A stretch of 64,000 nt of DNA from IMG/VR virus record IMGVR_UViG_3300038443_001768. The stretch is one strand, 5' to 3'. The stretch is from a virus. Under the pieces are notes generated by a model, which did no database searches, was not told the DNA's origin, and was given only the letters and a program-made list of their open reading frames with translations. Positions 1 to 64,000 of the stretch are shown piece by piece. How positions within the stretch are numbered: the stretch's first letter is position 1; each line of letters starts with the position of its first letter. Position numbers and translations under genes: made by a program.

Positions 1-2553
1 GGTCAAGCCGCTGGTCGCGCTCGTCGTCGCGAACGAAGGCTCCAACGACCACGCAACAAGCCCCTGATCCAACGGGTTGGTGGGGCGCGGGCTGGTCGAG
101 TTGACGACGTGCCAGTTCGTCCCATCCGAGACGTACTCGATCCAGCCGTAGTCGTCCCAAATGTAGGCCAGGGTCGCGCCGTCAATCGTTTGCGAACTGA
201 CCGGCAGGATCTTGATCGGCTTGGCACGCGCGCCTCCGGAACCGTCGGAGATGCGATACGGTGCGCCGATGACTACGAGCTTGGCGTCGGGCAGCGTGAC
301 CGTGCGCGACGCCGACGTGTCGGTGACGACCACGTCGTGATCGTAGGTACCGATCGTGGCCGAGGTAGCCAGCGACTTGCGATCACGGCCGCCAACGCCG
401 GTTCGGCGCGGCGCGGTGACGGCGAGTACCGCGCTGCCGGTCGTGGTGATTACTGGCCGCGGCGACGCGTTCTCCCAAGTGATCTCGCCGCAGCGGATGG
501 TCTGGTTGACCGTGCTGGTGATCGATCGGAACGCTGACGCGACGTACGTCGGGTTGGTCGAGTCCAGGCGAACGACGAGACCAGTGACGTTGATCTCGTC
601 AGCGTTGTGGTCGACGCCGACCGCGCACGTCGTCTGCTGCTGGTTGCCGACGAAATCGGCGACGCAGTTCTGCATCGTGAACCGACCCGTGTCGGTGCCG
701 CTGTTCCAGCGGTACGCCGAGTGGTTGGGGTTGCGGACGTAGCAGTGACGGAGATTGACCTGTCGGCCAGAAGCGACGGACGGGAAGTAGAACCCGTAGT
801 TGCTCCACTGGGTTGAGGTGATCGTCGGATCGAGCGTCGCGGTGCAGTTGGATGCCTCGTACTCCATGTGCGCCGGAATCGCTAGCGCGGCGAACCCTGC
901 GCGGCGGCAGTTGACTGCCCGGCAGTTCATGTAGCGAACCTTGTGATCGAACTCCGAGTCGATCAGCAGGTCGTGCGAGCCCTGGAAGGCGACATGGACG
1001 TCGTGCGCCTCGCAGCCATCGTAGGTGGTGCCGAACCCACGGTCCTGGAATCCCGCCGATAGCGAGTAGGTGCGAGCGCCGCCGTAGCCGCCGATAGCGC
1101 GGCAGTTGCGGAACGTGGTGAAGTAGCACGCCTCGTGGGTGTCGAAACCGGCCGCCAGGTTGCCATAGGCGACTGAGTCGCTAACCACGTTGTACTTCTG
1201 TAGGCCGACATTGTAGATGGACGACTCGACGGTCGACAACGTAGTGCCGGTCGTGAATGTCGAAGGAGTCGTGGTGAACGGATGTCGCACATTGCTGGCG
1301 TACAGACGGATCTGCATCGCCTCGGTGCAGCCTTGCAAGTTGACGCCGTAGCCGAAGCCGTTGTCCTCGTGCCAGTTAGCGCCGTTGCGCAACCGCGCCA
1401 CGATCCTGCCGCGGAAGCACGACTTCGGGTTGATAGCGGTCGTATAGAAGTTCTCGACCGTGACGTCGATCTCGGCGTCGACAAGATGTGCGAGCGCCAT
1501 GATCGTCGAGCGGTTGAGATCGTAATCCTTGTCCGGAAGCTGCGACGGGTCGCCGCCCAGACGTCCCGTGATCCTGCACGGCGTCTTGGGGACCGAGCGC
1601 AGTTTGACGCTGGTGTTGTAGCCGGTATCGCACAGGCGCTTATTGAGCACCAGGAACGGCGCGGCGCTGACAGTGCCGGCGCTGACGCCGCCGACGGTGA
1701 GCGTCTCTCCGTTTTGGAATGTACCGCCCGTTACCCCGGTTGAGATCAGCGCGACCTTGTCGCCACTAACCAACGTGATGACGGCAATGACCTGGCCAGT
1801 CGCTCCGCTGGTCTGGCCGACAATTACTGAGCCGCCCTGCGCGGTAGAGGCTACGCCCTGGCTGGAGCTTGCGTTGCCGCCGCCACCATAAATGGTGGCT
1901 GTGCCTCCTGGCGTGAACTGCACGCCGACGGCGTTGACCTCGCAGAACTCGGCGCGATAGGTCTTATGGGTTCCAGAGTTGTCGGACACGTCGAACGCGT
2001 AAGCGTCGAACGCGTCCAGTCGGAAGACGTCGCCGCGCGCGATTCCGGTGACGTCGGGCACCGTGATCGTCGACACGATTTCGGTCTGCTGAGCGGCGGT
2101 GAACGACGGGCCGTTTGGCCCCATCTGGAACGCGTAGTTGATAGCCGATACGTTCTGCGGCGACCCGAGAACACGGAATACATTCAGCGCCCCCGACGAT
2201 GTCGTCCCGTCCGGCACCTGAAGTAGGCGGCCGCGGATCTCCAGGTCGATCTCTTCGGTGGTGAAGCTGACCTTGCACGGCCAGTCGCCCGGCGGAACAA
2301 CGACGCGCTTTCCGGCCGCGGCCTGGACGGCGTTCTTGATCAACGTGCCGTTCGCGGCGGCGTTGGTTGAGTTCACTGCCGAAGCGAGACCTGCGACGAC
2401 GGTGACCGAGTTGTCGGTCTGTGTCAGCAGGTGTGGAGTGTACGGGGTTCCGTCAGGATTCTCGCCAGAGTCTAGGCGCGAGAGCTTGTCTCGGACCTCG
2501 TAGGGAGTACCGTAGAAGGTTGACTTTGATGCCAGATAGTTCTCGCCCGCCAT
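1..2553 (-). CDS. Tail spike / polysaccharide depolymerase with right-handed beta-helix (pectate-lyase-like); runs off left edge, >=851 codons
   Basis: ATG at 2553 and no stops in the lines I translated through to position 1 (MAGENYLASKSTFYG...AAAGKRVVVPPGDWPCK...GFDTHEACYFTTFRNCRAIGG); absent from ORF track, probably because it has no in-window stop. Confidence 0.8.
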   Translation of the reverse strand, partial: MAGENYLASKSTFYGTPYEVRDKLSRLDSGENPDGTPYTPHLLTQTDNSVTVVAGLASAVNSTNAAANGTLIKNAVQAAAGKRVVVPPGDWPCKVSFTTEEIDLEIRGRLLQVPDGTTSSGALNVFRVLGSPQNVSAINYAFQMGPNGPSFTAAQQTEIVSTITVPDVTGIARGDVFRLDAFDAYAFDVSDNSGTHKTYRAEFCEVNAVGVQFTPGGTATIYGGGGNASSSQGVASTAQGGSVIVGQTSGATGQVIAVITLVSGDKVALISTGVTGGTFQNGETLTVGGVSAGTVSAAPFLVLNKRLCDTGYNTSVKLRSVPKTPCRITGRLGGDPSQLPDKDYDLNRSTIMALAHLVDAEIDVTVENFYTTAINPKSCFRGRIVARLRNGANWHEDNGFGYGVNLQGCTEAMQIRLYASNVRHPFTTTPSTFTTGTTLSTVESSIYNVGLQKYNVVSDSVAYGNLAAGFDTHEACYFTTFRNCRAIGGYGGARTYSLSAGFQDRGFGTTYDGCEAHDVHVAFQGSHDLLIDSEFDHKVRYMNCRAVNCRRAGFAALAIPAHMEYEASNCTATLDPTITSTQWSNYGFYFPSVASGRQVNLRHCYVRNPNHSAYRWNSGTDTGRFTMQNCVADFVGNQQQTTCAVGVDHNADEINVTGLVVRLDSTNPTYVASAFRSITSTVNQTIRCGEITWENASPRPVITTTGSAVLAVTAPRRTGVGGRDRKSLATSATIGTYDHDVVVTDTSASRTVTLPDAKLVVIGAPYRISDGSGGARAKPIKILPVSSQTIDGATLAYIWDDYGWIEYVSDGTNWHVVNSTSPRPTNPLDQGLVAWSLEPSFATTSATSGLT

Positions 2554-2560
2554 GTAGAAA

Positions 2561-3043
2561 CTACTCTACCGGCGGTCGTGCCTCCTTGGACGCGGCGCGA
2601 GCCGAGTTCTCAGACGACGTCTTCGACTTGTGGCACTTCGTGCAAAGAAGCTGAAGATTGTCGAGTTCGAAACCGCCGCCATCGATGAGCGGAACTACGT
2701 GGTCGACTTCGAGCTTCCCTCCCCAGGGCTCTCCATCGACAAGATCAAACGGGTGATGGCGGCATCCTTGGCAGTGATTTCCGTCGCGCTGGATGAGCAG
2801 TCGGCGCGCTGTGCGGGGGTCGTAGTAGGCCCTCCAGTCGAGTACGCAGTTGGGTTCATCGTCGCGCCCGTCGTGCCAGTTTCGCTGGCGTCCTGTTGGG
2901 CCGTCTTCGACGCGCTCACCACAGAAGCGACAACGTCCAAGCTCAGCATCGTAGTGCGGCAGTCTGGCCTTGCGGTGCGCAGGTCGTGACGCATTTGCTC
3001 CACGATTAGGCTTGCGACGTCGTCCTCGTCTACCAGAGGACAA
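2561..3043 (-). CDS. HNH endonuclease
   Basis: CQGC...LEVDHVVPLIDGGG...NLQLLCTKCHKSKT motif. Confidence 0.9.
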   Translation of the reverse strand: MSSGRRGRRRKPNRGANASRPAHRKARLPHYDAELGRCRFCGERVEDGPTGRQRNWHDGRDDEPNCVLDWRAYYDPRTARRLLIQRDGNHCQGCRHHPFDLVDGEPWGGKLEVDHVVPLIDGGGFELDNLQLLCTKCHKSKTSSENSARAASKEARPPVE

Positions 3044-3242
3044 CTACCTGCCTGTACTCGTCGGGCAGCCAGCCGGCGAGGTCGTCGGCGTCAATGAGGC
3101 TTAGCTCACACGAGTGCGCGGCGTTCTCAACCACGGCGATCGACACAGGGCCGAAGTCGTTGCCTTCGTCGTCGGCTGACTTCCAGACCTCCATATCAGG
3201 ATCAAGTGTCTGAAGCCGCTCGATGAGATCGCCGACGGTCAT
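3030..3242 (-). CDS. Hypothetical phage protein
   Basis: MTVGDLIERLQTLDPDMEV...DDEGN, a common phage small-protein pattern. Confidence 0.75.
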   Translation of the reverse strand: MTVGDLIERLQTLDPDMEVWKSADDEGNDFGPVSIAVVENAAHSCELSLIDADDLAGWLPDEYRQVVVLW

Positions 3243-3408
3243 CAGGCCTCCTTGAGTGCCGCGAGCAGGCGCTCCCAGGCGGCGTGACCTTCAGCGCGTA
3301 GCTCTTCCTGCCGTGCGGTCTTCTCGCGAGTATCATGATTCGCTCGATATCGAGCGCGCCTGGAGCGACGAGCGCGCTGCGCCGCGATACGCGCCGTTGG
3401 TAGTCCGC

Positions 3409-3639
3409 TCACAGTTCGAGCGCGCCTTCGGCGTCCACGCCGTCGCGGGCGTCATCCTGGGCGGTGAACTTGATGGAGAGGAACTTGTCGCCACCTCCGC
3501 GGGGCGTTCGTGCCCACGCGGCGAGGCGATAGTCGGTGCCCTCGATGGTGCAGCGACCGGTGAAGTCGGGGGAGCGGTCGGACTTCTTCTCGCGGGCGCG
3601 GAAGAGGACGCCACTTAGTTCGTCGTCGTATTCAGCCAT
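3409..3639 (-). CDS. DUF736-like small phage protein (possible ssDNA-binding fold)
   Basis: GVLF...SPDFTG...YRLAAW...KFLSIKF pattern. Confidence 0.7.
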   Translation of the reverse strand: MAEYDDELSGVLFRAREKKSDRSPDFTGRCTIEGTDYRLAAWARTPRGGGDKFLSIKFTAQDDARDGVDAEGALEL

Positions 3640-3677
3640 GACCTGGAAGTGTACCAGGTAACGACCGATTGCGCATC

Positions 3678-3703
3678 AAAAAGGGCCGCCCTGGGGCGGC
3701 CCT
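3678..3703 (-). terminator. Rho-independent terminator
   Basis: AGGGCCGCCCCAGGGCGGCCC hairpin followed by TTTTT on minus strand, downstream of 3726-4163. Confidence 0.8.
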
Positions 3704-3725
3704 ATGTACTCAGGAGAAGACTTGC

Positions 3726-4163
3726 TTAGCGGACGTCGAGCGCGGTTGCCGAGGCGAGCCAGTTCGTGCCGTCGAGGCAGCGGAGAGTGACGACGTCGAC
3801 CTTCGCCGCGCCCGTGGAGAGTGTCGGGGCGGTACCGGCCGGCCACTTCACCGTCGAAGGCCACGTAACGAGCCTCGAACCGGTCGCGTCCTGCTTGAGA
3901 GCGATGATGATGTCAGAGCCAGCAGTGGCTGTCGGGAACGTGAACGTGCAGTTCGCGGACAGCGTGATGTGGTTGAAGGCGTTGTTGACGATCGTCTGTG
4001 CCGCGCCGGAGGCGGCGACTGTGTTGACTGGTCGCACGACTGGAGCACCAATCGTGAACTGGGCACCCGCGCGATCCTGGCCAGAAACGATCTTGGCGAG
4101 GAGGTCGGATACCTTGCCGTATGAGAACGTGAAGCCGGACTTCGCGGAGGCGTAGGTGGTCAT
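3726..4163 (-). CDS. Virion-associated fibre/decoration protein
   Basis: LKQDATGSRLVTWP...KWPAGTAPTLSTGAAKVDVVT C-terminal domain typical of phage fibre proteins. Confidence 0.7.
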   Translation of the reverse strand: MTTYASAKSGFTFSYGKVSDLLAKIVSGQDRAGAQFTIGAPVVRPVNTVAASGAAQTIVNNAFNHITLSANCTFTFPTATAGSDIIIALKQDATGSRLVTWPSTVKWPAGTAPTLSTGAAKVDVVTLRCLDGTNWLASATALDVR

Positions 4164-4444
4164 AGCTCAAGGATACGACCGACCCTGCCATTCCTAGTCC
4201 CAGTCGCGGTCCTCCGGAATCGGCGTAGACGGAGCGCGCTGTGAGATCAGCACAGCCACCGTGATCGTGACGAGCACGCAGAGCGTCAAGATCCCCAACA
4301 TGCGTCAATCCAAATAGGGCGCGGTGGTCTCAAAATACGAGACCAACTCAGCCTCGAAGGCCTCATCATTGGTGAGCACTTCGAGCACCTCCAGCGGCGG
4401 CATCACCGTCTTCAGGACACGTACAACGAGTTGATCGATCAACT

Positions 4445-4681
4445 TCACTCCTCGATTGAATCAGCGGCGTCGGCGTGGTGCTGCGCGGCGGCTTTGGCGT
4501 CTCGGCGTCGACCGTAGATGCCGACCGTCTTGACGTCTGACGTTCCGGGCATGAAGAAGAACAACGTGTACTCGGGCATGCGCGGAACGCCGGGGCCGTG
4601 GTAGATCGAGCCAGATTGGATCATATAGCGTCCGCACTCGCTGTAGGCGGCGAAGGCGCTGTTCCAGCGCAGCTTAGTCAC
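4445..4681 (-). CDS. Hypothetical protein
   Basis: GTG start overlapping upstream gene end; 3' part of track ORF 4445-4900. Confidence 0.6.
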   Translation of the reverse strand: MTKLRWNSAFAAYSECGRYMIQSGSIYHGPGVPRMPEYTLFFFMPGTSDVKTVGIYGRRRDAKAAAQHHADAADSIEE

Positions 4682-4907
4682 ACGGAAGCTCCTTGAGCCA
4701 CAGCCGCGTCTCATAGAGGCCGGGCGGCGCTGGAGCCTCATCGGCATCAAGTAGCGCCTGATGTACCTGGCAATACATGAGATCAACACCGGCGGCGCGC
4801 TCAGCGTCGGTGTGGGCGATGCGAAAGCCATCATCGGCCAACCAAATGACGTGGCGGTCGCCGAGACCGTGCGCGGCTTGATAGGCGACGAGTTCCTCAA
4901 CGGTCAT
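4674..4907 (-). CDS. Hypothetical protein
   Basis: ATGA overlap with upstream gene; MTVEELVAYQ... Confidence 0.65.
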   Translation of the reverse strand: MTVEELVAYQAAHGLGDRHVIWLADDGFRIAHTDAERAAGVDLMYCQVHQALLDADEAPAPPGLYETRLWLKELPCD

Positions 4908-5125
4908 CGAGCGCTGTCCCAATACGAGTCGTGAACAGCGGAGCGGCGGCGGCCGTCGATGGCGGCGGCTTTTGCCCACTCGTCGCGCCACCCCTGCCAC
5001 TCAGCGTGTCGATCGCTCTCCTTGTAGGCCTTCTCCTCAATCTCTTCACCGCAGGCGTCAAAGTCAAGCCACTCGTTGGCATCGGCGGCGTTGGCGAAGT
5101 AGCTGCGGGGATCATCGACGATCAC
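4904..5125 (-). CDS. Hypothetical acidic protein
   Basis: GTGA overlap with upstream gene. Confidence 0.6.
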   Translation of the reverse strand: MIVDDPRSYFANAADANEWLDFDACGEEIEEKAYKESDRHAEWQGWRDEWAKAAAIDGRRRSAVHDSYWDSAR

Positions 5126-5442
5126 GCGGACGTCAACTCCACCGGCACAGCGGCGAGGATGCGGTTCTCGCGCAGCGTCTTCTGAAGCTCGGCGCACCAG
5201 ATCATCCATAGCTGGTTCTGGCGGCGAAGAGCGACGATCTCACGTTCCATCACGGTCGGGTCACGCACCATAGCGGCGCAGGGGTTGTTCAACTTCAACG
5301 CGCCGAGACAGCCTCGGCAGAGCCGGTTGTCGTCATCGGAGCAGAGAACGACCCCGCAGCGGCAGCGCACGAAGGGCTCATCCTCTGGGTGACAGTGTCC
5401 GCGGTCACAGATTCTGTGCTTCCGCGTCCCGAAATCGGTCAT
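5122..5442 (-). CDS. Cys-rich hypothetical protein with C-terminal coiled coil
   Basis: CxC/CxxC motifs; leaderless start 6 nt after -10 box. Confidence 0.65.
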   Translation of the reverse strand: MTDFGTRKHRICDRGHCHPEDEPFVRCRCGVVLCSDDDNRLCRGCLGALKLNNPCAAMVRDPTVMEREIVALRRQNQLWMIWCAELQKTLRENRILAAVPVELTSA

Positions 5443-5448
5443 GCGGGA

Positions 5449-5477
5449 AGTCTATCACAGGTATTCAAGTGGGTCAA
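5449..5477 (-). promoter_or_regulatory. Sigma70-type promoter (leaderless), overlapped by TTCAAGTGGGTC repeat
   Basis: TTGACC-N17-TAGACT-N6-ATG. Confidence 0.7.
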
Positions 5478-5648
5478 ACCTTCGGTGTCACGCCTAAAAC
5501 CGCATAGGTAAGCCAAAAACGCACCGATTGTTGAACAATATGAGTGATTCAAGTGGGTCGAATGTGGGTAGGCGGCGGCGGAGAGGAGATATCTTCACGT
5601 TGAGACATTTACTTGATTTACGTCGGGATTTGGCTCTACTAAGCCAAA
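5464..5648. repeat. Repeat module A (TTCAAGTGGGTC x2; TTTGGCT-N-GCC palindromic sites x2)
   Basis: 5464-5475 and 5548-5570 match 49198-49209 and 49280-49302; 5627-5648 matches 15915-15936 at 21/22. Confidence 0.85.
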
Positions 5649-6118
5649 AATTTCACATACCCACGAGTATGCGAACCGTGTGCTAGGCTTAGGCCACGCC
5701 CGCCTCGGCCGGGGCGGCGCTCGGCAGAGCGAAGCCTGGCTGGCAGGGTAGGGTCGAAATGTGTCCTCCTCGACGGGACACACAGAGAGACCAGTACCAG
5801 GTCTTCTCCGACGATCTCAATAATCACGACGATGAGATCGACCACACGGGGGAGGCGTCCGTCTTGTTTCGGCGCGTCAAGTACGTCGCCGGACCCCGGG
5901 GGTTGCGGCGCTCGCGGTGTGCGCTATCGTTGTTGGGGTCGCTGGGGTTGCTCCTCCTCGGAGCCGACACGGACCTCAGCGGCCGACGGGGGAGTGGCTG
6001 GACGTCATCCCCACGGCCTCTCCCTCCGGGGATAAGCGGGACACCGGGGCGTGCGACTGGTTGGAACCAGGACCGCCCAGGCGCCGATTGGTTGCCGTCT
6101 CGGGTCCTGCTGCCCTGC

Positions 6119-6325
6119 TTAGGTGCGCGCGTGGGGTGGCATCTGGCGGTGCACCGTGACCTCTTGGCGCGGCTCGATCGTCATCACATCGCCCGGCATC
6201 AGCGTCACCGGCTCGTCCTCGTCGGGCAGGTAGATGCGCGTCATCCAGTCTTCGCCGACTTCGACGACGATGCGGGCGCAACGCATGGGTTGCGTTTCCG
6301 TGTATTCGGCGTATGATTCGGTCAT
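6119..6325 (-). CDS. Hypothetical protein
   Basis: Strong GGAGGAG RBS before ATG. Confidence 0.7.
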   Translation of the reverse strand: MTESYAEYTETQPMRCARIVVEVGEDWMTRIYLPDEDEPVTLMPGDVMTIEPRQEVTVHRQMPPHART

Positions 6326-6551
6326 GAAAGCTCCTCCCTACTATTTCACTCCACAGCCGCGTCCTCGCCGGCCGCGCCGCACACGTCGTCCTCGCGCCAT
6401 CATTGACGACGAGGATTGGCTCCGCCGTGAGGGCCTGTCGCGTCCTGAGCGGTCGCTGGCGCGTGAGTGTAGGCTGTTCGCGGTGTTCGTGCTCGGCGTT
6501 GCCTTCGTGTGTTACTTGGTCGGCGTTACGCTGGTCATGCTGTTCGGATAG
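6324..6551 (+). CDS. Small Arg-rich membrane protein (counter-strand)
   Basis: C-terminal hydrophobic helix LFAVFVLGVAFVCYLVGVTLVMLFG; fills an otherwise non-coding gap. Confidence 0.4.
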   Translation: MKAPPYYFTPQPRPRRPRRTRRPRAIIDDEDWLRREGLSRPERSLARECRLFAVFVLGVAFVCYLVGVTLVMLFG

Positions 6552-6744
6552 ACACGTCTGTTCCTACGAAGGCCTCGTCTGGCACGCGCACTCCAACGAT
6601 CACGCCGCCGCGACCCGGCCCGGTGAGTTCGCGCTGACGTGCGCGCGCCTCTTCGATCGTCACGTACACGGTGAGCGGGTCATCATCGCCGGGCACCGAC
6701 ATGCCCTCGTATGAATATTCCTGGAGTACGACGAATCCGATCAT
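6535..6744 (-). CDS. Hypothetical protein
   Basis: MIGFVVLQEYSYEG...VYVTIEEARA. Confidence 0.6.
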   Translation of the reverse strand: MIGFVVLQEYSYEGMSVPGDDDPLTVYVTIEEARARQRELTGPGRGGVIVGVRVPDEAFVGTDVSIRTA

Positions 6745-6778
6745 GTGCGATGTGCGCTCGGCCTTTCGTGCCTCGCGA

Positions 6779-6985
6779 CTAGCAGCGGTCGGCATAGAAG
6801 CTCACCGTTAGGCCGTTGAACCTAGTCTCGATGCCGTGACGGCGAAGGATATTGGCGGCCTTCGCTCCTAATCTGCTGAGATAGCCGCCACCGAAATGCG
6901 CAGGCGGCACGATGCCGGCGCGGATGATGAGCTTGAGGTCTTCGATGTCTTGGTTGGTCATACGAGAATGGCAGTCGAAAAGCAC
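6779..6985 (-). CDS. Hypothetical protein
   Basis: ORF in minus-strand operon; start may be 6961. Confidence 0.55.
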   Translation of the reverse strand: MLFDCHSRMTNQDIEDLKLIIRAGIVPPAHFGGGYLSRLGAKAANILRRHGIETRFNGLTVSFYADRC

Positions 6986-7042
6986 GTAAACGTAGAGGGC
7001 CGGGAGCGATGTCCCGGCCCTCGTCGCTTGAGGCCTCCGTGC

Positions 7043-7567
7043 CTAGCAGTCGCCGCTCTTTCTGGCGGCGGCCATCGCCGAGGCCAACGACGGCGCACGG
7101 CGAGGCAGGGCGTGAATCCCGTACGGGAGCGGGACCTTCCTCGACAGTGCCGCTTCGAAGAAGTTCTCCATCCGCCGGTCGTAGTCGGCCTTCAGATTCC
7201 GATACGTGGACTTGTAGGCCAGCACGGGGTCCTCGACCAGGGTCGGTGAGTCCGCGTCAGACGCTGCGTCCTTGGCGTTACATGCCGTTGCCGCCGCCTG
7301 CTTCATGTCCTCCCAGTCTCTGAGGATTGCGTCGGTCTGCTCTCTCACGTGCGGCATCTGGGTGTTCTTGTGCGCTTCGTGCACGTACTGCCCGCCGTCG
7401 TGGAGGGCCGTCGAGAGCAGTGTCGCCGCGCCCAACAGGACCACGACGCCGACGATCCATGCCACGGGATGCCGCGTGAATGAGGTGCCGGCCTTGGCGG
7501 CGCTCTTCGCGGCCCGATCGGCGCGGTCTTCCCAGATCTCGCCGTTGCTGCGGTCGTCGTGATTCAC
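7043..7567 (-). CDS. Single-pass membrane protein (partner of adjacent lipoprotein)
   Basis: N-terminal TM helix; helical ectodomain ending ADYDRRMENFF...LP; similar architecture to 50970-51422. Confidence 0.8.
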   Translation of the reverse strand: MNHDDRSNGEIWEDRADRAAKSAAKAGTSFTRHPVAWIVGVVVLLGAATLLSTALHDGGQYVHEAHKNTQMPHVREQTDAILRDWEDMKQAAATACNAKDAASDADSPTLVEDPVLAYKSTYRNLKADYDRRMENFFEAALSRKVPLPYGIHALPRRAPSLASAMAAARKSGDC

Positions 7568-8208
7568 TTCTGGTCTCCGATCGCGTTTTCGATGATGCGC
7601 TGTGCCAGCGCCGGCTTGCCTGCCTTGAGCGCCGCTTGAGCAGCCGTGTCTGCCCGCCCGAGATTAGCGTCGACGGTAAGCGAGATCTTCGTGGACTTGC
7701 GCTGGAACTGCGTCGGCTTGTTCGAGCAGTACGTTTCCAGGTTGAAGAAGTCTACGTACGCGCCGCCCGGCGTGAACCCGTACCGGTACTGCGGCGGGTT
7801 CGGGTGGTAGAGGCCGTCGACTGAGCGCTTCGGGATCACCGAGGCGTCCGAGTAACTGCCAGGATGATCATCGAGAACCCCCTCAGGGGCGAAGTACGAG
7901 GTGCTAGAACTTGTCAGCTTGCCCGTCACCGGCACCGTTACCAGCGGCGACGACGGGTTGTTGAAGCTGAACGTGCACCAGAGGATGTTGGACGGGTCGT
8001 CGTAGATCTCTTGCGCGTGGTTGTAGTTCTTGAACTCGACGTCGTTCTTCGGCAGGTAGGGCGCGCGACGCGAGGCCTTCTTGGCGACCTGCTTGTAAAT
8101 CTCAGCCTGGCTCGGCGGATGCGGCTTGCTCTGCTCGCCCCCGCCGCAACCGGTGGCGGCGAGGCCTCCGAACACCAGCACGGTCAGCATGATGATGATC
8201 TTGCGCAT
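7564..8208 (-). CDS. Phage lipoprotein
   Basis: Signal peptide with lipobox ATGC; paralog of 8457-9101. Confidence 0.85.
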   Translation of the reverse strand: MRKIIIMLTVLVFGGLAATGCGGGEQSKPHPPSQAEIYKQVAKKASRRAPYLPKNDVEFKNYNHAQEIYDDPSNILWCTFSFNNPSSPLVTVPVTGKLTSSSTSYFAPEGVLDDHPGSYSDASVIPKRSVDGLYHPNPPQYRYGFTPGGAYVDFFNLETYCSNKPTQFQRKSTKISLTVDANLGRADTAAQAALKAGKPALAQRIIENAIGDQK

Positions 8209-8456
8209 CAGAGAGTGATCTCCTGTACGATCGCGGGCGCGACAGCGGTCTTCTCCTTGCGGATCTTGAAGATCCCGACTCCGTTGTGCCGTCCGGCGTG
8301 ATCTGCGACCACTACGACATCTCCGTGGTTGAAGAGGGTCGCAGACTTGGCACTTGTCTCACGTAGCGCGTCCTCAGGGGTGGTGCCCTTGGCCTCGCCA
8401 AACTCCCACCAGGCCACGAGCTTGGGGTCGATCCTCCAGATGTGGTAGTTGTTCAT
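8208..8456 (-). CDS. Hypothetical protein
   Basis: Translationally coupled between two lipoprotein genes. Confidence 0.7.
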   Translation of the reverse strand: MNNYHIWRIDPKLVAWWEFGEAKGTTPEDALRETSAKSATLFNHGDVVVVADHAGRHNGVGIFKIRKEKTAVAPAIVQEITL

Positions 8457-9101
8457 CTACTTATCCGAATCGAGAGCGTTGAGAGCACGCTGCGCGCCGG
8501 CTCGGTCGCCCCGCGCGAGTGCGGCCTCCGCGGCCTGATCGGCGGCCTTGGCCTGTTCATCAACCGTGACGGCGACCTTGGTGGTCTGGCGCTGGAAGCG
8601 CGTCAGTGCGGTCGTGCACAGGGTGGGCATGTTGAAGAAGTCCACGTACTGGCCGCCAGGAGTGAAGCCGTAGCGATACGGCGGCGGCGAGCCGTGATAC
8701 ATACCGTCGACGGATCGCCGCTCGGGCGTGTACTCGGGATGATCGATGTTGTGATCGCCACGCCACGCTCGCGTGGATGGGAAGAACGAGACACTCGACG
8801 AGGTCAGCTTGCCGGCGATCGGAATCGTCACAAGCGGCGAAGACGCGTTGCCCCACGTGGTGGTGCACCAGACGATCGTGTTGGGGTTCGCGTACAGCCG
8901 CTGAGCGGCCGTGTAGTTCTTGAACTCAGGAGACGGCCATGCCGGAACAAATGGCCGAGTCGAGTTCGAGCGGCCGTCGATCTGCGAGAGGATGTCTCCG
9001 GCGCTGTCTGCGCCAGCGACGGCAAGTGAGCCGCCGCAACCTGCTACGGCCAGCACTAGGGCAGCGCCCCAGGCCGGTCCGATCTTGCGTAGGATCTTCA
9101 A
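8457..9101 (-). CDS. Phage lipoprotein
   Basis: Lipobox VAGC; shares EFKNY, GKLTSSS, SVDG, YRYGFTPGG, YVDFFN with 7564-8208. Confidence 0.85.
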   Translation of the reverse strand: MKILRKIGPAWGAALVLAVAGCGGSLAVAGADSAGDILSQIDGRSNSTRPFVPAWPSPEFKNYTAAQRLYANPNTIVWCTTTWGNASSPLVTIPIAGKLTSSSVSFFPSTRAWRGDHNIDHPEYTPERRSVDGMYHGSPPPYRYGFTPGGQYVDFFNMPTLCTTALTRFQRQTTKVAVTVDEQAKAADQAAEAALARGDRAGAQRALNALDSDK

Positions 9102-9133
9102 GGTTCTCCTTCCAGGAGTGGATGATGTCGCGA

Positions 9134-9162
9134 ACTGTAGCCGGTCCGCATCGGCGTGTCAA
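9134..9162 (-). promoter_or_regulatory. Sigma70-type promoter for lipoprotein operon
   Basis: TTGACA-N17-TACAGT. Confidence 0.8.
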
Positions 9163-9176
9163 GCGTGAAAAGCTTT

Positions 9177-9471
9177 GCTAGCCTCGATAGCCGGGGTTCT
9201 GTTCCGCTGACGCGGCGCTGACCATCCATCTACGCCTCGCGGCGTCCGTCATCTCTCAACGTGACGGTTCTCTCACCATGACCTCCTCCGGGTGTCCTCA
9301 GGAGGTCGAACTTGAGATCTCATCCAGGCCTCGGCGAACTGCTGGCTTATTAGGCTTTGCTCTCGTGGTCCAAGCGGCCAAAGACCTCCCACCGGCCGTT
9401 TACGTCGAGTTAGCCCCGACGTGGATGCCCCGAACTTCCTCTACGTCTCCGCAGCGGCCAGCCCGGCTAGC
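9177..9471 (-). ncRNA. rnpB: RNase P RNA (divergent, minimised), ~295 nt
   Basis: CR-I GAGGAAGUUCGGGG (9441-9428) and CR-V ACAGAACCCCGGCUAU (9202-9187) form P4 with the bulged U; P1 GCUAGCC/GGCUAGC; P2 GCUGGCC/GGUCAGC; P3 and P18 GNRA hairpins; J18/2 AGAUGGAUG. Confidence 0.88.
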
Positions 9472-9670
9472 CCTGTGACTCTAGCAGATATCGAATCTCG
9501 TTCAAGGCTCTGATCGCGTCTACTTCGGGCGCTCCGCCTTCAGGCGAGTCTGCGCCTGCGATGCGCATCAGCGACATCACCGCGCAGACTAGCGTGGCGT
9601 CCTCGAACTTCAGTAGTTCCTTGGATGGCGCGGCTTCGTAGACTTCATCGACCGAGAAGCGTGTGAACAT
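9467..9670 (-). CDS. Hypothetical protein
   Basis: Coupled ORF; its stop codon lies inside the 5' strand of RNase P P1. Confidence 0.7.
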   Translation of the reverse strand: MFTRFSVDEVYEAAPSKELLKFEDATLVCAVMSLMRIAGADSPEGGAPEVDAIRALNEIRYLLESQG

Positions 9671-9918
9671 TACGGTGAGTTCGACTCCAACGGGTATAGC
9701 GCCTGGAAGGCTTCGATGTTGAGCGAGAAGCCATAGTTTATGACCTCGTCGCCCACACGCTGAAGCACAACCGTACCAACACCAGGAACGACGATGTCGA
9801 TGTCCTGCTCGGTTCGTCCGTCTCCATAGTCGCGAGGCTCGTGATAATCGATCTCGGCGTCGACCTGTTTAGTGTCAACAGGCCGCGCGGACACGAAGCT
9901 CACGTTCCAGAGTTGCAA
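9670..9918 (-). CDS. Hypothetical protein
   Basis: ORF in operon; start uncertain. Confidence 0.6.
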   Translation of the reverse strand: MQLWNVSFVSARPVDTKQVDAEIDYHEPRDYGDGRTEQDIDIVVPGVGTVVLQRVGDEVINYGFSLNIEAFQALYPLESNSP

Positions 9919-10408
9919 GGCCGATCAATAGCTTGGCGTTGTCGGCTTCGTCGATGGTCTTGCGTAGGTCACGTAGTTCGATCCCGTAGCTACGGACGTC
10001 CTCCTCGACGTCATACTCAACACCCTCAGCCTTCGATAGATCAGTCGCCAGGTAGAGGTGCGTGAACTCGTCGGTGATGCCCTCGGAGGTGTAGAAACCG
10101 GCCGCGTAGTACCACCGCTTCGCGGTCAGGCAGAACTCTTCGGCAAGCTCGCGCATCGCCGCCTCAAGATGATCCTCGCCTGGGTCGATCTTGCCTGCAC
10201 ACAACGAGACAACGCGCCGGCCAGTGACCTCGCGCGGCTGCTCGCCGACGTAGAAGAACTCGTCATCAAAGGGCAGCACGGCGACAACATCGCCAGGCGC
10301 GGCCCATTCCCGCTCGACCGTGGTTCCGTCCTCGCGCTGGAAGACACCCCACTTGACCGAGAACCGCCGGCCCTCGTAGTGTGTCTTCTCAAGAAGCTTC
10401 TTGATCAT
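9875..10408 (-). CDS. Nudix hydrolase, ADP-ribose pyrophosphatase (NudF)-like
   Basis: Nudix box GKIDPGEDHLEAAMRELAEE; FYTSEGITDE; EQPR motif. Confidence 0.88.
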   Translation of the reverse strand: MIKKLLEKTHYEGRRFSVKWGVFQREDGTTVEREWAAPGDVVAVLPFDDEFFYVGEQPREVTGRRVVSLCAGKIDPGEDHLEAAMRELAEEFCLTAKRWYYAAGFYTSEGITDEFTHLYLATDLSKAEGVEYDVEEDVRSYGIELRDLRKTIDEADNAKLLIGLATLERELRVRAAC

Positions 10409-10683
10409 CTAGACAACTCTTTCCAGCGGTTGACGCGAGCGACGAGGTCCGGGCGGCCCCAGAAGTTCGGCGACGTGGCCCTCACGGTGTCGGCGGCGTC
10501 TTCAAGCGCGCCCTGTAAGGCCCCGATGAGTGGCGCAAGCTCCTCGTACACATAGTCAGCATATCGGTCGGCGGCGATCAAGGACATGCGATAGCCGGCC
10601 AGAGAGCGTTCTAGCTCCTCGTAGTCATCCCGGATTCGGTTGGCAGCGCGATCCAGCGCTGCGTTGATGTCAGTTGCGGACAA
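10405..10683 (-). CDS. Hypothetical helical protein
   Basis: Coupled ORF. Confidence 0.65.
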   Translation of the reverse strand: MSATDINAALDRAANRIRDDYEELERSLAGYRMSLIAADRYADYVYEELAPLIGALQGALEDAADTVRATSPNFWGRPDLVARVNRWKELSR

Positions 10684-10960
10684 CGGTGAACCTCGCAGTC
10701 GCTGTGTTGGCTTCGATGTAGTCGTGCTCGGCCTGCGCGTGTTCGATCCTCAGTCGGAGCGCTTCAATGGCGCGCTCTTCGGTCTTGTGCCCGCGCACCG
10801 CGTACGAGCGCGGAAAGCGTGCCCGCCGAATACGACGTCCCTCGTCATCGATTGCTGGCTTGATCTCTGTGGCCTCAGCGGCCCAGAGCCACTTACGGCC
10901 GATCGCGACGTGTCTGCGTTCGGGGTAGACACGGACCGTGAACTCGATTTCAGCCGACAT
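10670..10960 (-). CDS. Hypothetical protein
   Basis: Coupled ORF. Confidence 0.65.
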   Translation of the reverse strand: MSAEIEFTVRVYPERRHVAIGRKWLWAAEATEIKPAIDDEGRRIRRARFPRSYAVRGHKTEERAIEALRLRIEHAQAEHDYIEANTATARFTVVRN

Positions 10961-11189
10961 CGCGGATCACCGTCAGTAGCTCGCGCGCGACATCGGTGCC
11001 GTGCTTCTCGCGGGCCTCGATGCCGGCCTCGAAGCCCTTCAGATAGGCTTCGCGCTCGCCGTCGGTGCGCCGAACGATAGCGCTCTCGGCGCTCGGCTGT
11101 GACCAGCCGCGACTGTCGACGTCGTTGGGACAGCCAGGCCAGTGCGTACCGGTGTGGGTGCCGCAGGTAGAACAGCTTCTACCGCCCAC
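10950..11189 (-). CDS. Hypothetical protein with CxxC...HxxxC motif
   Basis: 3' part of track ORF 10950-11405. Confidence 0.55.
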   Translation of the reverse strand: MGGRSCSTCGTHTGTHWPGCPNDVDSRGWSQPSAESAIVRRTDGEREAYLKGFEAGIEAREKHGTDVARELLTVIRDVG

Positions 11190-11301
11190 GTAGATACTCC
11201 GTGTACGAGCATCGCGTGCAGTGCATCTCTGTGAAGTCGTGCGTGAACGCCGGATGCCCACAGAACGGCCTTCGCAGCCAACGCAGAATGATCTCCATCC
11301 T

Positions 11302-11694
11302 CTATGTCCTTTCCTCGTGAATGGTCTCGACCGGTATACCCATGCTGCGAGCAAGCTCGACTGTGTGATCGGTTCCGTTAGAGCGCCCAGTAGCGCGGAA
11401 GGCAATCACTCGATCAGGAAGGAACGAATTCAGCATCCGTCGGTTACGTCGTAGCGGCGCGACGCGCGGATTCGGTCCATCGACACCGGTCGTGCCTCCC
11501 CGGATTGGAAATGGCCACTGTTTGATTCCGAGCGCCGCGGCTGCCGTTTCGACCAACAGGTCAGCACCGCCGCCGGGCGACTTCCCGTGTGCGATCTCAA
11601 GGCCGTCGCCCCATTTGCGCTGAAGCTTGACCAGCGTCTCGCGTACCGTCTCGTAGTCTCGCCAATGTCTTGAGCCTGTGAAGCAGATCCTCAT
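11302..11694 (-). CDS. SLOG-family protein (YspA/DUF2493-like)
   Basis: ICFTGSRHW...IAHG...GAD...RNRRML...IAF...SNGTDHTVELA. Confidence 0.85.
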   Translation of the reverse strand: MRICFTGSRHWRDYETVRETLVKLQRKWGDGLEIAHGKSPGGGADLLVETAAAALGIKQWPFPIRGGTTGVDGPNPRVAPLRRNRRMLNSFLPDRVIAFRATGRSNGTDHTVELARSMGIPVETIHEERT

Positions 11695-11816
11695 TCAATC
11701 AATCCAGGTCGGGGTCCAGAGCGCGCAGCAGTCACGCCGAGCGCAATAGATGGTCCCGCTTGGGTAGGCTCGTGTCCAGTCGTGTCGTCCGATGGCGCAC
11801 AAAATCCGCGACAGCA

Positions 11817-12029
11817 CTAATCCTCCAGCCCGCAGCGCGGACAGCAGTGGCGCATTGCGTAGCATACGACGCAGTCTGGGGGGTCATTGTCGCCCTCGAT
11901 GACGCTCCCGTCGAGCGGCGTGCCGCAGTAGGCCACATCCGGCGAACATGCACAAAAGTAGTGCGTGAACTCGTCGTCGTCCTCGATGCTGCCGAGGTCG
12001 AGGATGATGTCTTCATCCAGTAGCGTCAT
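11817..12029 (-). CDS. Small Cys-rich protein
   Basis: HYFCAC...AYCG...DCVVC. Confidence 0.65.
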   Translation of the reverse strand: MTLLDEDIILDLGSIEDDDEFTHYFCACSPDVAYCGTPLDGSVIEGDNDPPDCVVCYAMRHCCPRCGLED

Positions 12030-12241
12030 CGCTTCCTCCCGAACACGGCGGCCGAGAAGAGAACACCGCCCGCGGTTAGCGGAGTCGCCTGATAGTGCAC
12101 CTCAGGCACCTCGCCGGCCTTTTGGACGCGCTCGACGACTTGATTGAAGCGAAAACTGAAGTCATGGAAGTCGCTGCTCTTCACGAACCAGTAGCTGCCG
12201 ATCTCGCCTCTTGTGCGCGGGCTACGCCTTAGGATGCTCAT
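12026..12241 (-). CDS. Hypothetical protein (paralog of 12238-12423)
   Basis: EVHYQ...FSAAVFGR. Confidence 0.65.
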   Translation of the reverse strand: MSILRRSPRTRGEIGSYWFVKSSDFHDFSFRFNQVVERVQKAGEVPEVHYQATPLTAGGVLFSAAVFGRKR

Positions 12242-12423
12242 CGTTCCCTCTCAATGACTAGTGCTGAGTAACGTGTTGTTGTGTTACCGGCGCGGCTGGT
12301 CGAGAATTGAATTTCGGCTAGATGATTATCGCCCTGTATGTTCTTGATGCGTTCCGTGAGCACGTCGTGGAAGTGCGAGCCGTCGGTGTCACTGATCAGG
12401 GAGGTTGCGATGACCTTGGTCAC
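12238..12423 (-). CDS. Hypothetical protein
   Basis: EIQFS...YSALVIER. Confidence 0.65.
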   Translation of the reverse strand: MTKVIATSLISDTDGSHFHDVLTERIKNIQGDNHLAEIQFSTSRAGNTTTRYSALVIERER

Positions 12424-12806
12424 GCCGCCTCGCTCATGTTGTTGAACTTATCAAGCGTGCGCAGGTAGTACTCCTCGACCGTCATGCCTGTGTTGGGGAT
12501 CACTTGTACGGATCGATCATCCCAAAGCTCGACCATGCCGAAGTCCTTCTCGTTGGTGATTTCGAGCGCCTGTCCTACATGCTCGATCAGCCACGCACGG
12601 ACGTAGGACCTGGCCTGCTCGCGCTCAGGTCCCTTCCCGCCGACCCGAGCCGTCACGATTCGCACCTCGATGCCGTCGGCGAGCCAATCCTTGACGCGCT
12701 GAACCATCGCTGGTACAGGACGACCGATATGTTCGATTCCCTGCCAGCCCTCGTAGACCGCGAGTGTTCCGTCGAGATCGACGCCAATCCAGCCTTTACT
12801 GATCAC
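12420..12806 (-). CDS. HAD-superfamily phosphatase (Pnk phosphatase-like)
   Basis: WIGVDLDGTLA (DxD), VTAR, WDDRSV motifs. Confidence 0.85.
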   Translation of the reverse strand: MISKGWIGVDLDGTLAVYEGWQGIEHIGRPVPAMVQRVKDWLADGIEVRIVTARVGGKGPEREQARSYVRAWLIEHVGQALEITNEKDFGMVELWDDRSVQVIPNTGMTVEEYYLRTLDKFNNMSEAA

Positions 12807-13086
12807 GGCTTAGCTTGTTGTAGAAGTTGTCGGCTGTTTCGTTCATACGTTGAAGTTCCTCCTTCGCGGCCCGCATGACGGATTCAATCGCAGCCTTGGT
12901 CTCGGCGTCGACCTCGTCGAGCCGTGTGCCGCACATTGAGGTCCTGTATTCGGCGTCAAGCTCTTCGAGCTTGGCCTTCATCTCTTCCTTGACCGTATCG
13001 GCCCTGATCTTTTCGTCGGCCAGCAAGGACGCGAACTCCGCCGAGGCGTGAGGCTGATCGTCACGGCTATCGTCGATCCGCATCAT
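12796..13086 (-). CDS. Coiled-coil hypothetical protein
   Basis: Charged helical ORF, coupled. Confidence 0.65.
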   Translation of the reverse strand: MMRIDDSRDDQPHASAEFASLLADEKIRADTVKEEMKAKLEELDAEYRTSMCGTRLDEVDAETKAAIESVMRAAKEELQRMNETADNFYNKLSRDQ

Positions 13087-13466
13087 GCGTATCCGATCTC
13101 TCGAAGTAGCCGCTGCGCGATGATCTTCGCCCGCCGGTATGTGTACTCACCGTACGAGGGCGAGTTCCATCCCTCCTCACGGAAGATGGACCACGAGAAT
13201 TCCTTGATTGGTCGTCCTCGCGCCCGACGAAAGTGACACCAGTGACGCCGTGCGGTCCTCACGCTCTGTGGTCCATAGATGTCGAGCAGTTTCCCGTTTG
13301 GCATCTTCACCATTGCGTGCACGTCAGGCCGGCCCCAGGAGTCCTGAAACGCAACGATCGGCCAACCAGTCAGCAGGTGTAGCGCCCGCGCCAGGTAGTG
13401 GCAGTCGCCGCACGTGAAGCGCTCTTCGTCAAGTTCGGTGCCGACGAGCGGCTTGCGATCAACCAT
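13083..13466 (-). CDS. Conserved phage protein with C...H...D motif
   Basis: FTCGDCHYLARAL...GWPI...HAMV...LLDIYG. Confidence 0.7.
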   Translation of the reverse strand: MVDRKPLVGTELDEERFTCGDCHYLARALHLLTGWPIVAFQDSWGRPDVHAMVKMPNGKLLDIYGPQSVRTARRHWCHFRRARGRPIKEFSWSIFREEGWNSPSYGEYTYRRAKIIAQRLLREIGYA

Positions 13467-13565
13467 TGAAGATGTCGCGAATCGTGGCCTTGATCAGCCC
13501 CAGGCCGAGACCAACGAGCACGCATGAGCCCACGAACAGGCACACGTCGGCCATCAGATCCAACA

Positions 13566-13844
13566 TCAAGCCGTCACCGACACATTGTCGTGCGCGAAGT
13601 CGAGGATCTCGCGGATCAGTTCACCGAAATCGAGACCGTCGAGGTCGATCCACATTGTGCCGACCCATGTCCGCTGTGTCGCCTCTGGCGTCAACCACAC
13701 GGTCGCACCCTTCGTGGCTGGATCGCACGTGATGTCTGAGTACCAGTATTCGTCGGTCTCCTCGAATTCGACGTTGGAGATGTCAGAGACGGGGATGTCT
13801 AGTCGCTGCGCGGCCCACGCCCGCAGCGCGTCTTCGATCGGCAT
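13566..13844 (-). CDS. Hypothetical protein
   Basis: Leaderless start after TTGACT-N16-TAGGCT. Confidence 0.7.
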   Translation of the reverse strand: MPIEDALRAWAAQRLDIPVSDISNVEFEETDEYWYSDITCDPATKGATVWLTPEATQRTWVGTMWIDLDGLDFGELIREILDFAHDNVSVTA

Positions 13845-14031
13845 TCACGAAAGCCTATCAGGCCTCCGTGGAAAGTCAAGTCAGAGTTCGAGCCGATAGA
13901 AGCCCAGCGTCGCCGCCGCAGCGGAAGCAACACAGAGCGCTTCGGTTAGGCCGTCGTAGGGCCGACCCACTACTACACAGACGCAGTACCAGGCAAAGCC
14001 GGCCATTGAGGCGGAGAGCAGACGCATCTTT

Positions 14032-14256
14032 CTATACTAGCGTATCGATACCGTTCTTGCGTGCTTCGCGGTAGGCGCGACGCGTGATCGCAAGCGCGGC
14101 AACGAACGCGCGCATCGGGTCGCTGCCGCCCAAGTACTTCGACGACGTCATCCACACGATCGGGCGGCCGTCGTCATCGACGGCAGGAATCGCTGCGCAG
14201 ATCACACCTTCTTCGCACGCACGCCGCATGAACTCGTATGGGTCGCTGATGGTCAT
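14032..14256 (-). CDS. Hypothetical protein
   Basis: ATGA overlap; MTISDPYEFMRR. Confidence 0.6.
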   Translation of the reverse strand: MTISDPYEFMRRACEEGVICAAIPAVDDDGRPIVWMTSSKYLGGSDPMRAFVAALAITRRAYREARKNGIDTLV

Positions 14257-14498
14257 AGTTTGACCTCGAAGAACGGAATGTGCGCCTCGCGCCCATCCAC
14301 GTCGTGGCCTTCCTCGTGTGCCTCGCGCCCGTCGTATGAGTTGTGTGTAACGAGCCAGCCGCCGAGGTTGAAGCCTTCGCCGCTTTCCCATCGCCGGCTA
14401 GGCAAGCAGGGGCAATAACGGTCTGCGATGTGGAAGGCCGCGTCCATCATTGGTACGACGTGTGCGTCACCGCTGGTGGTTTTGAAGGCTTCCCACAT
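14253..14498 (-). CDS. Small His/Cys phage protein
   Basis: HVVP...H...CPCLP...HNSYDGRE; AGGAG RBS. Confidence 0.7.
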   Translation of the reverse strand: MWEAFKTTSGDAHVVPMMDAAFHIADRYCPCLPSRRWESGEGFNLGGWLVTHNSYDGREAHEEGHDVDGREAHIPFFEVKL

Positions 14499-14540
14499 CC
14501 GACGATCTCCTGTACCCCTATGAAAGTCCGCCCGACGCGC

Positions 14541-14891
14541 TCACGCTACGCCCCAAAGGCCACGATTGGTGAGCCAGAGAAGCTCGCGTCCCGACGCTCG
14601 CCATTCCGTGAGGGCCTTGTATGCTACCTCTTGCTCAGTGGTTAGTCGCTTGCTACCAAAGACGGCAAGCTTGGCGTCAAGCGGATCGTTTGTATGCAGG
14701 TCCGACACCGAGTGCATCAGATGGACGATCCAGTAGTGGACGTTGCGGTGGCAGGTAGGGCAGAGTTCGACCGTGTCGCGATCGAAGAGCGCGTTTGAGT
14801 TGATCGCCGCCTGCCAGGCCTGAGGCACGACGTGGTGCCGCTCCGTGGTGAGCGGTCGTGGTCGGTGAAACTTCCTCGCCGTGCATGCCAT
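14541..14891 (-). CDS. HNH-like protein
   Basis: ERHHVVP...LCPTCHRNVH. Confidence 0.7.
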   Translation of the reverse strand: MACTARKFHRPRPLTTERHHVVPQAWQAAINSNALFDRDTVELCPTCHRNVHYWIVHLMHSVSDLHTNDPLDAKLAVFGSKRLTTEQEVAYKALTEWRASGRELLWLTNRGLWGVA

Positions 14892-15099
14892 GGACGAATA
14901 GTACGCTTCGGTTCGACGAGTTCGTCAAAACCCATCTCCGCCTCGTGAGCATCGAGGCCTTGGGCTTGAGTTCGTAATCGTGGTGATGACGATTGTCGGG
15001 CTCGTTTGGTTCGCCCGCCGTCGAGATCAGGGCGCTGGCTTCCGCCCGCCAACACTGTTGTTCCGGGCGGCTCATGGACCCCTATGAAAGTCATCGGGC

Positions 15100-17340
15100 G
15101 CTGTCGTTATTGGTATCGGTTTGGTGCCTGTCGGTGGAGGCTTCGTACCACTTCTTATTTTTCCTCTCCTGTGTGGCACCAGCAACGCGTTCCTTGAGCC
15201 CCTCCCACTGCTGAGGACGTTTTTCTAGTCAACAACCCTAACAAACCAAACCCGCTCATGGAGCCATTTCCCTTACTGGTCCTGTGGATGTCCACTATGT
15301 TGGGGTTCTTAGTGGTCCAGTTTGTGTTCCTGTATGCCTTTACAGTCATGTAAAGGGAGAATGAGTGGGGGCGCACTGAGACGTCCCCCACATTCCCCAC
15401 AACCCCCCACGACCGACTCAACGCAACCATCACTCGACCCCCTAGACGCCCCTCGCCTACCCCGCTCTGAGAGAGCGCCGACGCCCGCTCTGACGTCCAT
15501 AGACAGACTCAGCCGTCCGTACCTACTGCCGACGCATCCCGTGCGCTTAGAGCGGACGAGAATGGCTTTCGTATCCGTCACTGCTACAGATGGGCGGCCG
15601 AATCGGGTACTAGGGATGCCCTCTGGGGGTATGGGTTGCGTTGGGATCAAGTCATAGCGGTTGGTCCGATGGATCGGATTTGGCTCAAACGCTTGACCTC
15701 GACGCGAACATAGGTTCGCTGGGGTCGAGTTCGCCTATAACAGCGTTCGCATCTCAGGCGAACACAGGCTAAATGTTCGCTGAGAACAGAGCGTCTACGC
15801 GCCAAAGTAGCCGGTATGCGCCGCCCATACCCCCATTTCCCATCCATCGGGTGTAGGTACCGACGCCTACATAGGCTGTCTATATGATGTCCTAGGCCTA
15901 GGACTACATGTTGAGATTTGGCTCTACTAGGCCAAATGCGACCGCAACGGTTGCAGTTGCGCAAGCAACGACGTTTCGCCGCAGGCGAAACCAGCAACCC
16001 TAGGGTTGCGGATGGCCGGAAAACCAAGTCCTACATGTTGCGCTCAGAGCCCTTACGTGGCAAGGCATTGCGAGTACTTATACGCCAATGGCTCCATCTT
16101 ATCCCTGTACAGGGGGCGCTCTCACGCGTGTAATGGGCGGCGGCAACCGCTGGACTGGCAATCTCGGCCGCAGCGGAACCGGGGAGAGCGATCCCCCGGG
16201 GGTTCCATCGGAATCGGCATATGCCAGACGCGGTCATCCGCCGTCACTCGCCTAGTGCGTCTCCCAGTGACACCGGACAGACAGGGAGTCAGTCCCCCGG
16301 ATGACCCGCGTATCGAAACTCCGCTAGTCGGCACGGACCCTAGGTCCGGCGAACGCAAGCAACGCGTGCCAGTGCGGCGGAGCGCACTGCCCCGGTCAAG
16401 TAACCAATGCCTATAACTAGGCACGGACTCCGGGAGCAAAGGTGACTAGTCAATGTCATTGACTTCCAAATCACGTTGTAGAACTACGCGTCTCACGCGT
16501 ACGCGCGTCTCACGGGACAGCGCCGACTCACGCCAAAGACCCGAACCCCTCGCACGATCAATGACCCCCAACGACGGGGATTCACGATCAACGCCTAGGG
16601 GTCGATCACGGACAAAGAGCGGCGCGCCCAAAGAGCGAACCGGACACAAAGAGCGAACGTAGGACTATGACAATGAGAGTAGGAGGATACGAACGGATGA
16701 CTAGTAGAAGTGCCCATCTGCCTCTCACGCGTAGGCCTAGGCCTAGTGCGATGCGCGTCATGCAGCCGATTGGTGGGCAACAAAGCAATGACCATAACAA
16801 CCGTGTCCTCACTCACTCGACGATGCGACGAAAGCGAACCCCTTCATTCCTGCCCCGCTACGGCGGACGTTAGGCGTAGGGCTACCGAGTAGTTGATCGA
16901 CAACGTCGAGCCGATCACGGCAGTGGCACTGACTACCGAATCTCACGACCGCTGAGAGCGTCTCACGATTCGGTCGAGCGTCTCACGGACGCGTCGCACG
17001 GTTACACGCGCGTGTAACGGATGGCCGATCCTCTCCGCCGATGGGCGGACCGATCGAACCCCCACCCGTTGGACGCTCTGCCGCGCGACCCCTAGGAGCG
17101 AACCGACCGACTCAATGAGCGAACCCCGGACAATGACAGTAGGTAGACAATGACATTGACTTGACGGAAGCCAAGAGCGTCAATTCAGGATGTCGTCGGG
17201 GTAGCGCCCGACCAACGGTAAGTTATAGGTCATGGTCGGTGGTCCGGCCAAACGTTGCTTTGCCTATAACTTGCAGGCGGCGCCTTGGGGTTCGATTCCC
17301 TAGGGCGCCTTTTGGTTCAACCCTAACTAGGGAGTACTTG
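15100..17340. other. Non-coding divergence region (candidate genome terminus/origin/early control region)
   Basis: Coding strand switches here; no credible ORF; C-rich tract, many CTAG sites, CAATGA, GCGAAC and TCTCACG repeats. Confidence 0.7.
17195..17313 (+). ncRNA. Structured leader ending in 12-bp T-loop minihelix
   Basis: Stems 17195-17212, 17218-17230/17262-17274, and GGCGCCTTGGGG-TTCGATT-CCCTAGGGCGCC-TTTT (17279-17313). Confidence 0.6.
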
Positions 17341-17341
17341 T

Positions 17342-17629
17342 ATGCATTCCTCTCGTTACGCTCGGCTGGTCGATGCGGCGGACGCAATGTCGGCGCGCGT
17401 TCTGGGGTTCTACGTCCCCGATGACTGGTCGGAAGACGTTTCCCCGCGCGGCGTCGTTCTGATGGTGCGCGACTTCGCTCCGCATTACGCGGTGCACGAC
17501 TTCGAGGCAGCCGCGGTCGACGACGTCATCCGCGATGGTCGTACGTTCGAACACCAAGTCGAAGCGCTGAGCGCTTTCGCGCGGTCATGCGATGACGCGT
17601 TCCTGGCGTCGATCGATTTGGCGGGATGA
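17342..17629 (+). CDS. Hypothetical early protein
   Basis: GGGAG RBS; first plus-strand gene. Confidence 0.7.
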   Translation: MHSSRYARLVDAADAMSARVLGFYVPDDWSEDVSPRGVVLMVRDFAPHYAVHDFEAAAVDDVIRDGRTFEHQVEALSAFARSCDDAFLASIDLAG

Positions 17630-17853
17630 GCGATGACTTGTCACCCCTCCGCCGACGTCGTCTGTTCCGCCGCCGGCTCGACTACAGCGTCTGGCGCTGT
17701 CGTCGCCGCAATCGTCTTTGGGATGGTCCTCCTAATGGCGATCCTTCCCGCCTACGTCCTGTACAGGCGGGACCGATGATCGGCCGTCTACGGCGGCGCG
17801 CGCTACGCCTCGTGCTTGGTGAGGAAATCTACGCATTGGTCACGAATGACTGA
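17626..17853 (+). CDS. Arg-rich hypothetical protein
   Basis: ATGA overlap. Confidence 0.5.
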   Translation: MSDDLSPLRRRRLFRRRLDYSVWRCRRRNRLWDGPPNGDPSRLRPVQAGPMIGRLRRRALRLVLGEEIYALVTND

Positions 17854-17940
17854 TGCTGAGTACGCCTCACTGGCCGCGATCGCCATGGCCTACATGCTGG
17901 CCATGGATGAGTAGTTCCATCACAACTCGAAAGGTGCATC

Positions 17941-18342
17941 ATGTCCTACAAGTACGCTGCTCTCATCATCGGCGCATGCTGGGCCGTGTCGTTCGGTCTC
18001 GTCGGCGCGTCGATGGCGCGCGCCGAGACTCAGCAGCGGTACCCGAACGGTCACTGCTACGGGTACGCGGTTCCGTCCCTGGATTGCGTGTCACCGGACT
18101 GGACGGGGGTCGTTCAGCGCTGGTCGTCGATGCACGTTCCGGCCGATCGGCGCGGTTCGGACGTCCAGTGTTACTCCGCCGTCTCGGGACGTCCCTACGT
18201 GCAGCGCATCGGCGCGTTCGGTCCCTACTGGACGGCGTTCGCGCACGGGCATGACGTCGCGGTCGCGGCCTACGATCGGGTGCATCATGACTTCGTCAAC
18301 ATGACTCACCGGTCAGTGATCTGCGCAAGCTGGGCCGACTAA
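17941..18342 (+). CDS. Secreted hypothetical protein
   Basis: Signal peptide ending ARA; AAAGG RBS. Confidence 0.75.
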   Translation: MSYKYAALIIGACWAVSFGLVGASMARAETQQRYPNGHCYGYAVPSLDCVSPDWTGVVQRWSSMHVPADRRGSDVQCYSAVSGRPYVQRIGAFGPYWTAFAHGHDVAVAAYDRVHHDFVNMTHRSVICASWAD

Positions 18343-18542
18343 TGCTCCTAAAGGGGCGTACCCGCACCGGCGAGACCGTGCATGCGGTTGAGTCTCTGCC
18401 CAACGATCCGACGCCACTAGGACACTCGCACGGGCGGTTCCGTCCGGCCCTATGCGGGGCATTGGTGCGTCCGACGCAACACCGCTTCACAGGCAACGAA
18501 CCGCGCGCGTGCAAGCGCTGTCGCGCGCTCGCTAGCGGCTAG
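18342..18542 (+). CDS. Small Zn-binding protein
   Basis: VHA...ALCG...CKRC. Confidence 0.7.
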   Translation: MLLKGRTRTGETVHAVESLPNDPTPLGHSHGRFRPALCGALVRPTQHRFTGNEPRACKRCRALASG

Positions 18543-18585
18543 ATGTAGGGGTCGGTCGAGCGCCGACCCCTAGATGTGGTCCTAG
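18531..18585 (+). repeat. 55-bp hairpin element, copy 1
   Basis: GCTAGCGGCTAG-RTG-TAGG[stem]CCTA-GAYGTGGTCCTAG; copy 2 at 19807-19861. Confidence 0.85.
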
Positions 18586-18608
18586 TCTCAACATGTAGGA
18601 GTCGTGTC

Positions 18609-18920
18609 ATGCGTGAATTCACCAATACCTACACAGTGGCCGAGCTTGACCGTATGCGCGCGGTCGCGGTCGAAAGGGAACGACGGGCGGCAGAGGATCG
18701 CGCGCGACGCCTGCGCGAGGAGGCAGAACGGGAGGCAGCACAGGCAATCAACCTGTATGAGTCGATCGGTCTCACCATTATCGGTGTAGATCGGTCGCGC
18801 GCGGGGTGGACACTGAGTCTCTCCGATGGGTCAACACTGGTCATGACCTACGACAGCGACGAAGACTCTTTCTGCGGGTGCGATCTACGGCGTGACCCGA
18901 GCGGACGTCACGCGCAGTAA
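18609..18920 (+). CDS. Hypothetical protein
   Basis: AGGAG RBS. Confidence 0.7.
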   Translation: MREFTNTYTVAELDRMRAVAVERERRAAEDRARRLREEAEREAAQAINLYESIGLTIIGVDRSRAGWTLSLSDGSTLVMTYDSDEDSFCGCDLRRDPSGRHAQ

Positions 18921-18957
18921 GAGCGGCCGATCAAACGTCCACACCAAAGGAACGTCT

Positions 18958-19290
18958 ATGTACGCGTACACATTGACTGTACCGTTGTGCGACAACAACG
19001 GACGCGACCGCGCCGACGTCCATCGGCACCTATGCGCGGTGTTCGCGCGCCGATTTGGGGGCTGGACATCTACCGACCATGTCGGCGGGTGGTTCGCTCC
19101 CGGTGCCGACCACCCCGGGACCGAACCGGTTCGGCGGTATGAGATTCTGACCGCTGAGCAAACCGATGCGTTCGATGACCTAGCCGCATGGGTCGCGTCA
19201 ACGATGGCGCAGGACGCGGTTCTCGTCATAGGGCCGGTACCGGTGCCCGCGCGGTTCATCTCCGCCGCTACGTCGACTCGCGCCGCGTAG
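18958..19290 (+). CDS. Hypothetical protein (ferredoxin-like small phage family)
   Basis: VPLCDNNG...FGGWT...GGW...MAQDAV; AAAGGA RBS. Confidence 0.75.
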   Translation: MYAYTLTVPLCDNNGRDRADVHRHLCAVFARRFGGWTSTDHVGGWFAPGADHPGTEPVRRYEILTAEQTDAFDDLAAWVASTMAQDAVLVIGPVPVPARFISAATSTRAA

Positions 19291-19472
19291 GGGGTTCTCG
19301 GTGCGTCTCTACTGCCGCCTCTGTAGCTGCTTTGTTCGGTCCCCCTGGTCGCGTTGCTCGCACTGCGGGACCGAACACTCCCGCGACGCCCCAGCGCTTG
19401 AAGAGCCGATCCGTAAGCGTCGCCCATCCGCGCGTACGCGCGGTCTCGACCGCGGTTACCGCCGGTAGCCCC
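19291..19472 (+). ncRNA. Candidate multi-stem structured RNA
   Basis: Perfect 11-bp stem 19333-19343/19367-19377, two 7-bp stems, closing GGGGTT/AGCCCC. Confidence 0.45.
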
Positions 19473-19505
19473 GTATCAAGGCATACGCCTAGAAAGGTCT
19501 CAGCA

Positions 19506-19811
19506 ATGGCCAAAATCTCAGCGCGCGGGTCGGTCAAGCTCGCGCAGGCATCGAACGCGTACACCGACACCGATGGATGGGACCATAAGGTGAGGATCGC
19601 TCTCCGCTCGGATGGCGCGATACTGTACGCGCATGACTTGCGGTCACCGGATCGGCGAGACGCCTACGGTGCGCGCGGCTGGAATCGGGGCGGCTACTCC
19701 ATCCAAGCTCGCCTGAACAAAGAGCAGATGTCCTCACCCGTCACGGCACTGAGCGTCTTCGAGCGTTACGCGTCGGCGCGCTTTGGCGCGACCCTCGACA
19801 GCCCGCGCTAG
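19506..19811 (+). CDS. Hypothetical protein
   Basis: AAAGG RBS; MAKISARGS. Confidence 0.75.
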   Translation: MAKISARGSVKLAQASNAYTDTDGWDHKVRIALRSDGAILYAHDLRSPDRRDAYGARGWNRGGYSIQARLNKEQMSSPVTALSVFERYASARFGATLDSPR

Positions 19812-19861
19812 CGGCTAGGTGTAGGCCTAGGGTTGATCCCTAGGCCTAGACGTGGTCCTAG
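19807..19861 (+). repeat. 55-bp hairpin element, copy 2
   Basis: Flanks near-identical to 18531-18585; stem sequence differs but still pairs. Confidence 0.85.
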
Positions 19862-19892
19862 GCCTATAACTACCCTTGAAGGAACACCCAAA

Positions 19893-20528
19893 GTGGAAAC
19901 CAAAACCTACAAGTACACGCATTCCGAGTCCGCGCGCAAAGCAGCGATGCGGCGGCGCATCCTTCAGACCTTCGCCGACGCGTCCGCTGATGATCTTGCG
20001 TCCGGGCAGGAATGGTACTACCGCGCGAACCGTGCAGCCGCATCGATCGCTGAAGGTTCCTCACTGTCCGCCGACACAGTGGCCGGTGTGATCGCCGCTC
20101 TGTCCCCGCGGTGCGCGTGGGCCACGAATCTCGCATGGGCGTCGGCCGTCGTCGATGCCTACGTCGGCGGTTCCGATGCTCCCCCTGCGGTGCATACACG
20201 GACGATGCGCGCGCAGGCATGGCGCATCGCACAGGGAGAGCGCCCGTTGGACGTCCTCAACGGACCTAAGGTGCGCGCGTTCTACGCAAACATTGTCGGC
20301 AACGCCGACGCCGTCACGGTCGACACGTGGGCCGCGCGCGTCGCGGAAGGCAACTGGACGCCCCATCCGCGTAAGTCCGGCAATAACTACGCGGCGACCG
20401 ATGCCCCGCAGGGGCGTCGCTACGCGCTGATCGCGGACGCGTACCGCGAGGCCGCCGCACTGGTCGGTCACTCCCCGCGCGACGTTCAGGCCGCCGTATG
20501 GGTGCACGTACGGCAGTCGGCGGACTAG
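19893..20528 (+). CDS. DUF7178-like early protein (possible DNA-glycosylase-like fold)
   Basis: G.EWY...AGVIAALSP...W..N...GPKVRAFY.NI...VTVDTWA...Y...AYREAA...QAAVW. Confidence 0.75.
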   Translation: METKTYKYTHSESARKAAMRRRILQTFADASADDLASGQEWYYRANRAAASIAEGSSLSADTVAGVIAALSPRCAWATNLAWASAVVDAYVGGSDAPPAVHTRTMRAQAWRIAQGERPLDVLNGPKVRAFYANIVGNADAVTVDTWAARVAEGNWTPHPRKSGNNYAATDAPQGRRYALIADAYREAAALVGHSPRDVQAAVWVHVRQSAD

Positions 20529-20552
20529 TCCTACAGCCCTGAGGAGCTATCC

Positions 20553-20747
20553 ATGTACTACAAGATCACCGAGGAGTTGCCCGACGGACGCGTCCGCGGA
20601 CTAGGCCGCACCGGCGACCGCGAAGAGGCGCTGCGCATCTATCACGCCGATCCGCGATGGGCGCGCACCCTTCATCAGTCGAGCACCCCGTTCCCGCCCG
20701 CTAAGGCGCAGCGAGGGGAGCTATCCAAGGCCTACAAGAAAGGCTAG
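20553..20747 (+). CDS. Hypothetical early protein
   Basis: GAGGAG-CTATCC-ATG. Confidence 0.75.
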   Translation: MYYKITEELPDGRVRGLGRTGDREEALRIYHADPRWARTLHQSSTPFPPAKAQRGELSKAYKKG

Positions 20748-20906
20748 TCCTGTATGTCTCAGTCTCACGGCGGTTCACGTTCGCGCGGCGATGACTTCGC
20801 TGAGATGGTCTCAGTGATTCTCATGATTGCCGGGATCGCGCTGTGCGTGATCGCGCCACTCGTCGAAGTCATCAAGTCCATCATCTAGCTCAGGGAGCTA
20901 TCCAAG

Positions 20907-21143
20907 ATGTACAACAACCTCTTCAACCCCAACGTCCCCTACCGCGCGGACGGCCATTGGTCGCTCCCGCTCAACCGGCGAGTCGCCTACGCCGACGAGC
21001 GCGCCGGTAGGATCGCCGAGAATGTGGCCAACCGGGAGCGGCTCGGACCCGTCGTCGCCGTCGATGGCGAGACCTATCAGTTCGACGCCTATGCGGAGCT
21101 ACTGTCGGCCGCGTACCCCGGCCGGAACACCATCAACAACTGA
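20907..21143 (+). CDS. Hypothetical early protein
   Basis: GGGAG-CTATCC RBS. Confidence 0.75.
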   Translation: MYNNLFNPNVPYRADGHWSLPLNRRVAYADERAGRIAENVANRERLGPVVAVDGETYQFDAYAELLSAAYPGRNTINN

Positions 21144-21153
21144 GAGGATCGAC

Positions 21154-21384
21154 ATGTCCATCAACTACGCTCGCATGCAGCGTTCGCTGCCTCGCCTGAA
21201 GGCGGCGCTCACTCGCGCCGTCAAGAGCGGCGATCCTGCCCGCGTCGAGGCCGCGTGTCGCGCCGCTGTCGCCGAATGGGACGCCTGCGGGGCATGGCCG
21301 GACGATTGGTCGCGCTGGCAGCGCGCTCTCGACGATTCGCGTCCGCCGTGGGAGTGGATTCGTCTCGAAGACCTCAGCGCGTAG
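21154..21384 (+). CDS. Conserved early phage protein
   Basis: KAALTRA...AWPDDWSRWQRALDD. Confidence 0.8.
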   Translation: MSINYARMQRSLPRLKAALTRAVKSGDPARVEAACRAAVAEWDACGAWPDDWSRWQRALDDSRPPWEWIRLEDLSA

Positions 21385-21434
21385 CCGCGCGGGGCATCGG
21401 ACCTCTCGGTGCCCCCTGCGAGTGCGAGCTATCC
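21376..21434 (+). repeat. 59-bp hairpin-GAGCTATCC element
   Basis: AGCGCGTAGCC[hairpin]AGTGCGAGCTATCC. Confidence 0.85.
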
Positions 21435-21487
21435 AGGCCGCGCAATCCAGGCCGCGCATCAACTAGTCCTACAAGAAAGGCAACATC

Positions 21488-21886
21488 ATGGCCAAGCGTT
21501 CCCCTGACCGCGAGCGGTTCCTCGCCGACGTCATCGTGACGGCCGTCGAGGGCGGCATCGGCTACTGGTCGCAGGTCTCGGATTACCGTTGGTGGTCCGA
21601 TCTGATCGGCGGGCACAACGCTACGGCGGTGTTTGAGACATCGGTGATCGTCTACCCGCTGCTGGACGATGAGTCCGGCTACAGCGTCAACGGCGTCCCC
21701 GTCGGCATCGACTCGATCGCGCGCGCCATCGAGCGGATCAAGTCCGACCGATCCATTCGGCTCAGCGATGCCTACTTGGCGCGCATCCTGATCGCCGACC
21801 GTGACAACGACGCCGGGAACCTCGATTCCGACGACGCCGACGTGATCGTTCAGGTAGCGGTGCTCGGTGACGTCATCTACGGGTGA
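21488..21886 (+). CDS. Conserved phage protein
   Basis: VTAVEGGIGYW...DADVIVQVAVLGDVIYG. Confidence 0.85.
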   Translation: MAKRSPDRERFLADVIVTAVEGGIGYWSQVSDYRWWSDLIGGHNATAVFETSVIVYPLLDDESGYSVNGVPVGIDSIARAIERIKSDRSIRLSDAYLARILIADRDNDAGNLDSDDADVIVQVAVLGDVIYG

Positions 21887-21902
21887 GGCGGGGGAGCTAT
21901 CC

Positions 21903-22112
21903 ATGTCTTACGACGCAATCCTGATCGAGTTCCGCGACCGCCGCACCGATCGCACCGTGTGGGCGGTCGTCGCTGATCGGATCGTTTGGTGCACCCCTAC
22001 CGAGGTCACCTACATCAAGTGCGACAGTGGCGTGCGTCACGGGTCGCGCATCCTGCCGTCCGAGTACGTGGCGCTGCGCCCCTGCGTGGCCGATCGGCCG
22101 ATCGGGCGGTAA
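21903..22112 (+). CDS. Hypothetical early protein
   Basis: GGAG-CTATCC-ATG. Confidence 0.7.
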   Translation: MSYDAILIEFRDRRTDRTVWAVVADRIVWCTPTEVTYIKCDSGVRHGSRILPSEYVALRPCVADRPIGR

Positions 22113-22134
22113 ACGACAACTAAGGGAGCTATCC

Positions 22135-22248
22135 ATGTCTGTCGTGTTCTTCATCATCAAGTGCCCGCGCTGTTCGTCTGAGGCGTGCGTCCGCGTTGGA
22201 CGCACCGGTGTCTGCGGGCGCGGCCATCACGTCCGAGTCAACCGCTAG
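22135..22248 (+). CDS. 37-aa Zn-ribbon peptide
   Basis: GGAG-CTATCC-ATG; CPRC...CGRGH. Confidence 0.65.
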   Translation: MSVVFFIIKCPRCSSEACVRVGRTGVCGRGHHVRVNR

Positions 22249-22305
22249 CGCGTAGCCATCAGGGGCCAAGTCATAGGATTTGGCCTCGATGAGTGCGAGC
22301 TATCC
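22247..22305 (+). repeat. 59-bp hairpin-GAGCTATCC element
   Basis: 58/59 identical to 26920-26978. Confidence 0.92.
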
Positions 22306-22342
22306 CACGCACTGCATGTCCATCAACAACTGGAGGTACTTG

Positions 22343-22519
22343 ATGTCCAAGTCGCAGTCGTTCACGTCCCTGTCGGCGGCGATGGGGTACCTGAAGGCCC
22401 AGGCTCGCGCGGAGGCGAACGCCGCCCACGCGGAGGACCTGAAGCGCGCCGCCAACCTCCGCCGGTCCGCGTCGATTGCCCGCAAGGCGCCCGGCACGGG
22501 ACCGCGCATCGCCGCCTGA
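22343..22519 (+). CDS. Small Ala/Arg-rich protein
   Basis: GGAGG RBS. Confidence 0.7.
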   Translation: MSKSQSFTSLSAAMGYLKAQARAEANAAHAEDLKRAANLRRSASIARKAPGTGPRIAA

Positions 22520-22566
22520 GCCGTCGCTCCAGCCAGTAGTCGGTTCGACACAGGTACCCCGGCGAC

Positions 22567-22630
22567 TAGCCGTCGCGGGCATCGGGTGAGACAATTCCGG
22601 TGCCCTCGATGGGTAGCCACGGAGCTATCC
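22567..22630 (+). repeat. Hairpin-GAGCTATCC element (variant)
   Basis: TAGCC-GTCG-C-GGGCATCGG...CCGGTGCCC-T-CGAT...GAGCTATCC. Confidence 0.75.
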
Positions 22631-22669
22631 CAGCGACGCAGATTGTTCTACAACAACAGGAGCAACGCC

Positions 22670-23071
22670 ATGACCACCAAGATGACGCCCGACGAGGCGC
22701 GCAAGGTCACCCGTCCGCAGCCCCGGGCCGGTGATCGCTGTGTCTTCTACTCCGAGATGTTGCACGAGACCGTCGACTCCCATGGGCGGTGGTTTCTGGT
22801 GCGTGACTACACGGGCCAGGAAGTCACCGTCGTCCGTCACCTGCGAGGGGTCAACGACCCCGCCCCTGAGTACGACGGGCCGGGCGAGGACGACGTCGAA
22901 GACCACGACGCCGATGAGGGCGGCAAGGGGTGGTTCGAGTGCTCGCGCGGCTACATCGTCCGCGCTCTCGACGGACGCGAGTTCATGGTTCACGTCGAGG
23001 AAATCGACGGCTGGGACCGCGACCTTGGACAGTTCTACGGACCCTCCGGTGTTTGGGGCAGCGTTGAGTAA
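22670..23071 (+). CDS. Hypothetical protein (SH3-like beta fold possible)
   Basis: AGGAG RBS. Confidence 0.75.
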   Translation: MTTKMTPDEARKVTRPQPRAGDRCVFYSEMLHETVDSHGRWFLVRDYTGQEVTVVRHLRGVNDPAPEYDGPGEDDVEDHDADEGGKGWFECSRGYIVRALDGREFMVHVEEIDGWDRDLGQFYGPSGVWGSVE

Positions 23072-23119
23072 CGAGCTATCCCAGCGCAGCACAGATTGTT
23101 CTACAACAACAGGAGCAAC

Positions 23120-23479
23120 ATGAAGACCTACGGTGAACCTGGCGGCGTGTACCTGACGTATGCGCTGAACCTCGATCGCGGCGCCTACGTGGTCGAGAAC
23201 GAGGCCGGAGACGAGCTTTACGCGTCTGGCTCTGAGGCCGACGCGCAGCGCTTCTGCGAAGACCTGATCCAGCGCGAGGCCGCCGCTCTCATGTACCAGT
23301 CGCAGGCGGCACGCGACGCTCAACGCGGCGGCTACGGAGGCCCTGCGTACTGGCAGTATCTGGACGACCATGCCTGCAAGATGCGCGACTACTGGCGCGC
23401 CCGTGGAGACGAGGAGCAGGCCGCCCTCATGTTGACCCGTTCGCTGGGTCAGGCGCTCGCTGGCAACGACGGCGAATAA
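23120..23479 (+). CDS. Hypothetical protein
   Basis: Leader duplicated from the 22670 gene. Confidence 0.75.
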   Translation: MKTYGEPGGVYLTYALNLDRGAYVVENEAGDELYASGSEADAQRFCEDLIQREAAALMYQSQAARDAQRGGYGGPAYWQYLDDHACKMRDYWRARGDEEQAALMLTRSLGQALAGNDGE

Positions 23480-23504
23480 CAACCTCATCAGTTAGGAGCT
23501 ATCC

Positions 23505-23798
23505 ATGTCCTACAACTCAGACGGCGAGCGCACCGTCCTCACTGACGACGCCTACAAAGAGGCGTTCGGTTGCGGGCGCGCCGCAGCCCGCGAGTACCTC
23601 AACAACCTCGAAGGCGCGACGCGCAGCGAGGCCCACTGCGACGACGTGCGCGAGTCGGTCCACCCGCGGGCGTTCTCGGAGGCGTTGGACGCCCTTGAGG
23701 ACTTCGCCGCCCTGCCCATCTCAGAGGCCGTCGATGACGGAATCAACGAGGCGTGGAACGAATTCATCCACGACGTCGCAGTCAACGACTACATCTAG
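23505..23798 (+). CDS. Acidic hypothetical protein
   Basis: AGGAG-CTATCC-ATG. Confidence 0.75.
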   Translation: MSYNSDGERTVLTDDAYKEAFGCGRAAAREYLNNLEGATRSEAHCDDVRESVHPRAFSEALDALEDFAALPISEAVDDGINEAWNEFIHDVAVNDYI

Positions 23799-23807
23799 AA
23801 CAACAAC

Positions 23808-24101
23808 ATGCCTAAGATCGCAGAGACCTACAACGGCTGGACCAACCGGCCGACCTGGAACGTCAACGTCTGGCTTTCCAACGATGAGAGCCTCTACTGG
23901 ACGGCCCTGGACGTGGTGCGTGGCTACAAGGAGCACACCACCAATTGGTCCGCGAAGGGTGCGGGCCAAGCGCTGCGCGAACTGGTCTTCGCGAACCGCG
24001 ACGACCGAGGCGGGTTCGGTGACCTGAGGCGCACCGAGCTATCCAAGGTCAACTGGACCGAGCTTGGCGCGGCCTGGCTCGAAGACATCATCCACGGCTA
24101 G
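23808..24101 (+). CDS. DUF7249-like phage protein
   Basis: YNGWTNRPTWNVNVWLSNDE...VNWTE. Confidence 0.8.
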   Translation: MPKIAETYNGWTNRPTWNVNVWLSNDESLYWTALDVVRGYKEHTTNWSAKGAGQALRELVFANRDDRGGFGDLRRTELSKVNWTELGAAWLEDIIHG

Positions 24102-24240
24102 GACCATGAGCATCATCGACCTCATCGCACTGACCCAGGCCTCTCTACTGGAGAGCGTCTTCGACTTCTACTACGACAACCCAGCGCGCCAGCCAGGAGG
24201 CTGGCACCGCGCTATCCGCGCTCACATCAAGGCGTAGCAC

Positions 24241-24492
24241 ATGAACATGGACCCCAACATCGTCCTGCTGACCTACCAGGGAGTCGTCCGCTATCACGGA
24301 CGGGTGGTTGTCACGGTCGGCGACGAGACGCTCTCGCAGGCCGTCGTACGCGCCCTGGACGCTGACCCCGACTTGCCGACGCCGCAACCGTGGGACCGCC
24401 TGCTCTTCCCGGACGCCGCGCCCGGCTCACAGTGGGCGACGCTGACGACGGAGCGGTTCCCGGCGCGCTCCATCAACCCCTTCAACGGCTAG
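24241..24492 (+). CDS. Hypothetical protein
   Basis: ORF in operon. Confidence 0.65.
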   Translation: MNMDPNIVLLTYQGVVRYHGRVVVTVGDETLSQAVVRALDADPDLPTPQPWDRLLFPDAAPGSQWATLTTERFPARSINPFNG

Positions 24493-24501
24493 GACGACAA
24501 C

Positions 24502-24708
24502 ATGACACGCAAGGACTACGAGTCGATCGCGCTGGTGCTGCTGTCGGAGCGTTCGCGCTCGATGGGCGACGAGTTCGACAACGACGTTGCAGCCAAGGTG
24601 CTCGACAACGTCGCGTACGCGCTGGCCGTCGAATTCAAGGCCGACAACCCCCGGTTCGATCGGGACCGGTTCCTCATCGCGAGCGGCGCAACCCGAACCA
24701 GCCGCTAA
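24502..24708 (+). CDS. Conserved small phage protein
   Basis: MTRKDY..IA...FKADNPRFDRDRF. Confidence 0.85.
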   Translation: MTRKDYESIALVLLSERSRSMGDEFDNDVAAKVLDNVAYALAVEFKADNPRFDRDRFLIASGATRTSR

Positions 24709-24741
24709 GCGAGCTATCCAAGTTCTACATCTAGGAGCAAC

Positions 24742-24984
24742 ATGAAGGCCTTTGTCGTCTACATCGACACCGACGAACTCTCCGCCGCCGATCTGCGGGT
24801 GGCGGTCATCCTGGGGGCTGATTGCGGCGCAGACACCGAGCCCGCCGTGACCGTCGAGAGGATCGTCTACGACGGTTACCGCCTCGATGTCCGCACCGGC
24901 GAGCGCTCCGGACCCAAAGCCCTCACCCTGCGCTACAAGGCGCAGCCGCTCAGCCATGGTTACGCCGACAGCGACCCCTTCTAG
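24742..24984 (+). CDS. Hypothetical protein
   Basis: AGGAG RBS. Confidence 0.7.
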   Translation: MKAFVVYIDTDELSAADLRVAVILGADCGADTEPAVTVERIVYDGYRLDVRTGERSGPKALTLRYKAQPLSHGYADSDPF

Positions 24985-24990
24985 GAGTAC

Positions 24991-25527
24991 ATGATGAACA
25001 ACGACATCCGCACCGCCAACGTCGAGGTCTCCGAGGCCCCTGGCGGTCGTGGCGGCTACCACATCGTCCGCTCGCACGGCATCGCCGGTACGTGGTGGGC
25101 GTGCTCGCGCAGTGGCGACGACGCCATCTCGATGGCTGTCTACGCGTCGCTGTTCGGTGAGTGCCCGCGCCGCCCGTGGGAGCCGCCGATGGCGCCCAAC
25201 GAGGTCGACGGCATGAGGTCGCCTCTGGCGGTGTCCTACGACAGCGAGGCCGATGCGCGAGAGGCCTTTGAGCGCATGGAGCGCGCGTGGTCGGCGGCCC
25301 TGCGGGGGACGCTGGTCGAGCTTCAGCCCTACGCGGAGGACGACGACTCAGTGACCCTCACCGACGAGGACTTCGAAGTCCTCAACCAAGGTGGCTATAT
25401 CAGCCTCCCCGACGGGCGCGTCGTCATCGACGGGCTCGACTGCTGCGCGCACGTCCTGACGCCGGGCACCTATTGGGGCGCGGACGGCAACTGCTACGAA
25501 GTACCAACCAAGATCACCAACAGCTAG
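24991..25527 (+). CDS. Hypothetical protein
   Basis: TAGGAG stop/RBS coupling. Confidence 0.75.
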   Translation: MMNNDIRTANVEVSEAPGGRGGYHIVRSHGIAGTWWACSRSGDDAISMAVYASLFGECPRRPWEPPMAPNEVDGMRSPLAVSYDSEADAREAFERMERAWSAALRGTLVELQPYAEDDDSVTLTDEDFEVLNQGGYISLPDGRVVIDGLDCCAHVLTPGTYWGADGNCYEVPTKITNS

Positions 25528-25538
25528 GAGCACACCCA

Positions 25539-26018
25539 ATGTCTGCGTTCGTCGTCAGCAAGGCCCATATCGATGCTATGATCACGGCCGCGATCGACCT
25601 GAACATCAACTACTGGAACGGCGAGAGGTGGTGCGTAGTCAGCGCCGCTACCGCCAACGAGGTCGGACAGGCGCTGGTCGACGAGTGCGTGCGTTCGGTC
25701 AGCTACCGCTACCCCAACGATGACGTCAAGGCCGGTGAATTGCCCGGTCCCGGCGACGCCTACTACGTCGAGCCGTACCAGTACATGCGCACGCGTAGGT
25801 TCTCCGACGCAGAGGTCCGGGACCTCGTTCGCTGCTACGAGTATCAGGCATGCGAACACCCTGGATGGCGGACCTCACCGGCCGAGTACTTCTGTCGCGC
25901 CGTCGAGGGCAAGCTGCTATCGCGCATCCCGGGCGAGGGCGCGCGTTGGGGCGTCGAAGCCGACGACGTCGGCTACGGCACACGCAACGACTTCAACATC
26001 ACCGATCTACTCAGCTAG
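25539..26018 (+). CDS. Conserved early phage protein
   Basis: MSAFVVSKAHID...SVSYRY...CYEYQACEHPGW..S.A. Confidence 0.85.
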   Translation: MSAFVVSKAHIDAMITAAIDLNINYWNGERWCVVSAATANEVGQALVDECVRSVSYRYPNDDVKAGELPGPGDAYYVEPYQYMRTRRFSDAEVRDLVRCYEYQACEHPGWRTSPAEYFCRAVEGKLLSRIPGEGARWGVEADDVGYGTRNDFNITDLLS

Positions 26019-26028
26019 GGGCAACGCC

Positions 26029-26310
26029 ATGAACTCGATCAAGTTCCAGGCCATCTCTGAGGCGGCGGCGCGCGACCTCGACGGCAACGTTGTCGCGGCC
26101 TTCGACCTCGCCGACGAGGACGGCTGCTATCCCGCGGCGCTCATCGCGTGGCAGGGACGAGCCCATCCGACTCGTCACGGCACCCACATGGCGGTCGTGC
26201 CGCCTGATCGCGCAGTCTATTTCGTCGATGGCGCGTACGACTTCGCCGAATCCCTCGACGCTGTCAGTGACGCCTTCCATCGCTGGCTGCGCAAGAACCC
26301 CATCAACTAG
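26029..26310 (+). CDS. Hypothetical protein
   Basis: Coupled ORF. Confidence 0.7.
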   Translation: MNSIKFQAISEAAARDLDGNVVAAFDLADEDGCYPAALIAWQGRAHPTRHGTHMAVVPPDRAVYFVDGAYDFAESLDAVSDAFHRWLRKNPIN

Positions 26311-26324
26311 GAGCTATCCACGTC

Positions 26325-26531
26325 GTGAAGAGCATTATCTTCTTCCGGGTCGATGTGCCCGGCATCGGTGACAGCGTTCGCGTCCAGGACGACGTCGCCG
26401 GCATTGACAGCAAGCTGCGGGCCGCACACCTGAACCACGACCTGACCATCGAGGTCACGACGTCGTCGGGGCGTGCGCTCGTTATCCCGATCGATCTGAT
26501 CGGGCCGTTCCGCGACTACCAGGACCGATGA
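26325..26531 (+). CDS. Hypothetical protein
   Basis: AGGAG-CTATCC RBS, GTG start. Confidence 0.7.
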   Translation: MKSIIFFRVDVPGIGDSVRVQDDVAGIDSKLRAAHLNHDLTIEVTTSSGRALVIPIDLIGPFRDYQDR

Positions 26532-26965
26532 TGGAGTCCGCGATCACGCAGGACACGATCATGGCGGTAGCGCTGCGACATGATCCTTACGCCGAGTGGG
26601 CGTCCGACGAGCCGGACGAGAACTGCCTTCTCATCGCGCATCATGCGGTCGTGTTCCTGCTCGACCGTTACCCCGACGCCTACGAGGACCCCAACGTCCT
26701 CGCTATCGGCGATCACACACGCGTCGTCTTTCCGACCCTCAACAACTGGACCCTGTGGCGAACATCAACGAGCAGCGCGAGGTCGCGCAGCACATCATGT
26801 CGCTCATCGTCAAGGGCACGCCGCATGCCGACGCGCAGATCGCGGAGGCCGGTATGTGTCTCGCCGAACTGGTCATCGCGCTCGATCATTGGCGGCGTAC
26901 CGGCGGATTCGACCCCTACAGCGCGTAGCCATCAGAGGCCAAGTCATAGGATTTGGCCTCGATGA
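26528..26965 (+). CDS. Hypothetical protein (C-terminus overlaps next gene)
   Basis: ATGA overlap; only the first ~75 aa look coding. Confidence 0.5.
   Translation: MMESAITQDTIMAVALRHDPYAEWASDEPDENCLLIAHHAVVFLLDRYPDAYEDPNVLAIGDHTRVVFPTLNNWTLWRTSTSSARSRSTSCRSSSRARRMPTRRSRRPVCVSPNWSSRSIIGGVPADSTPTARSHQRPSHRIWPR
26746..26928 (+). CDS. Small phage protein of (M)DP..N..EQR...ALD.W...GGF type
   Basis: Recognisable family pattern; start is CTG 26746 or GTG 26755. Confidence 0.65.
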   Translation: MDPVANINEQREVAQHIMSLIVKGTPHADAQIAEAGMCLAELVIALDHWRRTGGFDPYSA

Positions 26966-26978
26966 GTGCGAGCTATCC
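26920..26978 (+). repeat. 59-bp hairpin-GAGCTATCC element
   Basis: 58/59 identical to 22247-22305. Confidence 0.92.
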
Positions 26979-27003
26979 AAGCCCTACAACTAAAGGAACA
27001 CCT

Positions 27004-27216
27004 ATGCCTGTCGTTCACTTCACATCCTCAGACTCCTTCATGGAGTTAGACAATCGCGCCGCGCTGACCGCTGACGTCGAGGTCGTCGACTACGTCGAGG
27101 CCACCTACTGCGCCCTCCGCACGGGTCCCGACGGCGTCACCATCGCCGTCTACGAGGGCGGCGCATGGGAACTGCCGGACGGCCGCCGGTTCTCCGATTG
27201 GGCCGTCCGGGTCTAG
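27004..27216 (+). CDS. Hypothetical protein
   Basis: AAAGGA RBS. Confidence 0.75.
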   Translation: MPVVHFTSSDSFMELDNRAALTADVEVVDYVEATYCALRTGPDGVTIAVYEGGAWELPDGRRFSDWAVRV

Positions 27217-27225
27217 GACATCAAC

Positions 27226-27618
27226 ATGATCGTCAACGGCACCACCTACCACGACCGCACCGACGAACGTGTCATCGCGGCCCTTGAGTGGGCGCGCGCG
27301 CGCCGCGTCCGTATCCGGGTCCACTACGGAACCACCGTGACCTCGATGCCCGCCTCGCTGGGCTCGCCTGTCGGGTCTGATTGGGGCGACACGTATCACG
27401 TCGAGGGCTACGTCGGGCGCTCCACCGGCAACGAGAAGATTCCATTGTTGGTCAACAACGCTCGATCCACAGGCGGCCCCGCGATCCTCGACGACTGCAT
27501 CGTCAGGGTCCGTATGGCGAACCGCTCCGAGGGTGGCGATATCTACCGCCACCCCTCATACTGTCCCCCGCCGCGTGGCGACTTCGACGAGAAGACCTAC
27601 AACCGACATTTCGCCTAA
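27226..27618 (+). CDS. Conserved early phage protein
   Basis: GTTYH...RIRVHYG...GYVGRSTG..KIPLL..NARSTGGPAILDDCIV. Confidence 0.85.
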   Translation: MIVNGTTYHDRTDERVIAALEWARARRVRIRVHYGTTVTSMPASLGSPVGSDWGDTYHVEGYVGRSTGNEKIPLLVNNARSTGGPAILDDCIVRVRMANRSEGGDIYRHPSYCPPPRGDFDEKTYNRHFA

Positions 27619-27620
27619 GC

Positions 27621-27881
27621 ATGCCTACTACTCAGGAAATTCAAGCTGCTCGCGACGGCCTGCGGCGGCTCGCGCGGGTCATCAACCACGCGGCCGACGA
27701 ACTGCACCTTGCGTCGCTGTGCTCGTTGACCATCGACCGAAACCCCAACGACGACAACCTGCGAGATGATCAGCGCCGCTCAATCGACCATCACGTCGCG
27801 GCGGCGCGCGGCGTCATCGAGACCCAGCCGCCCCTGTACGCGTACGCGCTGTTCACGCTTCTATCCAAGCACGGACTCTAA
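27621..27881 (+). CDS. Hypothetical protein
   Basis: ORF in operon. Confidence 0.65.
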   Translation: MPTTQEIQAARDGLRRLARVINHAADELHLASLCSLTIDRNPNDDNLRDDQRRSIDHHVAAARGVIETQPPLYAYALFTLLSKHGL

Positions 27882-27890
27882 GGACCCTAC

Positions 27891-28550
27891 ATGACCAAGA
27901 TCATCAACAAGCTCTTCGGCCGCTTCAAGGAGCAGCCGCTTTGGAGCGACGAGTCCTCGAACCAGCGCTGGTCAATTGGGCCGATCAAGTTGGAGTACAA
28001 GCCGAGCGTTGGTCTGACGTGGTGGCTCGGCAAGGGGTCGTCGCTAACCCTGGGCCGACGCCCTGGGTTCAAAGCTCTGGTCCCGGTGTGGGTGCCGGTC
28101 TTGCTCCCGGTGCGGCTGCGCATCTTCCACCGCGACGGCGTCACAGTGACGCTGCGCTTGCGTCGCCCGTACCTGACGCGCTGGGTGCTCTGCGTCGGCA
28201 CCTGGGCCTACGACGGCGGCGGGCGGCTCGCCAGGGGGCCTGAGTTCTACCGGCGCGTGGTGCTGACGTGGTGGCGGGTCACTCACCGCCCGCAGAGCGA
28301 CTACTACATCAAGCCCTGGTACGGCTACGGTGCGGACGGGCTGGAGTTGTTGTTCAGAGACCGCGAGGCACGCAAGGCCTCCAACGCTCCATTCAAGACC
28401 GACCCAGGTGTCGACTATCCCCGCGTAGAGCGCATCTGCCAGTTCCCGTGGGGATCGACGCCGCCGCGCGGATTCCCGCTCCGCATGGGTGTCCTGGACG
28501 GGTTCCGAGACTGGCGTCAGACCAAGTACTACAAGAAGGTGGCGGCATGA
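27891..28550 (+). CDS. Basic Trp-rich hypothetical protein
   Basis: AAGGA RBS. Confidence 0.7.
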   Translation: MTKIINKLFGRFKEQPLWSDESSNQRWSIGPIKLEYKPSVGLTWWLGKGSSLTLGRRPGFKALVPVWVPVLLPVRLRIFHRDGVTVTLRLRRPYLTRWVLCVGTWAYDGGGRLARGPEFYRRVVLTWWRVTHRPQSDYYIKPWYGYGADGLELLFRDREARKASNAPFKTDPGVDYPRVERICQFPWGSTPPRGFPLRMGVLDGFRDWRQTKYYKKVAA

Positions 28551-28804
28551 CCATCAACCCCATCATCTACGACGCCGACGACTGGCGAGTCATCCGAATC
28601 AATCCGATCGACTTCCGGGTCGAGCGGCACTACAAGGGAACCGACCACGTGGACTCAGCGCTGGTGTCGCTGCGCGAGACCGTGCATCCTGGCCTGCGCG
28701 AGTTCATCGTCGTGCGCGGTCCGTTCTACAGCTATCAACTGCCCGCCGAGCTTGCGCGAGCCATGTGGCATGCAGTCACGCACGGCCTCGGCATCAGACT
28801 CTAA
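28547..28804 (+). CDS. Hypothetical protein
   Basis: ATGA overlap. Confidence 0.7.
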   Translation: MTINPIIYDADDWRVIRINPIDFRVERHYKGTDHVDSALVSLRETVHPGLREFIVVRGPFYSYQLPAELARAMWHAVTHGLGIRL

Positions 28805-28815
28805 GGAGAAACAAC

Positions 28816-29349
28816 ATGTACCGCATGCAGCGCCGCTACGTCAGCAACCCCAACTACGAGCACGCGCTGGCCGTCTTCGCGGACGGTCTGCTCCGCAACA
28901 ACGACTACGACCGTCAGCTATGCGGGGCGGTCCTCCACGGCGGCTCCGATCGGTTCGGCTCGGACGTCTTCGACATCGTCGACCCCAACGTGGTACCGGA
29001 CCATTTCGTGCTCGGTCCGATCTTCGTCGGGCTGGGCTCCGACACGGACTGCGACGGCACCACCTACCACGCCGTCAAGATCGACGCCGACAACCTGCGC
29101 GACGCGCTGATCCAGGCGGACGAGTACCCGCACGTCTACAAGGTCATCACGCTTCGCGAGGCCGACGATGACGACATCTGGGAGGACGGCCGGAAGCCGG
29201 GCTGGGACGAGCGCGCCTACTTCCTCCAGGAGGGCTACGCCTCGTTGGGCGCGGATTGGAACCCGTGGGTCTACGACGACTCGCTCGGCACGGTGCTCGA
29301 TCACACCAACGACGTTCCGGTCATCAACGATGACGACCTCTACTACTGA
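28816..29349 (+). CDS. Acidic hypothetical protein
   Basis: AAGGAG RBS. Confidence 0.75.
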   Translation: MYRMQRRYVSNPNYEHALAVFADGLLRNNDYDRQLCGAVLHGGSDRFGSDVFDIVDPNVVPDHFVLGPIFVGLGSDTDCDGTTYHAVKIDADNLRDALIQADEYPHVYKVITLREADDDDIWEDGRKPGWDERAYFLQEGYASLGADWNPWVYDDSLGTVLDHTNDVPVINDDDLYY

Positions 29350-29362
29350 GAGGAGCTATCCG

Positions 29363-29572
29363 ATGTTGAACAACGAGTACATCATGTTCTTGGTCAAAAC
29401 TCGCCTGACCCAGGACTGCGACGACGTCGTGCTCGTCAAGGCGCGCGACCGTGAGGACGCCAAGCGGCAGGCGTTGCCGTTTCTCGGCCACTACGCCAAC
29501 GAATACGTGGTCGAGCCGTTGACGCGAAGGACGGACAACGTCATCGTCAGTCTCAGCTTCGCCCTCTCCTAG
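29363..29572 (+). CDS. Hypothetical protein
   Basis: GAGGAG-CTATCC RBS. Confidence 0.7.
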   Translation: MLNNEYIMFLVKTRLTQDCDDVVLVKARDREDAKRQALPFLGHYANEYVVEPLTRRTDNVIVSLSFALS

Positions 29573-29634
29573 AAAGGACATCATGTACAACGCATTCGTC
29601 ATCTATCGAGACCGCATGGAAAGAGAGGCTCAGC

Positions 29635-29895
29635 ATGGCCGATGAGTACGAAGACGATAAGAGAATCCTCCTCGTCGAGGACACCAAGACACAACTCATC
29701 GATGCGCTGGCCGACCTGATGCTGATCCATGGCGGCGACGGCTCGAAGGTCCAAGACGAGATTGAGCGCGCCTGGTCGTCAGCGCACCGCCACTACGAGG
29801 CCGAGAAGGACGGCGACTCCGAGGGCTTCACGCTCATGGTGTGCGCGCAGGACGGCAGCCGCTCGGTTCCGCTGCGCGAGTGGGTGACGCGATGA
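29635..29895 (+). CDS. Hypothetical protein
   Basis: LIDALADLM...AHRHYEAE. Confidence 0.7.
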   Translation: MADEYEDDKRILLVEDTKTQLIDALADLMLIHGGDGSKVQDEIERAWSSAHRHYEAEKDGDSEGFTLMVCAQDGSRSVPLREWVTR

Positions 29896-30263
29896 CCGGC
29901 CGACAGATCGGCACCGTCGAAATCCTGCGTCTCAGGATCTACAACATCGACCCCGACGACGAGTACTCGGACGAGGTCGCGGTCGAGCCGGGCGAGTGCC
30001 CCGTCCTCGTCGAGGACGGCGTCTACTTCTGGCGCATGAGGGGCCGCCTCAGTCGCCGCGTCGGTGCTGACGTCGCGGCGCTCGGCGATGGAATGTTCAT
30101 GGTCTCGCCAGGCGTTGACGTTCAGGTCGGCGACGAGATTGAGTTCTCGTCGCGTCGGTTCTCCGCCGATGAGTTCCAGGCGCTGCTCAGCGACGACGTT
30201 TGTCGCGAGGGTGACACCTCTCAGCGCCTGCGTTTCAACATCAAGGAGGGGTATCTGCGATGA
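29892..30263 (+). CDS. Hypothetical protein
   Basis: ATGA overlap. Confidence 0.7.
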   Translation: MTGRQIGTVEILRLRIYNIDPDDEYSDEVAVEPGECPVLVEDGVYFWRMRGRLSRRVGADVAALGDGMFMVSPGVDVQVGDEIEFSSRRFSADEFQALLSDDVCREGDTSQRLRFNIKEGYLR

Positions 30264-30454
30264 GACGCGTCAGGATCGAAGTCACCGAGTACTACATCAT
30301 CGATATCGGCGAGGAAAACGACGGCACGGACGCCGTCCTGGAACTCGACGAGATGGACTCAGACGATCGTGCCGCCGCCTACCAAGAGCGGTACGTCAGG
30401 GTCTTCGATGACAACACTGGCGGCGAGTTGCCGGTCGATCGGACGGTCGTGTGA
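30260..30454 (+). CDS. Acidic hypothetical protein
   Basis: ATGA overlap. Confidence 0.7.
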   Translation: MRRVRIEVTEYYIIDIGEENDGTDAVLELDEMDSDDRAAAYQERYVRVFDDNTGGELPVDRTVV

Positions 30455-30723
30455 TGCTGCTGACGTTCTCCGTGTACTCCGCGGAGCCCTACCCAATCAA
30501 CGAGTCGTGGTATACGCTCGAAGAGGCTATCGAGGCCGAGTCCCACACCGTCGCCGCTGAGGCAAACGCGGATCACATCCCGGACCCGTCCGAGGACACG
30601 CGCGAGGCTTTCCGGCTGGAGGTCGTGCATGCCGCTACGGCGGCGTTGCAGCGGCCGGGCGACACCTACCGTGACCCGCTCGGGGTCGTGTGGTCGCTGG
30701 TCGAAGACCGCTCCCGAACCTAA
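30451..30723 (+). CDS. Hypothetical protein
   Basis: Coupled ORF. Confidence 0.7.
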   Translation: MMLLTFSVYSAEPYPINESWYTLEEAIEAESHTVAAEANADHIPDPSEDTREAFRLEVVHAATAALQRPGDTYRDPLGVVWSLVEDRSRT

Positions 30724-30738
30724 CGAAAGGACACCAAG

Positions 30739-30933
30739 ATGAGCACCAAGTACGACGCCTACGTGGAGGCCATCAATCGCGCCGACGAGGCGATGCAGGA
30801 GGCGTTGCGCGTCTTGCCTCAAGACGCCAGCGAGCTATCCGTGCTGGTCACGAACGGAACGTTCCGTGACGTCCGTGCGACGCTCACGATGGCCTACGGG
30901 CTCCAGAGGGAGGCCCAGGATGGGACTCGCTGA
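30739..30933 (+). CDS. Hypothetical protein
   Basis: AAAGGA RBS. Confidence 0.7.
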   Translation: MSTKYDAYVEAINRADEAMQEALRVLPQDASELSVLVTNGTFRDVRATLTMAYGLQREAQDGTR

Positions 30934-31108
30934 CATCGCCGCCCGCCTGGCGGCGTACGAGAACGAGGAACTCTCCTACGACGAGGAGGTCGAGTTGTTC
31001 CAGGAGTTGCTGGACACCGACGTGATCTACCATCTCCAGGGCTCGTACGGGCGCCGGATGCAGGAACTGATCGAGGAAGGGAAAGTGCGTGTCGCAGGAG
31101 GTAGCTGA
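30920..31108 (+). CDS. DUF7417-like small phage protein
   Basis: AYENEEL...ELFQELLDT...LQGSYGR...LIEEG. Confidence 0.8.
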   Translation: MGLADIAARLAAYENEELSYDEEVELFQELLDTDVIYHLQGSYGRRMQELIEEGKVRVAGGS

Positions 31109-31418
31109 GGTCGTCGTGTGGATCGAGACGCCGATCGACACCATCAAGTACACCATCAGAGGGATCGCCCGGAATGATGGAGCGCCCCTGGGTGGCGTCT
31201 ATGTCGAGCGCGAGACCGACGGCGGCGTCGATCAGGCGCAGGCCGAGGTCGTCCAGCACGGGCCTAGGCTTCTCCTGGACTTCATCCAAGGCTGGCTCAG
31301 CGAGAGCATCATCGATGATGACGACGAGCACGACCGGCGGTGGAATCAGCGCCCGGTGGGCCTATGGTCGCTGATCTGGCGGGCCTGGATGGACGCTGCG
31401 GGGGCGCCCACGGCGTGA
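31089..31418 (+). CDS. Hypothetical protein
   Basis: ORF in operon. Confidence 0.65.
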   Translation: MSQEVAEVVVWIETPIDTIKYTIRGIARNDGAPLGGVYVERETDGGVDQAQAEVVQHGPRLLLDFIQGWLSESIIDDDDEHDRRWNQRPVGLWSLIWRAWMDAAGAPTA

Positions 31419-31507
31419 GAGTTGTCCGGTATCTAGTCGAGCACATCGCGATCTGCGCAGGTTTCGTGAACGGAACCAGGCACTTCAACGAACGAAAGGA
31501 CTGAGCA

Positions 31508-31873
31508 ATGATGAGACTTGAGGAAACCATCACGGTGGAGCGAACTGGCCGCTCCATCGCCTACCGAGGCAGCTACCGAGGCGGCGTCCTCACCATCATC
31601 GACCATCGCGGGTACGTGATGACTCCCGAGGAGTTGGGCTACGCGGTCGGCGACGAGGCATATGAGAGGTCCCTGAGCCTGCGTCGTAAGCGCGCGCTCG
31701 AACTCTGCAAGCTCATCTTCGGTGGCTTCGTTGCCGACGAGGAACGCGGTGACGACCAGGCCTCGTACTACGCGACCCGACTTCACCGCTTCCACCTGCG
31801 CGGTGTCGACCGCACCGAGCAGGGCGTACGCTGGGTGTGGGAGTACGAGACCTTCTCCCCCTACACGGACTGA
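31508..31873 (+). CDS. Hypothetical protein
   Basis: AAAGGA RBS. Confidence 0.7.
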   Translation: MMRLEETITVERTGRSIAYRGSYRGGVLTIIDHRGYVMTPEELGYAVGDEAYERSLSLRRKRALELCKLIFGGFVADEERGDDQASYYATRLHRFHLRGVDRTEQGVRWVWEYETFSPYTD

Positions 31874-32049
31874 TGATCGTTCTCGGCATTTTCTGCGTCG
31901 TCGTGGCGAGCGGGGCGCTGATCCTCGCAGGCGACGCATTCGTGCGTTCGGTCGATGATCTCAATCCCGTGCCGCGTGTCCTTGCTGCGCTGGCCCTGTC
32001 TGGGCTATGCGCGATCTTCATCTACCTGGCCGCGCTGTGCTTGGCTTGA
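31873..32049 (+). CDS. Small two-TM membrane protein
   Basis: Two hydrophobic segments; TGATG overlap. Confidence 0.7.
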   Translation: MIVLGIFCVVVASGALILAGDAFVRSVDDLNPVPRVLAALALSGLCAIFIYLAALCLA

Positions 32050-32074
32050 CACAACCAACGGAAAGGAATAAGGT
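32046..32074 (+). promoter_or_regulatory. Sigma70-type promoter
   Basis: TTGACA-N17-TAAGGT-N7-ATG. Confidence 0.7.
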
Positions 32075-32081
32075 ACTCACC

Positions 32082-32414
32082 ATGACGACCTGGAACCCTG
32101 TCATCGATCTGCCCAGCGGCCACCGCGTCTTCGCTGGAGGCGGGCGGTTCGCCGTCGCCGACGAGTCCGGCTCGTGGCCACATCTCACCGATGACGGCGT
32201 GCTGTGGCTGGACTTCGACCGCCCGCTCACGCTGGGCGAGGAGGCCAGCGAATTCGTGCCGCGCGACCGCGTCATGCCAATGATCCCGCTGAAGCGCGAG
32301 GACGGAACCGAAACCCGCACCGTCGCTGACGCGGCTTCGATCGTGGCGTTGTCGCTGCGCTTCGATTGGGGCATCAACGTGCGGGGGACGCTGTTGAGGG
32401 CGGTGCGCGCATGA
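32082..32414 (+). CDS. Hypothetical protein
   Basis: FAVADESG...TDDGVLWLD. Confidence 0.7.
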   Translation: MTTWNPVIDLPSGHRVFAGGGRFAVADESGSWPHLTDDGVLWLDFDRPLTLGEEASEFVPRDRVMPMIPLKREDGTETRTVADAASIVALSLRFDWGINVRGTLLRAVRA

Positions 32415-32590
32415 GCAGCAACGACGCCATCAACCGGGTCGCCCTGGCGCTGCGCGCGGCGTGTTGCGCGCATCCCGACCAGCGGGTGATGCAGGTACTG
32501 GTCAACGCATGCTGTGGTGTTGACCCGTTCTATCTCGAAGACAGCGAAGCCGAGCAGGCGCTGCGCGCATACGCTGAGAAGGCCGAGTAG
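32411..32590 (+). CDS. Small phage protein
   Basis: PDQRVMQVLVN...DPFYLED pattern. Confidence 0.7.
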   Translation: MSSNDAINRVALALRAACCAHPDQRVMQVLVNACCGVDPFYLEDSEAEQALRAYAEKAE

Positions 32591-32601
32591 GAGCTATCCA
32601 T

Positions 32602-33006
32602 ATGCTGATGAGTTTCGGACTCCGCCTCACCGGCTACTACGGCGACTCGCCCGCCGAGGAAGGCGGCTACGACGGCTACCGCGTCATCAAGTCCATCAAC
32701 TTCTCACTACCGATGGTCGAACCCGGTGATGTCGACGCAGCCATCGACGCCGTCAACGTCGAGGAGAAGGCGCTCTCGCAGATCGACTCGTTCATCTCGT
32801 GGTGGGTGACTGCTGAGCGTTTCGAGTGCTACACGCTGATCGAAACGGAGCGCCAGCGGTCGTTCTTTCGCTACGAACTTCTGCGCGCTCTGACCCACGC
32901 ACTGGACGGAACCGATGACAGCTGCGTCTTGTACCGCTACGAGATGACAGACGAGTCGTGTTTCGTGTCGACACTGCGCCTCTACAACACCACAGACGAT
33001 GCCTGA
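32602..33006 (+). CDS. Hypothetical protein
   Basis: AGGAG-CTATCC RBS. Confidence 0.7.
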   Translation: MLMSFGLRLTGYYGDSPAEEGGYDGYRVIKSINFSLPMVEPGDVDAAIDAVNVEEKALSQIDSFISWWVTAERFECYTLIETERQRSFFRYELLRALTHALDGTDDSCVLYRYEMTDESCFVSTLRLYNTTDDA

Positions 33007-33436
33007 TCGACGCACCCGACTCAACGACCTCGTCAATGTCTACCATCGCCGCCATTACGGCGACTACGACGACATGTACGAGGACTTCGAGCAGACCTAT
33101 CTCGCCGAAGACCACGACGAGAGTCTCCCGATCCCCCGGTACGCGTCTATCGCGGGTGACGAGACTTACGGGAAGATCACACTGTTCGATGACATCAACG
33201 AGGCGCTCGCCGATCAGGCCGCAACCAGCGACAACGGTGAGTACCTCAACGTCCCGGAAGGAATCATCGACCTCGACACCGGCGACGAGGTCGAGACCGT
33301 GACGCGCACATTCCTGAAGGCTGACTACGACCGCCTGCGTGCGGCGTTCGACGAGTCGTCGCCCGACGACGTCGGCAGGGCCACCAAGATCGTCGCCATC
33401 GCCGACGACATGTTCAACAGAAAGGACAACACATGA
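32999..33436 (+). CDS. Acidic hypothetical protein
   Basis: Coupled ORF. Confidence 0.7.
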   Translation: MPDRRTRLNDLVNVYHRRHYGDYDDMYEDFEQTYLAEDHDESLPIPRYASIAGDETYGKITLFDDINEALADQAATSDNGEYLNVPEGIIDLDTGDEVETVTRTFLKADYDRLRAAFDESSPDDVGRATKIVAIADDMFNRKDNT

Positions 33437-33969
33437 TCACCGCCATCGAAGCCACGGAGGAGCACATCGAGCAGGCCCTCGACGCGCTCAACAAGATGTC
33501 CCTCATCGTCCGCAATGACATGCTCATGCGGGGCGAATACCTGACGCCCGATATCGTCGATTACGAACTCGCCAAGAAGGGCGCGATCTGCGGAGGGCAC
33601 AAGGCCTGCGCCGTGGGGTCGCTCTATCTCGCCGCCGGGGTTCGCCGCGAGCGTCGCGAATTGGCCTGGTCGCTGCCCGGAGCCTACCCGCACGAGCGCC
33701 CGTACTTCATGGCCAGTCGCCCCGCGTTGCGTGTCGCCTATGAGGCGCTCAACGCAGCCGCTGAGCGATACTGCGGGCGGCATGGTATCGACCTCGACAA
33801 CTACACCCGCTACGACGCCATGACCAACGAGGCCGGGATGTTGGAACGCCTCTTCGAGGCCACCTACGTCGGCACCGACGACGTCGTCATCGACGCGGCG
33901 GTCGAGCTTCCCAAGATCATCAACAGCGCTAAGCGCGCGCTGCGTCGTCAGGCTGCGCTCGCGGCCTGA
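33433..33969 (+). CDS. Hypothetical protein
   Basis: CAVGSL motif; AAAGGA RBS. Confidence 0.75.
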   Translation: MITAIEATEEHIEQALDALNKMSLIVRNDMLMRGEYLTPDIVDYELAKKGAICGGHKACAVGSLYLAAGVRRERRELAWSLPGAYPHERPYFMASRPALRVAYEALNAAAERYCGRHGIDLDNYTRYDAMTNEAGMLERLFEATYVGTDDVVIDAAVELPKIINSAKRALRRQAALAA

Positions 33970-33999
33970 TCTACACCAACAACGAGAGGATCATCCCGC

Positions 34000-34317
34000 A
34001 TGCACAAGATCATCAACAACAAGTCCCCGCGTCCCGGCCAGCCGAACCCGTACATCGAGCGGAGTCTCGACGTGCTGACCAAGCTGTGTGCGTCGGCAAC
34101 GCCTCAGACGCGCGAGGCGCTCGAACTGTCCACGTTCCGGGCGCTGTCGCTGCTGGAGAACAAGCTCATCAAGCGGGTTGCCGTTCACCACACGGGTCAG
34201 GCCGGGCGGCCGGCGTACCTGTACGCGCCGACCGCCAAGGCGCGCCGAGCCGTGGAGGACCGGCTCCGCAGCGGGCGCATCGTGCGTCGGGGGCGTCGCC
34301 TGGTGGTGGTGTCGTGA
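34000..34317 (+). CDS. Winged-helix DNA-binding protein (putative)
   Basis: STFRALSLLENKLIKR...GRPAYLYAPTAK. Confidence 0.65.
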   Translation: MHKIINNKSPRPGQPNPYIERSLDVLTKLCASATPQTREALELSTFRALSLLENKLIKRVAVHHTGQAGRPAYLYAPTAKARRAVEDRLRSGRIVRRGRRLVVVS

Positions 34318-34685
34318 CAGGCTCGACGTTCCCAGAACAAAGCGGAGGCGACGCCTTCGACTTTCTCGTCCACGATCGCATCACCATCTGCGCGCGCTGC
34401 GGGTACGCGGCCTGGCGCGACGGTTACCCCTGCAACCGCTGCGGCGGCCTGGAGCCCCGGGTCTACGTACCGCTCTCGGAAGTCTCCGCTTTGCTGGGGG
34501 ATCAGGCCCACCCCGACTGGTCCGACTACGTCGCCACGAACCTCCTCGATGCGCTTGAGCAGGTCCCAGACACGGGCGACTGGCACGGCGCGCTGCGGGC
34601 GTGGTGCGGCGCTCGGATCAGCGGCAAGCTCGCGCCGAACCGGACAGGCGCATCAGGCCAGAAGGGCAGGCCGAGCGATGCATGA
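34314..34685 (+). CDS. Zn-ribbon hypothetical protein
   Basis: CARC...CNRC; GTGA overlap. Confidence 0.65.
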   Translation: MTGSTFPEQSGGDAFDFLVHDRITICARCGYAAWRDGYPCNRCGGLEPRVYVPLSEVSALLGDQAHPDWSDYVATNLLDALEQVPDTGDWHGALRAWCGARISGKLAPNRTGASGQKGRPSDA

Positions 34686-34911
34686 TCCGCACGACTACAC
34701 GATTGAGGTGTGCCGTGTTTGCGGAGCGCAACTCAGCCTCTACGGGAACGGGCGGTGTCCAGTCGATCGCGCGCACTGGCGAGTCGGCGGCATGGCACGT
34801 CGTCGCGCGGCCTGAAGCTCAGCAGGATCGGCACTATGGCGCGGCCGTGATCTCGCCCGAGGCGAAGACATTCGCGGCTCCCACGTTGGCCGACAACCAG
34901 GAGGAGGAGCA

Positions 34912-35274
34912 ATGAAGGTCTACAACTACAAGGATGGTGTTCGGCGCGCCGTTGTGCGCGTCGAGCATCACATCGATTTCAACTGGCTCGTCTGGACCGC
35001 AGCCAACCTCATCGATGGCGTCGTCGACGCTGGCGATGACGATGTGGTCGAGCAGGTCGAGGAGGCAGCCGCGGAGTTGACCCGCCGTGATGTCGAGCGG
35101 CGGCTTCGTAGTAACCTCGCGCTGGACGGCGAGGGATGGATCGATTTCCAGGACGAGCGAATCAGCCTTGCCGCCGAGACCTGGGACGGCCACTTCGACT
35201 ACAACGAGGAGATCGTGCCGCTGTTGGTGGCGCGCCTCCAGACCTTGTTCCCTGAGTTCAAGGAGCCAACATGA
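34912..35274 (+). CDS. Hypothetical protein
   Basis: GGAGGAG RBS. Confidence 0.75.
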   Translation: MKVYNYKDGVRRAVVRVEHHIDFNWLVWTAANLIDGVVDAGDDDVVEQVEEAAAELTRRDVERRLRSNLALDGEGWIDFQDERISLAAETWDGHFDYNEEIVPLLVARLQTLFPEFKEPT

Positions 35275-35609
35275 GGCGCTCGCTGTTGTTTTGGTTGTTG
35301 TTGGTCGCGGCTGTCTTTTGTTTCGTGATGGCGGCGGTGGTCTACGTGCGTGATCACCGAACGACCATCACTGTGTCTTCGGATGAGCGCGTGCCAGCAC
35401 TGAGCCAGGCGCTGGCGAAGCGGGCCGCGCCACTTCCTGAGCGCCTCGCGTACTGCGATTTCATGCGTCCGTTCGGTACGTTTATGTCGAACACGCAAAT
35501 CATGTGCTGGGAACGAGCGCTCGATTGGCGGCGTACATGGCCTCAGGTGAAGGTCCTGTGCCGCCGTCGTGGGCTCGTATGCTGGCAGAGGAGGCTGCGG
35601 GACAGATGA
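35271..35609 (+). CDS. Membrane-anchored hypothetical protein
   Basis: N-terminal TM helix. Confidence 0.7.
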   Translation: MRRSLLFWLLLVAAVFCFVMAAVVYVRDHRTTITVSSDERVPALSQALAKRAAPLPERLAYCDFMRPFGTFMSNTQIMCWERALDWRRTWPQVKVLCRRRGLVCWQRRLRDR

Positions 35610-35983
35610 GCTATCCCAGAATCATCATTCTCAGCCTCGTCGGCCTCTTGCTGCTGCCTTCGTCGACGCTGGCGCAGCGGCACACACTGGGTCAGGGCGC
35701 GGCCGTATCCAACTACGGCGTCACAGTCGCTGGGCAGCAGACGTCACCTACAATGACGGTGATCTTCACGGGCCAGCAGCGGTATCCGCACGGACGATGG
35801 GTGCTGCGCTTCGCGCAGGTAGCGGCCGACGACACCAACATCGTATATGTGCCCGTGGCGGCACATCCATGTCCTGGGCCGTATTACGTTGTACACCTCA
35901 TAGGTGAACAGGCTGAGTGTTTCGCAGCCTTCACCGATACGATTCCAAAGGAGGTCATCGCATCGCTAAGACAGAACACGTGA
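35606..35983 (+). CDS. Secreted hypothetical protein
   Basis: Signal peptide ending TLA. Confidence 0.7.
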   Translation: MSYPRIIILSLVGLLLLPSSTLAQRHTLGQGAAVSNYGVTVAGQQTSPTMTVIFTGQQRYPHGRWVLRFAQVAADDTNIVYVPVAAHPCPGPYYVVHLIGEQAECFAAFTDTIPKEVIASLRQNT

Positions 35984-36228
35984 TCGGTCGATTCGCGGTC
36001 GTCCCAAACCACATCTATGGACCCTCCGTGATATGCCGCGGGTGGGGGCTGGTGGACTCCTGTCCGTCGGCGGAGTCGGCGGAGCGCATCGCCGCGGCCC
36101 TGAACGCGCTCATCGTAGACGCCGACGCGCTCACATACTCCTACGGCATACCTGAACTCAACGCCCTCGAAGAGCGCGAGAAGGACCGCGTGATTCGCGC
36201 ACTTGGTCGTTACATCAGAATGCGCTGA
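35980..36228 (+). CDS. Hypothetical protein
   Basis: GTGA overlap. Confidence 0.65.
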   Translation: MIGRFAVVPNHIYGPSVICRGWGLVDSCPSAESAERIAAALNALIVDADALTYSYGIPELNALEEREKDRVIRALGRYIRMR

Positions 36229-36546
36229 ATTCAATGCAGCGTTCGACGCACTTGACTCGCGTCGCCTCGGCCTGGTAGGTTGCACACGGCATGCGCTCGG
36301 GCCGACCCGCCCCGGCGTGTGGACCAACAGCGGGGCCTGAGGGGCGCCCAGCACAGGGGCGCCTCTCGGGTTCCCGAGGCCGGGCAATGCGAAGGCTCTA
36401 CCGAGACATTCTCCGCCGTCGATCCGCCACCAGGCGCGAACCCGACATGGCCGCCTATGAGGCCTTACGGAGAGCCGCATACGATGCGTTCCGTGCCCGC
36501 CAGAGCGGTCTCCACGTGGGTCGGCCGCTCCACCATCGCAGACCTC

Positions 36547-36873
36547 GTGATCTCTCGTAGCGAGCTATCCGCCGCCGCACGTCGCAACGACGCGCTCGTC
36601 GCGGCCGGCGTCCCCATTGATCGCCTGTTAGCGGACCTGAACATGGAACCGCGCTCCTTGATCAGCGTTGCTGAGCAAAGAGCCCTGCGGATCGCACTCC
36701 TTCACGACGGCTGGACAGAGACCGAGTTGGACGTCATGGGAAGCATGCTGCGTCCGCAGCGCGTCCGCCTCGAAGAGGCCACGAGGTTCTGGATGCCTAC
36801 CTTCTGCGCACTCGTCATCGACGGCGCTGCGCTTGTCCGTCGGGCTGAGCAGACTTACTCATCCCGCGCCTGA
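36547..36873 (+). CDS. Hypothetical protein
   Basis: SVAEQRALR motif; 3' part of track ORF. Confidence 0.65.
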   Translation: MISRSELSAAARRNDALVAAGVPIDRLLADLNMEPRSLISVAEQRALRIALLHDGWTETELDVMGSMLRPQRVRLEEATRFWMPTFCALVIDGAALVRRAEQTYSSRA

Positions 36874-37017
36874 GAGCGCTATTTGCGTGCCTCTGTGAGG
36901 CCTAAGCTGGCGCGCCAGCGCTCCTCTATGAGTAGGTTTGGTGGCCGCCTAGGCCGCCGTAAAGCCCTTATTTGCAGCCATTTCCTGCCCGAATGGGTAG
37001 GTTCGGTGGCGAAGCGT

Positions 37018-37045
37018 TTGACATCCCCAGTTTTGGGGGTATATT
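37018..37045 (+). promoter_or_regulatory. Sigma70-type promoter with inverted repeat in spacer
   Basis: TTGACA-N16-TATATT; ATCCCC...GGGGGT. Confidence 0.75.
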
Positions 37046-37050
37046 TGTCC

Positions 37051-37263
37051 ACACCGAACGACCCACGAGGGAAGCCAAAGAGGGCGGAAATCGAGGGAAC
37101 GAAGAGGTCACGGACCTAAGTCTCAACCGCGAGCAGTCCGCCCGAAATCCAAGGGAGGCGCACACCGAGAGGTGTCGTTCGGGCAGACTGCTCGCTTTTC
37201 TGTGAGGGAACGGCGAAGCAGGAAACCATATCGCATCCAAAGAGAGAAGGAGGTTTCCTCACA
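37051..37263 (+). promoter_or_regulatory. Structured 5' leader (attenuator/switch-like)
   Basis: Stem 37129-37146/37178-37195 plus TTTT; competing 37054-37062/37174-37182; stem 37201-37211/37253-37263 abutting the SD and start. Confidence 0.6.
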
Positions 37264-38579
37264 TGTCCACGCAGAGTGCAACCGAGACCACCAAGGGGCA
37301 GGTCGTGCTCGTCGCCATGGAGAGCGGCAACATCGACACGACGTGCTACCGAGGGTCGGCACCGCTGTCGGCGCTGTCGGCGATCTCACAGGCCGACGTG
37401 TTCGACCAGGTCGCCAACCCCGGCGGCCTTCAGCGCGACCTGTCGCCGAAGCACGCCAGCGACGCCTACAACTACGCCAACCGCGAGCCGAACCCGGAGT
37501 TCCCGCGCGCGTTCCCCGAGGTGATGCTCAACGTGCGAGACGAGGACGTCGTGTCCGTCGAGGCCATCAACACGGGCCGCCAGCGCCAGATCAAGGTCAT
37601 CAAGTTCGCCTTCGATCTGAGTGCCATCGACGACGCCATCAAGGAGGGCCGGATCGCCGTGTCCCGCATGGACGGCAACCACCGGCTCTGGTTCGGCAAC
37701 GGCGATGACAAGAACCGCGCCCCGGTCGACACGGTGGTGCCGTTCCAGATCCACGTCGGCCTGACGCCGGAGCAGGAGGCCAACCTCTTCACCGACGTGA
37801 ACGCCAACCAGAAGGGGCTCAACTCCTCCCACCTCCACGTCCTGCGCTCGCGCCTGACGCCGGAGGAGCAGGAGCTTCGCGACCACCCGGAGCGCGTGTT
37901 CGCGCTGCGCCTCTCCGAGGACACGGAGTCGCCGTGGCACGACCTCGTCCACATGGGCGGCTCGAAGCAGGGCTCGCGTGCGGCCGGGCAGGAACGGCCG
38001 GTGTCGTTCGTGACGCTGGAGCAGGGGATCAAGCGGATGCTCAACAAGTCCGTCTACATCCACGACCTGCCCAACCCGAACGCGCAGTACGTGCTGATCC
38101 GGAACTTCTGGAACGCCGTCCGCGCGGAGTTCGAAGACCAGTGGCAGAACCACAAGGAGTTCCTGCTGCTGAAGAACCTCGGTGTGCTGTCGCTGTCCAT
38201 CTTCGGCGGCACGGTCATCGACCGCTCGATGGCGCGCGGCGAGGTCACCGCCGAGGCCATGCGGGGCTACATCACGCAGGCCAAGGACGTCTTCGACTGG
38301 CACAAGGACGCCAAGGGCGAGCGTTCCCTGGTCGGTATGTCCGGCAACCGGGCCGCGCTGATCGTCTCGGGCGAACTCGCGAAGGACCTCGTGGACCCGG
38401 GCGAGTCGGCCATCGTGCAGTCGCTCCAGGAGCGTCTGCTCGCCGAGGCCGGCACGATCCCCGACGAGATGCCCGCCGAGTGGGAGCGCCGCCCCGACGT
38501 GGCCGACCTGGTCGCCGCCGGGGTCCGGGCCTCGGTCGGCGGGCTTGAGGACGACGGTCAGGAGCCTGACCAGTCGTAG
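37263..38579 (+). CDS. DGQHR-domain (DndB-like, ParB/Srx fold) protein
   Basis: LQRDLS..HA; SRMDGNHRL; EQEANLFTDVNANQKGL; AAGGAGG RBS. Confidence 0.88.
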   Translation: MSTQSATETTKGQVVLVAMESGNIDTTCYRGSAPLSALSAISQADVFDQVANPGGLQRDLSPKHASDAYNYANREPNPEFPRAFPEVMLNVRDEDVVSVEAINTGRQRQIKVIKFAFDLSAIDDAIKEGRIAVSRMDGNHRLWFGNGDDKNRAPVDTVVPFQIHVGLTPEQEANLFTDVNANQKGLNSSHLHVLRSRLTPEEQELRDHPERVFALRLSEDTESPWHDLVHMGGSKQGSRAAGQERPVSFVTLEQGIKRMLNKSVYIHDLPNPNAQYVLIRNFWNAVRAEFEDQWQNHKEFLLLKNLGVLSLSIFGGTVIDRSMARGEVTAEAMRGYITQAKDVFDWHKDAKGERSLVGMSGNRAALIVSGELAKDLVDPGESAIVQSLQERLLAEAGTIPDEMPAEWERRPDVADLVAAGVRASVGGLEDDGQEPDQS

Positions 38580-38620
38580 TCCGAGGGCGAACATTTGCGG
38601 GTTTTCCCCGCAAAACGCGA

Positions 38621-38649
38621 GAAAGGGCGGCCTTGAAAGCCGCCCTTTC
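38621..38649 (+). terminator. Rho-independent terminator (possibly bidirectional)
   Basis: GAAAGGGCGGC-CTTGAAA-GCCGCCCTTTC. Confidence 0.8.
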
Positions 38650-39090
38650 AGTGTGTAGGGTCCAAGACCCCCCACACATCCCACGGAAAGGGACCAGTTG
38701 TACACCAAGACCCATGATGCGCACCTGTTGGGCCTCACGGCCCTGGAGGAGCGCTCCATCATGATGGCCGCGTTGCTGGCCTACGAGGGCCGCCACGATG
38801 AGGCAGAGGCAACGCGATGGGCAGCCAACTACCACGGCATCAGCGACACCGAAGACGCCAGGTAGTCGGAGGGGCAGGGAAGATGCTGCGTGTCCGCTCA
38901 GTCTGACTGAGCGGACACAAGGCCTCACCAAAGGGGTAGGTCTTGATAATCACCATCATCTACCGTCGGCGCGACGTCTTCATGATGGAGACCGGAGATA
39001 TCGACGATCCCGCCGAGACCGTGGCGCATCTCGTCGCGCTCGGCGCGCAAGACATCGAGGCGCTGCCTCAGCGCGCGCCAACGACGCGAC

Positions 39091-39119
39091 TTGACACCGT
39101 GCCCGCGATGTCATAGAGT
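39091..39119 (+). promoter_or_regulatory. Sigma70-type promoter
   Basis: TTGACA-N17-TAGAGT. Confidence 0.8.
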
Positions 39120-39161
39120 GCTTGTTGTCAGTCGTTCCCCACACCAAAGGAGGTCCAGACC

Positions 39162-39806
39162 ATGAGCCCCACATTCCCGACGCACTCGCACTTCGAGGAC
39201 CCCGGCGCGCAGGACTCGAAGGCCGCGTCGAAGTCTCAGACTCGCGCGCTCTTCTTCGCCTCGGGTCTTGACGTCCGGCCGCTGAGCCTGACCTACGCCG
39301 AGGCCTCCAGCTACCTCGACCGCCTCAAGGACGCCGCGCTCGCCGAGGCCGCGATCGACGAACTCCAGGCACGCGGAGCGACCGGCGCTCCGAAGCTGCC
39401 CAAGGCGGTCCGCGATGCTCGCCATGGGGCGCTGTGGAGGCGGGCGTGGGCGGCGGGCGTCGCGGCCGCTGAAGCCCACACCCCGACGCCGATGACAGTG
39501 GTTGAGCGCGCGAACCCGCTCGCCGACATCATGGGCGGTGATCCCGGTCCCGTGGTGCGGCAGTACGAGCCGGTCGCCGACGGCGTTTGTGGCTTCGCCT
39601 GGGTCACCATCCATCCGGGCAACTCATCGTTCGCGCGCTGGCTGACCAAGCAGGATCTCGCGCGGCCCCACTACAGGGGCGGCGTCCAAGTCTGGATCAG
39701 CGCCTACAACCAGTCCTACGAGCGCAAGTCTGTTCACGCGCAAGCGATGGCAGAGGCGCTGCGCGAGGAAGGCGTTCAGGCCTACTCGGGCGGAAGGCTC
39801 GACTGA
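39162..39806 (+). CDS. Conserved phage protein (CGFAWV family)
   Basis: GVCGFAWV...YNQSYERK..HA.AMA..L...G...RLD. Confidence 0.85.
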   Translation: MSPTFPTHSHFEDPGAQDSKAASKSQTRALFFASGLDVRPLSLTYAEASSYLDRLKDAALAEAAIDELQARGATGAPKLPKAVRDARHGALWRRAWAAGVAAAEAHTPTPMTVVERANPLADIMGGDPGPVVRQYEPVADGVCGFAWVTIHPGNSSFARWLTKQDLARPHYRGGVQVWISAYNQSYERKSVHAQAMAEALREEGVQAYSGGRLD

Positions 39807-40216
39807 TGAGCAACACCGTCCGGCTCACCAGCACTCACGGTGAGGTCCGCTACGGCAAGAGCCTGTCCACGGACTTTCAGCGTGTCGCCGACAGCACCGG
39901 CGAGGCGTGGCTCGCCGAGGACATCGACTGGTCTGACCGCGACGACTACCCGCGCTGGTTTGTCCCTCGCGGGGAGCGCGCACCGCAGGACGGCCCCTGC
40001 TGGGTGGGCAGTGTCCTCATGACACATGACGGACGCGTTCGACGCGACGTGGGCTACTCCGAGGCGCAGATCGCCGCCATCGTGGAGGCTGGGGCCGTGG
40101 CGTTCAGTGCTGTCGAAGCTCAGCGCTACGACGATGACGTGATGCGCCCGCTCTACATCGATTGGAGCGCGGCGTCGAATTCGGACCGGAAAGGAACTCT
40201 GAGTTGTTCTCCCTGA
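39806..40216 (+). CDS. Hypothetical protein
   Basis: TGATG overlap. Confidence 0.65.
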   Translation: MSNTVRLTSTHGEVRYGKSLSTDFQRVADSTGEAWLAEDIDWSDRDDYPRWFVPRGERAPQDGPCWVGSVLMTHDGRVRRDVGYSEAQIAAIVEAGAVAFSAVEAQRYDDDVMRPLYIDWSAASNSDRKGTLSCSP

Positions 40217-40392
40217 CCATCCAACTCGGTAACGAAGCGATGCGAACGCCGAGAGATGTCGCTCGGTCCCTGTACCGGCTCGCTGACCATCTCAACGACG
40301 GTGGCGACTCGGATGGCTACGTACGCGACGACAACGGCAACACCGTAGGTCGCTGGACCGCCGAATGGCCGATCGTGGGAGACGATGAGTGA
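40204..40392 (+). CDS. Conserved small phage protein
   Basis: GNEAM...VRDDNGNTVGRW. Confidence 0.75.
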   Translation: MFSLTIQLGNEAMRTPRDVARSLYRLADHLNDGGDSDGYVRDDNGNTVGRWTAEWPIVGDDE

Positions 40393-40688
40393 TGCCATTC
40401 ACGCTTGCTGATCCGCCGCCGATTGAGCAACTCGATCACATCATCGTCGCCGCTCACCGCTCGGTCGTCTACAGTCGGTTCGATCCCGAGCGGGCGTGGA
40501 TTCTCTTGACCTACATCAACGGAACAGGGTGGGCCATGTGGGGCTCTGAGCCCAACGAACAGGTTGCACGCAAGACCGCGTTCGAGCGCACCCGGCGGAC
40601 AGGGTATCGCTACGCCGTGATCGCCTACTCGGATCTCGCTGAGCGCGACCAAGCACTACTGGCCTCGGCCCGAAAGAACGCACGATGA
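40389..40688 (+). CDS. Hypothetical protein
   Basis: Coupled ORF. Confidence 0.65.
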   Translation: MMPFTLADPPPIEQLDHIIVAAHRSVVYSRFDPERAWILLTYINGTGWAMWGSEPNEQVARKTAFERTRRTGYRYAVIAYSDLAERDQALLASARKNAR

Positions 40689-40909
40689 GATACAAGGCAC
40701 GACTCCTCTACGCGGATGGCGTGTCGACGATGGTGACGATCGACATCCACGATGACGTCTCCTCGCCCGAGGCGGCGCGCGCGGCAGCCGAAAAGTATGC
40801 CTTCGACGAAGGCGCACAAGTCGACGACGTCTTCATCGACGGCGCGACGATACTGGTGTCGCCGTGTCTGGAAGTCTTCTACGACGGACTCGAAAGGGGC
40901 ACCCTGTGA
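40685..40909 (+). CDS. Hypothetical protein (tandem paralog 1)
   Basis: MRYKARLLY.D...IDI. Confidence 0.7.
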   Translation: MRYKARLLYADGVSTMVTIDIHDDVSSPEAARAAAEKYAFDEGAQVDDVFIDGATILVSPCLEVFYDGLERGTL

Positions 40910-41145
40910 GATACATGGCCAAGCTCGTCTTCGACGACAATACCGACATCGACGTCGCGATCGACATCGACACCAACGAGGTCGACAACCCGCGCATGCT
41001 GGCCCAGTACGCGGTCGGGGCCTACGCTGAGCGTCTCAACGCCCGCATCGATCGCGTCTGGCGCGACGAGGCCCACCTCTTCGTCTCCAACGGCGCGTGG
41101 TATGAGCGCGACGTCGAGGGCTACGTCGAGAGGGGCGCGATGTGA
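40906..41145 (+). CDS. Hypothetical protein (tandem paralog 2)
   Basis: MRYMAKLVFDD...IDI. Confidence 0.7.
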   Translation: MRYMAKLVFDDNTDIDVAIDIDTNEVDNPRMLAQYAVGAYAERLNARIDRVWRDEAHLFVSNGAWYERDVEGYVERGAM

Positions 41146-41381
41146 CTGTGTCGGCTCCGCCATCGTCGTACCAGGCCGGGGTCTCGGTCAGCGGCCAGAA
41201 GGTCCACGCCGTGGCGCCCGGCACCGTGGTCCGCAACCCCTTGACGTTCGCGCGCGAGGCGCGCTCCCTCTGCGGCGAGGACGTCGTCGCGGTGCCACGC
41301 GAGCACTTCGACCCCGATAACGAGGCCGCCTGCTGGCGATGCGTCAGCAGCGTTCGCCTGCTTCGTGGTCCAGGCGCCTAA
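41142..41381 (+). CDS. Small Zn-binding protein
   Basis: VHA...SLCG...CWRC. Confidence 0.7.
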   Translation: MTVSAPPSSYQAGVSVSGQKVHAVAPGTVVRNPLTFAREARSLCGEDVVAVPREHFDPDNEAACWRCVSSVRLLRGPGA

Positions 41382-41404
41382 CCGCTCAACGAAAGGAACC
41401 AATC

Positions 41405-41605
41405 ATGAGCTTCAAAGTCGAGGTGATCGCAGACAGTTCCGGCAAGTGGTACAGCAACGCCGTTCGCTTCGCCACAGCCCCGGAGGCAGAGGCTGCGGGT
41501 CACGATCTTGCCGGCCGCTGGGCACTGGTTCAGGAGTGGCGCGTCGCTGAGTCCGACGAGCCCGTCAACTACATCTGGCGGGCCGGCCAGGCGGTGCCGG
41601 TCTAA
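41405..41605 (+). CDS. Conserved small phage protein
   Basis: MSFKVEVIAD.SGKW..NA.RFAT..EAE...RW..V..WRV.ESDEPVNY. Confidence 0.8.
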   Translation: MSFKVEVIADSSGKWYSNAVRFATAPEAEAAGHDLAGRWALVQEWRVAESDEPVNYIWRAGQAVPV

Positions 41606-41826
41606 TGTTCTGGGCGAAAACGCTCCGAGGCCGCGCGTGGGCTGACTCGGTTCCCGCGCGCACCGAGACGTCGGCCCCGGTGGGGACGGCCCCGGCGCGT
41701 GTCCTGATCGGCATCCAAGACGACGGCCACACCGTAACCGGTGTCATGGACGTCGACGAAGCAGTCGACCTCTATCGAGGTCTCGGCATCGCGATCCGTG
41801 ACGCGGGCGGTGAGGTGCCGAAATGA
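41605..41826 (+). CDS. Hypothetical protein
   Basis: TAATG overlap. Confidence 0.6.
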   Translation: MFWAKTLRGRAWADSVPARTETSAPVGTAPARVLIGIQDDGHTVTGVMDVDEAVDLYRGLGIAIRDAGGEVPK

Positions 41827-42092
41827 GAGAGATTCGTTACGAAACCACATCCAACGACCGGACGCTGAAGATCAAGCGGATCAAGGTATGCAAGACCGGC
41901 GCTCGCTACGACGACATCGTTGACGAGCTTGAGATCGAAGAAGAACGCGACGGCTCGTTCAGCGTCTACATGGATCACTCAGACGGCGACCCTGACGACA
42001 ACAGATGGGCCGACATCACCATTCGTAGAGAGGACGCACTCATGCTGTTTGAGTGGCTCGCTACCAAGGAAGGAGGAGCGCGCAGCGCATGA
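41823..42092 (+). CDS. Hypothetical protein
   Basis: ATGA overlap. Confidence 0.7.
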   Translation: MREIRYETTSNDRTLKIKRIKVCKTGARYDDIVDELEIEEERDGSFSVYMDHSDGDPDDNRWADITIRREDALMLFEWLATKEGGARSA

Positions 42093-42433
42093 CCGTGCAC
42101 CACTTCACGTTTCAGCGCATCGTGCATGGAGACGACGTCGTCGAGATCGGCAAGGTGCTCGATCGCCTCACCCAAGAGGGCCGAGAGGTCGTGTCAGCAT
42201 CGCACTCCGTGTACACGATCACCACCTTCAATCAGACCTATACGTATGTGGATGTCGTCGTAGTTACGCGCGAGGCCGAGACCACGTATGAATCAAGGAC
42301 TACGTATGAGCGAGACCTCATCAGCCGCATGGAGGACTGGCTCGGCGTCCACGAAGGCTACATCGACGAGCACGAGGACGAGTACCGCGCCCTCCAGCGA
42401 GAGGTGCGCGTTTACCTGAGAGGAAACCAATGA
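42089..42433 (+). CDS. Hypothetical protein
   Basis: ATGA overlap. Confidence 0.7.
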   Translation: MTVHHFTFQRIVHGDDVVEIGKVLDRLTQEGREVVSASHSVYTITTFNQTYTYVDVVVVTREAETTYESRTTYERDLISRMEDWLGVHEGYIDEHEDEYRALQREVRVYLRGNQ

Positions 42434-42741
42434 CCCGCGCCATCACACCCAGCGAGGCCGCTGACCAGGCAGCGGCGGCACCGAACATTCCGGATCAGGT
42501 CTTCGAGGTCTTCAACGAGTTGATCGTCAAGAACCTAAGAGACGGCGAGGCGCACGTCCTTCTGGACGATGCCGTGACCGCAATCTCAGGCGCGCTAACC
42601 GTGGAACGGCAAGACGTCCTCGACAACCACTGGCTTGACGTCGAAGACGCCTACCGCGTCCAGGGCTGGGTCGTCGATTACGACAAGCCCGGCTACAACG
42701 AAACCTATTCAGCGTTCTTCACCTTCAGGAGACCTCGATGA
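42430..42741 (+). CDS. Conserved phage protein
   Basis: IPDQVFEVFNELI...WLDVE..YR..GW.V.YDKPGYNETY. Confidence 0.8.
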   Translation: MTRAITPSEAADQAAAAPNIPDQVFEVFNELIVKNLRDGEAHVLLDDAVTAISGALTVERQDVLDNHWLDVEDAYRVQGWVVDYDKPGYNETYSAFFTFRRPR

Positions 42742-42980
42742 CCGACATGATCCATGCCGACGTGGTCGCCCAGCGCGAGCTATCCCTGCGGCGGCATCTC
42801 AAGACCATCAACCCGACCTGGCCGACCTACTATGTCGGCGTCGCCGAAGAGGCTATCGCGGCCGTCGAGGCTGGCGAGGACGACTTCAAGATCACCATGC
42901 CGGGCGGACGAACCGTGACGGCCGAGAACGTGATCTCTGCGTTTTCGCTGAGTGGGTTCATCGAGGTCGCCAATGACTGA
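42738..42980 (+). CDS. Hypothetical protein
   Basis: ATGA overlap. Confidence 0.7.
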   Translation: MTDMIHADVVAQRELSLRRHLKTINPTWPTYYVGVAEEAIAAVEAGEDDFKITMPGGRTVTAENVISAFSLSGFIEVAND

Positions 42981-43176
42981 CACCCCGTCGATCGAGGCGC
43001 GGTCCAGGCGAGACGTCACGTACACGCTGACACCGACGGGTGACCGAGAGATCGACACGCTACGGCTTTGCGTGCTGGCCCTCAACAACCTTGACGACCC
43101 AGCGACTGTTCGCGTTGTCCGGTACCTGTACGAGCGGTATCCAATCGTTCCCGCTGCCCCAGAAAGGAAAACATGA
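42973..43176 (+). CDS. Hypothetical protein
   Basis: RVVRYLYERY. Confidence 0.65.
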   Translation: MTDTPSIEARSRRDVTYTLTPTGDREIDTLRLCVLALNNLDDPATVRVVRYLYERYPIVPAAPERKT

Positions 43177-43177
43177 A

Positions 43178-43387
43178 GTGAGCACGCCAGACCCATATCG
43201 CGCCTATAAGATCGGCTCAGCAACAGCCGCGCTCAACGTAGCGTCGGAAGCGCTGGGAACGGCCTTCATGAGCCTCCTGTCACTTGAGGGCTACGACTCC
43301 GCTGTCGTGGTCGCCGTGCGCGAAGCCCAGGACGCGGTTCGGCGAGCACAAGGAATTACCCTTGACTGGCACGAGAAGGACGACTGA
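43178..43387 (+). CDS. Hypothetical protein
   Basis: AAAGGA RBS. Confidence 0.6.
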   Translation: MSTPDPYRAYKIGSATAALNVASEALGTAFMSLLSLEGYDSAVVVAVREAQDAVRRAQGITLDWHEKDD

Positions 43388-43687
43388 ATGAGCGCGCCGC
43401 TGAAGTTTCCGCTCACGCTCTACGTGTGCCCGGCCTGTGAGACGGTCGACCAGGACCAGGACTACACAGGCGGGCACGACTTCAACACGCACCCTGAGTG
43501 CCACCGCAACCAACGCGTCCCTGTCCGCGTCATCGCCTTCGATACCGCTGTGTGGGTGCTGACGACAGCACTCGTCGGCGCTGGCATGCCGCGTCAGCGC
43601 GCAGAGGTCACGGCGATCGAGCTACTCAACGACGCTGAGCGCATCGCCGACGTCACCGCTCAGCCATATCGAGAGGAGGAGCTATGA
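43388..43687 (+). CDS. Hypothetical protein
   Basis: LYVCPAC. Confidence 0.65.
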   Translation: MSAPLKFPLTLYVCPACETVDQDQDYTGGHDFNTHPECHRNQRVPVRVIAFDTAVWVLTTALVGAGMPRQRAEVTAIELLNDAERIADVTAQPYREEEL

Positions 43688-44208
43688 AGGTCTACGCAGC
43701 TTATGTCTACAACGGAGCGAGCCCGCCGCACTTCGTGGGCGTGTACTCAACATATGCGAAGGCCTTGCTTGCGTCGAGCCCACGCATCGACGACATGGTC
43801 AAAGAGTTCGAGATCGAGCCCGACGACCGCTCATTCCCAGCGATCTCTGGGACCATCACGGCGTGCGAGAACTGCAACGTCGTCCTCGCCCGTGACGGCG
43901 AGGTCGTCGGTCGACATCCGGGCACCGTGTGTTCGCACCTGCGCGGCGGGACCTACGTCAATCTCAACTCTGTCGTCGACGCCGTCATGGACGCGCAGGC
44001 GGAGTTGCAGACCCCGTTGGGGTTCTACCGCATGTATAACCCCAACTACAAGCACGCGTTGCCAATCGAGTATGACGAGGAGATCGAAGACCGGCTGGCG
44101 AAAGCACTTGCACAACTACACGCGCTGCTCGTCGCCCTGGGCACGCCGATGTATCAACCCGCCACCCACGAAGAGGTCGAGTCGATCGACCTGAAGCCAA
44201 ATCCGTGA
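43684..44208 (+). CDS. Hypothetical protein
   Basis: MKVY...FVGVYST; GGAGGAG RBS. Confidence 0.7.
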   Translation: MKVYAAYVYNGASPPHFVGVYSTYAKALLASSPRIDDMVKEFEIEPDDRSFPAISGTITACENCNVVLARDGEVVGRHPGTVCSHLRGGTYVNLNSVVDAVMDAQAELQTPLGFYRMYNPNYKHALPIEYDEEIEDRLAKALAQLHALLVALGTPMYQPATHEEVESIDLKPNP

Positions 44209-44411
44209 AGGTCTACGTGGCCTTTCATAGAGGCGAATTCTTCGGCCACGACGTGCCGCCCGGACCGAGTTCGTTCGTCGGCGTCTACGCAACGCGCGAG
44301 GAGGCGCTACGTCACTGCTGGCCTGAAGGCGACTCGCAATTTGTCGAAGAGCGCGAACTTGAGGCTGCTCGCGAGGAAGAGCCGTCGTTCCCGCAATGGA
44401 ACTTCCCTTGA
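44205..44411 (+). CDS. Hypothetical protein (paralogous N-terminus to 43684)
   Basis: MKVY...FVGVYATREEA. Confidence 0.7.
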   Translation: MKVYVAFHRGEFFGHDVPPGPSSFVGVYATREEALRHCWPEGDSQFVEERELEAAREEEPSFPQWNFP

Positions 44412-44436
44412 CATCAGCCCGCAACTAGGCTAGGGT
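44408..44436 (+). promoter_or_regulatory. Sigma70-type promoter (leaderless)
   Basis: TTGACA-N17-TAGGGT-N7-ATG. Confidence 0.8.
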
Positions 44437-44443
44437 CATCGCC

Positions 44444-44656
44444 ATGACGCCGGAGCGCGCCTTCCATCTGTTCGGAGACGTGCTCTCGAATCGTGACATC
44501 AGGATCTTCTCGCGCAGCGATCTCGCCCACGGGCGCGTGTGGTTCGTCCACGCCACCGTCGGCGATGAGACGCGCGAGGTGTTCCAGACCAACGATCCCA
44601 GCTTGGCGGCGCGTTGGCGCGAAACCTACACCCGACTGGAAAGGAACGCTCAGTGA
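44444..44656 (+). CDS. Hypothetical protein
   Basis: Leaderless start. Confidence 0.7.
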   Translation: MTPERAFHLFGDVLSNRDIRIFSRSDLAHGRVWFVHATVGDETREVFQTNDPSLAARWRETYTRLERNAQ

Positions 44657-44997
44657 AGAAGAGAATCTTCAAATACTCTCTTGAGGTCGAGCCGCGCCAG
44701 ATGCTTCATCTTCCGGCAGGGGCAGAGCTTCTCTCGGTGATCGCCGACGCCCTCGGGCCGAAGCTGTACGCGCTCGTAGACCCAGAGGCGCCGGCCGAGC
44801 CGCGCATCCTACGCACCGTCGTTGCCGGCGAGGTCGTCGAAGGGGACGCGCTCGACGCCTACATCGGGACCTACGTGGTCGGTGAGGGGCGCTTTGTCGG
44901 CCATCTGTTCGAGCAGGCGACTGGCGTCGGCGACGAACGCGATCGACGTTGGGACGCCGACATGGCCGACCTGCGACGCGAGTTGGTGGCCTCGTGA
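44653..44997 (+). CDS. DUF7352-like phage protein
   Basis: KRIFKYSL...LPAGAELLSV...LYALVDP...YIGT...FVGHLFE. Confidence 0.8.
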   Translation: MKKRIFKYSLEVEPRQMLHLPAGAELLSVIADALGPKLYALVDPEAPAEPRILRTVVAGEVVEGDALDAYIGTYVVGEGRFVGHLFEQATGVGDERDRRWDADMADLRRELVAS

Positions 44998-45377
44998 GCG
45001 GGCTCCCGCTCCGGCAACAAACTGTCCGCGACGATGACAGCGCCTATCCCGGCGGCGTGACGTTCCGGCCGTTCACGGCCGTCGCCGCTGAGGGTGCCCG
45101 GATCGCGCTGTTCACCTGTGATGCGTGCGGCGCGACCGTCATGCTCGACCCGCGCGAGGAAGACGGCAATCCGCTCGAAACGCATGCCGAGTGGCATGCC
45201 GCTTTCACGACACAGCGCCTGTTCAAGCGGTGCGCGTACTGCGGGCTCACGCGGCTCTGCGAGTGGCGCGGTCGCGGCCGATGGATCTGCGACGGCTGCT
45301 GGGACGAGACAACCGACGGCTGCTGGGACGAGACAACCGGCGGCGGCGATGCGACAGACGCTCCGGCCGAGAAGTGA
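44994..45377 (+). CDS. Zn-finger hypothetical protein
   Basis: CDACG...HAEWH...CAYC...CDGC. Confidence 0.7.
   Translation: MSGLPLRQQTVRDDDSAYPGGVTFRPFTAVAAEGARIALFTCDACGATVMLDPREEDGNPLETHAEWHAAFTTQRLFKRCAYCGLTRLCEWRGRGRWICDGCWDETTDGCWDETTGGGDATDAPAEK
45291..45338 (+). repeat. 24-bp tandem duplication (DGCWDETT x2)
   Basis: GACGGCTGCTGGGACGAGACAACC twice. Confidence 0.95.
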
Positions 45378-45550
45378 ACGCCTGATGATCTGGGTCGCCG
45401 TAACGGCGCTGGCGTGCCACAACGCCTATCTACTTAGGAAGATTCACCAATCAAATCTACGGATCGACACAGCCTGGGACGCATGGCGATCCGACATCCC
45501 GTTGATCAGGCAGCGTGTCGCACGCCTGATCGGTAAGGAGATCTAAGTCT

Positions 45551-45817
45551 ATGCAGGACAGTCGTTGGTACCCAACAGTGGTGACTGTGACACTTTACTG
45601 GGACGGCTTCACCGACCGTGATATCGAGATCCTCGAAGAGAGCGACTTCGAGGTCGTTCGCGAAAGCAACTACCTCGTCCTGGAGCGCACCGTGAGTGGA
45701 AACTGTGACGCCGTCGCTAACGCAGGCATGATACTGCGCGACGTCGAAGACGCCCTCGTAGTCCTCGATATCAGCGTCTTTGAGGTGTCGATCGTGGCGA
45801 GAAAGGCGGCCGTGTAA
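45551..45817 (+). CDS. Hypothetical protein
   Basis: AAGGAG RBS. Confidence 0.7.
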   Translation: MQDSRWYPTVVTVTLYWDGFTDRDIEILEESDFEVVRESNYLVLERTVSGNCDAVANAGMILRDVEDALVVLDISVFEVSIVARKAAV

Positions 45818-45899
45818 TGGTCTTCGTTGCGTTGGCGCTGGTAGTGCTCTTTATCGCGCTCTTCTGCGGGTTGCTTATCGCGATGATCGATCGGATGTC

Positions 45900-46583
45900 G
45901 TGATGCTCCCCGACGACCTCATCGAGCGGCTTCGAGACGGCGATGATCCGCTCCACATGGCGAAGAAGCTGCTCCGATCGGGACATGATCTCGGACGCCA
46001 CGATAAGAGCGCCGCCAACTGTCACGTCATCGGTCTCGACTCGATCGTGCTCTTCGACTTCGGCGGGCGCGGCATGATTCGCTACTACGACTACTCGATG
46101 CTCGACGGGTCACTGAGCAGCCTCTACAACGAGGACGGCGGCTTCACGATCGGTGTGCACAATCACCGCTACGAAATCGCCAAGATCCCACTCCTGGGCT
46201 GCTACGCCAACGTCACCACCGCGGTCGACGAGACCGACGGGCGCGGCCGAATGCTGCTGCATGAGCACGAATTCTCATCCGGGATCGACGGCGAGCTTGG
46301 AGTCACGTATCGCGACGCACGCCTGATGCGGCCCTTCGATGTCGAGGTCATGATGCCCGGCTCGTCGGTAATCATGCAGCCTGAGGATCTCCACACCGTT
46401 GTCGTGCCGCGCCGTCAGCGGGCCGCTTGGATGGTGATCGAGGGCTCGCGACGCGATGACATCACACCGCTCTTGTATTCGCCGACCAGAGACCTTGTAC
46501 TCAACTCCGATCACCTCTACCAGCCCATCCATGGTCGCGCTAAGTCGGCGATCGGCAAGCTCATTGAGGAGCTATCCGAGTGA
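45900..46583 (+). CDS. Cupin-like hypothetical protein
   Basis: NCHVIGLDSIV...GVHNHRYE...LHTVVV...AAWMVIEG. Confidence 0.65.
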   Translation: MMLPDDLIERLRDGDDPLHMAKKLLRSGHDLGRHDKSAANCHVIGLDSIVLFDFGGRGMIRYYDYSMLDGSLSSLYNEDGGFTIGVHNHRYEIAKIPLLGCYANVTTAVDETDGRGRMLLHEHEFSSGIDGELGVTYRDARLMRPFDVEVMMPGSSVIMQPEDLHTVVVPRRQRAAWMVIEGSRRDDITPLLYSPTRDLVLNSDHLYQPIHGRAKSAIGKLIEELSE

Positions 46584-47095
46584 CGCTCAGCGAGCACGTC
46601 TACACATTACGGCGCATCGTCTATCTGCTCATCCTGCTGCTGCCAACACCGCCGTCAATCATTTGGGGCAATTGGGGTAACGGTGATCTTCTCGTGATGG
46701 TAGCGTTGTTTTGCGGGATTATCGCGTTAGCGCTCTCAGGCCCACTGATCATGGAGACCTGGGATTTCTACGACGACGACCGCGCTCGCGCTATCGCCTC
46801 GCGTGGTCGTCGCTACAGTCGCGGGCGCGTCGTTGCTATCCCTGATCAAGACACCGTCAGGGTTGAACTCATCGAGCCCGATGCGGGGACAGGACGCGCC
46901 TGGTTGTGGCCGCTGTATCTGAAACCAGGACACTATACGCCCAACCACAACTATAGGATCTTCCGCACCGACGTCGAAGGTCAGGACGACGCTGCACTTG
47001 AGTACGCGACGGAGCTTCGTCAACAACTGCTGGCGCGTAACGCGCGGCCGGCACCGGAAGCACGAGCGCTAGCAAAGACCATCAACCGCGGTTGA
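46580..47095 (+). CDS. Membrane protein
   Basis: Two N-terminal hydrophobic segments. Confidence 0.7.
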   Translation: MTLSEHVYTLRRIVYLLILLLPTPPSIIWGNWGNGDLLVMVALFCGIIALALSGPLIMETWDFYDDDRARAIASRGRRYSRGRVVAIPDQDTVRVELIEPDAGTGRAWLWPLYLKPGHYTPNHNYRIFRTDVEGQDDAALEYATELRQQLLARNARPAPEARALAKTINRG

Positions 47096-47120
47096 CAGCA
47101 ACCGACGAATCTGGGACAAT
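47092..47120 (+). promoter_or_regulatory. Sigma70-type promoter (leaderless)
   Basis: TTGACA-N17-GACAAT-N7-ATG. Confidence 0.7.
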
Positions 47121-47127
47121 ACACCGA

Positions 47128-47502
47128 ATGACTACAACGAAGACTCCCGTCGATCTCTGGGTCGAAGCCCTAGAGAGCGACGAGTTCCAGCAAACCACCT
47201 GCGTCCTCACCGACAAGGACGACAAGGACTGCTGCCTAGGCGTCGCCTGTAAGGTTTACCAGCGCGAAGTGGGCGGCCTCACACTCTCCAGCGACGCATC
47301 CGGATCAGTACTGTACGACGGCAATGTAGGCACACTCCCGGAGGTGGTTCGTGACTGGTTCGGCCTCGCTTCCGCAGAAGGCGAGTACGTCGATGACGGC
47401 GGCTACTCACAAGCCTTGACCGGCGACAACGACGACCGCGGCTATACGTTCAAGGAGATCGCTGCTATCATCCGCGACCGCCCGGAGGGGCTCTTTCGAT
47501 GA
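47128..47502 (+). CDS. Conserved phage protein
   Basis: WVEALES..F.Q...CCLGVAC...ND...TFKEIA.II. Confidence 0.8.
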   Translation: MTTTKTPVDLWVEALESDEFQQTTCVLTDKDDKDCCLGVACKVYQREVGGLTLSSDASGSVLYDGNVGTLPEVVRDWFGLASAEGEYVDDGGYSQALTGDNDDRGYTFKEIAAIIRDRPEGLFR

Positions 47503-48104
47503 GCGAAGCAGTACTTGATTTGACGGAGTTCAACTTCGTTCCGTGGCCGAAGATCGCGCGCCTGAATCGCGAGACCATCATCACGGAGAAGATCGACGGC
47601 ACGAACGCAGCGATCCAGATCCTCGACGACGGCCGCGTTGGCGCACAGTCGCGGAAGCGGCTCATCACGCCCGAGGCCGACAACTTCGGCTTCGCGCGCT
47701 GGGTGATGGAGCACGCGGACGAGCTTCGTGACGGCCTCGGTCCAGGCGTGCATTTCGGTGAGTGGTGGGGCTCTGGTATCCAGCGCGGCTACGGACTCCA
47801 GAACGGTGAGAAGCGTTTCTCGCTCTTCAATACCTCGCGATGGAACGACGACAACACACCGGACTGCGTCGGCGTGGTGCCGGTTCTGAGAACGCTCGAT
47901 CGCCTCGACGCGGTCGCGATCGATGACGTAGTTCAGTTCCTGCGTGTCAACGGATCGGTCGCAGCGCCAGGCTTCATGAACCCCGAGGGCGTCGTGGCCT
48001 TTCACGTTCCCGGCCGCACGTTCTACAAGGTGCTGCTGGCAAACGACCACATCCCAAAGGGCGCTGACGCGCACGTCGACTACTCGACCGAGGCGCCGCA
48101 GTGA
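47499..48104 (+). CDS. RNA ligase (Rnl2-like nucleotidyltransferase)
   Basis: ITEKIDGTNA (motif I), QSRKR, FGEWWGSGIQ, FSLFN, PEGVV. Confidence 0.88.
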   Translation: MSEAVLDLTEFNFVPWPKIARLNRETIITEKIDGTNAAIQILDDGRVGAQSRKRLITPEADNFGFARWVMEHADELRDGLGPGVHFGEWWGSGIQRGYGLQNGEKRFSLFNTSRWNDDNTPDCVGVVPVLRTLDRLDAVAIDDVVQFLRVNGSVAAPGFMNPEGVVAFHVPGRTFYKVLLANDHIPKGADAHVDYSTEAPQ

Positions 48105-48307
48105 CGAAGCGCCTCAGCGAGGAGCGTAGGGTTCGCCTGGACGGATCGTCGGTCTACAAGCTCGGAGACCTCGAAGACCTCATCCAACGCGCCTACGACA
48201 GCGGCGCTGGTCGTGACGCGAACGTCAACGTGCAGTACTCGCCGCCCGGCGAGAACTCGGCATCGCGTGCGTCTCTGGTCGTATTTTGGCACGAGGTGAC
48301 GGCGTGA
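48101..48307 (+). CDS. Hypothetical protein
   Basis: GTGA overlap. Confidence 0.65.
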   Translation: MTKRLSEERRVRLDGSSVYKLGDLEDLIQRAYDSGAGRDANVNVQYSPPGENSASRASLVVFWHEVTA

Positions 48308-48546
48308 GCACGCGCTCACAACGCTCGCCGGCCTACGAGGCGCGCGTAGCTGAAATGTCAGTCGAGGAGGCGCGCGAGGAAGTTCTACGCCTCCACGACA
48401 AACTGTTGCGTTATCGGACGCGCGCCGAGCGCGCCGAGGACCGCTACCTACGACTCGCGCCGCACGTGCACGCGATGGCCTATGCGATCGGCATCACTGA
48501 CGTTCCTCAGCGAGACGATGTCATCCAGATCTACCCAGGACACTAA
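48304..48546 (+). CDS. Hypothetical protein
   Basis: GTGA overlap. Confidence 0.6.
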   Translation: MSTRSQRSPAYEARVAEMSVEEAREEVLRLHDKLLRYRTRAERAEDRYLRLAPHVHAMAYAIGITDVPQRDDVIQIYPGH

Positions 48547-48556
48547 GGAGGAAGAT

Positions 48557-48955
48557 TTGAGCGACACCGTGACCCTCTTCTGCGAAGAGGGACAACACGA
48601 CTGGGAACGCGAACGCAAGCGCGGAAAGGCACCCAAGAACTGCCCCAACCACCAACCGAGCCGCGCCAAGCTGTCTCCCGAAGAGGCGCAGCGACGCCGC
48701 CAAGAGGGCCGCGCGCGCGCCAAGGCCGAGCGCGACGTCGCCGGCATCGCACGAGTACTTGAGTTCTCCGAGTACCTGAAGCGAGACGCAGAACTCTTCG
48801 CAGCCTTTGAGGCCGGCTTCATCAAGCGCCACGAGTACGTTCGGCGGCGCGGCCCGATGCCGCCTACGCCGAGCGGCCCCGACTACTCGGCCGCCCGCGA
48901 GGCAGGTGTCTATCGAGGCGCGTCGGCGGAGGACAATGAACTCATCGCGGCGTAG
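48557..48955 (+). CDS. Hypothetical protein with Zn-binding/basic N-terminus
   Basis: C...H.W...RGKAPKNCPNH; AAGGAGG RBS. Confidence 0.7.
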   Translation: MSDTVTLFCEEGQHDWERERKRGKAPKNCPNHQPSRAKLSPEEAQRRRQEGRARAKAERDVAGIARVLEFSEYLKRDAELFAAFEAGFIKRHEYVRRRGPMPPTPSGPDYSAAREAGVYRGASAEDNELIAA

Positions 48956-49148
48956 TCTCAAGATCAGGCAGGCCACGACGAGATTCGACATCCTGCCGAC
49001 CTTGTACGGGTTCGAGGTCATCGATCGCGACGGCCGTACGGTCGCCGAAACCGACACTCGCGCCGAGGCCGAGACCCTGTGCCATGACCTCGACGACGCG
49101 GCCTTCGTCGGCCGGTCAGCGTTGGCCGACACGATCGCCCGCCTGTAG
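48936..49148 (+). CDS. Hypothetical protein
   Basis: ORF in operon. Confidence 0.6.
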   Translation: MNSSRRSLKIRQATTRFDILPTLYGFEVIDRDGRTVAETDTRAEAETLCHDLDDAAFVGRSALADTIARL

Positions 49149-49152
49149 GTCC

Positions 49153-49370
49153 ATACCCCCTAGGGGTACCAGAAGTAACTGAGCCAAATCTGAGCGATTC
49201 AAGTGGGTCACATCTCTAGAACCCAAGCCGCAGAGCCGAAAATTCAGGGGTGGGGGTATCGAAATCTCGGCGGCGGTCGTTCAAGTGGGTCGAATGTGGG
49301 TAAAAAATTTGGCTCTAGAATGCGGCGATTGACCACTTGACTCCTGGGGACCCTATAGAGGGTCCCAGGA
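49153..49370. repeat. Repeat module B (twin of 5464-5648) plus palindromes
   Basis: TTCAAGTGGGTC at 49198 and 49280; TTTGGCTCTA at 49308; CTCCTGGGGACCCT-ATAG-AGGGTCCCAGGAG at 49341-49371. Confidence 0.85.
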
Positions 49371-49498
49371 GGTGGTGAGAGCCGGTCAGGCGAGGCCTGT
49401 AATTCGATCTCCACCGAAACCCATACAGACACCCTCCCGAGGCTAGGAATCAATTTCAGGGCGGCGCAAACGCCCGCAGCGACGACGCAAAGGACTAT

Positions 49499-49798
49499 AT
49501 GAGCACACCTAGATACAAGATCCCCCGCGACCGGCTCGTCAGGATGATCGATGAAGCCGCGCGCGCCGCGGGCGTCGGTCCCGCCGAGCACTCGAAGCTG
49601 TCCGTCGTCGCCGCCACAACCGCGGCGGTCATGGTGGGCAATTTCGTCGACATCTGCGATTGCCCGTGGCGGCAGGCCATGGGAACCGCGAAGGGCGGCG
49701 GGGGGTTCGCCAAGAACTTCGACCGCCTCGCCGACGTCTACGTAGTTGCCGCCAAGACGCGCTGCGCTTCTGCGTTCTACGTCCTGGAGACCGAATAG
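49499..49798 (+). CDS. Hypothetical protein
   Basis: AAAGGA RBS. Confidence 0.7.
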   Translation: MSTPRYKIPRDRLVRMIDEAARAAGVGPAEHSKLSVVAATTAAVMVGNFVDICDCPWRQAMGTAKGGGGFAKNFDRLADVYVVAAKTRCASAFYVLETE

Positions 49799-50530
49799 TT
49801 GCCTAAGATCCTCGCCACCGCCGACCTGCATGGGACGCTACCCGAGATCCCGGACTGCGACGTACTGATCATCGCGGGCGACGTCTGCCCCGACCATCCG
49901 ATCGGCAAGAAGGAGCGTTACAGCCTGCCCGACAACGGTTCGGACTTTCAGCTTGATTGGCTGGACCAGTCGTTCCGGCCGTGGCTGAGCGATCTCGGTG
50001 AGCGCGGCATTCGCGTCATCGGCATCGCCGGCAATCACGACTTCGTCTTCGAGCGCCTGGCTGAGGCGGTCGACAATCTGTTCTTGCCGTGGACGTACCT
50101 CCGCGACGAAGGCACTTTGATCGGCGACATCTCCGTGTGGGGAACGCCATGGGTGCCGGGTCTCCCAAGGTGGGCCTTCCATGGTACGGAGCGCGCGCTT
50201 GAGCTTCGCCTCGACGTCATTCCGTCCGACGTGGACATCTTGATCGCTCACGGCCCGCCCTACGGGATCTTGGACTTCGTCGCGCCGCAGTTCGGATCGC
50301 TCCATGTCGGTGATCGAGCCTTGCGCGAGCGGCTCGTCTCTGGTAGGCTGCGTCCACGCGTCGTGGTCTGCGGGCACATCCACGAGCAATACGGGATCGA
50401 TTACGTGCGACACGCCAACGGCGATACCACCACGGTCCTCAACGTATCCCACAACACGGAGAACTACGAGCCCGTCAACCCTGTGGTTGAGATCTACGAG
50501 TTCTCTCACCTAGAGGAGGAAGCAGCTTGA
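49799..50530 (+). CDS. Calcineurin-like metallophosphoesterase
   Basis: DLHG, AGD, GNHD, HGPP, GHIHE motifs. Confidence 0.9.
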   Translation: MPKILATADLHGTLPEIPDCDVLIIAGDVCPDHPIGKKERYSLPDNGSDFQLDWLDQSFRPWLSDLGERGIRVIGIAGNHDFVFERLAEAVDNLFLPWTYLRDEGTLIGDISVWGTPWVPGLPRWAFHGTERALELRLDVIPSDVDILIAHGPPYGILDFVAPQFGSLHVGDRALRERLVSGRLRPRVVVCGHIHEQYGIDYVRHANGDTTTVLNVSHNTENYEPVNPVVEIYEFSHLEEEAA

Positions 50531-50973
50531 GCACAATCACATGGACGAGCCGGTGCGGCATCGAGAACAGCGCCAAGGTAGTCGCGGCCCCGAACGGCGA
50601 AGCAGTGTTCGACGTCCTCGGCAGTGGGCGCGCCTACACGAACATCACCCCAGAGGCGGCCGCCGAGATCATCGCCGCATTCAGAGAGGTCTTCCCTGGC
50701 GTTGATGACGACAACTACTACGTTACCGTTCACTGGACCGACAACCCCAAGATCGGGGTGCACGCCGGCCGACAGGAAGACATGAGCGTCGGCCCCGAGC
50801 ATGCCTCCCACGAGGAAGCTGCACTAGCCCGTGCACGCGAGTTGCTCTCGTTCCGTGACGGCCATTTCACCCACTTCGATGTCAGGCACCGCGGCGTTGT
50901 CAAGAAGTTCAAGAACACGTCCCACCTCCCGCCCGTAGAGTTCGTGTACTCGTTCGAAGAGGTCTCCGCATGA
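50527..50973 (+). CDS. Hypothetical protein
   Basis: GAGGAGG RBS, TTG start. Confidence 0.7.
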   Translation: MSTITWTSRCGIENSAKVVAAPNGEAVFDVLGSGRAYTNITPEAAAEIIAAFREVFPGVDDDNYYVTVHWTDNPKIGVHAGRQEDMSVGPEHASHEEAALARARELLSFRDGHFTHFDVRHRGVVKKFKNTSHLPPVEFVYSFEEVSA

Positions 50974-51422
50974 GCGGCTACGACGACTGGGGGCGTAGCC
51001 CCCGCCGCGACACCGCCCACGGCCTCGGCTATCTCCTGGCCTGGGCCGTCGGGATCGCGCTCATCGTGGGCGTCGTCTCGGCCGGCGTCTGGTATTTTGG
51101 CGTCGCGACATCAGATGTGAAGGGACGCGGCGACGCCACCAAGGTCCACAACTCGGCCACCAACCGGATCTTCGCGCAGCAGCACTTCGAGGATCTCTAC
51201 GCCGGTATCACCGATCGCGACGTGCCGAACCTGAAGTCGGCCCGCGCGGCGCTGAAGCGCGATCCGCACGACCAGGCCCTCCAGACCAACATGACGGGCG
51301 TCCAGCAGATCTGCAACCAGGACGTCGCCGACTACAACGCCAGCGCGCGAAAGTTCCTTGAGCGCGACTTCAAGGCGGCCGATCTGCCGCCCCGCATCGA
51401 TCCCGTCGCTACCTGCGAGTAG
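50970..51422 (+). CDS. Single-pass membrane protein
   Basis: TM helix; ...VADYNASARKF...DLP..ID. Confidence 0.8.
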   Translation: MSGYDDWGRSPRRDTAHGLGYLLAWAVGIALIVGVVSAGVWYFGVATSDVKGRGDATKVHNSATNRIFAQQHFEDLYAGITDRDVPNLKSARAALKRDPHDQALQTNMTGVQQICNQDVADYNASARKFLERDFKAADLPPRIDPVATCE

Positions 51423-51436
51423 CGAGAAAGGACATC

Positions 51437-52003
51437 ATGTACAGAATCAAGAACATCCTGAAGTACGCGTCGGTCGCCGCTGTAGCGGTGCTCGTCGGAT
51501 GCGGGTTCGCCGCCATCGCCGAGAAGCCCGACTATCAGCAGCAGATGGAGGACCAGTCCGGCCGCCTCGCCGAGGCCATGACGAAGGCGGTCCCGTACCC
51601 GGAGACCGCGATGCGCGACTCCCTGGAGCGTCGGCAGTTGAGTGACCGCCTCCAGCGCTTCAATAAGCCCAACAAGATCGGCTACCTCTACGTGTTCGAG
51701 ATGGGCTCGCGCGAGCCGGTCGGGTACTACGTCGTGCGTGGCAAGATCTCATCGGTGCAGTCGCAGATGACGAATCCTGTGCAGACCTGGAACCACAAGT
51801 GCTCGTCCTCGCAGGGCGCGTGTGCCTACCTGGGTTCCGCGGAGTCGATCGGCGATGACGGCTCCTTCGGACCCAACGAGGGCGGTGACCGAGGCATCTT
51901 CTTCTTCGATTCCAAGGGAGCGCTCCATGAGACCGTGCAGGATTGGCACTACTCGGACGCCCCGATCGAGGTCTGGAAGGACGCCCCCAACCTGGGGTCG
52001 TGA
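51437..52003 (+). CDS. Secreted/lipoprotein-type phage protein
   Basis: Signal peptide with LVGC; SLERRQL...GYLY...GKISS...DGSFG...GIFFF. Confidence 0.8.
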   Translation: MYRIKNILKYASVAAVAVLVGCGFAAIAEKPDYQQQMEDQSGRLAEAMTKAVPYPETAMRDSLERRQLSDRLQRFNKPNKIGYLYVFEMGSREPVGYYVVRGKISSVQSQMTNPVQTWNHKCSSSQGACAYLGSAESIGDDGSFGPNEGGDRGIFFFDSKGALHETVQDWHYSDAPIEVWKDAPNLGS

Positions 52004-52251
52004 TGACCAACTACAGCGTCCTCATTCTGAACTACCCGCACGACAAGGGCTCATGGACACGGGTAGCGCGGATGGCGTGCTCGCCGTTGCAGGCGGCGCG
52101 TGATCGTTGCGAACTACTGCGTGATGACGCTCAGGGGTTGCTGCGCGCAGACACTTTCCCTGTTCTGGTGACCTGGGACGAGGGAGACGAGCCCCGCGCG
52201 GAGTTGTTCGAACTCAAGCGCATCACGACGCCGCGCTGGGAAGTCGACTGA
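52003..52251 (+). CDS. Hypothetical protein
   Basis: TGATG overlap. Confidence 0.65.
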   Translation: MTNYSVLILNYPHDKGSWTRVARMACSPLQAARDRCELLRDDAQGLLRADTFPVLVTWDEGDEPRAELFELKRITTPRWEVD

Positions 52252-52320
52252 ACGCGCAGCACAACGAACCCTCCGCCGCCATGACTTCGGGCGGCGGGGC
52301 GGCTTCTTGGAGCGGACTAG

Positions 52321-52566
52321 ATGACGGAACCCACGAATACGGACGCGGAAACACAGGATGGCTCCCAGCATGAAACAGTCGTGTACTACGCGGTCGAGGC
52401 CTACGAGATCTTCGCTGCTTCGGGACGAACAGGGCTCGCCTTGTGGCTGGCGGCAGCGCCGGACTCCCAAGATCGTCGCCTCCGCAAGCACGCAGCATTC
52501 GCTTACATGTATGGATGTAGTGCCGGCGAGCGGCGGCAGTTGTTTGCGAAGCGCTTTGAGCAGTGA
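52321..52566 (+). CDS. Hypothetical protein
   Basis: ORF in operon. Confidence 0.55.
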   Translation: MTEPTNTDAETQDGSQHETVVYYAVEAYEIFAASGRTGLALWLAAAPDSQDRRLRKHAAFAYMYGCSAGERRQLFAKRFEQ

Positions 52567-52709
52567 TGTCGACTACGGAATCTGTGACGCGCAGCGAGAG
52601 GTCGTACCCACCCAGGGCTTGCCGCTACACTTAGACACGCTGAGTGAATGCTTTCACTCATCTGTGATCTGGTACGACAAGCATGGCGTCCAACTCCACG
52701 GAGAGCATC

Positions 52710-52934
52710 ATGTCTAAAGTGACCAGGCTCGACGACTATCAGATTGAGATTGACGTGCACGACGACGGGTCGTGGCCGTTCGTGAATCTGTCTCGTCATC
52801 CCGACGGCTCGCTAGAAATCCACGTCGACAGCGGCGATGGTCTTGGGGCACCCGACGCCTGCACCGAAGCTGAAGTCGTCATTGACGCCAAGGCCGCACG
52901 CGCGCTGCGACGCTTTCTGAAGCGGACCGAATGA
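52710..52934 (+). CDS. Hypothetical protein
   Basis: GGAG RBS; similar style to 41823-42092. Confidence 0.65.
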   Translation: MSKVTRLDDYQIEIDVHDDGSWPFVNLSRHPDGSLEIHVDSGDGLGAPDACTEAEVVIDAKAARALRRFLKRTE

Positions 52935-53060
52935 TCTGCGCGCGCTGTAAGATCACATGGCGCGCCCTTTGGTCGTGGTGCCCAGGCCGATGCCCTTCGC
53001 CGCGCCCAGAGGCGGAGGCCGCGGTGTTCATGAACGGACTCTGGCGCTGCGGTGAGTTGC

Positions 53061-53089
53061 TTGACAACAGTAAAAGCGCTGTGTAGCTT
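53061..53089 (+). promoter_or_regulatory. Sigma70-type promoter (leaderless)
   Basis: TTGACA-N17-TAGCTT-N6-ATG. Confidence 0.8.
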
Positions 53090-53095
53090 ACCGCT

Positions 53096-53407
53096 ATGAG
53101 GTACTGCCGAAAGTGTGGCCTTCAGCTACGTCCCAGCGATGTCTTCACGCTCGACCCTGATGATCAACGTCTAGGCTTGTGTGTGAGTACCTCGCGCTGC
53201 GCCCGCCGTGCACGCCAAGGCAAGTACCGAGAGAACCTGGATCGCTTGTTTCCGCCGTCGATTGATGAGAAGCTGCGTGTGATCGAGCAGCGCCTGATCG
53301 CTGATTGCGAGCCGGTCCTTGACCACGCGTTCCAAGATCAGGAACACCTCGATCGCATTTATCGTCTCGCCCGTGACGGACGCCGCTTGGTGCGTTCGTG
53401 CTGGTGA
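53096..53407 (+). CDS. Zn-binding hypothetical protein
   Basis: CRKC...C...RC. Confidence 0.7.
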   Translation: MRYCRKCGLQLRPSDVFTLDPDDQRLGLCVSTSRCARRARQGKYRENLDRLFPPSIDEKLRVIEQRLIADCEPVLDHAFQDQEHLDRIYRLARDGRRLVRSCW

Positions 53408-53616
53408 GGGTCGTCCCACAAGGAGGCATTTTGTATTCACCGTCAGGTGGTTCGATCGTCGACATGAACTCCATCATGTCGATCAAGGACCAACACACGA
53501 TCTCGAACGCCGCCATCGAGGCCTACGCGGGCAACCATGTCGCCGCCGAGCGCCACCGCTGCTTCGCCGGCTACGACATCGGCGTCCTGGACAACGAACG
53601 TCTGGAGGGTCGCTGA
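53398..53616 (+). CDS. Hypothetical protein
   Basis: ORF in operon. Confidence 0.55.
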   Translation: MLVRVVPQGGILYSPSGGSIVDMNSIMSIKDQHTISNAAIEAYAGNHVAAERHRCFAGYDIGVLDNERLEGR

Positions 53617-53779
53617 TGTTGGCGGCCATTGTTGAACACGCCGCGCTGGGTTCGATCTTCGCATCAACAGGTGCCTGCCTTCGCGGCCAGTGTGATCACC
53701 TCCATCACAAGCTCATGCTGGGCGCGGCCGCAATCCTCGCTGAGGCCATCGTCATGGTCTCCTTGATCGGCTGATCGCA

Positions 53780-54007
53780 GTGGATGAGTTCGCCTTCAAC
53801 CCGAAGGACTATCAGCGGGTCTTCTTGCCTGCTCTGTTGTCGGAGGCGTTCTCGATCTCACGCAACGAGGCACGCAGGATCGTCGAGCAGCGTGGCCTGC
53901 GCATCGACGGTACGACGTTTGCGGGGTTGGACTGCGCGGTCATCGACATCGACGGCCGCGTGGGCCAGATCGGTAAGAAGCGTTTCGTTCGGCCGGTATA
54001 CCAGTGA
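53780..54007 (+). CDS. Stand-alone S4-like RNA-binding domain (TyrRS C-terminal type)
   Basis: LPALL...SRNEARRIVEQRGLRIDG...QIGKKRFVR. Confidence 0.8.
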   Translation: MDEFAFNPKDYQRVFLPALLSEAFSISRNEARRIVEQRGLRIDGTTFAGLDCAVIDIDGRVGQIGKKRFVRPVYQ

Positions 54008-54258
54008 AGGCTGCCCTCAGCGGCTTTTTGACCGTCGTGTCCTTGATCGTGGCCATCATGGTGGTGGGTTATCTTGGCTCGCGCCCGTCGCCGGCCTTGA
54101 CGCCTATGCCGCCACCACTGACCAAGACCGCAGCGCTGAAGGCGCTGCGCCGGGCGTGCTACCACGAGGGCGGTATCAAGTCCGTCTCATCCTACCCCGG
54201 GGAGAGCACGGCAGAGTGCCGGTCAGGGCTCGTGATCAAGTTGGGCGTGTCGAAGTGA
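54004..54258 (+). CDS. Membrane-anchored small protein
   Basis: N-terminal TM helix; C...C pair. Confidence 0.7.
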   Translation: MKAALSGFLTVVSLIVAIMVVGYLGSRPSPALTPMPPPLTKTAALKALRRACYHEGGIKSVSSYPGESTAECRSGLVIKLGVSK

Positions 54259-54545
54259 CGCCTGAGCCCGACGCGCCGTTCTCGGAGGTTTGGATGCGGC
54301 GTTGAGTACACAGGTGAGCTTGGCGACGCAGCCTACTGGAATGTCGACCCGGATCGCACGTATCAGGCGCGGACGTTGGGTCAGAATACCTGACCAGTGG
54401 CGCGGCAACACGACGCATCCACAGACGATCCGCAAGCGCCAATCTAAGGGTCTCCGTAAACACCGCCGTGGGCGGCCTTACGAACAAAGGTGGCTTCGGA
54501 CGGCTCCGCAGGAACGCTGGGGGACTAAGATCGAGGACTTTGTCG

Positions 54546-54574
54546 TTGACATGGCCGACTTGATCGACTAACTT
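54546..54574 (+). promoter_or_regulatory. Sigma70-type promoter (leaderless)
   Basis: TTGACA-N17-TAACTT-N7-ATG. Confidence 0.8.
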
Positions 54575-54581
54575 AGTCGCT

Positions 54582-54776
54582 ATGGCCGACTACTTCAGGA
54601 CACGCGAGGAGGCCCGCCGAGCCGCCGCCGAACTGAACGCCCGACCTGAGGCAGATCTTGTTGTTCGGTTCGCGCCCACCGAGGCCGAGCCAGAACATCG
54701 TCAGCGCGGCGAGCGGTGGCGTCTGATCGAACTTCAGCCAACGCGTCAACTTCCGCCAGGCCTGCGGCCGTCGTGA
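54582..54776 (+). CDS. Hypothetical protein
   Basis: Leaderless start. Confidence 0.7.
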   Translation: MADYFRTREEARRAAAELNARPEADLVVRFAPTEAEPEHRQRGERWRLIELQPTRQLPPGLRPS

Positions 54777-54924
54777 GGACCATCAGGTTAGGGCCGCTCG
54801 TCCTAAGGGCGGCCGCCGAGCCACGTAACTGGCAGTGCTTCAACTGCGGGCGGCGATGGACGTTTTCCGAACTCACAGAGCGCGGCCTCAGCCCTTGCTG
54901 CACCTACATCGCCAAGAGGAACCC

Positions 54925-55575
54925 ATGAAGGCCAACGAGATCGACAACTACATCAACTCATCGACATCGGTCTCGGTGTGGATCAAGCCGGTCGCGTGGA
55001 GCACGACGAAGCGCGAGATCAAGGCCATCCCCTTGGCGCGTGACGGACGGCGCGTCCATGTACGGCTCGTGGGACAGGAGATCCCCAACGATCTCTACAG
55101 AGGCAAGACCGCAACGCTCAAGGAGCGCGAGGAGTGGGTGTCCACGAACGCCGTCTGGTCTGATTGGGCGTCAGTGGAGGAGAACCGCGCCCGCAAGGCC
55201 GCTGAGCAGGAAGAACAGCAGCAGCGCTGGCTCGCCGAATACGCGGCCGAGAAAGCCGCTAAGCGTGCCGCTGTTGAGAAGTGGTCACAGCCGCTGCGCG
55301 GGATCGAGATCGCCAAAGACGTCGACACCTCGAACTGGCCGACCAGCCGCTGGGACGACTTCACCTGCGATCTTGCCGAGGTTCTCATCGACTGCTTCGA
55401 GGCTTCCAAGACCATCACTGTCCGCGAGCCCTTGATGGTGAAGATCGCCAACGCGGTCGGCGCGCTTCGTGATGAGATCGAGGAACTCAACGATCGAGCG
55501 CTTGACCTCCAGCAGGCCGCCAATCGCGCCGCCGCCGATGCGCAGTTCTGGGCCGACGAGGCGCACGGAGAATGA
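54925..55575 (+). CDS. Hypothetical protein with coiled coils
   Basis: GAGGA RBS. Confidence 0.75.
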   Translation: MKANEIDNYINSSTSVSVWIKPVAWSTTKREIKAIPLARDGRRVHVRLVGQEIPNDLYRGKTATLKEREEWVSTNAVWSDWASVEENRARKAAEQEEQQQRWLAEYAAEKAAKRAAVEKWSQPLRGIEIAKDVDTSNWPTSRWDDFTCDLAEVLIDCFEASKTITVREPLMVKIANAVGALRDEIEELNDRALDLQQAANRAAADAQFWADEAHGE

Positions 55576-55799
55576 GACTCGACCACGTCGCGCAGGCCTT
55601 GGAGCGTGCGTTCTCGATCTATGACGAGTACATCGAGCGCGGCTCGTCGCGCTCCAGCGCAGCAACCCTAACGGCGTCGGCGATCCGTGTCGAGCGACAC
55701 AAGCTCGTAGCCCTGCTCAACGATCGCGACGCCGGCATCATTGGCGGCTCAGGTAGTCAGATCACACGGTGCGTTGTTGACGCCCGCGCGGCTGCTTGA
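55572..55799 (+). CDS. Hypothetical protein
   Basis: ATGA overlap. Confidence 0.65.
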   Translation: MRLDHVAQALERAFSIYDEYIERGSSRSSAATLTASAIRVERHKLVALLNDRDAGIIGGSGSQITRCVVDARAAA

Positions 55800-55805
55800 T
55801 ACGCT
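55777..55805 (+). promoter_or_regulatory. Sigma70-type promoter (leaderless)
   Basis: TTGACG-N17-TACGCT-N6-GTG. Confidence 0.7.
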
Positions 55806-55811
55806 CAACGT

Positions 55812-55994
55812 GTGAAGCGACCGCCGCGCCGCAATCGTGAGCTTGATGACTATCGGAGTCCCTCCGAGGTCACGCTGCGCGCGCTTCAACATCCAGGGGC
55901 TGGCCGTCATCGTCGTTCTCGTGAGGATGAGAACCGACGCCGTGGTCGCCTCAGCGGCGCAGAGCGACGCCGCATCATGTCCGACCTAGACTGA
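55812..55994 (+). CDS. Small basic protein
   Basis: GAGRH + Arg-rich. Confidence 0.65.
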   Translation: MKRPPRRNRELDDYRSPSEVTLRALQHPGAGRHRRSREDENRRRGRLSGAERRRIMSDLD

Positions 55995-56007
55995 AAGGAA
56001 CCCCAAC

Positions 56008-56247
56008 ATGCCCAACGTGATCGTGATCACGGCCGGCCTCGAAGACGTGCGCATCGAGAAGATGCCTGAATCCACGCTCCTGTCTCGGCTTGAGGACAAT
56101 TACTACGGACAGAACCCTATTTTCCTCAACGAGACCAACGCCGCCACAGATCCCAACTACTGGTCCGAGGGATCGATCCTCGTCATCAAGGGCGAGATCA
56201 CGCCGCCGCGGGCGATCCAGCACGTGACGAAGTACTCACTGGCGTGA
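56008..56247 (+). CDS. Hypothetical protein
   Basis: AAAGGA RBS. Confidence 0.75.
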   Translation: MPNVIVITAGLEDVRIEKMPESTLLSRLEDNYYGQNPIFLNETNAATDPNYWSEGSILVIKGEITPPRAIQHVTKYSLA

Positions 56248-56477
56248 GCGACGCACCGAAGGGCCTGCGGTTTGAGGTGTTCGGCGAGTACTACGACGTG
56301 CCGCCAAAGAACGCTCGAAACATCGGCTTCGGGTTCCGCTGGCGTCTCGTCGGTGCTGACGGCGAGGTCGCTGTTTCGCCCGAGCACTTCACGAGCGTCG
56401 AGGAGGCGCGTTCTCATATCGCGGCCAACCGAGGCCGCTTGAAGGCCGCGTCTCGCTCGAAGGTCTACGATGTCTGA
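56244..56477 (+). CDS. YegP/DUF1508-like protein
   Basis: FEVF...FRWRLVGADGEV..S.E.FTS.EEA. Confidence 0.7.
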   Translation: MSDAPKGLRFEVFGEYYDVPPKNARNIGFGFRWRLVGADGEVAVSPEHFTSVEEARSHIAANRGRLKAASRSKVYDV

Positions 56478-56928
56478 GTTCGAGTACTCGCTTGGCAATG
56501 CTATCGCCGTTGCCGCCGATGTTCATCGCGGCCAACGCGACAAGGCCGGCGAAGACTACATCCTTCACCCGCTGGCCGTCATGGCCATGGTTGCGCCTGA
56601 TCGCGACGCCATGATCGTAGCGGTATTGCACGACGTCCTCGAAGACTGCGAGCCGTCGCGCCTGCGGGCTGTTCGCTACGGGCTGGAACGTTCGTTTCCG
56701 TCGTGGATCATCGAAGCCCTCGATGCGCTCACCAAGCGCAAGGACGAGCCCTACGAGGAGGCCATCGAACGTGCCGCCGATAACTACCTGGCGCGCAAGG
56801 TGAAGATTGCTGATCTGACCCACAATCTAGATCCCCGCCGCATCCCGGCGTCGCAGATCGTGGACAAGGATTTCGCTCGGTGGGATCGCTACCGCAGAGC
56901 GTTGATCAGGCTGGAACGCACGCACTGA
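56470..56928 (+). CDS. HD-domain hydrolase (SpoT/Mesh1-like small alarmone hydrolase fold)
   Basis: HRGQRDKAGEDYILHP; AVLHDVLED; VKIADLTHN. Confidence 0.88.
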   Translation: MSEFEYSLGNAIAVAADVHRGQRDKAGEDYILHPLAVMAMVAPDRDAMIVAVLHDVLEDCEPSRLRAVRYGLERSFPSWIIEALDALTKRKDEPYEEAIERAADNYLARKVKIADLTHNLDPRRIPASQIVDKDFARWDRYRRALIRLERTH

Positions 56929-57206
56929 TGGAGATCAATGTTTGGTACGACCCGAACGCACGCGATGTCCTCGCTAGGATTGCACCCGGCTGGCGTTGGC
57001 AGGTCATTGATGATGACTATGTAGCTGCGTCTGGGATTGTACGAAATAGCGGTCGCCCGTTCGGTCACCGCAAGGTGGCGATAAAACGCGCACGCTCTAC
57101 GGCAAAGAAGCTGTCACTCGCGCATCGCGAGGAGTTCGTGTCAGTTGAGACGCACGATGCGCTTATGCGGCGTATCGAGAAACTTGAACAGGAAGTGATG
57201 GCCTGA
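56928..57206 (+). CDS. Hypothetical protein
   Basis: TGATG overlap. Confidence 0.65.
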   Translation: MEINVWYDPNARDVLARIAPGWRWQVIDDDYVAASGIVRNSGRPFGHRKVAIKRARSTAKKLSLAHREEFVSVETHDALMRRIEKLEQEVMA

Positions 57207-57405
57207 TCGACTTCGTCGATATGGAGCGGATGAAGCTATCCTCCGATCCCAACACATGTGCGCTGTGGTTGGCGTTGACGACGCTTCAGGAGATCTCCTT
57301 CAACAACGCCGACGCCGACGTTCGAGCCCATCGCGCGCTCGGGCAGATCGGCCGCTACCTCGAACAACACCGACAGGCCTTCGAGGCCTGAGAAAGGCAA
57401 CGACC

Positions 57406-58014
57406 TTGAGCACCGCTCTCATCGTGGTTGATGTTCAGAACGACTTCCTCCCTGGTGGCGCGCTCGCTGTCCCTGACGGAGATGAGGTCATTGCGCCGAT
57501 CATCGAGTTCGGGCACAATGCCCTCGTTGATGTCGTTGTCATGACGCAGGATTGGCACGACGCCGACCATGTTGGTCACCGACGCGCCGCCCGAGGCGAG
57601 ACTCCGACCTACACGGATGGCGATTGGCCCGTGCACTGCGTCGCCGGCCTGAGTGGCGCTAATATCGCGTTCAGTCTCAGACACGCCTTCAATGACGCGC
57701 CCGTGTTCCGTAAGGGCACCGACCGTGACGCGGAGGCATACTCGGCCTTCGCTGGGAAGCTTGGCGATATCGGGCTCGACGACTACTTTCGCGCAGAGGG
57801 CGTCGATCAGGTCTTCGTCGCCGGCCTGGCACTCGACTTCTGCGTCCGCCAGACCGCGCTTGACGCATTTGGTCTCGGATACCACACGACCGTCCTGGCT
57901 GACGCGACGCGCCCAGTTACGTATCTTGGCGGTGTGCTCACAGGGGCCAACTTCGGCCGCTATCAGGGCAACGGCCTAGAGGTCGATACCGTTGAGGCTG
58001 TTCTCGAACCCTAG
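57406..58014 (+). CDS. pncA: Nicotinamidase/pyrazinamidase (isochorismatase family)
   Basis: VVDVQNDF.PGGAL; TQDWH; WPVHCV; KG...YSAF; GLALDFCV (D-K-C triad). Confidence 0.9.
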   Translation: MSTALIVVDVQNDFLPGGALAVPDGDEVIAPIIEFGHNALVDVVVMTQDWHDADHVGHRRAARGETPTYTDGDWPVHCVAGLSGANIAFSLRHAFNDAPVFRKGTDRDAEAYSAFAGKLGDIGLDDYFRAEGVDQVFVAGLALDFCVRQTALDAFGLGYHTTVLADATRPVTYLGGVLTGANFGRYQGNGLEVDTVEAVLEP

Positions 58015-58016
58015 GC

Positions 58017-58044
58017 TTGACATCTAGGTAAAACAGTGTAACCT
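58017..58044 (+). promoter_or_regulatory. Sigma70-type promoter
   Basis: TTGACA-N16-TAACCT. Confidence 0.7.
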
Positions 58045-58054
58045 TCTATAGGTC

Positions 58055-58175
58055 TCCGAATCGACTGGCCGCGACCTCCAGGTAAGGAGCGAGGGGAGCG
58101 CAGGTCCGGTCCTAATTTGAGCAGCACCACCCCGGCGCGCGGAGTCTTACACAACCTGCTCGCCAGCGGTTCGGA
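58055..58175 (+). ncRNA. Candidate pseudoknotted structured RNA (121 nt)
   Basis: Closing stem TCCGAATCG-A-CTGGC/GCCAG-CGGTTCGGA; hairpin CTCC-AGGTAA-GGAG; GCAGGT/ACCTGC; GTAAG/CTTAC pseudoknot. Confidence 0.6.
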
Positions 58176-58240
58176 TAAGAAAGGAACGAGTTGATCAGAA
58201 AGCAGTTCGAGAAGCAGGCCGCCACGGTAGGACGCGCCTG

Positions 58241-58558
58241 ATGGCGTCCTTTGACTTCACAGAGGTCATCTCTGTGCGCGCTAACCCCAGCGGCCACGAA
58301 TGCGCAGCCGAAGCCGAGATCCTCGTCATGGGCCGCCGCATCGGCTTCGTCGGTGGCTCACGATACGCGAGCACTGTCATCGAGGCCGCCGAAGACGCGA
58401 TCTTCGATGCCTTGAAGCCTTTGATCGCAGCTATTCAAGAGCATCCTGGCGTCGAGCGGGTTTCTCGGTTCTGGACCGACGATGTCGACATCGAGGACTA
58501 CGAGGAACCTGACGACGACGTCCGCATCCCCAACGATCAGTGGTTCGCCAATGCCTGA
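58241..58558 (+). CDS. Hypothetical protein
   Basis: AGGA RBS. Confidence 0.65.
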   Translation: MASFDFTEVISVRANPSGHECAAEAEILVMGRRIGFVGGSRYASTVIEAAEDAIFDALKPLIAAIQEHPGVERVSRFWTDDVDIEDYEEPDDDVRIPNDQWFANA

Positions 58559-58745
58559 TCAGGAAAGCGCCGACCTGCTCAGCCGCGTCGCTCGTCTTGA
58601 GGAGTCGCTGCGCTCAATTAGAGACATTCAGGAGGCCCTGCCGGCCTGGGTCCGGCTCAAAGACCTCAACAACTCCAACACCGCGATCAGACGCATCGTG
58701 AATAGAGCCCTACTCGACACGAGCGTCAATTCTTTTGATGCGTAG
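58551..58745 (+). CDS. Hypothetical protein
   Basis: Overlapping ORF. Confidence 0.6.
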   Translation: MPDQESADLLSRVARLEESLRSIRDIQEALPAWVRLKDLNNSNTAIRRIVNRALLDTSVNSFDA

Positions 58746-58974
58746 ATGGCTTGCCGGATGCTTGGCCGCGCTGTTCCTGCGCCCGACCTCGACGGTCCCG
58801 CTCGACGTGATCGAGCACGGCGACCCAGACGTCGATGACATGTGGCGGCGCGCGCTCGTCCGAGGGCGCCTTCAACCGGAGGCGTCGCCGGTTGACCCTG
58901 ATGCGAACCGCGAGGCCCTCATCGATATCGCTCCGGAGGAGTTCTGGCGCGAAATCGAACGCTCTGTAACCTAA
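58738..58974 (+). CDS. Hypothetical protein
   Basis: Overlapping ORF. Confidence 0.6.
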   Translation: MRRWLAGCLAALFLRPTSTVPLDVIEHGDPDVDDMWRRALVRGRLQPEASPVDPDANREALIDIAPEEFWREIERSVT

Positions 58975-58978
58975 AACG

Positions 58979-59278
58979 ATGAAAGGAATCACGTTGACTC
59001 TAACCGATAAGTCGGCCCGCGAGCTTGCCACGCAGGTCGTGAAGGACAATCGAGCCGCGCGCGTCAAGTTCGGCCGCACCAACGGCGCGCCGCGTCTTCA
59101 CGTGATGGTGCCGCCCGAGTCAGCGCCTGAGTGTGATCCGACGCGGGCCTCGTTCACGCTGCGCAGCGCCAATGACTGGTCTACATGCCCGCTCAATCAG
59201 CGCATCACACGCAATCGAGACATGGCCGCCGCGCAGCCGACGGAGGCCTTGATGGCCTCGAACGGAAAGAAGCGGTGA
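58979..59278 (+). CDS. Hypothetical protein
   Basis: ORF in operon. Confidence 0.65.
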   Translation: MKGITLTLTDKSARELATQVVKDNRAARVKFGRTNGAPRLHVMVPPESAPECDPTRASFTLRSANDWSTCPLNQRITRNRDMAAAQPTEALMASNGKKR

Positions 59279-59285
59279 GTGTCTG

Positions 59286-59483
59286 ATGCCCGAGGCCTAT
59301 ATCTCTCTCGATCTCAGTGCCGGCGAGGCGCGGTCAGTGATGTCGGTGCTGGGAAGGGTCAGCTACGATGCCCTCATCGAGGGCGAAGCTGATCATGACA
59401 TTCTCACCGTATATGAGGCCTTGTTGAGCGTCGTGGGGCGCATTCCTTTCGGTACGCCAAATTTGGTGAACGAGAATGCGTAG
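59286..59483 (+). CDS. Hypothetical protein
   Basis: ORF in operon. Confidence 0.65.
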   Translation: MPEAYISLDLSAGEARSVMSVLGRVSYDALIEGEADHDILTVYEALLSVVGRIPFGTPNLVNENA

Positions 59484-59756
59484 CCGAATCGTTCATCTAC
59501 TCGCTGTGCTCATCATGGTCTCAGCGGCTTTGATCGTAATCGGCGCTGGAATCCATACAGCGATTCATTAGATGGCTATCGGCGGGGTCGTATACGCTCC
59601 GGCCGACGCGGCAATCACAGCCGCACTGAGTACGCTCTTCTCTTGCGGCCCTCACGATGAGGAACGCCTACGACGTCCGTCAGTACGGCGCTGGCGCTGC
59701 TGGTTCTGTAAGAGAAACCGCGACGGACGCGTACGCTGCGGCTGTCGCGACGGCTG

Positions 59757-59852
59757 TTAGCCCGCGAATAGCGCTAGGACCTCAAGGGCGCAAACGACGA
59801 CCACGTAGACTGCTAGTGGTCGATGGCTCTTGAGATAGCTCTTCTTGATCAT
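59757..59852 (-). CDS. 31-aa membrane peptide
   Basis: MIKKSYLKSHRPLAVYVVVVCALEVLALFAG; ATGA overlap with upstream gene. Confidence 0.5.
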   Translation of the reverse strand: MIKKSYLKSHRPLAVYVVVVCALEVLALFAG

Positions 59853-60022
59853 TCGTTGTCCCCATCGCCGGGCGGCTTCAAGAATACCGGCAACCCCATC
59901 ATGGCGGCGAACAGAAGAATCAGTGTCGGTCGTTCCTGCCCCGACGCGAATGTCTCGTGGAGAAATCCCGTCATTCCGCCCAGGAACAACATCATGTCTC
60001 GTAGCACTGGCCATCTGTTCAT
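59849..60022 (-). CDS. 57-aa two-TM membrane protein (holin-like actinophage type)
   Basis: MNRWPVLRDMMLFLGGMTGFLHETFASGQERPTLILLFAAMMGLPVFL...; below ORF-track size cutoff. Confidence 0.65.
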   Translation of the reverse strand: MNRWPVLRDMMLFLGGMTGFLHETFASGQERPTLILLFAAMMGLPVFLKPPGDGDNE

Positions 60023-60133
60023 GTCTCATAGGTCACGCGTAGAGCGGATTGGTCAAGGTCCCTCACAAGGCCTAAATAGTATCAGCGAGGTCGGCATCAA
60101 GACCTACGGTCCAGTAAACAGGAAAGGATTACA

Positions 60134-60484
60134 ATGGCAGCAAGCTCGTCGACACGGCCGTCAACGATCACTTACACATATCACGACCCGTCTCGCACTT
60201 TTGACGGGACGCCTTACGAGGCCGCAGGCCTGGCTATCGATCAGGCGACCTCTGTGGCGAAGCTCCTTCAACGCGCGCTACGAGACACGCATGTACAGGT
60301 CCGCAACGCCCACATGCAGCGAAATCTCGATCTGGGCGGGCAACCCGACGCAGACCCATGGGACAACTCGGCGCAGAAGCGACTACTGGACTCGTTCGCC
60401 TCGCAGACCACGGACATCCATCACAGACTGAGAATGCTCCGTAAGGCCGCCGTCTATGACCCAAAGAACCCACCGAAGGCGTAG
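60134..60484 (+). CDS. Hypothetical protein
   Basis: AAAGGA RBS. Confidence 0.7.
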   Translation: MAASSSTRPSTITYTYHDPSRTFDGTPYEAAGLAIDQATSVAKLLQRALRDTHVQVRNAHMQRNLDLGGQPDADPWDNSAQKRLLDSFASQTTDIHHRLRMLRKAAVYDPKNPPKA

Positions 60485-60689
60485 CGCCTTGGAGGCGTCC
60501 GTATACGGCGTTCCGATCGTCACGTCACGTTTCGTCGAGCCTGGGAAGATGATGCTCTTCAACGGCCAGGTCATGATGCGCCCAGTAGACTGGCTGCGCG
60601 TCAGGTACCCGCGCTCGCCCGTATGGTGCTCGCGCACGCTCGGCCATCGAGAGCTTGAGCGCGAACGCCGCCTCCGACGCCGAGGTTGA
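60456..60689 (+). CDS. Hypothetical protein
   Basis: VYGVPIVTSRFVEPG. Confidence 0.55.
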   Translation: MTQRTHRRRSALEASVYGVPIVTSRFVEPGKMMLFNGQVMMRPVDWLRVRYPRSPVWCSRTLGHRELERERRLRRRG

Positions 60690-60813
60690 CAATCTGGTAG
60701 TCTTGTGGTAGCCGCTGACCGAGGCAAAGGTCGGGTTGGGAGACATCGCCCTCAGGGCGTCTCGTGTAGGTCCGGCGGCTCATCACATCCTCACTACTAG
60801 GGAGACAGACCCT

Positions 60814-61161
60814 TTGACACCTGTACTGAGCGGGCTCACTGATGGGCAGCGCAATGTCTTGCGCGCGTTCTACGAGTTCGGACCAATGGACGACACGGCC
60901 CTGACCGTGTACGTGCACCACGTGGCCGATAAGGCCATGTCTAGTTCTGGCATTCGCACGCGACGCGCGGAACTAACGCGCACTGCGCCACCGCTGCTTC
61001 AGGCAGTGGACACGAAGCGGCTCAAGTCCGGTCGTCGCGCCGCGATTCACGCGCTGACACCGACGGGCTACGCGTTGGCCTCACAGGCCGCGTTCGCTGA
61101 GCAGGTCAACACGGCCGGCGTTGAGTCGCCTGTTCGCCGCCTACAGTTGGTTGCCGCGTGA
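60814..61161 (+). CDS. Winged-helix DNA-binding protein (putative)
   Basis: GPMDD..L...SSSGIRTRRAEL...KSGRRA.IHALT; GGGAG RBS. Confidence 0.7.
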   Translation: MTPVLSGLTDGQRNVLRAFYEFGPMDDTALTVYVHHVADKAMSSSGIRTRRAELTRTAPPLLQAVDTKRLKSGRRAAIHALTPTGYALASQAAFAEQVNTAGVESPVRRLQLVAA

Positions 61162-61352
61162 GGGTCTGGATTTACCCGGCCAACGACGCACCGGAAGACC
61201 CGATCGAGATCGTCAACGTTGAGCGAATTTCGCTCATCGATGGCGAATCGCACGGCTCTGGGAGCAACTTCGGAGTCACCAACGGTTTCAAGGGCCGGCT
61301 CGTGTGGGTCTCATCGCCCAATGTGGCCGCTGTCGTTGTAGACGTCGTCTAG
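61158..61352 (+). CDS. Hypothetical protein
   Basis: GTGA overlap. Confidence 0.65.
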   Translation: MRVWIYPANDAPEDPIEIVNVERISLIDGESHGSGSNFGVTNGFKGRLVWVSSPNVAAVVVDVV

Positions 61353-61353
61353 G

Positions 61354-61821
61354 TTGGCTGCCAACAATGGGGAACTCGTTCGCGAGTTCCACCGCTATTT
61401 CGGACTGCCTGTACGGGATGAGTTCACGGAGATCTCGTCGGATGAGATCGACTTCCGGTTGACTCTGCTCACCGAGGAGTACCTTGAAGTGATGGAGGCC
61501 TTTGGTCGACCAGTGACAGTCGAGCGCGTGCCGTACGACACCGACCCAGACTTCGTTGAGGGCTACAAGGAACTCTCCGATCTCGAATACGTCCTGCACG
61601 GGTTCGACATGCACCTCGGGCAAAAGCTTGACGAGGTGTTCGCTGAAACGCACCGCTCCAACATGAGCAAGCTCTGGGAGTGCGAGTGTGGCGTCGAGGA
61701 CAGCACTTGTCAGCAGTGTAACGGAACAGGCGAGTATGTCAAGCGGCGCGAGGACGGAAAGATCCTGAAGAGCCCGACCTACTCAAGAGCCAACATCGCT
61801 CCGATCTTGGAGGACAACTAA
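61354..61821 (+). CDS. MazG-like nucleotide pyrophosphohydrolase (PRA-PH/dUTPase-like all-alpha)
   Basis: VREFH; LLTEEYLE; KELSDLEYV; HRSNMSK; REDGKILK. Confidence 0.88.
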   Translation: MAANNGELVREFHRYFGLPVRDEFTEISSDEIDFRLTLLTEEYLEVMEAFGRPVTVERVPYDTDPDFVEGYKELSDLEYVLHGFDMHLGQKLDEVFAETHRSNMSKLWECECGVEDSTCQQCNGTGEYVKRREDGKILKSPTYSRANIAPILEDN

Positions 61822-62264
61822 TGGGACGAATCAAGAGGATTTTCACGCAAGGCGGCACCAACAAGGGCGAGGAACGCGAACTCGACATGGATGAGTTCTA
61901 CGACTCCGTGTGGGCCGCAGTGCCCGACGACCTCAAGGCTGAGGGCATCGCCGTCCTCCGCCGTGAGATCAAGGACCCTGCGTTCTTTCACGCTGTCAGC
62001 GAAGGCATCCGTCAGCACGGACTCCGTGAGTGGGATCGACATCCTCCGTTCGCGGCGGAGATTGAAGTCGGCGGCGAAACCATGACCTACCCGTGGCACT
62101 TCGGCGGCGGCATGGGCATTCGCAATCTGCTCCGTCAGGGCGGCGTCACCGACGACCGACTGCCTGACAACGCAACCGACATCTACTACGGTGAAGGCAC
62201 GAACGTCAAGAACCTCGACGACTACTACATGCAGTGGCTTGAGGCCGCCGTGGGGGCTCGATGA
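61821..62264 (+). CDS. Hypothetical protein
   Basis: WHFGGGMGIRNLLR...LDDYY. Confidence 0.75.
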   Translation: MGRIKRIFTQGGTNKGEERELDMDEFYDSVWAAVPDDLKAEGIAVLRREIKDPAFFHAVSEGIRQHGLREWDRHPPFAAEIEVGGETMTYPWHFGGGMGIRNLLRQGGVTDDRLPDNATDIYYGEGTNVKNLDDYYMQWLEAAVGAR

Positions 62265-62893
62265 GGAGAGAGGAGGCCGGGCGCTTGAAGGAGCAGCTAC
62301 TTCGCGATATGCGACGTCCTAGCGGCACGCTGCGCGTTGGCTTCCACGCCGGTCCCGGCACCGGCAAGTCGACCACGTCGGCGCTCGTCTTTGGCGCGCT
62401 CAAGCAGCGAGGCCGCAACGTCGAGATGTCACACGAGTATGCGAAGGACTTGACGTGGGAGCAACGCTCAGCCGCGCTCGCCTATCAGCCATACATTGTG
62501 GCGAAGCAGATGTGGCGAGAACGCCGACTAGATGGCCAGGTTGAGGCGATCCTCACCGACACCTCGACGCTGTACTCGTTCATCTATGGCACCGAAGAGA
62601 ACGGCGTCACACCGGCGTTCAAGTCCTGGGTTTTGAGCGAGTACTTCAAGGTACCGCGCCTGGACTTCTTCCTACTTCGCGATCACGAGCGCCCCTACAA
62701 CGAGAAGGGCCGTAATCAGACGCGCGAAGAGGCCGAGGCCCTGGATGCTCCGATCCGTAACTTGCTCATCGAGCACGGCGTCGTCCACGATCTCATCGCA
62801 GTCGATGCGAAGAACAACTCACACATCGACTACATCGTTGATCGCGTCGAGCAGGCGCTTTCGCTTCAGCGGATGTTTGGTGATGAAGCCTAG
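62261..62893 (+). CDS. NadR/Ttd14-like P-loop kinase/ATPase
   Basis: GPGTGKST Walker A; EYAKDLTWE; YNEKGRNQT. Confidence 0.82.
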   Translation: MRREEAGRLKEQLLRDMRRPSGTLRVGFHAGPGTGKSTTSALVFGALKQRGRNVEMSHEYAKDLTWEQRSAALAYQPYIVAKQMWRERRLDGQVEAILTDTSTLYSFIYGTEENGVTPAFKSWVLSEYFKVPRLDFFLLRDHERPYNEKGRNQTREEAEALDAPIRNLLIEHGVVHDLIAVDAKNNSHIDYIVDRVEQALSLQRMFGDEA

Positions 62894-64000
62894 TGCCTAA
62901 GCTATCGCGCGGCGAGGACCAGCTAGAACTATCACTAACCGGCGCCGAGGATTTCCAGGCCGCGCTGGCCGCGGTCAAGGCGATTCCGGGCCGTCGCTTC
63001 GACGGTGACCGCAAGCTGTGGTGCTTCCCGGAAGATCCGTCGATCGCAGAGCGTCTCATGGTGACGGTGAAGCCTGAGCTTTCGCCTGACCTGTTGGGCT
63101 GGATCAAGGCCTCCAAGAAGAGCAGCCAGAAGGAACTCGTCACACCGCTTCCCGACGACGCCGAACTCATCGTTCCTTGGGCCAACGCTCGCGTTCCGTG
63201 GCAGCCTGAGTTCGTTGGGCCGAAGACAAACCAGGTGGAATTCAAGGGCTTGTACGCCTTCCAGCGCGCGTTTGTTGATTTCGCGGCGGACAAGTCCGAC
63301 GACAACGCAGCGTTGCTGCTAGCCGACGATATGGGGTGTGGGAAGTGCGCTCAGAGTTCCTCAGCAATCATCGAATGGCTAATGCGCTCAGCCGGCCTCT
63401 ACGAGATGCTCGCCAACAACCCCAACGGCGTCCCCGTCGAGGGCCTCGCCTGCGCTGCCGATATGTTGAAGTGGGCCGCCGTCGAAGACGGACCGAAGCT
63501 CATCATCTCGCCAGCGTCGGTGAAGGGAACCTGGGGTCGCGAGCTTCGCATGTGGCTCGGTCAGGCTGAGCCCATCTTCGTCATCGACGGGGCGGCCACG
63601 CCAAGGCGCCGCAACGCACAGCTTCTCGACGCCATCAACAACTCCGGTTGGGCGGTCATCAACTGGGAGCAGCTTCGCGTCAAGCGGGAGATCCGTAAGG
63701 TCCGCACACGTATGGTGCACGCCTTGACGGGTGAATTCTTGGGCTGGAAGGAGAAGGACAAGGAGGTCACGGTTCTCCGTGAGCCACTGTTTGAGGAGAC
63801 TCCCTGGGTGGCCGCCATCGCTGATGAGGCGCACCGCGCAAAGAATCGTAAGGCGCTGACCACGCAAGGTCTGTGGCGCGTTGGTGCGCGCTTCAAGATG
63901 GCCTTGACGGGTACCCCGCTCATGAACTCGCCGGACGAGTTGTGGTCGATTCTGCGCTGGTTGTACCCAGACGAATACACCTCGTACTGGCGGTTCTTCG
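62893..64000 (+). CDS. SNF2-family helicase; runs off right edge
   Basis: LADDMGCGK (motif I), SVKGTWGRE, INWE, ADEAHRAKN, LTGTPLMNSPDELWS; absent from ORF track. Confidence 0.9.
   Translation, partial: MPKLSRGEDQLELSLTGAEDFQAALAAVKAIPGRRFDGDRKLWCFPEDPSIAERLMVTVKPELSPDLLGWIKASKKSSQKELVTPLPDDAELIVPWANARVPWQPEFVGPKTNQVEFKGLYAFQRAFVDFAADKSDDNAALLLADDMGCGKCAQSSSAIIEWLMRSAGLYEMLANNPNGVPVEGLACAADMLKWAAVEDGPKLIISPASVKGTWGRELRMWLGQAEPIFVIDGAATPRRRNAQLLDAINNSGWAVINWEQLRVKREIRKVRTRMVHALTGEFLGWKEKDKEVTVLREPLFEETPWVAAIADEAHRAKNRKALTTQGLWRVGARFKMALTGTPLMNSPDELWSILRWLYPDEYTSYWRFF

Follow-up and report, generated by a model that had tools for sequence, protein, structure and literature searches.

RNase P RNA is regarded as a cellular housekeeping ribozyme, and the tRNAs encoded by phages are assumed to use the host enzyme. 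A 64,000-nt stretch of viral DNA (IMG/VR record IMGVR_UViG_3300038443_001768; hereafter the window) raises the question of whether a phage may carry an RNase P RNA of its own and, if so, what it would be used for. A sequence-only reading of the window had proposed a phage-encoded, minimised RNase P RNA on the minus strand, and had named a covariance-model search and a collection of homologues as ways of checking the proposal.

An RNase P RNA gene in a phage genome

With Infernal run in E-value mode, the covariance model RNaseP_bact_a (RF00010) was found to align over its whole length to positions 9171-9473 of the window, giving a significant score (27.1 bits, E=9.7e-7) that lies below the gathering threshold of the model (100 bits). 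A search of the window at the Rfam gathering thresholds returned no matches. Within the clan, RF00010 and not RF00011 was the best match. Folding gave z=-2.1 for the RNA, and minimum free energy folding yielded a wrong structure because P4 is a pseudoknot. The features of the gene are collected in Table 1.

Table 1. Features of the RNase P RNA gene and its surroundings (window coordinates)
Feature	Position	Strand	Evidence or remark
Upstream 67-aa ORF	9467..9670	-	stop codon inside P1 5′ strand; 3′ end contains putative RNA promoter
Probable own promoter of the RNA, within upstream ORF	9478..9505	-	-35 TTGAAC, 16 nt, extended -10 TGnTAGAGT; expected +1 at 9472/9471
RNase P RNA gene, P1 to P1, 295 nt	9177..9471	-	RF00010 match, helix map, conservation in G002
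P1	9471-9465/9183-9177	-	helix map
P2	9462-9456/9223-9217	-	helix map
CR-I, 5′ strand of P4	9428..9441	-	bulged U at 9433
P5/7	9427-9422/9326-9321	-	P5 and P7 continuous
P8, typical L8 loop	9403..9421	-	two pair-preserving changes in L151; same helix with other sequence in L137, L099
S-domain core: P10 5′ strand, P11, 2x7 internal loop, 4-bp P12	9365..9397	-	module in homologues
J5/15 (AGA)	9318..9320	-	Infernal alignment and anchored parse of homologues
P15, P16 hairpin, L15 GGU motif (9277-9275)	9271..9317	-	anchored parse, helix map
P15.1-like helix	9246-9267	-	helix map; similar helix in most homologues
P18 with GNRA loop	9232-9245	-	loop GCGA/GCAA conserved in L151
J18/2 (CR-IV, 9231-9223) and P2 3′ strand	9217..9231	-	P2 pairing score
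CR-V, 3′ strand of P4	9187..9202	-	Rfam alignment, 15-mer scan, pairing analysis
Separate promoter for downstream lipoprotein-like genes	9134..9162	-	marks 3′ boundary of the RNA gene

The gap holding the RNA had been described as free of genes, which is accurate apart from P1, since the 67-aa ORF upstream ends 5 nt inside this helix; a 66-aa ORF on the plus strand (9278-9478) was treated as spurious. At 295 nt the RNA is compact, not minimal. It probably has its own promoter, judging from the promoter-like elements listed in Table 1, with transcription starting at P1. The two hexamers are identical in the related genome G002, while the spacer between them differs; in G008, another related phage, each of the two tRNA operons has this extended -10 in front of it, and a similar one lies ahead of the RNA in G004.

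G002 (139.5 kb, 99% complete) is collinear with the window at about 70-90% identity, and encodes a terminase, a portal protein, an HK97-type capsid, a tape measure protein, Pol A and a class II RNR. The source of the window is an uncultured phage of ~140 kb. Together, the full-model RF00010 match and the phage gene set of this syntenic relative bear out a phage-encoded, reduced RNase P RNA. The G002 copy of the RNA (locus L151) is 96.3% identical to that of the window, against 75-88% for the adjoining genes; the substitutions in P8, P12 and P19 preserve pairing, and L18 remains a GNRA loop. Purifying selection on the window RNA is evident at this level of comparison. The 62% GC content, the form of the promoter, and matches to Arthrobacter and Streptomyces phages and to a Puerhibacterium prophage point weakly to a host that is probably actinobacterial; a search for WhiB, made for host assignment, found none.

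Directly downstream of the RNA, and with their own promoter, lie two tandem paralogous genes for 214-aa lipoprotein-like proteins (7564-9101, minus strand), which have hundreds of unnamed phage homologues and no PHROG match. Lipoprotein-like genes of this family also occur in another phage (L240, 8372-10057), where a gene-free gap of 850 bp, which may hold Y RNAs, is followed by a gene for a Ro60/TROVE protein. A tRNA-like or Y-RNA-like element is found at a strand switch of the window (17190-17312, plus strand) and in G002 (30447-30525). It has a T-arm hairpin within an acceptor-like helix and a promoter-like site ahead of it; ARAGORN called it tRNA-Ala in the relative and not in the window, and it gave zero Rfam matches.

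Catalytic core and remodelled S-domain

The landmarks P1, P2, P3, CR-I, CR-V, P5/7, P8, P15/16, P18, J18/2 and P19 lie where the sequence-only reading had placed them. Among the elements common to all RNase P RNAs, P1, P2, P3 and J18/2 are present in canonical order, as is the P4 pseudoknot with its bulged U, which has eight pairs around U9433. U9433 corresponds to U69 of E. coli (M1 RNA numbering); relative to M1, three pairs of P4 are altered (A67-U359 to G-C, G68-C358 to U-G, and C71-G356 to G-C). Infernal placed a one-base insertion in CR-V, which was rejected since both P4 strands retain the E. coli length when read ungapped. At the level of homology and covariation, the catalytic domain is shown to be complete.

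Several of the earlier helix labels were wrong, and the P15.1-like helix had been overlooked. Instead of the P9 hairpin that had been called, a short linker follows P8; the nearest candidate pairing (9398-9394 with 9379-9375) is disrupted in a relative by a change that improves P12. The description of P12 as vestigial and of P13/P14 as absent agrees with the helix map. L8 may pair with a conserved AGUU-GCC stretch near 9340, a possibility considered on four sequences.

The S-domain is remodelled. The stretch that had been read as a degenerate CR-II is the 3′ strand of P11, and the T-loops of CR-II and CR-III are absent; in their place, P11 and P12 are separated by a conserved internal loop of 2x7 nt in which GA faces GCUUGGA. 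P11 (9392-9389/9368-9365) shows compensatory variation among relatives, and P12, a 4-bp stub in the window, is fully Watson-Crick in the G002 copy. The P11-loop-P12 module was recognised in 30 of the 44 homologues described below, a few of these matches being probably false, as against 1-6 in shuffled sequences; its flanking helices covary, and P12 ranges from 4 to 180 nt in length among the homologues that bear it. The long strand of the loop, which often ends in a U-N-N-N-A pentamer, may form a single T-loop. Loss of the canonical T-loop platform, of P9 and of P6 reduces activity in model RNAs and, like the score far under the gathering threshold, speaks against an active enzyme.

How the RNA relates to the known types can be judged element by element. 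It shares with type A (E. coli M1 RNA, rnpB, RF00010) helices P1-P5, P4 with its bulged U, P8, P15/16 with the L15 GGU motif for RCCA pairing, P18 with a GNRA loop, J18/2 and P19, all in the same order. Unlike type A RNAs, it is viral, has the three changed P4 pairs, G (9319) in place of A248 in J5/15, the 2x7 loop for CR-II/III and the extra P15.1-like helix, and it lacks the P6 pseudoknot, P9, P13 and P14, which are also absent at the homologous loci L099 and L137. As far as homology indicates, it thus resembles type A in its workings and departs from it in score, A248, CR-II/III, P6, P9 and P13/14. Types B and C carry a P15.1 helix between P15 and P18. The P15.1-like helix and the lack of P6 and P13/14 recall these types (RF00011), from which the phage RNA differs in having P16, in lacking P5.1 and P10.1, and in leaving the type B core sequence unmatched; the P15.1-like helix is its sole type B element. 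RNAs of CPR bacteria without P12-P14 (PMC8172020) and the type T RNAs of Thermoproteaceae are similar in scoring below the Rfam thresholds and in keeping the catalytic domain while the S-domain is reduced. Unlike the phage RNA, those RNAs are cellular and essential, and the GGU motif, which the phage RNA keeps, is gone from many CPR copies; the available portion of the sources reports neither a G248 nor a 2x7 internal loop.

Viral homologues and origin of the RNA

Homologues were gathered by exact scans of IMG/VR for both P4 strands, which co-occur 170-415 nt apart in many contigs. About 44 distinct viral homologues were obtained, most of them inside tRNA arrays; among the exact viral matches to the CR-V 15-mer, 31 of 40 were RNase P-like RNAs. 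Three homologues with the same P4 variant score above the gathering threshold (L147, 255 bits; L048, 191 bits; L129, 169 bits), and they bridge to the degenerate forms.

This collection provided the covariation that had been looked for, the pairing of P2, P4, P5 and P15 being kept by compensatory change. Such changes occur across the viral homologues in P2, P4, P5, P15, P11 and P12, and the compensatory P4 variants of L211-L217, L220 and L248 fix the position of the bulge. Over 39 sequences, P2 strands paired at 6.28 of 7 positions, compared with 5.04 ± 0.10 when partners were swapped, and in 32 of these 39 homologues P5, a 3-nt J5/15, P15 and the GGU motif could be anchored.

The family is varied. 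Its commonest phage subfamily (L005, L076, L126, L131 and others) shows a P6 pseudoknot extended to 6 bp, in which pairing is kept by compensatory change, and a long P15.1 that ends in a UGAAA loop. In some otherwise intact phage RNAs CR-I itself varies, with an extra C or with the first A after GG changed to U (L133, L149, L210 and L218; L127, L136 and L145). At L138 (about 7700-8170) an AT-rich ORF precedes the 3′ part of the RNase P RNA, apparently as an insertion inside the RNA, and possibly encoding a homing endonuclease. A metagenome scan gave a sole match, a copy of L137. When the window RNA and two homologues were compared by blastn with 50,697 GenBank phages, no cultured carrier was found. 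The one match, to ‘Microcystis phage MaAM05’ (L226, MW495066.1 109416-121478), lies amid bacterial fliM, fabI and glyS and was rejected; it is most likely an unannotated host rnpB in a contaminated record, probably a bacterial contig.

In 185,579 cellular genomes, the P4 variant together with J18/2 gave four matches, one due to chance and three on short MAG contigs. Of these three, two lie in tRNA clusters and two have sub-threshold RF00010 matches, and they are most likely misbinned phage DNA. They carry phage-type RNase P RNAs (L207, L208 and L209) and were binned into GTDB MAGs of Pseudomonadota, Chitinophagales and Nitrososphaerales. The P4 variant thus appears essentially confined to viruses, and since it occurs with J18/2 in these three contigs only, the RNA is not a recent copy of host rnpB, as the sequence-only reading had maintained. 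A captured host rnpB, now decaying and functionless, would account for the low Rfam score and the loss of several universal elements. This explanation is largely refuted, and hardly credible, given the 96% identity of the RNA amid flanking genes at 75-88%, core changes that all preserve pairing, the lack of the P4 variant in cellular genomes and the family-wide covariation.

Residue 248, tRNA leaders and probable function

We consider it likely that the gene specifies an active phage RNase P RNA that works with host RnpA and matures the phage pre-tRNAs through a tuned contact at position -1. The genomic context of the RNA is rich in tRNA functions. Five related phages (G001-G004 and G008) have 24-35 tRNAs each (35 in G001, 25 in G002), and the operons of G001 and G002 have spacers of 3-5 nt, CCA being encoded in 2 of 33 tRNAs. 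A CCA-adding enzyme is present in G002, G003, G004 and G008, and G002 also encodes RtcB and Thg1. The Thg1 gene (L162:377-1159) is found there though the tRNA-His of a sister phage (L164) already carries G at -1; the enzyme may serve to mend 5′ ends after cleavage at +1 or at a wrong site. The window itself contains neither tRNA nor RnpA, as had been noted. In the syntenic relative the first tRNA array begins some 0.5 kb past the point matching the window start, and in this phage the RNA gene is about 10 kb from the nearest array. The relatives agree in lacking RnpA: PF00825 gave no match in eight related or neighbouring records (G001-G005 and G008-G010), and the absence rests on this profile, a loose six-frame motif scan having yielded noise.

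A248 of RNase P RNA is nearly universal and adjoins substrate position -1 (PMC9433436, PMC11143913). By Infernal alignment and the anchored parse, it is replaced by G9319 in the window. G248 occurs in this phage and in four related phage lineages, J5/15 being AGA in the window, G001 and G002, and CGA in G003 and G004 and at loci L099, L137 and L248; all other phage copies parsed have CAA or UAA. Among 401 actinobacterial genomes none showed the G248 pattern, while 92 showed that of A248 (89 when G350, G162 and G357 are left out).

The tRNA leaders differ accordingly at -1. In four G248 phages the base at this position is C in 64 cases, A in 32, U in 19 and G in one (C or A in 96 of 116), counts that are drawn from relatives about 80% identical to this phage and not from its own genome. 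Before G008 was added they were C45/A29/U15/G1. G008, which was found through its capsid protein after the shift at -1 had been predicted, combines G248 and the shared S-domain module with a P4 that differs, and it has C-1 in 19 of 26 leaders. A248 phages, by contrast, have U-1 in 170 of 226 leaders and C in 23, and C exceeds U at none of their loci. In G009 (L253, 11000-29000), a 37% fragment in which no RNase P RNA was found, the bases are A13/C6/U3; we predict that its RNA, which if present would lie outside the fragment, carries G248.

An active RNA that simply supplements or backs up the host enzyme, with no real preference, is an unlikely alternative, in which the bases at -1 would follow from the composition of the host or of the spacers, or would keep -1 from pairing with +73 in precursors that lack CCA. 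It draws on the pyrimidine-rich spacers, in which -3 is as C-rich as -1, on the scarcity of C-1 ahead of G73 in G001, G003 and G004, on the avoidance of U-1 in G009, and on the broad activity of E. coli G248 RNA (PMC10465520). Position -2, however, is not C-rich, and G008 has C-1 even before G73. U-1 also persists in CCA-less phages whose GC content is similar or higher, both those with A248 (U28/C11 of 48) and actinophages in which no RNase P RNA was found (U44/C17/A8/G3, n=72; C or A in 25). This control set comprised Wakanda, Racecar and Bxz1 regions and G010, all CCA-less and with up to 64% GC (Bxz1). Orthologous leaders share the -1 base in 56 of 129 pairs, and the bias is therefore not simple descent: the bases turned over and stayed amino. 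The G248 phages are all of one related clade, which favours the supplement, and the correlation therefore amounts to about one evolutionary event, its strength being overstated by p-values.

Published kinetics fit this shift. E. coli G248 RNA cuts mini-substrates with U-1 10-20 times more slowly than A248 RNA, and loses about 160-fold when the 6-amino group of A-1 is missing; these N-1/248 effects become visible when S-domain or RCCA contacts are missing (PMC10465520). In the G248 phages that is the natural state. The O4 of U-1 is positioned to bond the amine of A248 (PMC11143913), while some high-GC bacteria prefer C-1 with A248 and Watson-Crick pairing between N-1 and residue 248 is disputed (PMC10465520, PMC11143913). 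The correlation between G248 and N-1 is shown by these leader counts; a causal link would be an inference from it.

In the mechanism that we favour, the RNA would be transcribed from its own promoter and would bind host RnpA, since the phage group encodes none. It would cut at +1 the ~35 phage tRNA precursors, which are closely spaced and for the most part lack CCA, and their 3′ ends would be completed by trimming and the phage CCA-adding enzyme. With the T-loop platform that reads the elbow replaced, and the RCCA contact mostly unavailable, the choice of cleavage site would lean on J5/15. At this junction G has taken the place of A248, and substrate position -1 has gone over from U to C or A, both amino bases. 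Of the two functions proposed earlier, maturation of phage tRNAs is favoured by the tRNA arrays, the CCA enzyme and the G248/N-1 match, while altered specificity gains backing at -1 and none for host RNAs. That the phage enzyme is partly orthogonal, preferring C-1 or A-1 and favouring its own tRNAs, with co-evolved leaders, over host U-1 precursors while using host RnpA, so that G248 and the rebuilt S-domain would give the phage a separate line of tRNA maturation, is a tentative extension, possible though somewhat doubtful.

A retargeted endonuclease acting mainly on non-tRNA RNAs of host or phage (host shut-off, or processing of phage mRNA or ncRNA) seems very improbable. Bacterial RNase P does have non-tRNA substrates (PMC4919922), loss of the elbow-reading platform could broaden their range, and the gene can sit apart from the tRNA arrays in this clade; yet the link to tRNA arrays is family-wide, the -1 bias of phage tRNAs follows residue 248, and no candidate target was found.

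The sole viral precedent that we found in print, the RNase P-like RNA of camelpox and other orthopoxviruses, belongs to a eukaryotic virus, bears a loose structural likeness, did not process pre-tRNA in vitro and is not associated with tRNA arrays; it has been discussed as a decoy (PMC3001073). A phage RNA that folds and binds host RnpA or pre-tRNAs, cuts poorly and so titrates host RNase P and perturbs host tRNA supply would agree with the conservation being best in the RnpA-binding region (P2-P4, J18/2) and with the remodelled S-domain. We nevertheless regard such a role as improbable: the RNA retains the catalytic bulged U as well as J5/15, GGU and L18, 35 tRNA precursors require RNase P activity, and the G248/N-1 match would be left unexplained. 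The theta ribozymes of gut phages are likewise phage-encoded and tied to tRNA maturation, and differ in being small, HDV-like and cis-acting at the 3′ trailer; their description assigns 5′ maturation to RNase P and does not mention a phage copy (PMC10879173). We found no paper on a phage RNase P RNA in the literature accessible to the search, and phage copies go unmentioned in the major surveys, both of huge phages and of viral RNAs.

If the partly orthogonal reading is correct, this would be, to our knowledge, the first active virus-encoded RNase P ribozyme. Indirectly, the G248/-1 match argues for activity of phage RNase P RNAs. Such RNAs score under the Rfam cut-offs and are missed in annotation, and in the module that replaces the S-domain core a new RNA motif awaits structure determination. 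The natural A248G change and the matching shift at -1 make the 20-year question of how residue 248 reads N-1 directly testable on natural enzyme-substrate pairs, and the partly orthogonal reading, if true, would amount to a natural compensatory experiment on this disputed contact. If the viral copy is functional, certain phages possess every link in the chain of tRNA maturation.

Follow-up and report, generated by a model that had tools for sequence, protein, structure and literature searches.

Short words that recur in one orientation ahead of unrelated genes have been described in cluster K mycobacteriophages as the start-associated sequence (SAS) and extended SAS (ESAS) (Pope et al., 2011, PMC3203893; 188-genome survey, PMC12699233). 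SAS is present in 11–19 copies per genome, in one orientation and only in the non-structural half; it includes the GGAG core of the ribosome-binding site, a few bases ahead of ATG, is kept before unrelated genes and across sub-lineages, and is preceded by an inverted repeat in approximately half of its copies; its function was untested as of 2025 (PMC3203893, PMC12699233).

The 64,000-nt stretch of phage DNA analysed here (the window) contains a word, GAGCTATCC, that resembles the cluster K SAS, although it is not a member of that family. Both are short, asymmetric, multi-copy words with a GGAG core that precede unrelated genes; however, SAS has 13 letters and is scored with up to two mismatches, whereas GAGCTATCC has nine and essentially no mismatch, and the hairpins upstream of GAGCTATCC covary as RNA-like stems, whereas the arms of ESAS do not. 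The phages differ as well: the cluster K host of SAS is a 59-kb temperate siphovirus, and the source of the window is an uncultured soil phage of roughly 140 kb that is tRNA-rich and apparently lytic. As originally claimed, neither the cluster K SAS (GGGATAGGAGCCC, absent here) nor the L5 stoperator consensus (not above chance here) matches GAGCTATCC.

Other systems share parts of this anatomy. The stoperators of L5 and cluster A phages, that is, the sites of the repressor gp71, are also asymmetric, numerous, oriented with transcription and located in intergenic gaps and at starts or stops, but they occupy both genome arms, whereas GAGCTATCC is found in one gene block and doubles as a ribosome site. 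The GGAG targets of T4 RegB and the regulon of the translational repressor RegA likewise involve early ribosome-site sequences, through which one factor could act on a temporal class of mRNAs, but RegB reads four letters rather than nine. The PeSL cassettes of T4-type phages, which include a strong promoter of the sigma-70 type (Arbiol et al., 2010, PMC2839356), are repeated modules with stem-loops that, like GAGCTATCC, lie among small early ORFan genes (the hyperplastic region) and at cassette swap junctions; no such promoter accompanies GAGCTATCC, and the shared sequence is only 9–12 letters. Finally, bisS (GAGCTATCCCCnGGGGATAGCTC) is the loading site of BisD, a ParB-like clamp of ICEclc that slides directionally along transcribed DNA (bioRxiv 10.1101/2024.09.16.613209). 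GAGCTATCC is identical to the first nine letters, that is, the outer part, of each bisS arm; however, bisS is an 11-bp inverted repeat present in two copies in Proteobacteria, whereas GAGCTATCC occurs as approximately 20 single, same-strand copies.

Copy number, strand and exactness of the word

Exact matching identifies 21 copies of GAGCTATCC on the plus strand of the window and none as its reverse complement (Table 1); both counts, the coordinates and the presence of 14 copies within 20.5–27 kb agree with the original prediction, which had been made by eye. That prediction also put the chance expectation well below one copy per strand. A dinucleotide shuffle gives 0.34 copies (largest, 2), and a codon-preserving shuffle, in which every protein and the per-gene codon usage are kept and the intergenic letters are scrambled, gives 0.60 on the plus strand (largest, 3 in 300); GAGCTATCC is the top-frequency 9-mer of the window.

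The word is all-or-none, that is, exact copies are abundant and near-matches are at background. Allowing zero, one and two mismatches, the plus strand contains 21, 3 and 73 copies and the minus strand 0, 4 and 69; within 20 nt of gene starts, the exact word is found at 9/114 starts, one-mismatch versions at 0/114, and two-mismatch versions at 2/114, which equals background.

Table 1. Exact copies of GAGCTATCC and the stretch without canonical promoters in the window (SD, Shine-Dalgarno).
Feature	Coordinates	Strand	Context	In relative
Copy 1	20544..20552	+	SD-fused; GGAGCTATCC, then ATG at +0; 64-aa ORF	Cassette between copies 1 and 2 has no homologue
Copy 2	20718..20726	+	In frame Glu-Leu-Ser, 3' end of 64-aa ORF; next start (20754) 27 nt downstream	
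Copy 3	20895..20903	+	SD-fused; AAG, then ATG (+3)	Exact orthologous copy
Copy 4	21426..21434	+	Leader type, after hairpin ~21391-21415; SD-led ATG 53 nt downstream	Orthologous
Copy 5	21894..21902	+	SD-fused (+0)	Different downstream gene
Copy 6	22126..22134	+	SD-fused (+0); 37-aa ORF	Homology starts exactly here
Copy 7	22297..22305	+	Leader type, after hairpin ~22257-22291; SD-led ATG 37 nt downstream; forms the 3' end of the first copy of an exact 34-nt duplicate (22272-22305)	Same word behind different hairpin
Copy 8	22622..22630	+	Leader type, after hairpin ~22567-22615 (MFE -30.7); SD-led ATG 39 nt downstream	
Copy 9	23073..23081	+	Leader type, upstream stop 1 nt before; SD-led ATG 38 nt downstream	
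Copy 10	23496..23504	+	SD-fused; TAG-GAGCTATCC-ATG	Same gene, extra AAG ahead of ATG
Copy 11	24036..24044	+	Within DUF7249 gene, in frame Glu-Leu-Ser-Lys	Kept
Copy 12	24711..24719	+	Leader type; SD-led ATG 22 nt downstream	Identical leader
Copy 13	26311..26319	+	SD-fused; TAG-GAGCTATCC, GTG at +5	
Copy 14	26970..26978	+	Leader type, after hairpin ~26930-26964; SD-led ATG 25 nt downstream; ends second copy of the 34-nt duplicate (26945-26978)	
Copy 15	29353..29361	+	SD-fused (+1)	
Copy 16	30832..30840	+	In frame in called ORF; abuts hairpin ~30804-30831; GTG after	Kept
Copy 17	32591..32599	+	SD-fused (+2)	+0
Copy 18	35608..35616	+	Overlaps start codon (ATGAGCTATCC), Met-Ser-Tyr-Pro of signal-peptide protein; frame differs from Glu-Leu-Ser frame	Private to window phage; same ATG overlap occurs in relatives
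Copy 19	36562..36570	+	In frame in weakly scoring ORF, ~700 nt upstream of DGQHR gene	Kept
Copy 20	42777..42785	+	In frame, 13 codons into 80-aa gene	Kept
Copy 21	46569..46577	+	Last copy; SD-fused, GTG at +2 overlapping upstream stop; in frame in upstream gene	
Stretch without canonical promoters	17300..32045	+	~14.7 kb of SD-led small genes; no TTGAC-N16-18-TAnnnT promoter	

Placement relative to starts, hairpins and promoters

An ATG or GTG that opens an ORF of at least 30 aa lies 0–8 nt downstream of 10 of the 21 copies, and nine of these 10 have G at position −1, giving GGAG; copy 16 (C at −1, 30-aa in-frame ORF) was classed as hairpin-associated, so nine SD-fused copies remain, close to the half that had been predicted. 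In these copies GAGCTATCC doubles as Shine-Dalgarno plus spacer (GGAG, CTATCC, 0–8 nt and the start codon). As a further difference from SAS, the remaining copies either precede, by 22–53 nt, starts with a Shine-Dalgarno of their own, frequently with a strong hairpin ahead of the word, or are within genes. Of the 12 copies that are not SD-fused, 5 follow a hairpin with a folding energy at the 5th percentile of the local distribution or more extreme; the RNA upstream of the SD-fused copies has below-average structure. With orthologous copies included, which are not independent, G is found at −1 in 21/25 copies with a start 0–8 nt downstream vs 5/22 others (Fisher, 3e-5). Because the G at −1 tracks nearby starts, the word is inside the mRNA and serves as the ribosome site in approximately half of its copies. 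The pairing of GGAG-CTATCC with an assumed 16S rRNA tail sequence is unremarkable (rank 1384 of 4096 GGAG-plus-6-mers).

Six copies are in frame as Glu-Leu-Ser (20718, 24036, 30832, 36562, 42777 and 46569; rough calls from a crude codon-usage gene caller made for this analysis), the first five as predicted and the last added here. Called genes encode 15 Glu-Leu-Ser tripeptides, 6 of them with exactly GAG-CTA-TCC vs ~0.16 expected from codon usage, in accord with the proposal that selection within genes acts on nucleotides. The copies at 20718 and 46569 are, in addition, followed by the next start within 30 nt; for those deep within genes (24036 and 42777), no part in translation initiation is evident.

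Most of the copies (17/21) are located in a stretch from 17.3 to 32.6 kb, with copy 17 just past the part without canonical promoters; we found no canonical promoter on the plus strand from 17.3 to 32 kb, where all genes are SD-led, and canonical promoters, mostly leaderless, begin at 32046. This distribution would be accommodated if GAGCTATCC were a non-canonical promoter core used by the host polymerase with an unrecognised phage factor; the leader-type copies would then give plausible leaders of 22–53 nt, and the base that follows the word is a purine in 33/41 copies. However, alignment of the copies reveals no conservation upstream of position −3, the SD-fused copies occupy 11–25-nt gaps within operons that leave no room for a start site before the ATG, the G at −1 implies that the word is within the mRNA, and the final letter of the TATCCN hexamer is never T. 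We consider a promoter core very unlikely, and GAGCTATCC is probably not the promoter of a phage polymerase, since the 99%-complete relative G001 yielded no sigma factor and the large ORFs scanned no RNA polymerase.

Conservation in relatives and exchange of cassettes

The whole genome of G001 (139.5 kb) contains 20 forward and no reverse copies, all at 33.6–60 kb; in G001, too, GAGCTATCC is the top-frequency 9-mer and is among the most over-represented, alongside tRNA T-loop words. More distant relatives also conserve it (forward/reverse copies: G003, 6/1; L161, 5/0; L163, 4/0). The window and G001 share 15 orthologous copies with no substitution in 135 positions, although only 40–90% of flanking positions match (ungapped, word-anchored); every letter of the word is under strong purifying selection. 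The word is co-oriented with transcription, with single copies in L161 (14505) and G003 (10287) that oppose the local gene direction. It is also portable between unrelated gene cassettes: six private copies in G001 precede non-homologous genes, the point at which the two phages cease to be homologous often coincides exactly with the word, and three exchanged cassettes have copies at both ends. GAGCTATCC is therefore a genuine, strand-specific cis element, selected at the nucleotide level and tied to the early small-gene block; this part of the original interpretation, which went on to propose a shut-off or processing code, stands, and the candidate readers it named are weakened (see below).

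The same portability could arise with no dedicated reader, if GGAG-CTATCC were a stereotyped ribosome-binding cassette or short linker spread by recombination in the manner of PeSL. The lack of intermediate variants is expected from copying rather than convergence, half of the copies are Shine-Dalgarno plus spacer, other stereotyped start regions exist (RGGAACCCCAACATG in G003, GGAGCAAC in the window), and early genes have common first codons such as ATG-TCC-TAC-AAC. However, leader and in-gene copies, which are not ribosome sites, are identical at every letter in diverged phages, in-gene codon choice is far from chance, cassettes are also exchanged at junctions that lack the word, and nine bases are short for homologous exchange. 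In addition, L161 and L163 retain the word with no start 0–8 nt downstream. We regard a reader-free cassette as quite unlikely. SD fusion is probably an economical fit of the word into short intergenic gaps and not its core function, since the fusion is missing from more distant relatives that retain the word.

The relatives also bear on a DNA operator, at which a phage-encoded, monomer-binding protein would block or tune the elongating RNA polymerase in an orientation-dependent manner, as at stoperators, for timed early shut-off rather than lysogeny. Such an operator would explain the polarity and the positions of the copies as well as a signal in RNA would. The asymmetric, co-oriented, mostly intergenic or start- and stop-associated copies share this anatomy with the L5 stoperators (PMC3203893); in two distant relatives a copy follows a good −10 box (TAGAAT, TACGAT) by 1–2 nt, a position at which operator and transcription start would overlap; and the reverse copy in G003 is within the spacer of a TTGACG-N16-TAGACT promoter. 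That copy is not kept in the orthologous promoter of the window, however, and the association of G at −1 with nearby starts indicates that the word is transcribed and is a ribosome site in half of its copies. Unlike in L5 and cluster A phages, no integrase above threshold and no recognised repressor were found in the 99%-complete relative, and the L5 consensus is absent. Single mismatches are usually tolerated at protein operators; near-matches to GAGCTATCC are at background. On balance, an operator seems rather unlikely.

Candidate readers and the proposed role of the word

Among 86 early proteins, we identified only DUFs, an RNA ligase and two weak HNH endonuclease PHROG hits, with no identifiable regulator or nuclease, including any RegB-like or other ribonuclease family; no phage RNA carrying the complement of GAGCTATCC (a mirror small RNA) was found, even with G-U pairs allowed. 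The original prediction named a DGQHR protein and two wHTH proteins as candidates. The 438-aa protein is indeed a DGQHR protein (TIGR03187), encoded by a ParB/Srx-superfamily gene, but diverse bacteria have stand-alone genes that are 52–69% identical to it, located in defence islands that lack the word; furthermore, the DGQHR gene is present in two related phage contigs with no copy of GAGCTATCC, and one relative has the word and no DGQHR homologue on its 56.7-kb contig. Gene and word do not track each other, and the DGQHR protein is disfavoured as the reader. The wHTH identity of the other candidates (34000 and 60736) is unconfirmed, with no Pfam or NCBIfam match.

These results also bear on a polar DNA signal outside gene expression: Chi-like protection, a T5-like site-specific nick, or a half-site for a ParB-like clamp such as BisD. 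GAGCTATCC is short, exact, polar and over-represented, as Chi and nick sites typically are; the match to bisS, which is widespread in proteobacterial elements, and the ParB/Srx-superfamily gene would suit a clamp. However, the word occurs in a single temporal gene block rather than genome-wide and is tightly linked to gene starts, neither well-sampled phage has a palindrome or a reverse copy, tblastn and a profile from 13 BisD proteins identified no BisD homologue, and the DGQHR gene does not track the word. Such a signal is, in our judgment, highly improbable.

We tentatively prefer to regard GAGCTATCC as a strand-specific tag of early transcripts, an exact word for a conserved factor that is similar in kind to the cluster K SAS. 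We infer that it acts in RNA rather than DNA: a cis-regulatory word of an early, promoter-poor, polycistronic gene block, it would be recognised in the mRNA, within the 5' leader or the ribosome-binding region, by one conserved trans-acting factor that reads the exact 9-mer. The outcome of this reading may be control of translation initiation or of the cleavage and stability of the mRNA, and approximately 20 unrelated small genes would thereby be handled as one set.

Abundance, exactness and conservation of the word

The window contains 21 plus-strand copies of the 9-mer GAGCTATCC ('the word') and none of its reverse complement (GGATAGCTC), at the same coordinates as in the original prediction, which had also put the chance expectation at well under one copy per strand. 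Both statements are borne out: a dinucleotide shuffle gives an expectation of 0.34 copies, and a null that keeps every protein and the codon usage of each gene while scrambling the intergenic letters gives 0.60 plus-strand copies (maximum of 3 in 300 trials), that is, the enrichment persists when codons are preserved. The word is the commonest 9-mer of the window, though it is AT-rich for a genome with 63% GC. Sites with zero, one and two mismatches to the word number 21, 3 and 73 on the plus strand and 0, 4 and 69 on the minus strand; the exact word lies at most 20 nt from the start in 9 of the 114 plus-strand genes, one-mismatch versions in none, and two-mismatch versions in two, which is background. 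The word behaves as all-or-none, with near-matches at the background level.

The window phage is uncultured, GC-rich, and ∼140 kb in size, and comes from soil and rhizosphere metagenomes; its depth in the rhizosphere soils is 20–90×, and no RNA run was found to contain it. A megablast search with 8 kb of sequence detected no close isolated relative among 50,697 phage records, and the protein matches to isolated phages all have <60% identity (26–40% among the matches listed). An 18-mer scan of viral contigs returned only chance singletons, a protein scan of metagenome contigs returned no match, and an extended-motif scan of metagenome contigs returned 13 singletons with one copy apiece.

Relatives (G001, G003, L161/L162 and L163) have exact copies, so the word is conserved in related phages, and the strand bias holds across a whole related genome. 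G001 (IMG/VR; 139.5 kb, 99% complete; anchor protein 83% identical), a strain like which co-occurs with the window phage in four soil/rhizosphere DNA runs, has 20 exact copies, all forward and all within 33.6–60 kb, with no copy on either strand outside this interval. In G001 the word is the most frequent 9-mer and belongs, as do tRNA T-loop words, to the most over-represented ones; its one-mismatch sites are fewer than those of the reversed control word. When 15 window copies are aligned to G001 copies (ungapped, anchored on the word), the word contains no substitutions; the flanking positions match at 40–90%. G001 and the window each have private copies, and the six of G001 precede genes that lack a window homologue; the distance from the word to the start of a given gene can differ between the two phages, being 0 in one as against 2 or 3 in the second. 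Many cassette swaps end exactly at the word, and some end at junctions without it.

In G003 (DNA polymerase 75% identical), six copies are forward and one is reverse; three are GGAGCTATCC followed by 1–2 nt and ATG, and these occur in the region syntenic to 49–60 kb of the window, where the window has none. G003, with few copies of GAGCTATCC, also has a second stereotyped start region, RGGAACCCCAACATG, in 8–10 copies that are all on the sense strand (e.g., 5591, 10495, 15694, 32624 and 42809). The contigs L161/L162 and L163 (DGQHR protein 63–67% identical) have five and four copies, respectively, all forward. None of these nine has a start codon 0–8 nt downstream: two are 1–2 nt past good −10 boxes, two overlap an ATG, two are intragenic, and one is followed by a terminator-like hairpin. 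Because these lineages keep the word without start fusion, the exact word predates its use in ribosome sites and is conserved across the clade. The related contigs G004, L167 and L168 contain no copy.

In L161 (13711) and L163 (7037), a copy directly past a −10 box is upstream of a stand-alone gene encoding a WYL-domain protein of 86–87 aa. WYL domains of other proteins bind single-stranded nucleic acids; as a partner of the word these small proteins were rejected, because neither the window nor G001 or G003 encodes a homologue.

Gene layout and promoter map

The word is embedded in a rightward block of mostly small genes (see table). Only 8 of the 86 proteins encoded by 17.3–49.2 kb have a Pfam match (six DUFs, an RNA ligase and a weak zinc-ribbon). 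The non-coding stretch between the divergent blocks contains four copies each of GCGTCTCACG and GAGCGAAC, every one on the plus strand, and may be an origin or control region. ARAGORN detects no tRNA in the window, and an Rfam search of the window gives no family match; the G001 orthologue of the tRNA-like element (30447–30525) is identified by ARAGORN as tRNA-Ala(tgc). The 902-aa protein was rejected as an RNA polymerase. On inspection by eye, its C-terminal half contains a GDSH motif like that of SGNH hydrolases, and it is probably a virion-associated enzyme of the SGNH-hydrolase type.

Features of the window and their coordinates
Feature	Coordinates	Strand	Remarks
Leftward gene block	1 to ∼15 kb	−	
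902-aa protein	1–2553; G001 12225–14933	−	no Pfam match
Non-coding stretch between divergent gene blocks	15200–17300 (2.2 kb)		direct repeats
tRNA-like element heading rightward block	17190–17320	+	perfect T-arm-like hairpin (GGTTCGATTCC loop region), then TTTT
Rightward block	17.3 kb to end of window	+	>100 mostly small genes
Exact 34-nt duplicate	22272–22305 and 26945–26978 (4.7 kb apart)		3′ half of hairpin, GATGAGTGC, word
Promoters with close starts	32046, 36252, 44408, 53061, 54546, 55777	+	ATG/GTG 6–9 nt past −10 box
Leadered promoters	37018, 39091, 58017	+	37018 precedes DGQHR gene
DGQHR gene	37263–38579	+	own TTGACA-N16-TATATT promoter; GC3 0.95

We scanned for the promoter pattern TTGAC-N16–18-TAnnnT. 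It occurs at nine plus-strand positions among the early genes of the window, from 32046 onwards, and a tenth site is at 10353 in the leftward block. From their sequences, the six promoters with close starts imply that the mRNAs would be leaderless; leaderless mRNAs are common in Actinobacteria. The pattern is absent from the plus strand of 17.3–32 kb, and 14.5–31 kb contains no promoter-like site, the scan yielding fewer than shuffles; every gene in 17.3–32 kb is led by a Shine-Dalgarno sequence. This interval, or the sequence just past it (32591), contains 17 of the 21 copies of the word. G001 has the same complementary distribution of word and canonical promoters, and G003 and L168 have many canonical promoters and few or no copies. 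Since the word is dense in the promoter-poor, Shine-Dalgarno-led block and sparse beside canonical promoters, it belongs to a polycistronic, ribosome-site-dependent mode of expression.

Other regularities of these phages were seen at starts. L168 has repeated CTTGACA-N17-TTGCTAAACT extended −10 promoters ∼10 nt before ATG (14063, 16603, 17908 and 20380) and no GAGCTATCC. The early genes of the window (17941, 21154, 21903, 23505 and others) often start with Met-Ser-(Tyr/Ile)-(Asn/Lys/Asp) in near-identical codons (ATG TCC TAC AAC), and the second residue is serine in 32 of the 114 called starts; many upstream genes have a terminal …ATC AAC (AAC) stop.

Positions of the copies and readings of the word

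The 47 copies of three phages were sorted into classes by program. In 25 ('SD-fused' copies), an ATG or GTG that opens a real ORF is located 0–8 nt downstream; a G precedes the word in 21 of these, giving GGAG-CTATCC-start, in which the word supplies the Shine-Dalgarno sequence with a spacing of 6–9 nt. The predicted fusion of about half of the copies to a Shine-Dalgarno sequence is confirmed. In the remaining 22, the −1 position is G in 5 and C in 15 (Fisher 3e−5; orthologous copies are not independent). The SD-fused copies occupy tight intra-operon gaps of 11–25 nt, and the RNA 5′ of them has below-average structure. The other copies are 22–53 nt upstream of a start with its own Shine-Dalgarno sequence (leader type) or inside genes; a GC-rich hairpin of 10–11 bp without a T-run precedes 5 of the 12 window copies that are not SD-fused, and in G001 the same word is preceded by another hairpin than in the window. 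The contigs of public assemblies break at the 34-nt duplicate.

As had also been predicted, several window copies encode Glu-Leu-Ser in the frame of a gene: we find six, and the codon triplet of the word is used by 6 of the 15 Glu-Leu-Ser tripeptides (∼0.16 expected). This frame rule is not general; the copy at 35608 (ATGAGCTATCC) overlaps a start, and L161 has two in-gene copies in another frame.

Downstream, the word continues as A-(A/T)-G in two thirds of the copies, and NNC-TACAAC follows ∼10 copies of the window and G001, coding and non-coding alike (by eye). TACAAC, six bases past the word, was rejected as a −10 box: it lacks the final T and is intragenic in the SD-fused copies. The word as a promoter core is hard to hold, as nothing is conserved upstream of it, the gaps of the SD-fused copies are too tight for a transcription start, and the G at −1 places those copies inside the mRNA.

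We infer, tentatively and from sequence, that the word is a tag on the transcript that is read by a conserved factor; we give this somewhat less than an even chance. Such a tag would fit all of the positions, the restriction to a polycistronic block and the single-letter stringency, and, with its probability still short of one half, it ranks first among the readings that we weighed. A plain ribosome site that doubles as a recombination linker ranks lower; it accounts for the SD-fused copies and the missing intermediates, but leaves unexplained both the letter-perfect leader and in-gene copies and the lineages that keep the word without fusion. We also rank below the transcript tag a roadblock operator on DNA, which is consistent with the polarity and with the two copies next to promoters; however, no repressor was found, and the intolerance of mismatches would be unusual for an operator.

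Known systems and candidate readers

Start-associated sequences (SAS) have been known in actinobacteriophages since 2011 (PMC3203893), and their function is still untested (PMC12699233). The cluster K SAS are the closest described kind (PMC3203893); the word is not a member. Their consensus, GGGATAGGAGCCC (13 bp, at most two mismatches), has two matches (both with two mismatches) in 64 kb, with 1.3 expected, and neither is at a start. Cluster K genomes have 11–19 copies in one orientation in the non-structural region, a trait matched by the word (21/0 in the window, 20/0 within 33.6–60 kb of G001); SAS are located 3–7 bp upstream of the start with an AGGAG core; a placement of this kind is seen for 25 of 47 copies of the word from three phages, the rest being 22–53 nt upstream or intragenic, and for none of the nine copies of L161/L163. 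About half of the cluster K sites follow two imperfect inverted repeats of 17 bp (ESAS); here, 5 of 21 copies follow strong hairpins, the stems of which differ and are swapped between relatives. The word also differs in sequence, in strictness, in that half of its copies are not start-adjacent, and in the type of phage.

The L5 stoperator consensus, GGTGGMTGTCAAG (13 bp, asymmetric), has seven matches at two mismatches (2.5 expected); they are distributed over the two strands, and none coincides with a copy of the word. The original judgment that the word is unlike both cluster K SAS and L5 stoperators stands. Orientation with transcription is a trait common to stoperators and the word; however, L5-type stoperators need a temperate phage and an immunity repressor, and in G001 no integrase passed the threshold, nor did the 86 early proteins include an HTH repressor family. 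T4 RegB cleaves within GGAG of early mRNAs; such sites need a phage RegB-family endoribonuclease, and no ribonuclease family is present in the 86 early proteins (Pfam, PHROG). PeSL cassettes join a strong sigma-70-type promoter to a stem-loop terminator, whereas no TTGAC-N16–18-TAnnnT site falls at a copy of the word and the hairpins lack T-runs. Integron cassettes end in imperfect inverted-repeat attC sites (59-base elements) used by the tyrosine recombinase IntI; here no integrase scores over threshold, and a hairpin accompanies only 5 of the 21 copies.

Both arms of bisS (GAGCTATCCCCnGGGGATAGCTC) have the nine letters of the word as their outer part; bisS is the loading site of BisD, a ParB-like CTP clamp of ICEclc that slides along the direction of transcription (bioRxiv 10.1101/2024.09.16.613209). 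bisS is widespread in Proteobacteria, and BisD adjoins it in a Pseudomonas locus. No BisD homologue was found by tblastn or a 13-homologue profile among the ORFs of four phages, and parS/bisS sites are palindromes for a ParB-like dimer, whereas the word has no palindrome and no reverse copy in the window or the whole of G001; the match is a low-probability lead.

Sigma70 r2 and r4_2 scans gave no match with working controls, and the PF00940 scan, in which the positive control also failed, says nothing either way. No RNA polymerase was found among the large ORFs scanned, neither a resolvase nor an above-threshold integrase in the 99%-complete G001, and no nuclease or regulator family among the 86 early proteins (Pfam, PHROG). 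For pairing with RNA, the letters to look for in host stable RNAs are GGAUAGCUC. An exact complement of the word, as a mirror small RNA, is absent from the whole of G001, and there is no conserved complement of 7–8 nt or one that tolerates G-U pairs. The reverse complement resembles tRNA positions 5–13, yet all 26 tRNAs of G001 are at least two mismatches away, so these tRNAs were rejected as partners; so was pairing with the 16S rRNA tail, which is ordinary.

The original prediction had named a DGQHR protein and two wHTH proteins (34000 and 60814) as candidate readers. The former is confirmed as a member of the DGQHR family and is 52–69% identical to homologues across bacterial phyla; these are stand-alone genes of defence islands, with ThsB-TIR, CBASS and restriction genes as neighbours and no word nearby, so the phage gene looks as if it had been captured from such an island. 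G001 has no TGT/DpdA partner for it. The role as reader is disfavoured, as gene and word do not co-vary among relatives and the bacterial homologues lack the word; for the proteins at 34000 and 60736 no family match was obtained, and the wHTH identity is unconfirmed.

The word could be an address label that is recognised to the single letter, either through base pairing or by a protein specific for single strands (clade-conserved or host-supplied). It would then put ∼20 rapidly evolving ORFan cassettes under the control of one post-transcriptional switch and also be the joint for cassette exchange between phages, amounting to an integrase-free, integron-like early array; we consider this unlikely. 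The case is unusually clean: an exact word of nine letters, near-matches at background and three positions (ribosome site, leader and coding sequence), with the word unchanged in phages whose DNA polymerases are only 75% and DGQHR proteins ∼63–67% identical. Exactness, conservation and the three positions together distinguish a dedicated signal from a good ribosome site. One genome divides the labour between a tag-dense, Shine-Dalgarno-led block without canonical promoters and a neighbouring region with canonical promoters of the leaderless kind; should a reader be found, this would be a new mode of early-gene control for large lytic phages.

Follow-up and report, generated by a model that had tools for sequence, protein, structure and literature searches.

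A conserved sense-strand hairpin joined to a start-associated motif in the early genes of an uncultured actinobacterial phage

Four genes in the early rightward operon of an uncultured actinobacterial phage (~140 kb) are each preceded by a conserved hairpin element, whose helix leads directly into an invariant nine-nucleotide motif and whose base pairing is preserved where its sequence is not. The element is an RNA structure of the sense strand, and belongs to the gene that follows it. We tentatively regard it as a site between cistrons that serves processing or stability, of the RNase III type. The whole stretch of DNA analysed, hereafter called the window, comprises 64 kb with 63% GC and includes the following features.

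20544..46577, + strand: span of the 21 exact copies of GAGCTATCC, with consensus RS-GAGCTATCC-A-W-G; four copies are hairpin-borne
21376..21434, + strand: type I hairpin copy 1, with lower stem AGC.CGUA/UGCG.GCU, middle helix CGCG/UGCG and upper stem GGGGCAUCGG/UCGGUGCCCC, then GAGCTATCC
21435..21487, + strand: leader from copy 1 to its gene, with a 14-nt tandem duplication (ATCCAGGCCGCGCA twice), CTACAAG and the Shine-Dalgarno sequence AAAGG
21488..21886, + strand: gene behind copy 1, 132 aa, 28 homologues found
22247..22305, + strand: type I hairpin copy 2, with middle helix CAUC/GAUG, upper stem GGGGCCAAGUC/GAUUUGGCCUC and loop AUAG
22343..22519, + strand: gene behind copy 2, 58 aa, with its own Shine-Dalgarno sequence GGAGG
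22561..22630, + strand: type II variant, with a small hairpin GGCGAC-UAGCC-GUCGC, a main hairpin GGGCAUCGGG...UCCGGUGCCC, and GGGUAGC pairing with GCUAUCC of the 9-mer
22670..23071, + strand: gene behind the type II variant, 133 aa, preceded by a conserved leader TTCTACAACAACAGGAGCAAC
26920..26978, + strand: type I hairpin copy 3, identical to copy 2 at 58 of 59 positions, a stem G-U pair becoming A-U; flanks unrelated
27004..27216, + strand: gene behind copy 3, 70 aa

The initial annotation of this DNA had reported 59-bp copies at 21376, 22247 and 26920, and both a repeat search and the sequence confirm these coordinates exactly, along with the two stem families described there. Its fourth copy, a variant at 22567-22630, does exist but is better drawn as 22561-22630 and differs in architecture. 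The opening 6.5 kb of the operon contains all four elements, three of them within 1.3 kb, and copy 1 has its flanks alone in common with copies 2 and 3. The gene junctions are arranged in the order of upstream stop codon, helix of ~21 pairs, GAGCUAUCC, a leader of 25-55 nt carrying its own Shine-Dalgarno sequence, and AUG. Each copy had been described as beginning at or shortly after a stop codon; in copies 1-3 the upstream TAG falls inside or at the first 9 nt (21382-84, 22246-48 and 26926-28). The stop codon before the type II variant is a TGA at 22517-19, located 41 nt before the element (22561) and 47 nt before the start originally given for it.

The three 59-nt copies adopt a common three-part helix of about 21 pairs, with folding energies ranging from -32.6 kcal/mol for copy 2 (z -4.9, with none of 200 shuffles folding equally well) to -34.6 kcal/mol for copy 1; copy 3 has a z of -6.3. 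When the relative's copies are included (n = 5 type I copies from both phages), the helix comprises 19-22 pairs in three coaxial segments. The lower stem, AGC.CGUA/UGCG.GCU, is made of the conserved flanks and buries the first five bases of the 9-mer, and the upper stem and loop are variable between copies. A general scan for stable hairpins was of no use at this GC content, with hundreds of hits on both strands, and local pairing probabilities did not single out the 9-mer copies, or set the start-adjacent ones apart from the others, as high-GC RNA folds everywhere.

Across the window copies and two orthologs from the relative, 93.6% of cells pair, versus 30-50% when the partners are slid. Double-sided changes affect seven pairs, including the whole middle helix (CGCG/UGCG versus CAUC/GAUG), and the covariation score was reached by none of 500 shuffles, with the understanding that the test draws on five distinct type I sequences, that some differences among these are wholesale swaps rather than stepwise compensation, and that the lower stem, being invariant among copies, is untouched by it. 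The original observation that pairing and length are kept while sequence varies is thus real, and the orthologs from the second phage strengthen it. Among 138 pairs in eight elements, 22 are G-U on the + strand, and every pair that is not Watson-Crick is of this kind; in L039, a sample variant of the relative, the outermost G-C of the type II main-hairpin core GGGCAUCGG/CCGGUGCCC likewise becomes G-U. The minus strand folds 8-13 kcal/mol worse in every element. Because of this strand bias in both pairing and stability, we conclude that the element is a structure of the sense-strand RNA. Its loops (ACCUC, AUAG, GCCAA, UUCG and one of 9-10 nt) are not conserved, which fits recognition of the helix geometry rather than of the loop.

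The only true relative in IMG/VR is a phage of 139.5 kb (L023) with about 25 tRNA genes. It carries hairpins at orthologous junctions, with other upper stems and with compensated middle pairs: the ortholog of copy 1 is found at L023:11422-11478, and that of copy 2, whose upper stem differs, at L023:12994-13049. In both phages the same downstream gene resides directly behind the hairpin, whereas the genes before it come and go. A 76-aa gene precedes copy 1 in the window and is absent at the relative's junction, and genes of 67 aa and 51 aa precede the copy 2 ortholog in the relative only. Given that the hairpin keeps its downstream gene through these changes, the comparison indicates that it is a 5′ leader module of that gene. 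No ortholog of copy 3 was found in the relative, nor did blastn show a counterpart of its 70-aa gene there, giving no match to the relative across window positions 26292-27619.

The element is carried by two phage lineages only. Beyond the one true relative, scanning for exact patterns in IMG/VR, JGI metagenomes and GTDB genomes returned chance matches. A covariance model (R1), a check that the initial annotation had proposed, detected no additional copies when applied to the window and to all 139.5 kb of the relative. Neither motif nor hairpin is present in L040-L048, which are more distant homologues of the 132-aa gene. No nucleotide match to known phages was found, and protein matches to them are all distant, with less than 40% identity. 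The window has no Rfam match at gathering level, and an Rfam search of 21200-27200 produced chance-level hits only (E about 1 or more), with nothing tRNA-like among those to the elements. A literature search for the 9-mer turned up unrelated primers only. The phage is unusual in other ways too: its genome of about 140 kb encodes tens of tRNAs together with a miniature RNase P RNA, and hardly any of its early genes has a known function.

The 9-mer itself is more widespread than the helix. Exact copies of GAGCTATCC number 21 on the + strand of the window and none on the - strand, where 0.34 are expected, and one-mismatch variants are at background level (three on + and four on -). Together with 20 copies in the relative, the motif is invariant in 41 of 41. 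It lies 0-3 nt from an ATG or GTG in 21 of these, and a G precedes it at -1 in 17 of the 21 start-adjacent copies versus 5 of the 20 others. About a quarter are intragenic or 20-65 nt from any start. A hairpin is found directly 5′ of the motif in 4 of the 21 window copies and 3 of the 20 copies in the relative; the remaining 17 window copies have no helix at all. Several simple roles for the motif were considered and set aside. As an extended Shine-Dalgarno sequence, GGAGCUAUCC would form a duplex with the 16S 3′ tail of -8.4 kcal/mol, which ranks 1836 among the 4096 combinations of GGAG with any 6-mer and is not special. As an antisense to the tRNA D-arm, its complement GGAUAGCUC occurs in none of the 25 phage tRNAs checked, with the generic UAGCUC alone matching. 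A complementary RNA encoded elsewhere would contain GGATAGC, which is found nowhere in the window and once in the relative. Counts of the motif core outside the early region are near Markov expectation, giving no sign of avoidance.

Repeats associated with start codons have been known in actinobacterial phages since 2011 (PMC3203893). We classify the present element as a variant of the start-associated sequence (SAS) and extended start-associated sequence (ESAS) kind, which resembles but does not match the sequences of the Cluster K phages (Pope et al. 2011, PMC3203893; Freeman et al. 2024, PMC11373665); phages of Microbacterium Cluster EF have a similar pair (PMC7302621). Like the Cluster K SAS (PMC3203893, PMC11373665), the motif is short and asymmetric, contains GGAG and so includes Shine-Dalgarno bases, and occurs in a single orientation, only in the early or non-structural arm and mostly at start codons; the copies number 11-21 across the two systems. 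In both systems a subset of motif copies has an inverted repeat (~50 bp) directly upstream, before a subset of early genes, and the pattern is kept at orthologous genes. The motif sequences, however, are unrelated (GGGATAGGAGCCC versus GAGCTATCC), and the present motif differs from that of Cluster K in its complete invariance and in its copies placed inside ORFs or away from starts. The arms also behave differently. Those of the Cluster K ESAS conserve a consensus sequence, with departures that break pairing, and do not argue for a paired RNA. Their current interpretation is a SigA promoter combined with an operator, with SigA-like -35 and -10 hexamers 17-18 bp apart in the 2024 reading. In contrast, the arms described here vary, covary and use G-U pairs, and have no promoter hexamers. 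The element shares the layout of the Cluster K inverted repeats but is plainly a structure of RNA, one in which the motif itself is paired, making it a second, contrasting example that could show whether start-associated motifs act on RNA.

The function that we favour, with due reserve, is that of a processing or stability site. The four elements are cis-acting stem-loops on the sense side of the polycistronic early transcript, which runs rightward, and each leads one particular gene. A double-strand-specific nuclease, or a 3′ exonuclease halted by the helix, would separate the upstream from the downstream message, such that the former retains its stop codon and a protective hairpin and the latter starts near a freed 9-mer. 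With about 20 pairs of double-stranded RNA, the helix has the geometry of an RNase III substrate, for which irregularities are tolerated. An RNA processing or stability element had already been suggested for these repeats; a conserved RNA structure in the early transcript agrees with this, and it is the cleavage and the responsible enzyme that we infer. A parallel is provided by the RNase III sites of phage T7 (R0.3, R0.5, R1, R1.1 and R1.3). These too are irregular helices, spanning about two turns and interrupted by internal loops; they are found between early cistrons of a polycistronic mRNA that the host polymerase makes, each ahead of one particular gene, and likewise have no U-tract. There is no sequence similarity between the two, and the T7 sites have no fixed linear motif behind them. 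The processing model leaves the role of the 9-mer, and its place after the helix, unexplained. A linear motif combined with a hairpin in an early transcript is also seen in lambda nut (boxA plus boxB) and in the rrn antitermination leaders; however, the conserved boxB loop is recognised whereas the loops here are unconserved, and those motifs occur once or twice per operon rather than 21 times. A Cluster K precedent exists in Adephagia, where a 17-pair stem between genes 90 and 91 coincides with an end of RNA-seq coverage that its authors attribute to termination or processing (PMC11373665).

A rather doubtful reading that does give the 9-mer a role is that GAGCUAUCC is recognised by a dedicated factor controlling when early genes are expressed, with the four hairpins as masked versions that exempt or delay four genes until opened by processing or upstream translation. 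Such a factor might come from the phage, as a translational repressor or an endoribonuclease with sequence specificity comparable to T4 RegA or RegB, or might be a host factor that has been reprogrammed; PHROGs and Pfam name almost none of the early proteins, and no candidate partner was found among them. If true, this would constitute a post-transcriptional early-to-middle switch of a kind so far undescribed in actinobacterial phages.

It is unlikely that the helices serve as attenuators, stopping or pausing RNA polymerase or loading a termination factor to grade the expression of early-operon units, possibly relieved by a phage antitermination factor. The hairpins are stable, GC-rich, directly behind stop codons and grouped within the operon's initial 6.5 kb, and hairpins without a U-tail occur at transcript ends in some actinobacteria. 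However, no copy has a T-tract or U-tract directly behind it, no terminator-like site was found on the + strand at 18-30 kb, a range covering all four copies, and mycobacterial RNA polymerase requires a U-tract for intrinsic termination in vitro. The same phage has a canonical hairpin plus T-tract at 17279-17319. Furthermore, three sites in 1.3 kb would starve roughly 25 kb of downstream early genes. The Adephagia stem fits this reading as well as processing (PMC11373665).

Similarly improbable is a switch of translation or factor access, in which the helix masks GAGCUAUCC as a factor or ribosome site until a ribosome terminating at the upstream stop melts it, thus making the downstream gene depend on translation of the upstream one. 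In each of the five type I copies the stop codon is in the first 9 nt, inside the lower stem, the 9-mer is paired in both architectures with a segment upstream of it, (G)UAGC or AGC..CGUA, and the 9-mer includes Shine-Dalgarno bases and shows the G preference near starts described above. Yet the real Shine-Dalgarno sequences and AUG codons of the four genes are 25-55 nt downstream and unmasked, the hairpin copies mostly read CGAG rather than GGAG, and the stop before the type II variant lies outside any stem.

The further proposal of a recombination cassette boundary has circumstantial support, but we judge it quite unlikely as an explanation. Here, the conserved flanks of 11 nt and 15 nt would be short homologies for early-gene exchange, and the helix would be incidental or left over from a small mobile element. 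Near-identical copies 2 and 3 lie within unrelated surroundings, all three type I window copies are at indel, replacement or mosaic breakpoints relative to the other phage, and upper stems are swapped at orthologous sites. Nevertheless, pairing survives both the swaps and point changes (G-U to A-U and G-C to G-U), which needs selection on structure. Only three or four copies are present among about 50 gene junctions, and there are no terminal repeats or target duplications. Integron attC sites ('59-base elements') are similar in being imperfect inverted repeats of like size at the 3′ ends of short genes, with conserved flanks, a variable centre, and structure kept over sequence. However, attC folds as bottom-strand single-stranded DNA and needs an integrase, whereas here the G-U bias points to RNA, only three or four junctions carry the element, and no linked integrase is present.

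A DNA-level site, namely a promoter whose operator is an inverted repeat to which a regulator binds, as now proposed for the Cluster K ESAS, would account for the shared layout in the early arm but is very unlikely. The arms differ completely between copies while complementarity is kept, whereas a protein operator would conserve sequence rather than pairing, and the mismatches are all G-U on one strand. No sigma-70-type sites were found on either strand at 14000-30000, and no TANNNT is common to the copies.

9171-9473, - strand: miniaturised RNase P-like RNA, 27 bits (sub-threshold), with CR-I, CR-IV, CR-V and the GGU at the L15 position kept

Finally, the suggestion that the RNase P RNA of the phage itself cleaves a helix ending in a 3′ NCCA tail is highly improbable. 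The proposed TAGC:GCTA pairing, which places TCCA behind the helix in copies 1 and 3, is feasible but 4.5-8 kcal/mol worse than the favoured AGC.CGUA/UGCG.GCU, and gives a 4-pair stem beside a 7-nt bulge instead of the continuous helix of ~12 pairs abutting single-stranded NCCA that a minimal substrate presents; the favoured fold leaves a tail of AUCC-N, TCC is followed by C in half of the six hairpin copies and by A in the other three, a 5′-side cut would remove the upstream gene's stop codon, the elements matched no Rfam family, tRNA-like or otherwise, and phage tRNA arrays are the expected substrates. The RNase P-like RNA on which this suggestion was based does exist, scoring under the Rfam cut-off of 100 bits, and is 98% identical in the relative.

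Four hairpin elements in the window terminate in the 9-mer GAGCTATCC (RNA form GAGCUAUCC), and we conclude that each represents a real RNA structure under selection, linked to this invariant early-region motif of the phage. The elements and the genes they lead are as follows.

21376-21434 (+): copy 1, type I hairpin of 59 nt; leads the gene at 21488-21886
22247-22305 (+): copy 2, type I hairpin of 59 nt; leads the gene at 22343-22519
22561-22630 (+): type II variant; leads the gene at 22670-23071
26920-26978 (+): copy 3, type I hairpin of 59 nt; leads the gene at 27004-27216

Sequence and repeat searches recovered the three 59-nt copies exactly where the initial annotation had placed them, with copy 3 identical to copy 2 at 58 of 59 positions. 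The variant, previously drawn as 22567-22630, also exists, but it is delimited here as 22561-22630 and its architecture is unlike that of type I. A single minimum-energy structure (-32.6 to -34.6 kcal/mol) is common to all type I copies. Its lower stem of seven pairs (AGC.CGUA with UGCG.GCU) takes in the GAGCU of the 9-mer and is surmounted by a 2x2 internal loop, a four-pair middle helix, a one-base bulge and an upper stem of 10-11 pairs capped by a 4-5 nt loop; copies 2 and 3 fold better than 200 of 200 shuffles. The type II variant comprises a small hairpin (loop UAGCC), a main hairpin and then GGGUAGC paired with GCUAUCC of the 9-mer, and thus the 9-mer is sequestered there too, by different means than in type I. 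No Rfam family was matched by the elements.

A scan of IMG/VR with the exact pattern yielded one true relative, IMGVR_UViG_3300037420_001343 (139.5 kb, rated 99% complete and assembled in other samples too). It shares synteny and 67-95% nucleotide identity with the window, and three of its junctions, orthologous to those of copy 1, copy 2 and the type II variant, carry hairpins. The copy 2 ortholog keeps both flanks, but its middle helix is CGCG/UGCG rather than CAUC/GAUG, and its upper stem is GGCCGGGG-UUCG-CUCCGGCC rather than GGGGCCAAGUC-AUAG-GAUUUGGCCUC. In the copy 1 ortholog a G has been lost from one arm and a C from the other, and a G-C pair stands in place of a G-U; in a sample variant of the relative one G-C pair of the type II stem has become G-U. 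When the five type I sequences that differ from one another are compared, 93.6% of cells pair, versus 30-50% once the partners are displaced by 1-3 columns; double-sided changes affect seven pairs, and the covariation score was reached by no shuffle. The earlier proposal that pairing is conserved while sequence varies is therefore borne out, and extended by a second phage. Given that G-U pairs make up 22 of the 138 pairs on the + strand across all eight elements, and that the reverse complement folds 8-13 kcal/mol more weakly in every one of them, the hairpins are a sense-strand RNA structure and not a DNA palindrome.

A covariance model of these five type I sequences detected no further copy in the window or in the relative's whole genome, and scans of JGI metagenomes and GTDB genomes gave chance matches only. 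Both motif and hairpin are absent from more remote homologues of the adjacent 132-aa gene. The family is thus tiny and lineage-specific, which limits the statistics.

Gene linkage was judged by pairwise alignment of the junctions in the two phages. The window has an extra 76-aa gene 5' of copy 1 that the relative lacks, and two genes of 67 and 51 aa, missing from the window, precede the copy 2 ortholog in the relative. At both junctions the alignment breaks exactly at the element's 5' edge, and the hairpin still adjoins the same downstream gene. We conclude from these alignments that each element is a 5' leader module of its own particular early gene, four genes in all. Copy 3 is surrounded by a stretch without counterpart in the relative and, taken with the junction alignments, this indicates that the conserved flanks have evidently acted as exchange points. 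TAG stands in two reading frames of the element (TAGCGCGTAG), and any gene that comes to abut it therefore stops within the element's first 9 nt. Two overlapping frames 5' of copy 3 (window 26528-26965 and 26596-26928), each of which looks protein-like over only half its length, could represent a frameshift or two short genes; position 26797 is a possible start for the gene that terminates in copy 3. At copy 1, a perfect tandem duplication of 14 nt (two units of ATCCAGGCCGCGCA, window 21431-21458), absent from the relative, begins within the 9-mer.

Among all 9-mers of the window, GAGCTATCC is the most over-represented, with 21 exact copies, all on the + strand from 20544 to 46577, where 0.34 are expected; the relative has 20, every one in forward orientation and located between 33.6 and 60 kb. 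The motif behaves as all-or-none, as one-mismatch variants are no commoner than on the opposite strand, and the extended conserved word is RS-GAGCTATCC-A-W-G. When a start codon follows by 0-3 nt, the preceding base is G (creating GGAG) in 17 of 21 cases; the remaining 20 copies have G there in 5 cases and C in 14. The motif therefore doubles as a ribosome-binding site at compact junctions (TAG-GAGCTATCC-ATG). Its non-Shine-Dalgarno form is kept at other places, including inside ORFs, with the rare CTA codon. All type I hairpins are of the CGAG kind, and each gene has its own Shine-Dalgarno sequence 25-55 nt downstream. The TATCC half is not explained by extra pairing with the 16S 3' tail, and no complementary RNA for the motif, tRNA or other, was found. 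Downstream of many copies that do not abut a start there is a second conserved leader, (G)TYCTACAAC-N-AGGAGCAAC-ATG, and TACAAC also occurs near the start of several ORFs abutting the 9-mer (ATG TAC AAC; ATG TCC TAC AAC).

22639-22669: second leader
23092-23119: second leader
24720-24741: second leader
26979-27003: second leader

A distant relative's locus (L040, JGI Ga0642624_14604) contains a run of eight genes of ~60 aa each as well as ~20 copies of CGTCTGAG-type words, which are a separate repeat system in a related early region.

With respect to function, we tentatively favour a processing or stability site. RNase III sites sit between T7 early genes, and these are what the elements most resemble in geometry and position. 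In Adephagia, an intergenic region forms a 17-pair stem where RNA-seq reads end, which its authors attribute to termination or processing (PMC11373665). An attenuator is an unlikely alternative to a processing or stability site; a classical terminator was rejected, as no T-tract follows any copy, whereas the phage has a proper hairpin and T-tract at 17279-17319. We are equally doubtful of a masking or coupling switch, even with the 9-mer drawn into pairing in both types. Exchange at the flanks notwithstanding, a recombination boundary is also unlikely as the main role, and the lack of loop conservation makes a loop-specific protein site unlikely.

The closest described system is the start-associated sequence (SAS) and its extended form (ESAS) of Cluster K mycobacteriophages, in which a GGAG-containing motif lies in a single orientation at early-arm gene starts and about half of its copies are preceded by a ~50 bp inverted repeat (PMC3203893); a similar pair occurs in Microbacterium Cluster EF phages (PMC7302621). 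Departures in the ESAS arms do not preserve RNA pairing, according to the original authors (PMC3203893), and in a 2024 study the ESAS is interpreted as a SigA promoter plus operator (PMC11373665). In our elements, by contrast, the arms covary and promoter hexamers were not found, so both defining points of the ESAS fail: the hairpin and 9-mer form a start-associated system by layout that falls outside the SAS/ESAS family by mechanism. A DNA operator or promoter is improbable, and a sigma-70-type promoter was rejected, as a scan of 14-30 kb for such sites found none.

The initial annotation also suggested, as a speculation, that a phage ribozyme, RNase P, could cleave the hairpins. A miniaturised RNase P-like RNA is indeed present (window 9171-9473, - strand): it matches RF00010 end to end, though its 27 bits fall short of the cut-off of 100, and it has CR-I, CR-IV, CR-V and the L15-position GGU intact, with the specificity domain reduced to ~45 nt. 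Its counterpart in the relative (L033:2521-2824, - strand; 27-28 bits across both phages) is 98% identical, amid coding DNA of 77-85% identity. We nevertheless consider the hairpins very improbable substrates. Forcing the suggested TAGC:GCTA register, which leaves TCCA, is possible at a cost of 4.5-8 kcal/mol and introduces a 7-nt bulge, so minimal-substrate geometry is lacking; the base following TCC is not conserved, and a 5'-side cut would take the stop codon off the upstream gene. Pre-tRNAs are the expected substrates, given that the relative has ~25 tRNA genes in three arrays (L031:53-11901 and L036:16917-17406) on the minus strand, as is its ribozyme; ARAGORN found no tRNA genes in the window.

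The window, of 63% GC, comes from an uncultured tailed phage without a nucleotide match among deposited phages, and its protein matches are distant and only to phages of Rhodococcus, Mycobacterium, Gordonia and Streptomyces. Also in support of this assignment, a baseplate-like protein is encoded at the left end, and RNA ligase, thymidylate kinase and SNF2 helicase in the right part. Genes run leftward up to ~19 kb, and from ~19.2 kb small genes follow in a long rightward block. The gene-free region of 1.3 kb 5' of the early operon (L038:1204-2487 in the relative; about 16-19 kb in the window) is dense in the short repeats CGCGTCTCACG, CAAAGAGCGAAC, CATTGACT and GACAATGACA and is probably an early control region or origin. 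Also placed in the large gene-free region, the hairpin at 17279-17319 (+) has 12 pairs and a tRNA T-loop-like loop (GGTTCGATTCC) followed by TTTT (compare L023:7876-7954 in the relative). ARAGORN calls the relative's counterpart a tRNA-Ala-like gene, and this hairpin possibly marks the 3' terminus of an RNA resembling a tRNA or tmRNA. Finally, the RNA ligase (phrog_548; 47499-48104) and a nearby metallophosphoesterase (49799-50530) would fit a module for RNA or tRNA repair.
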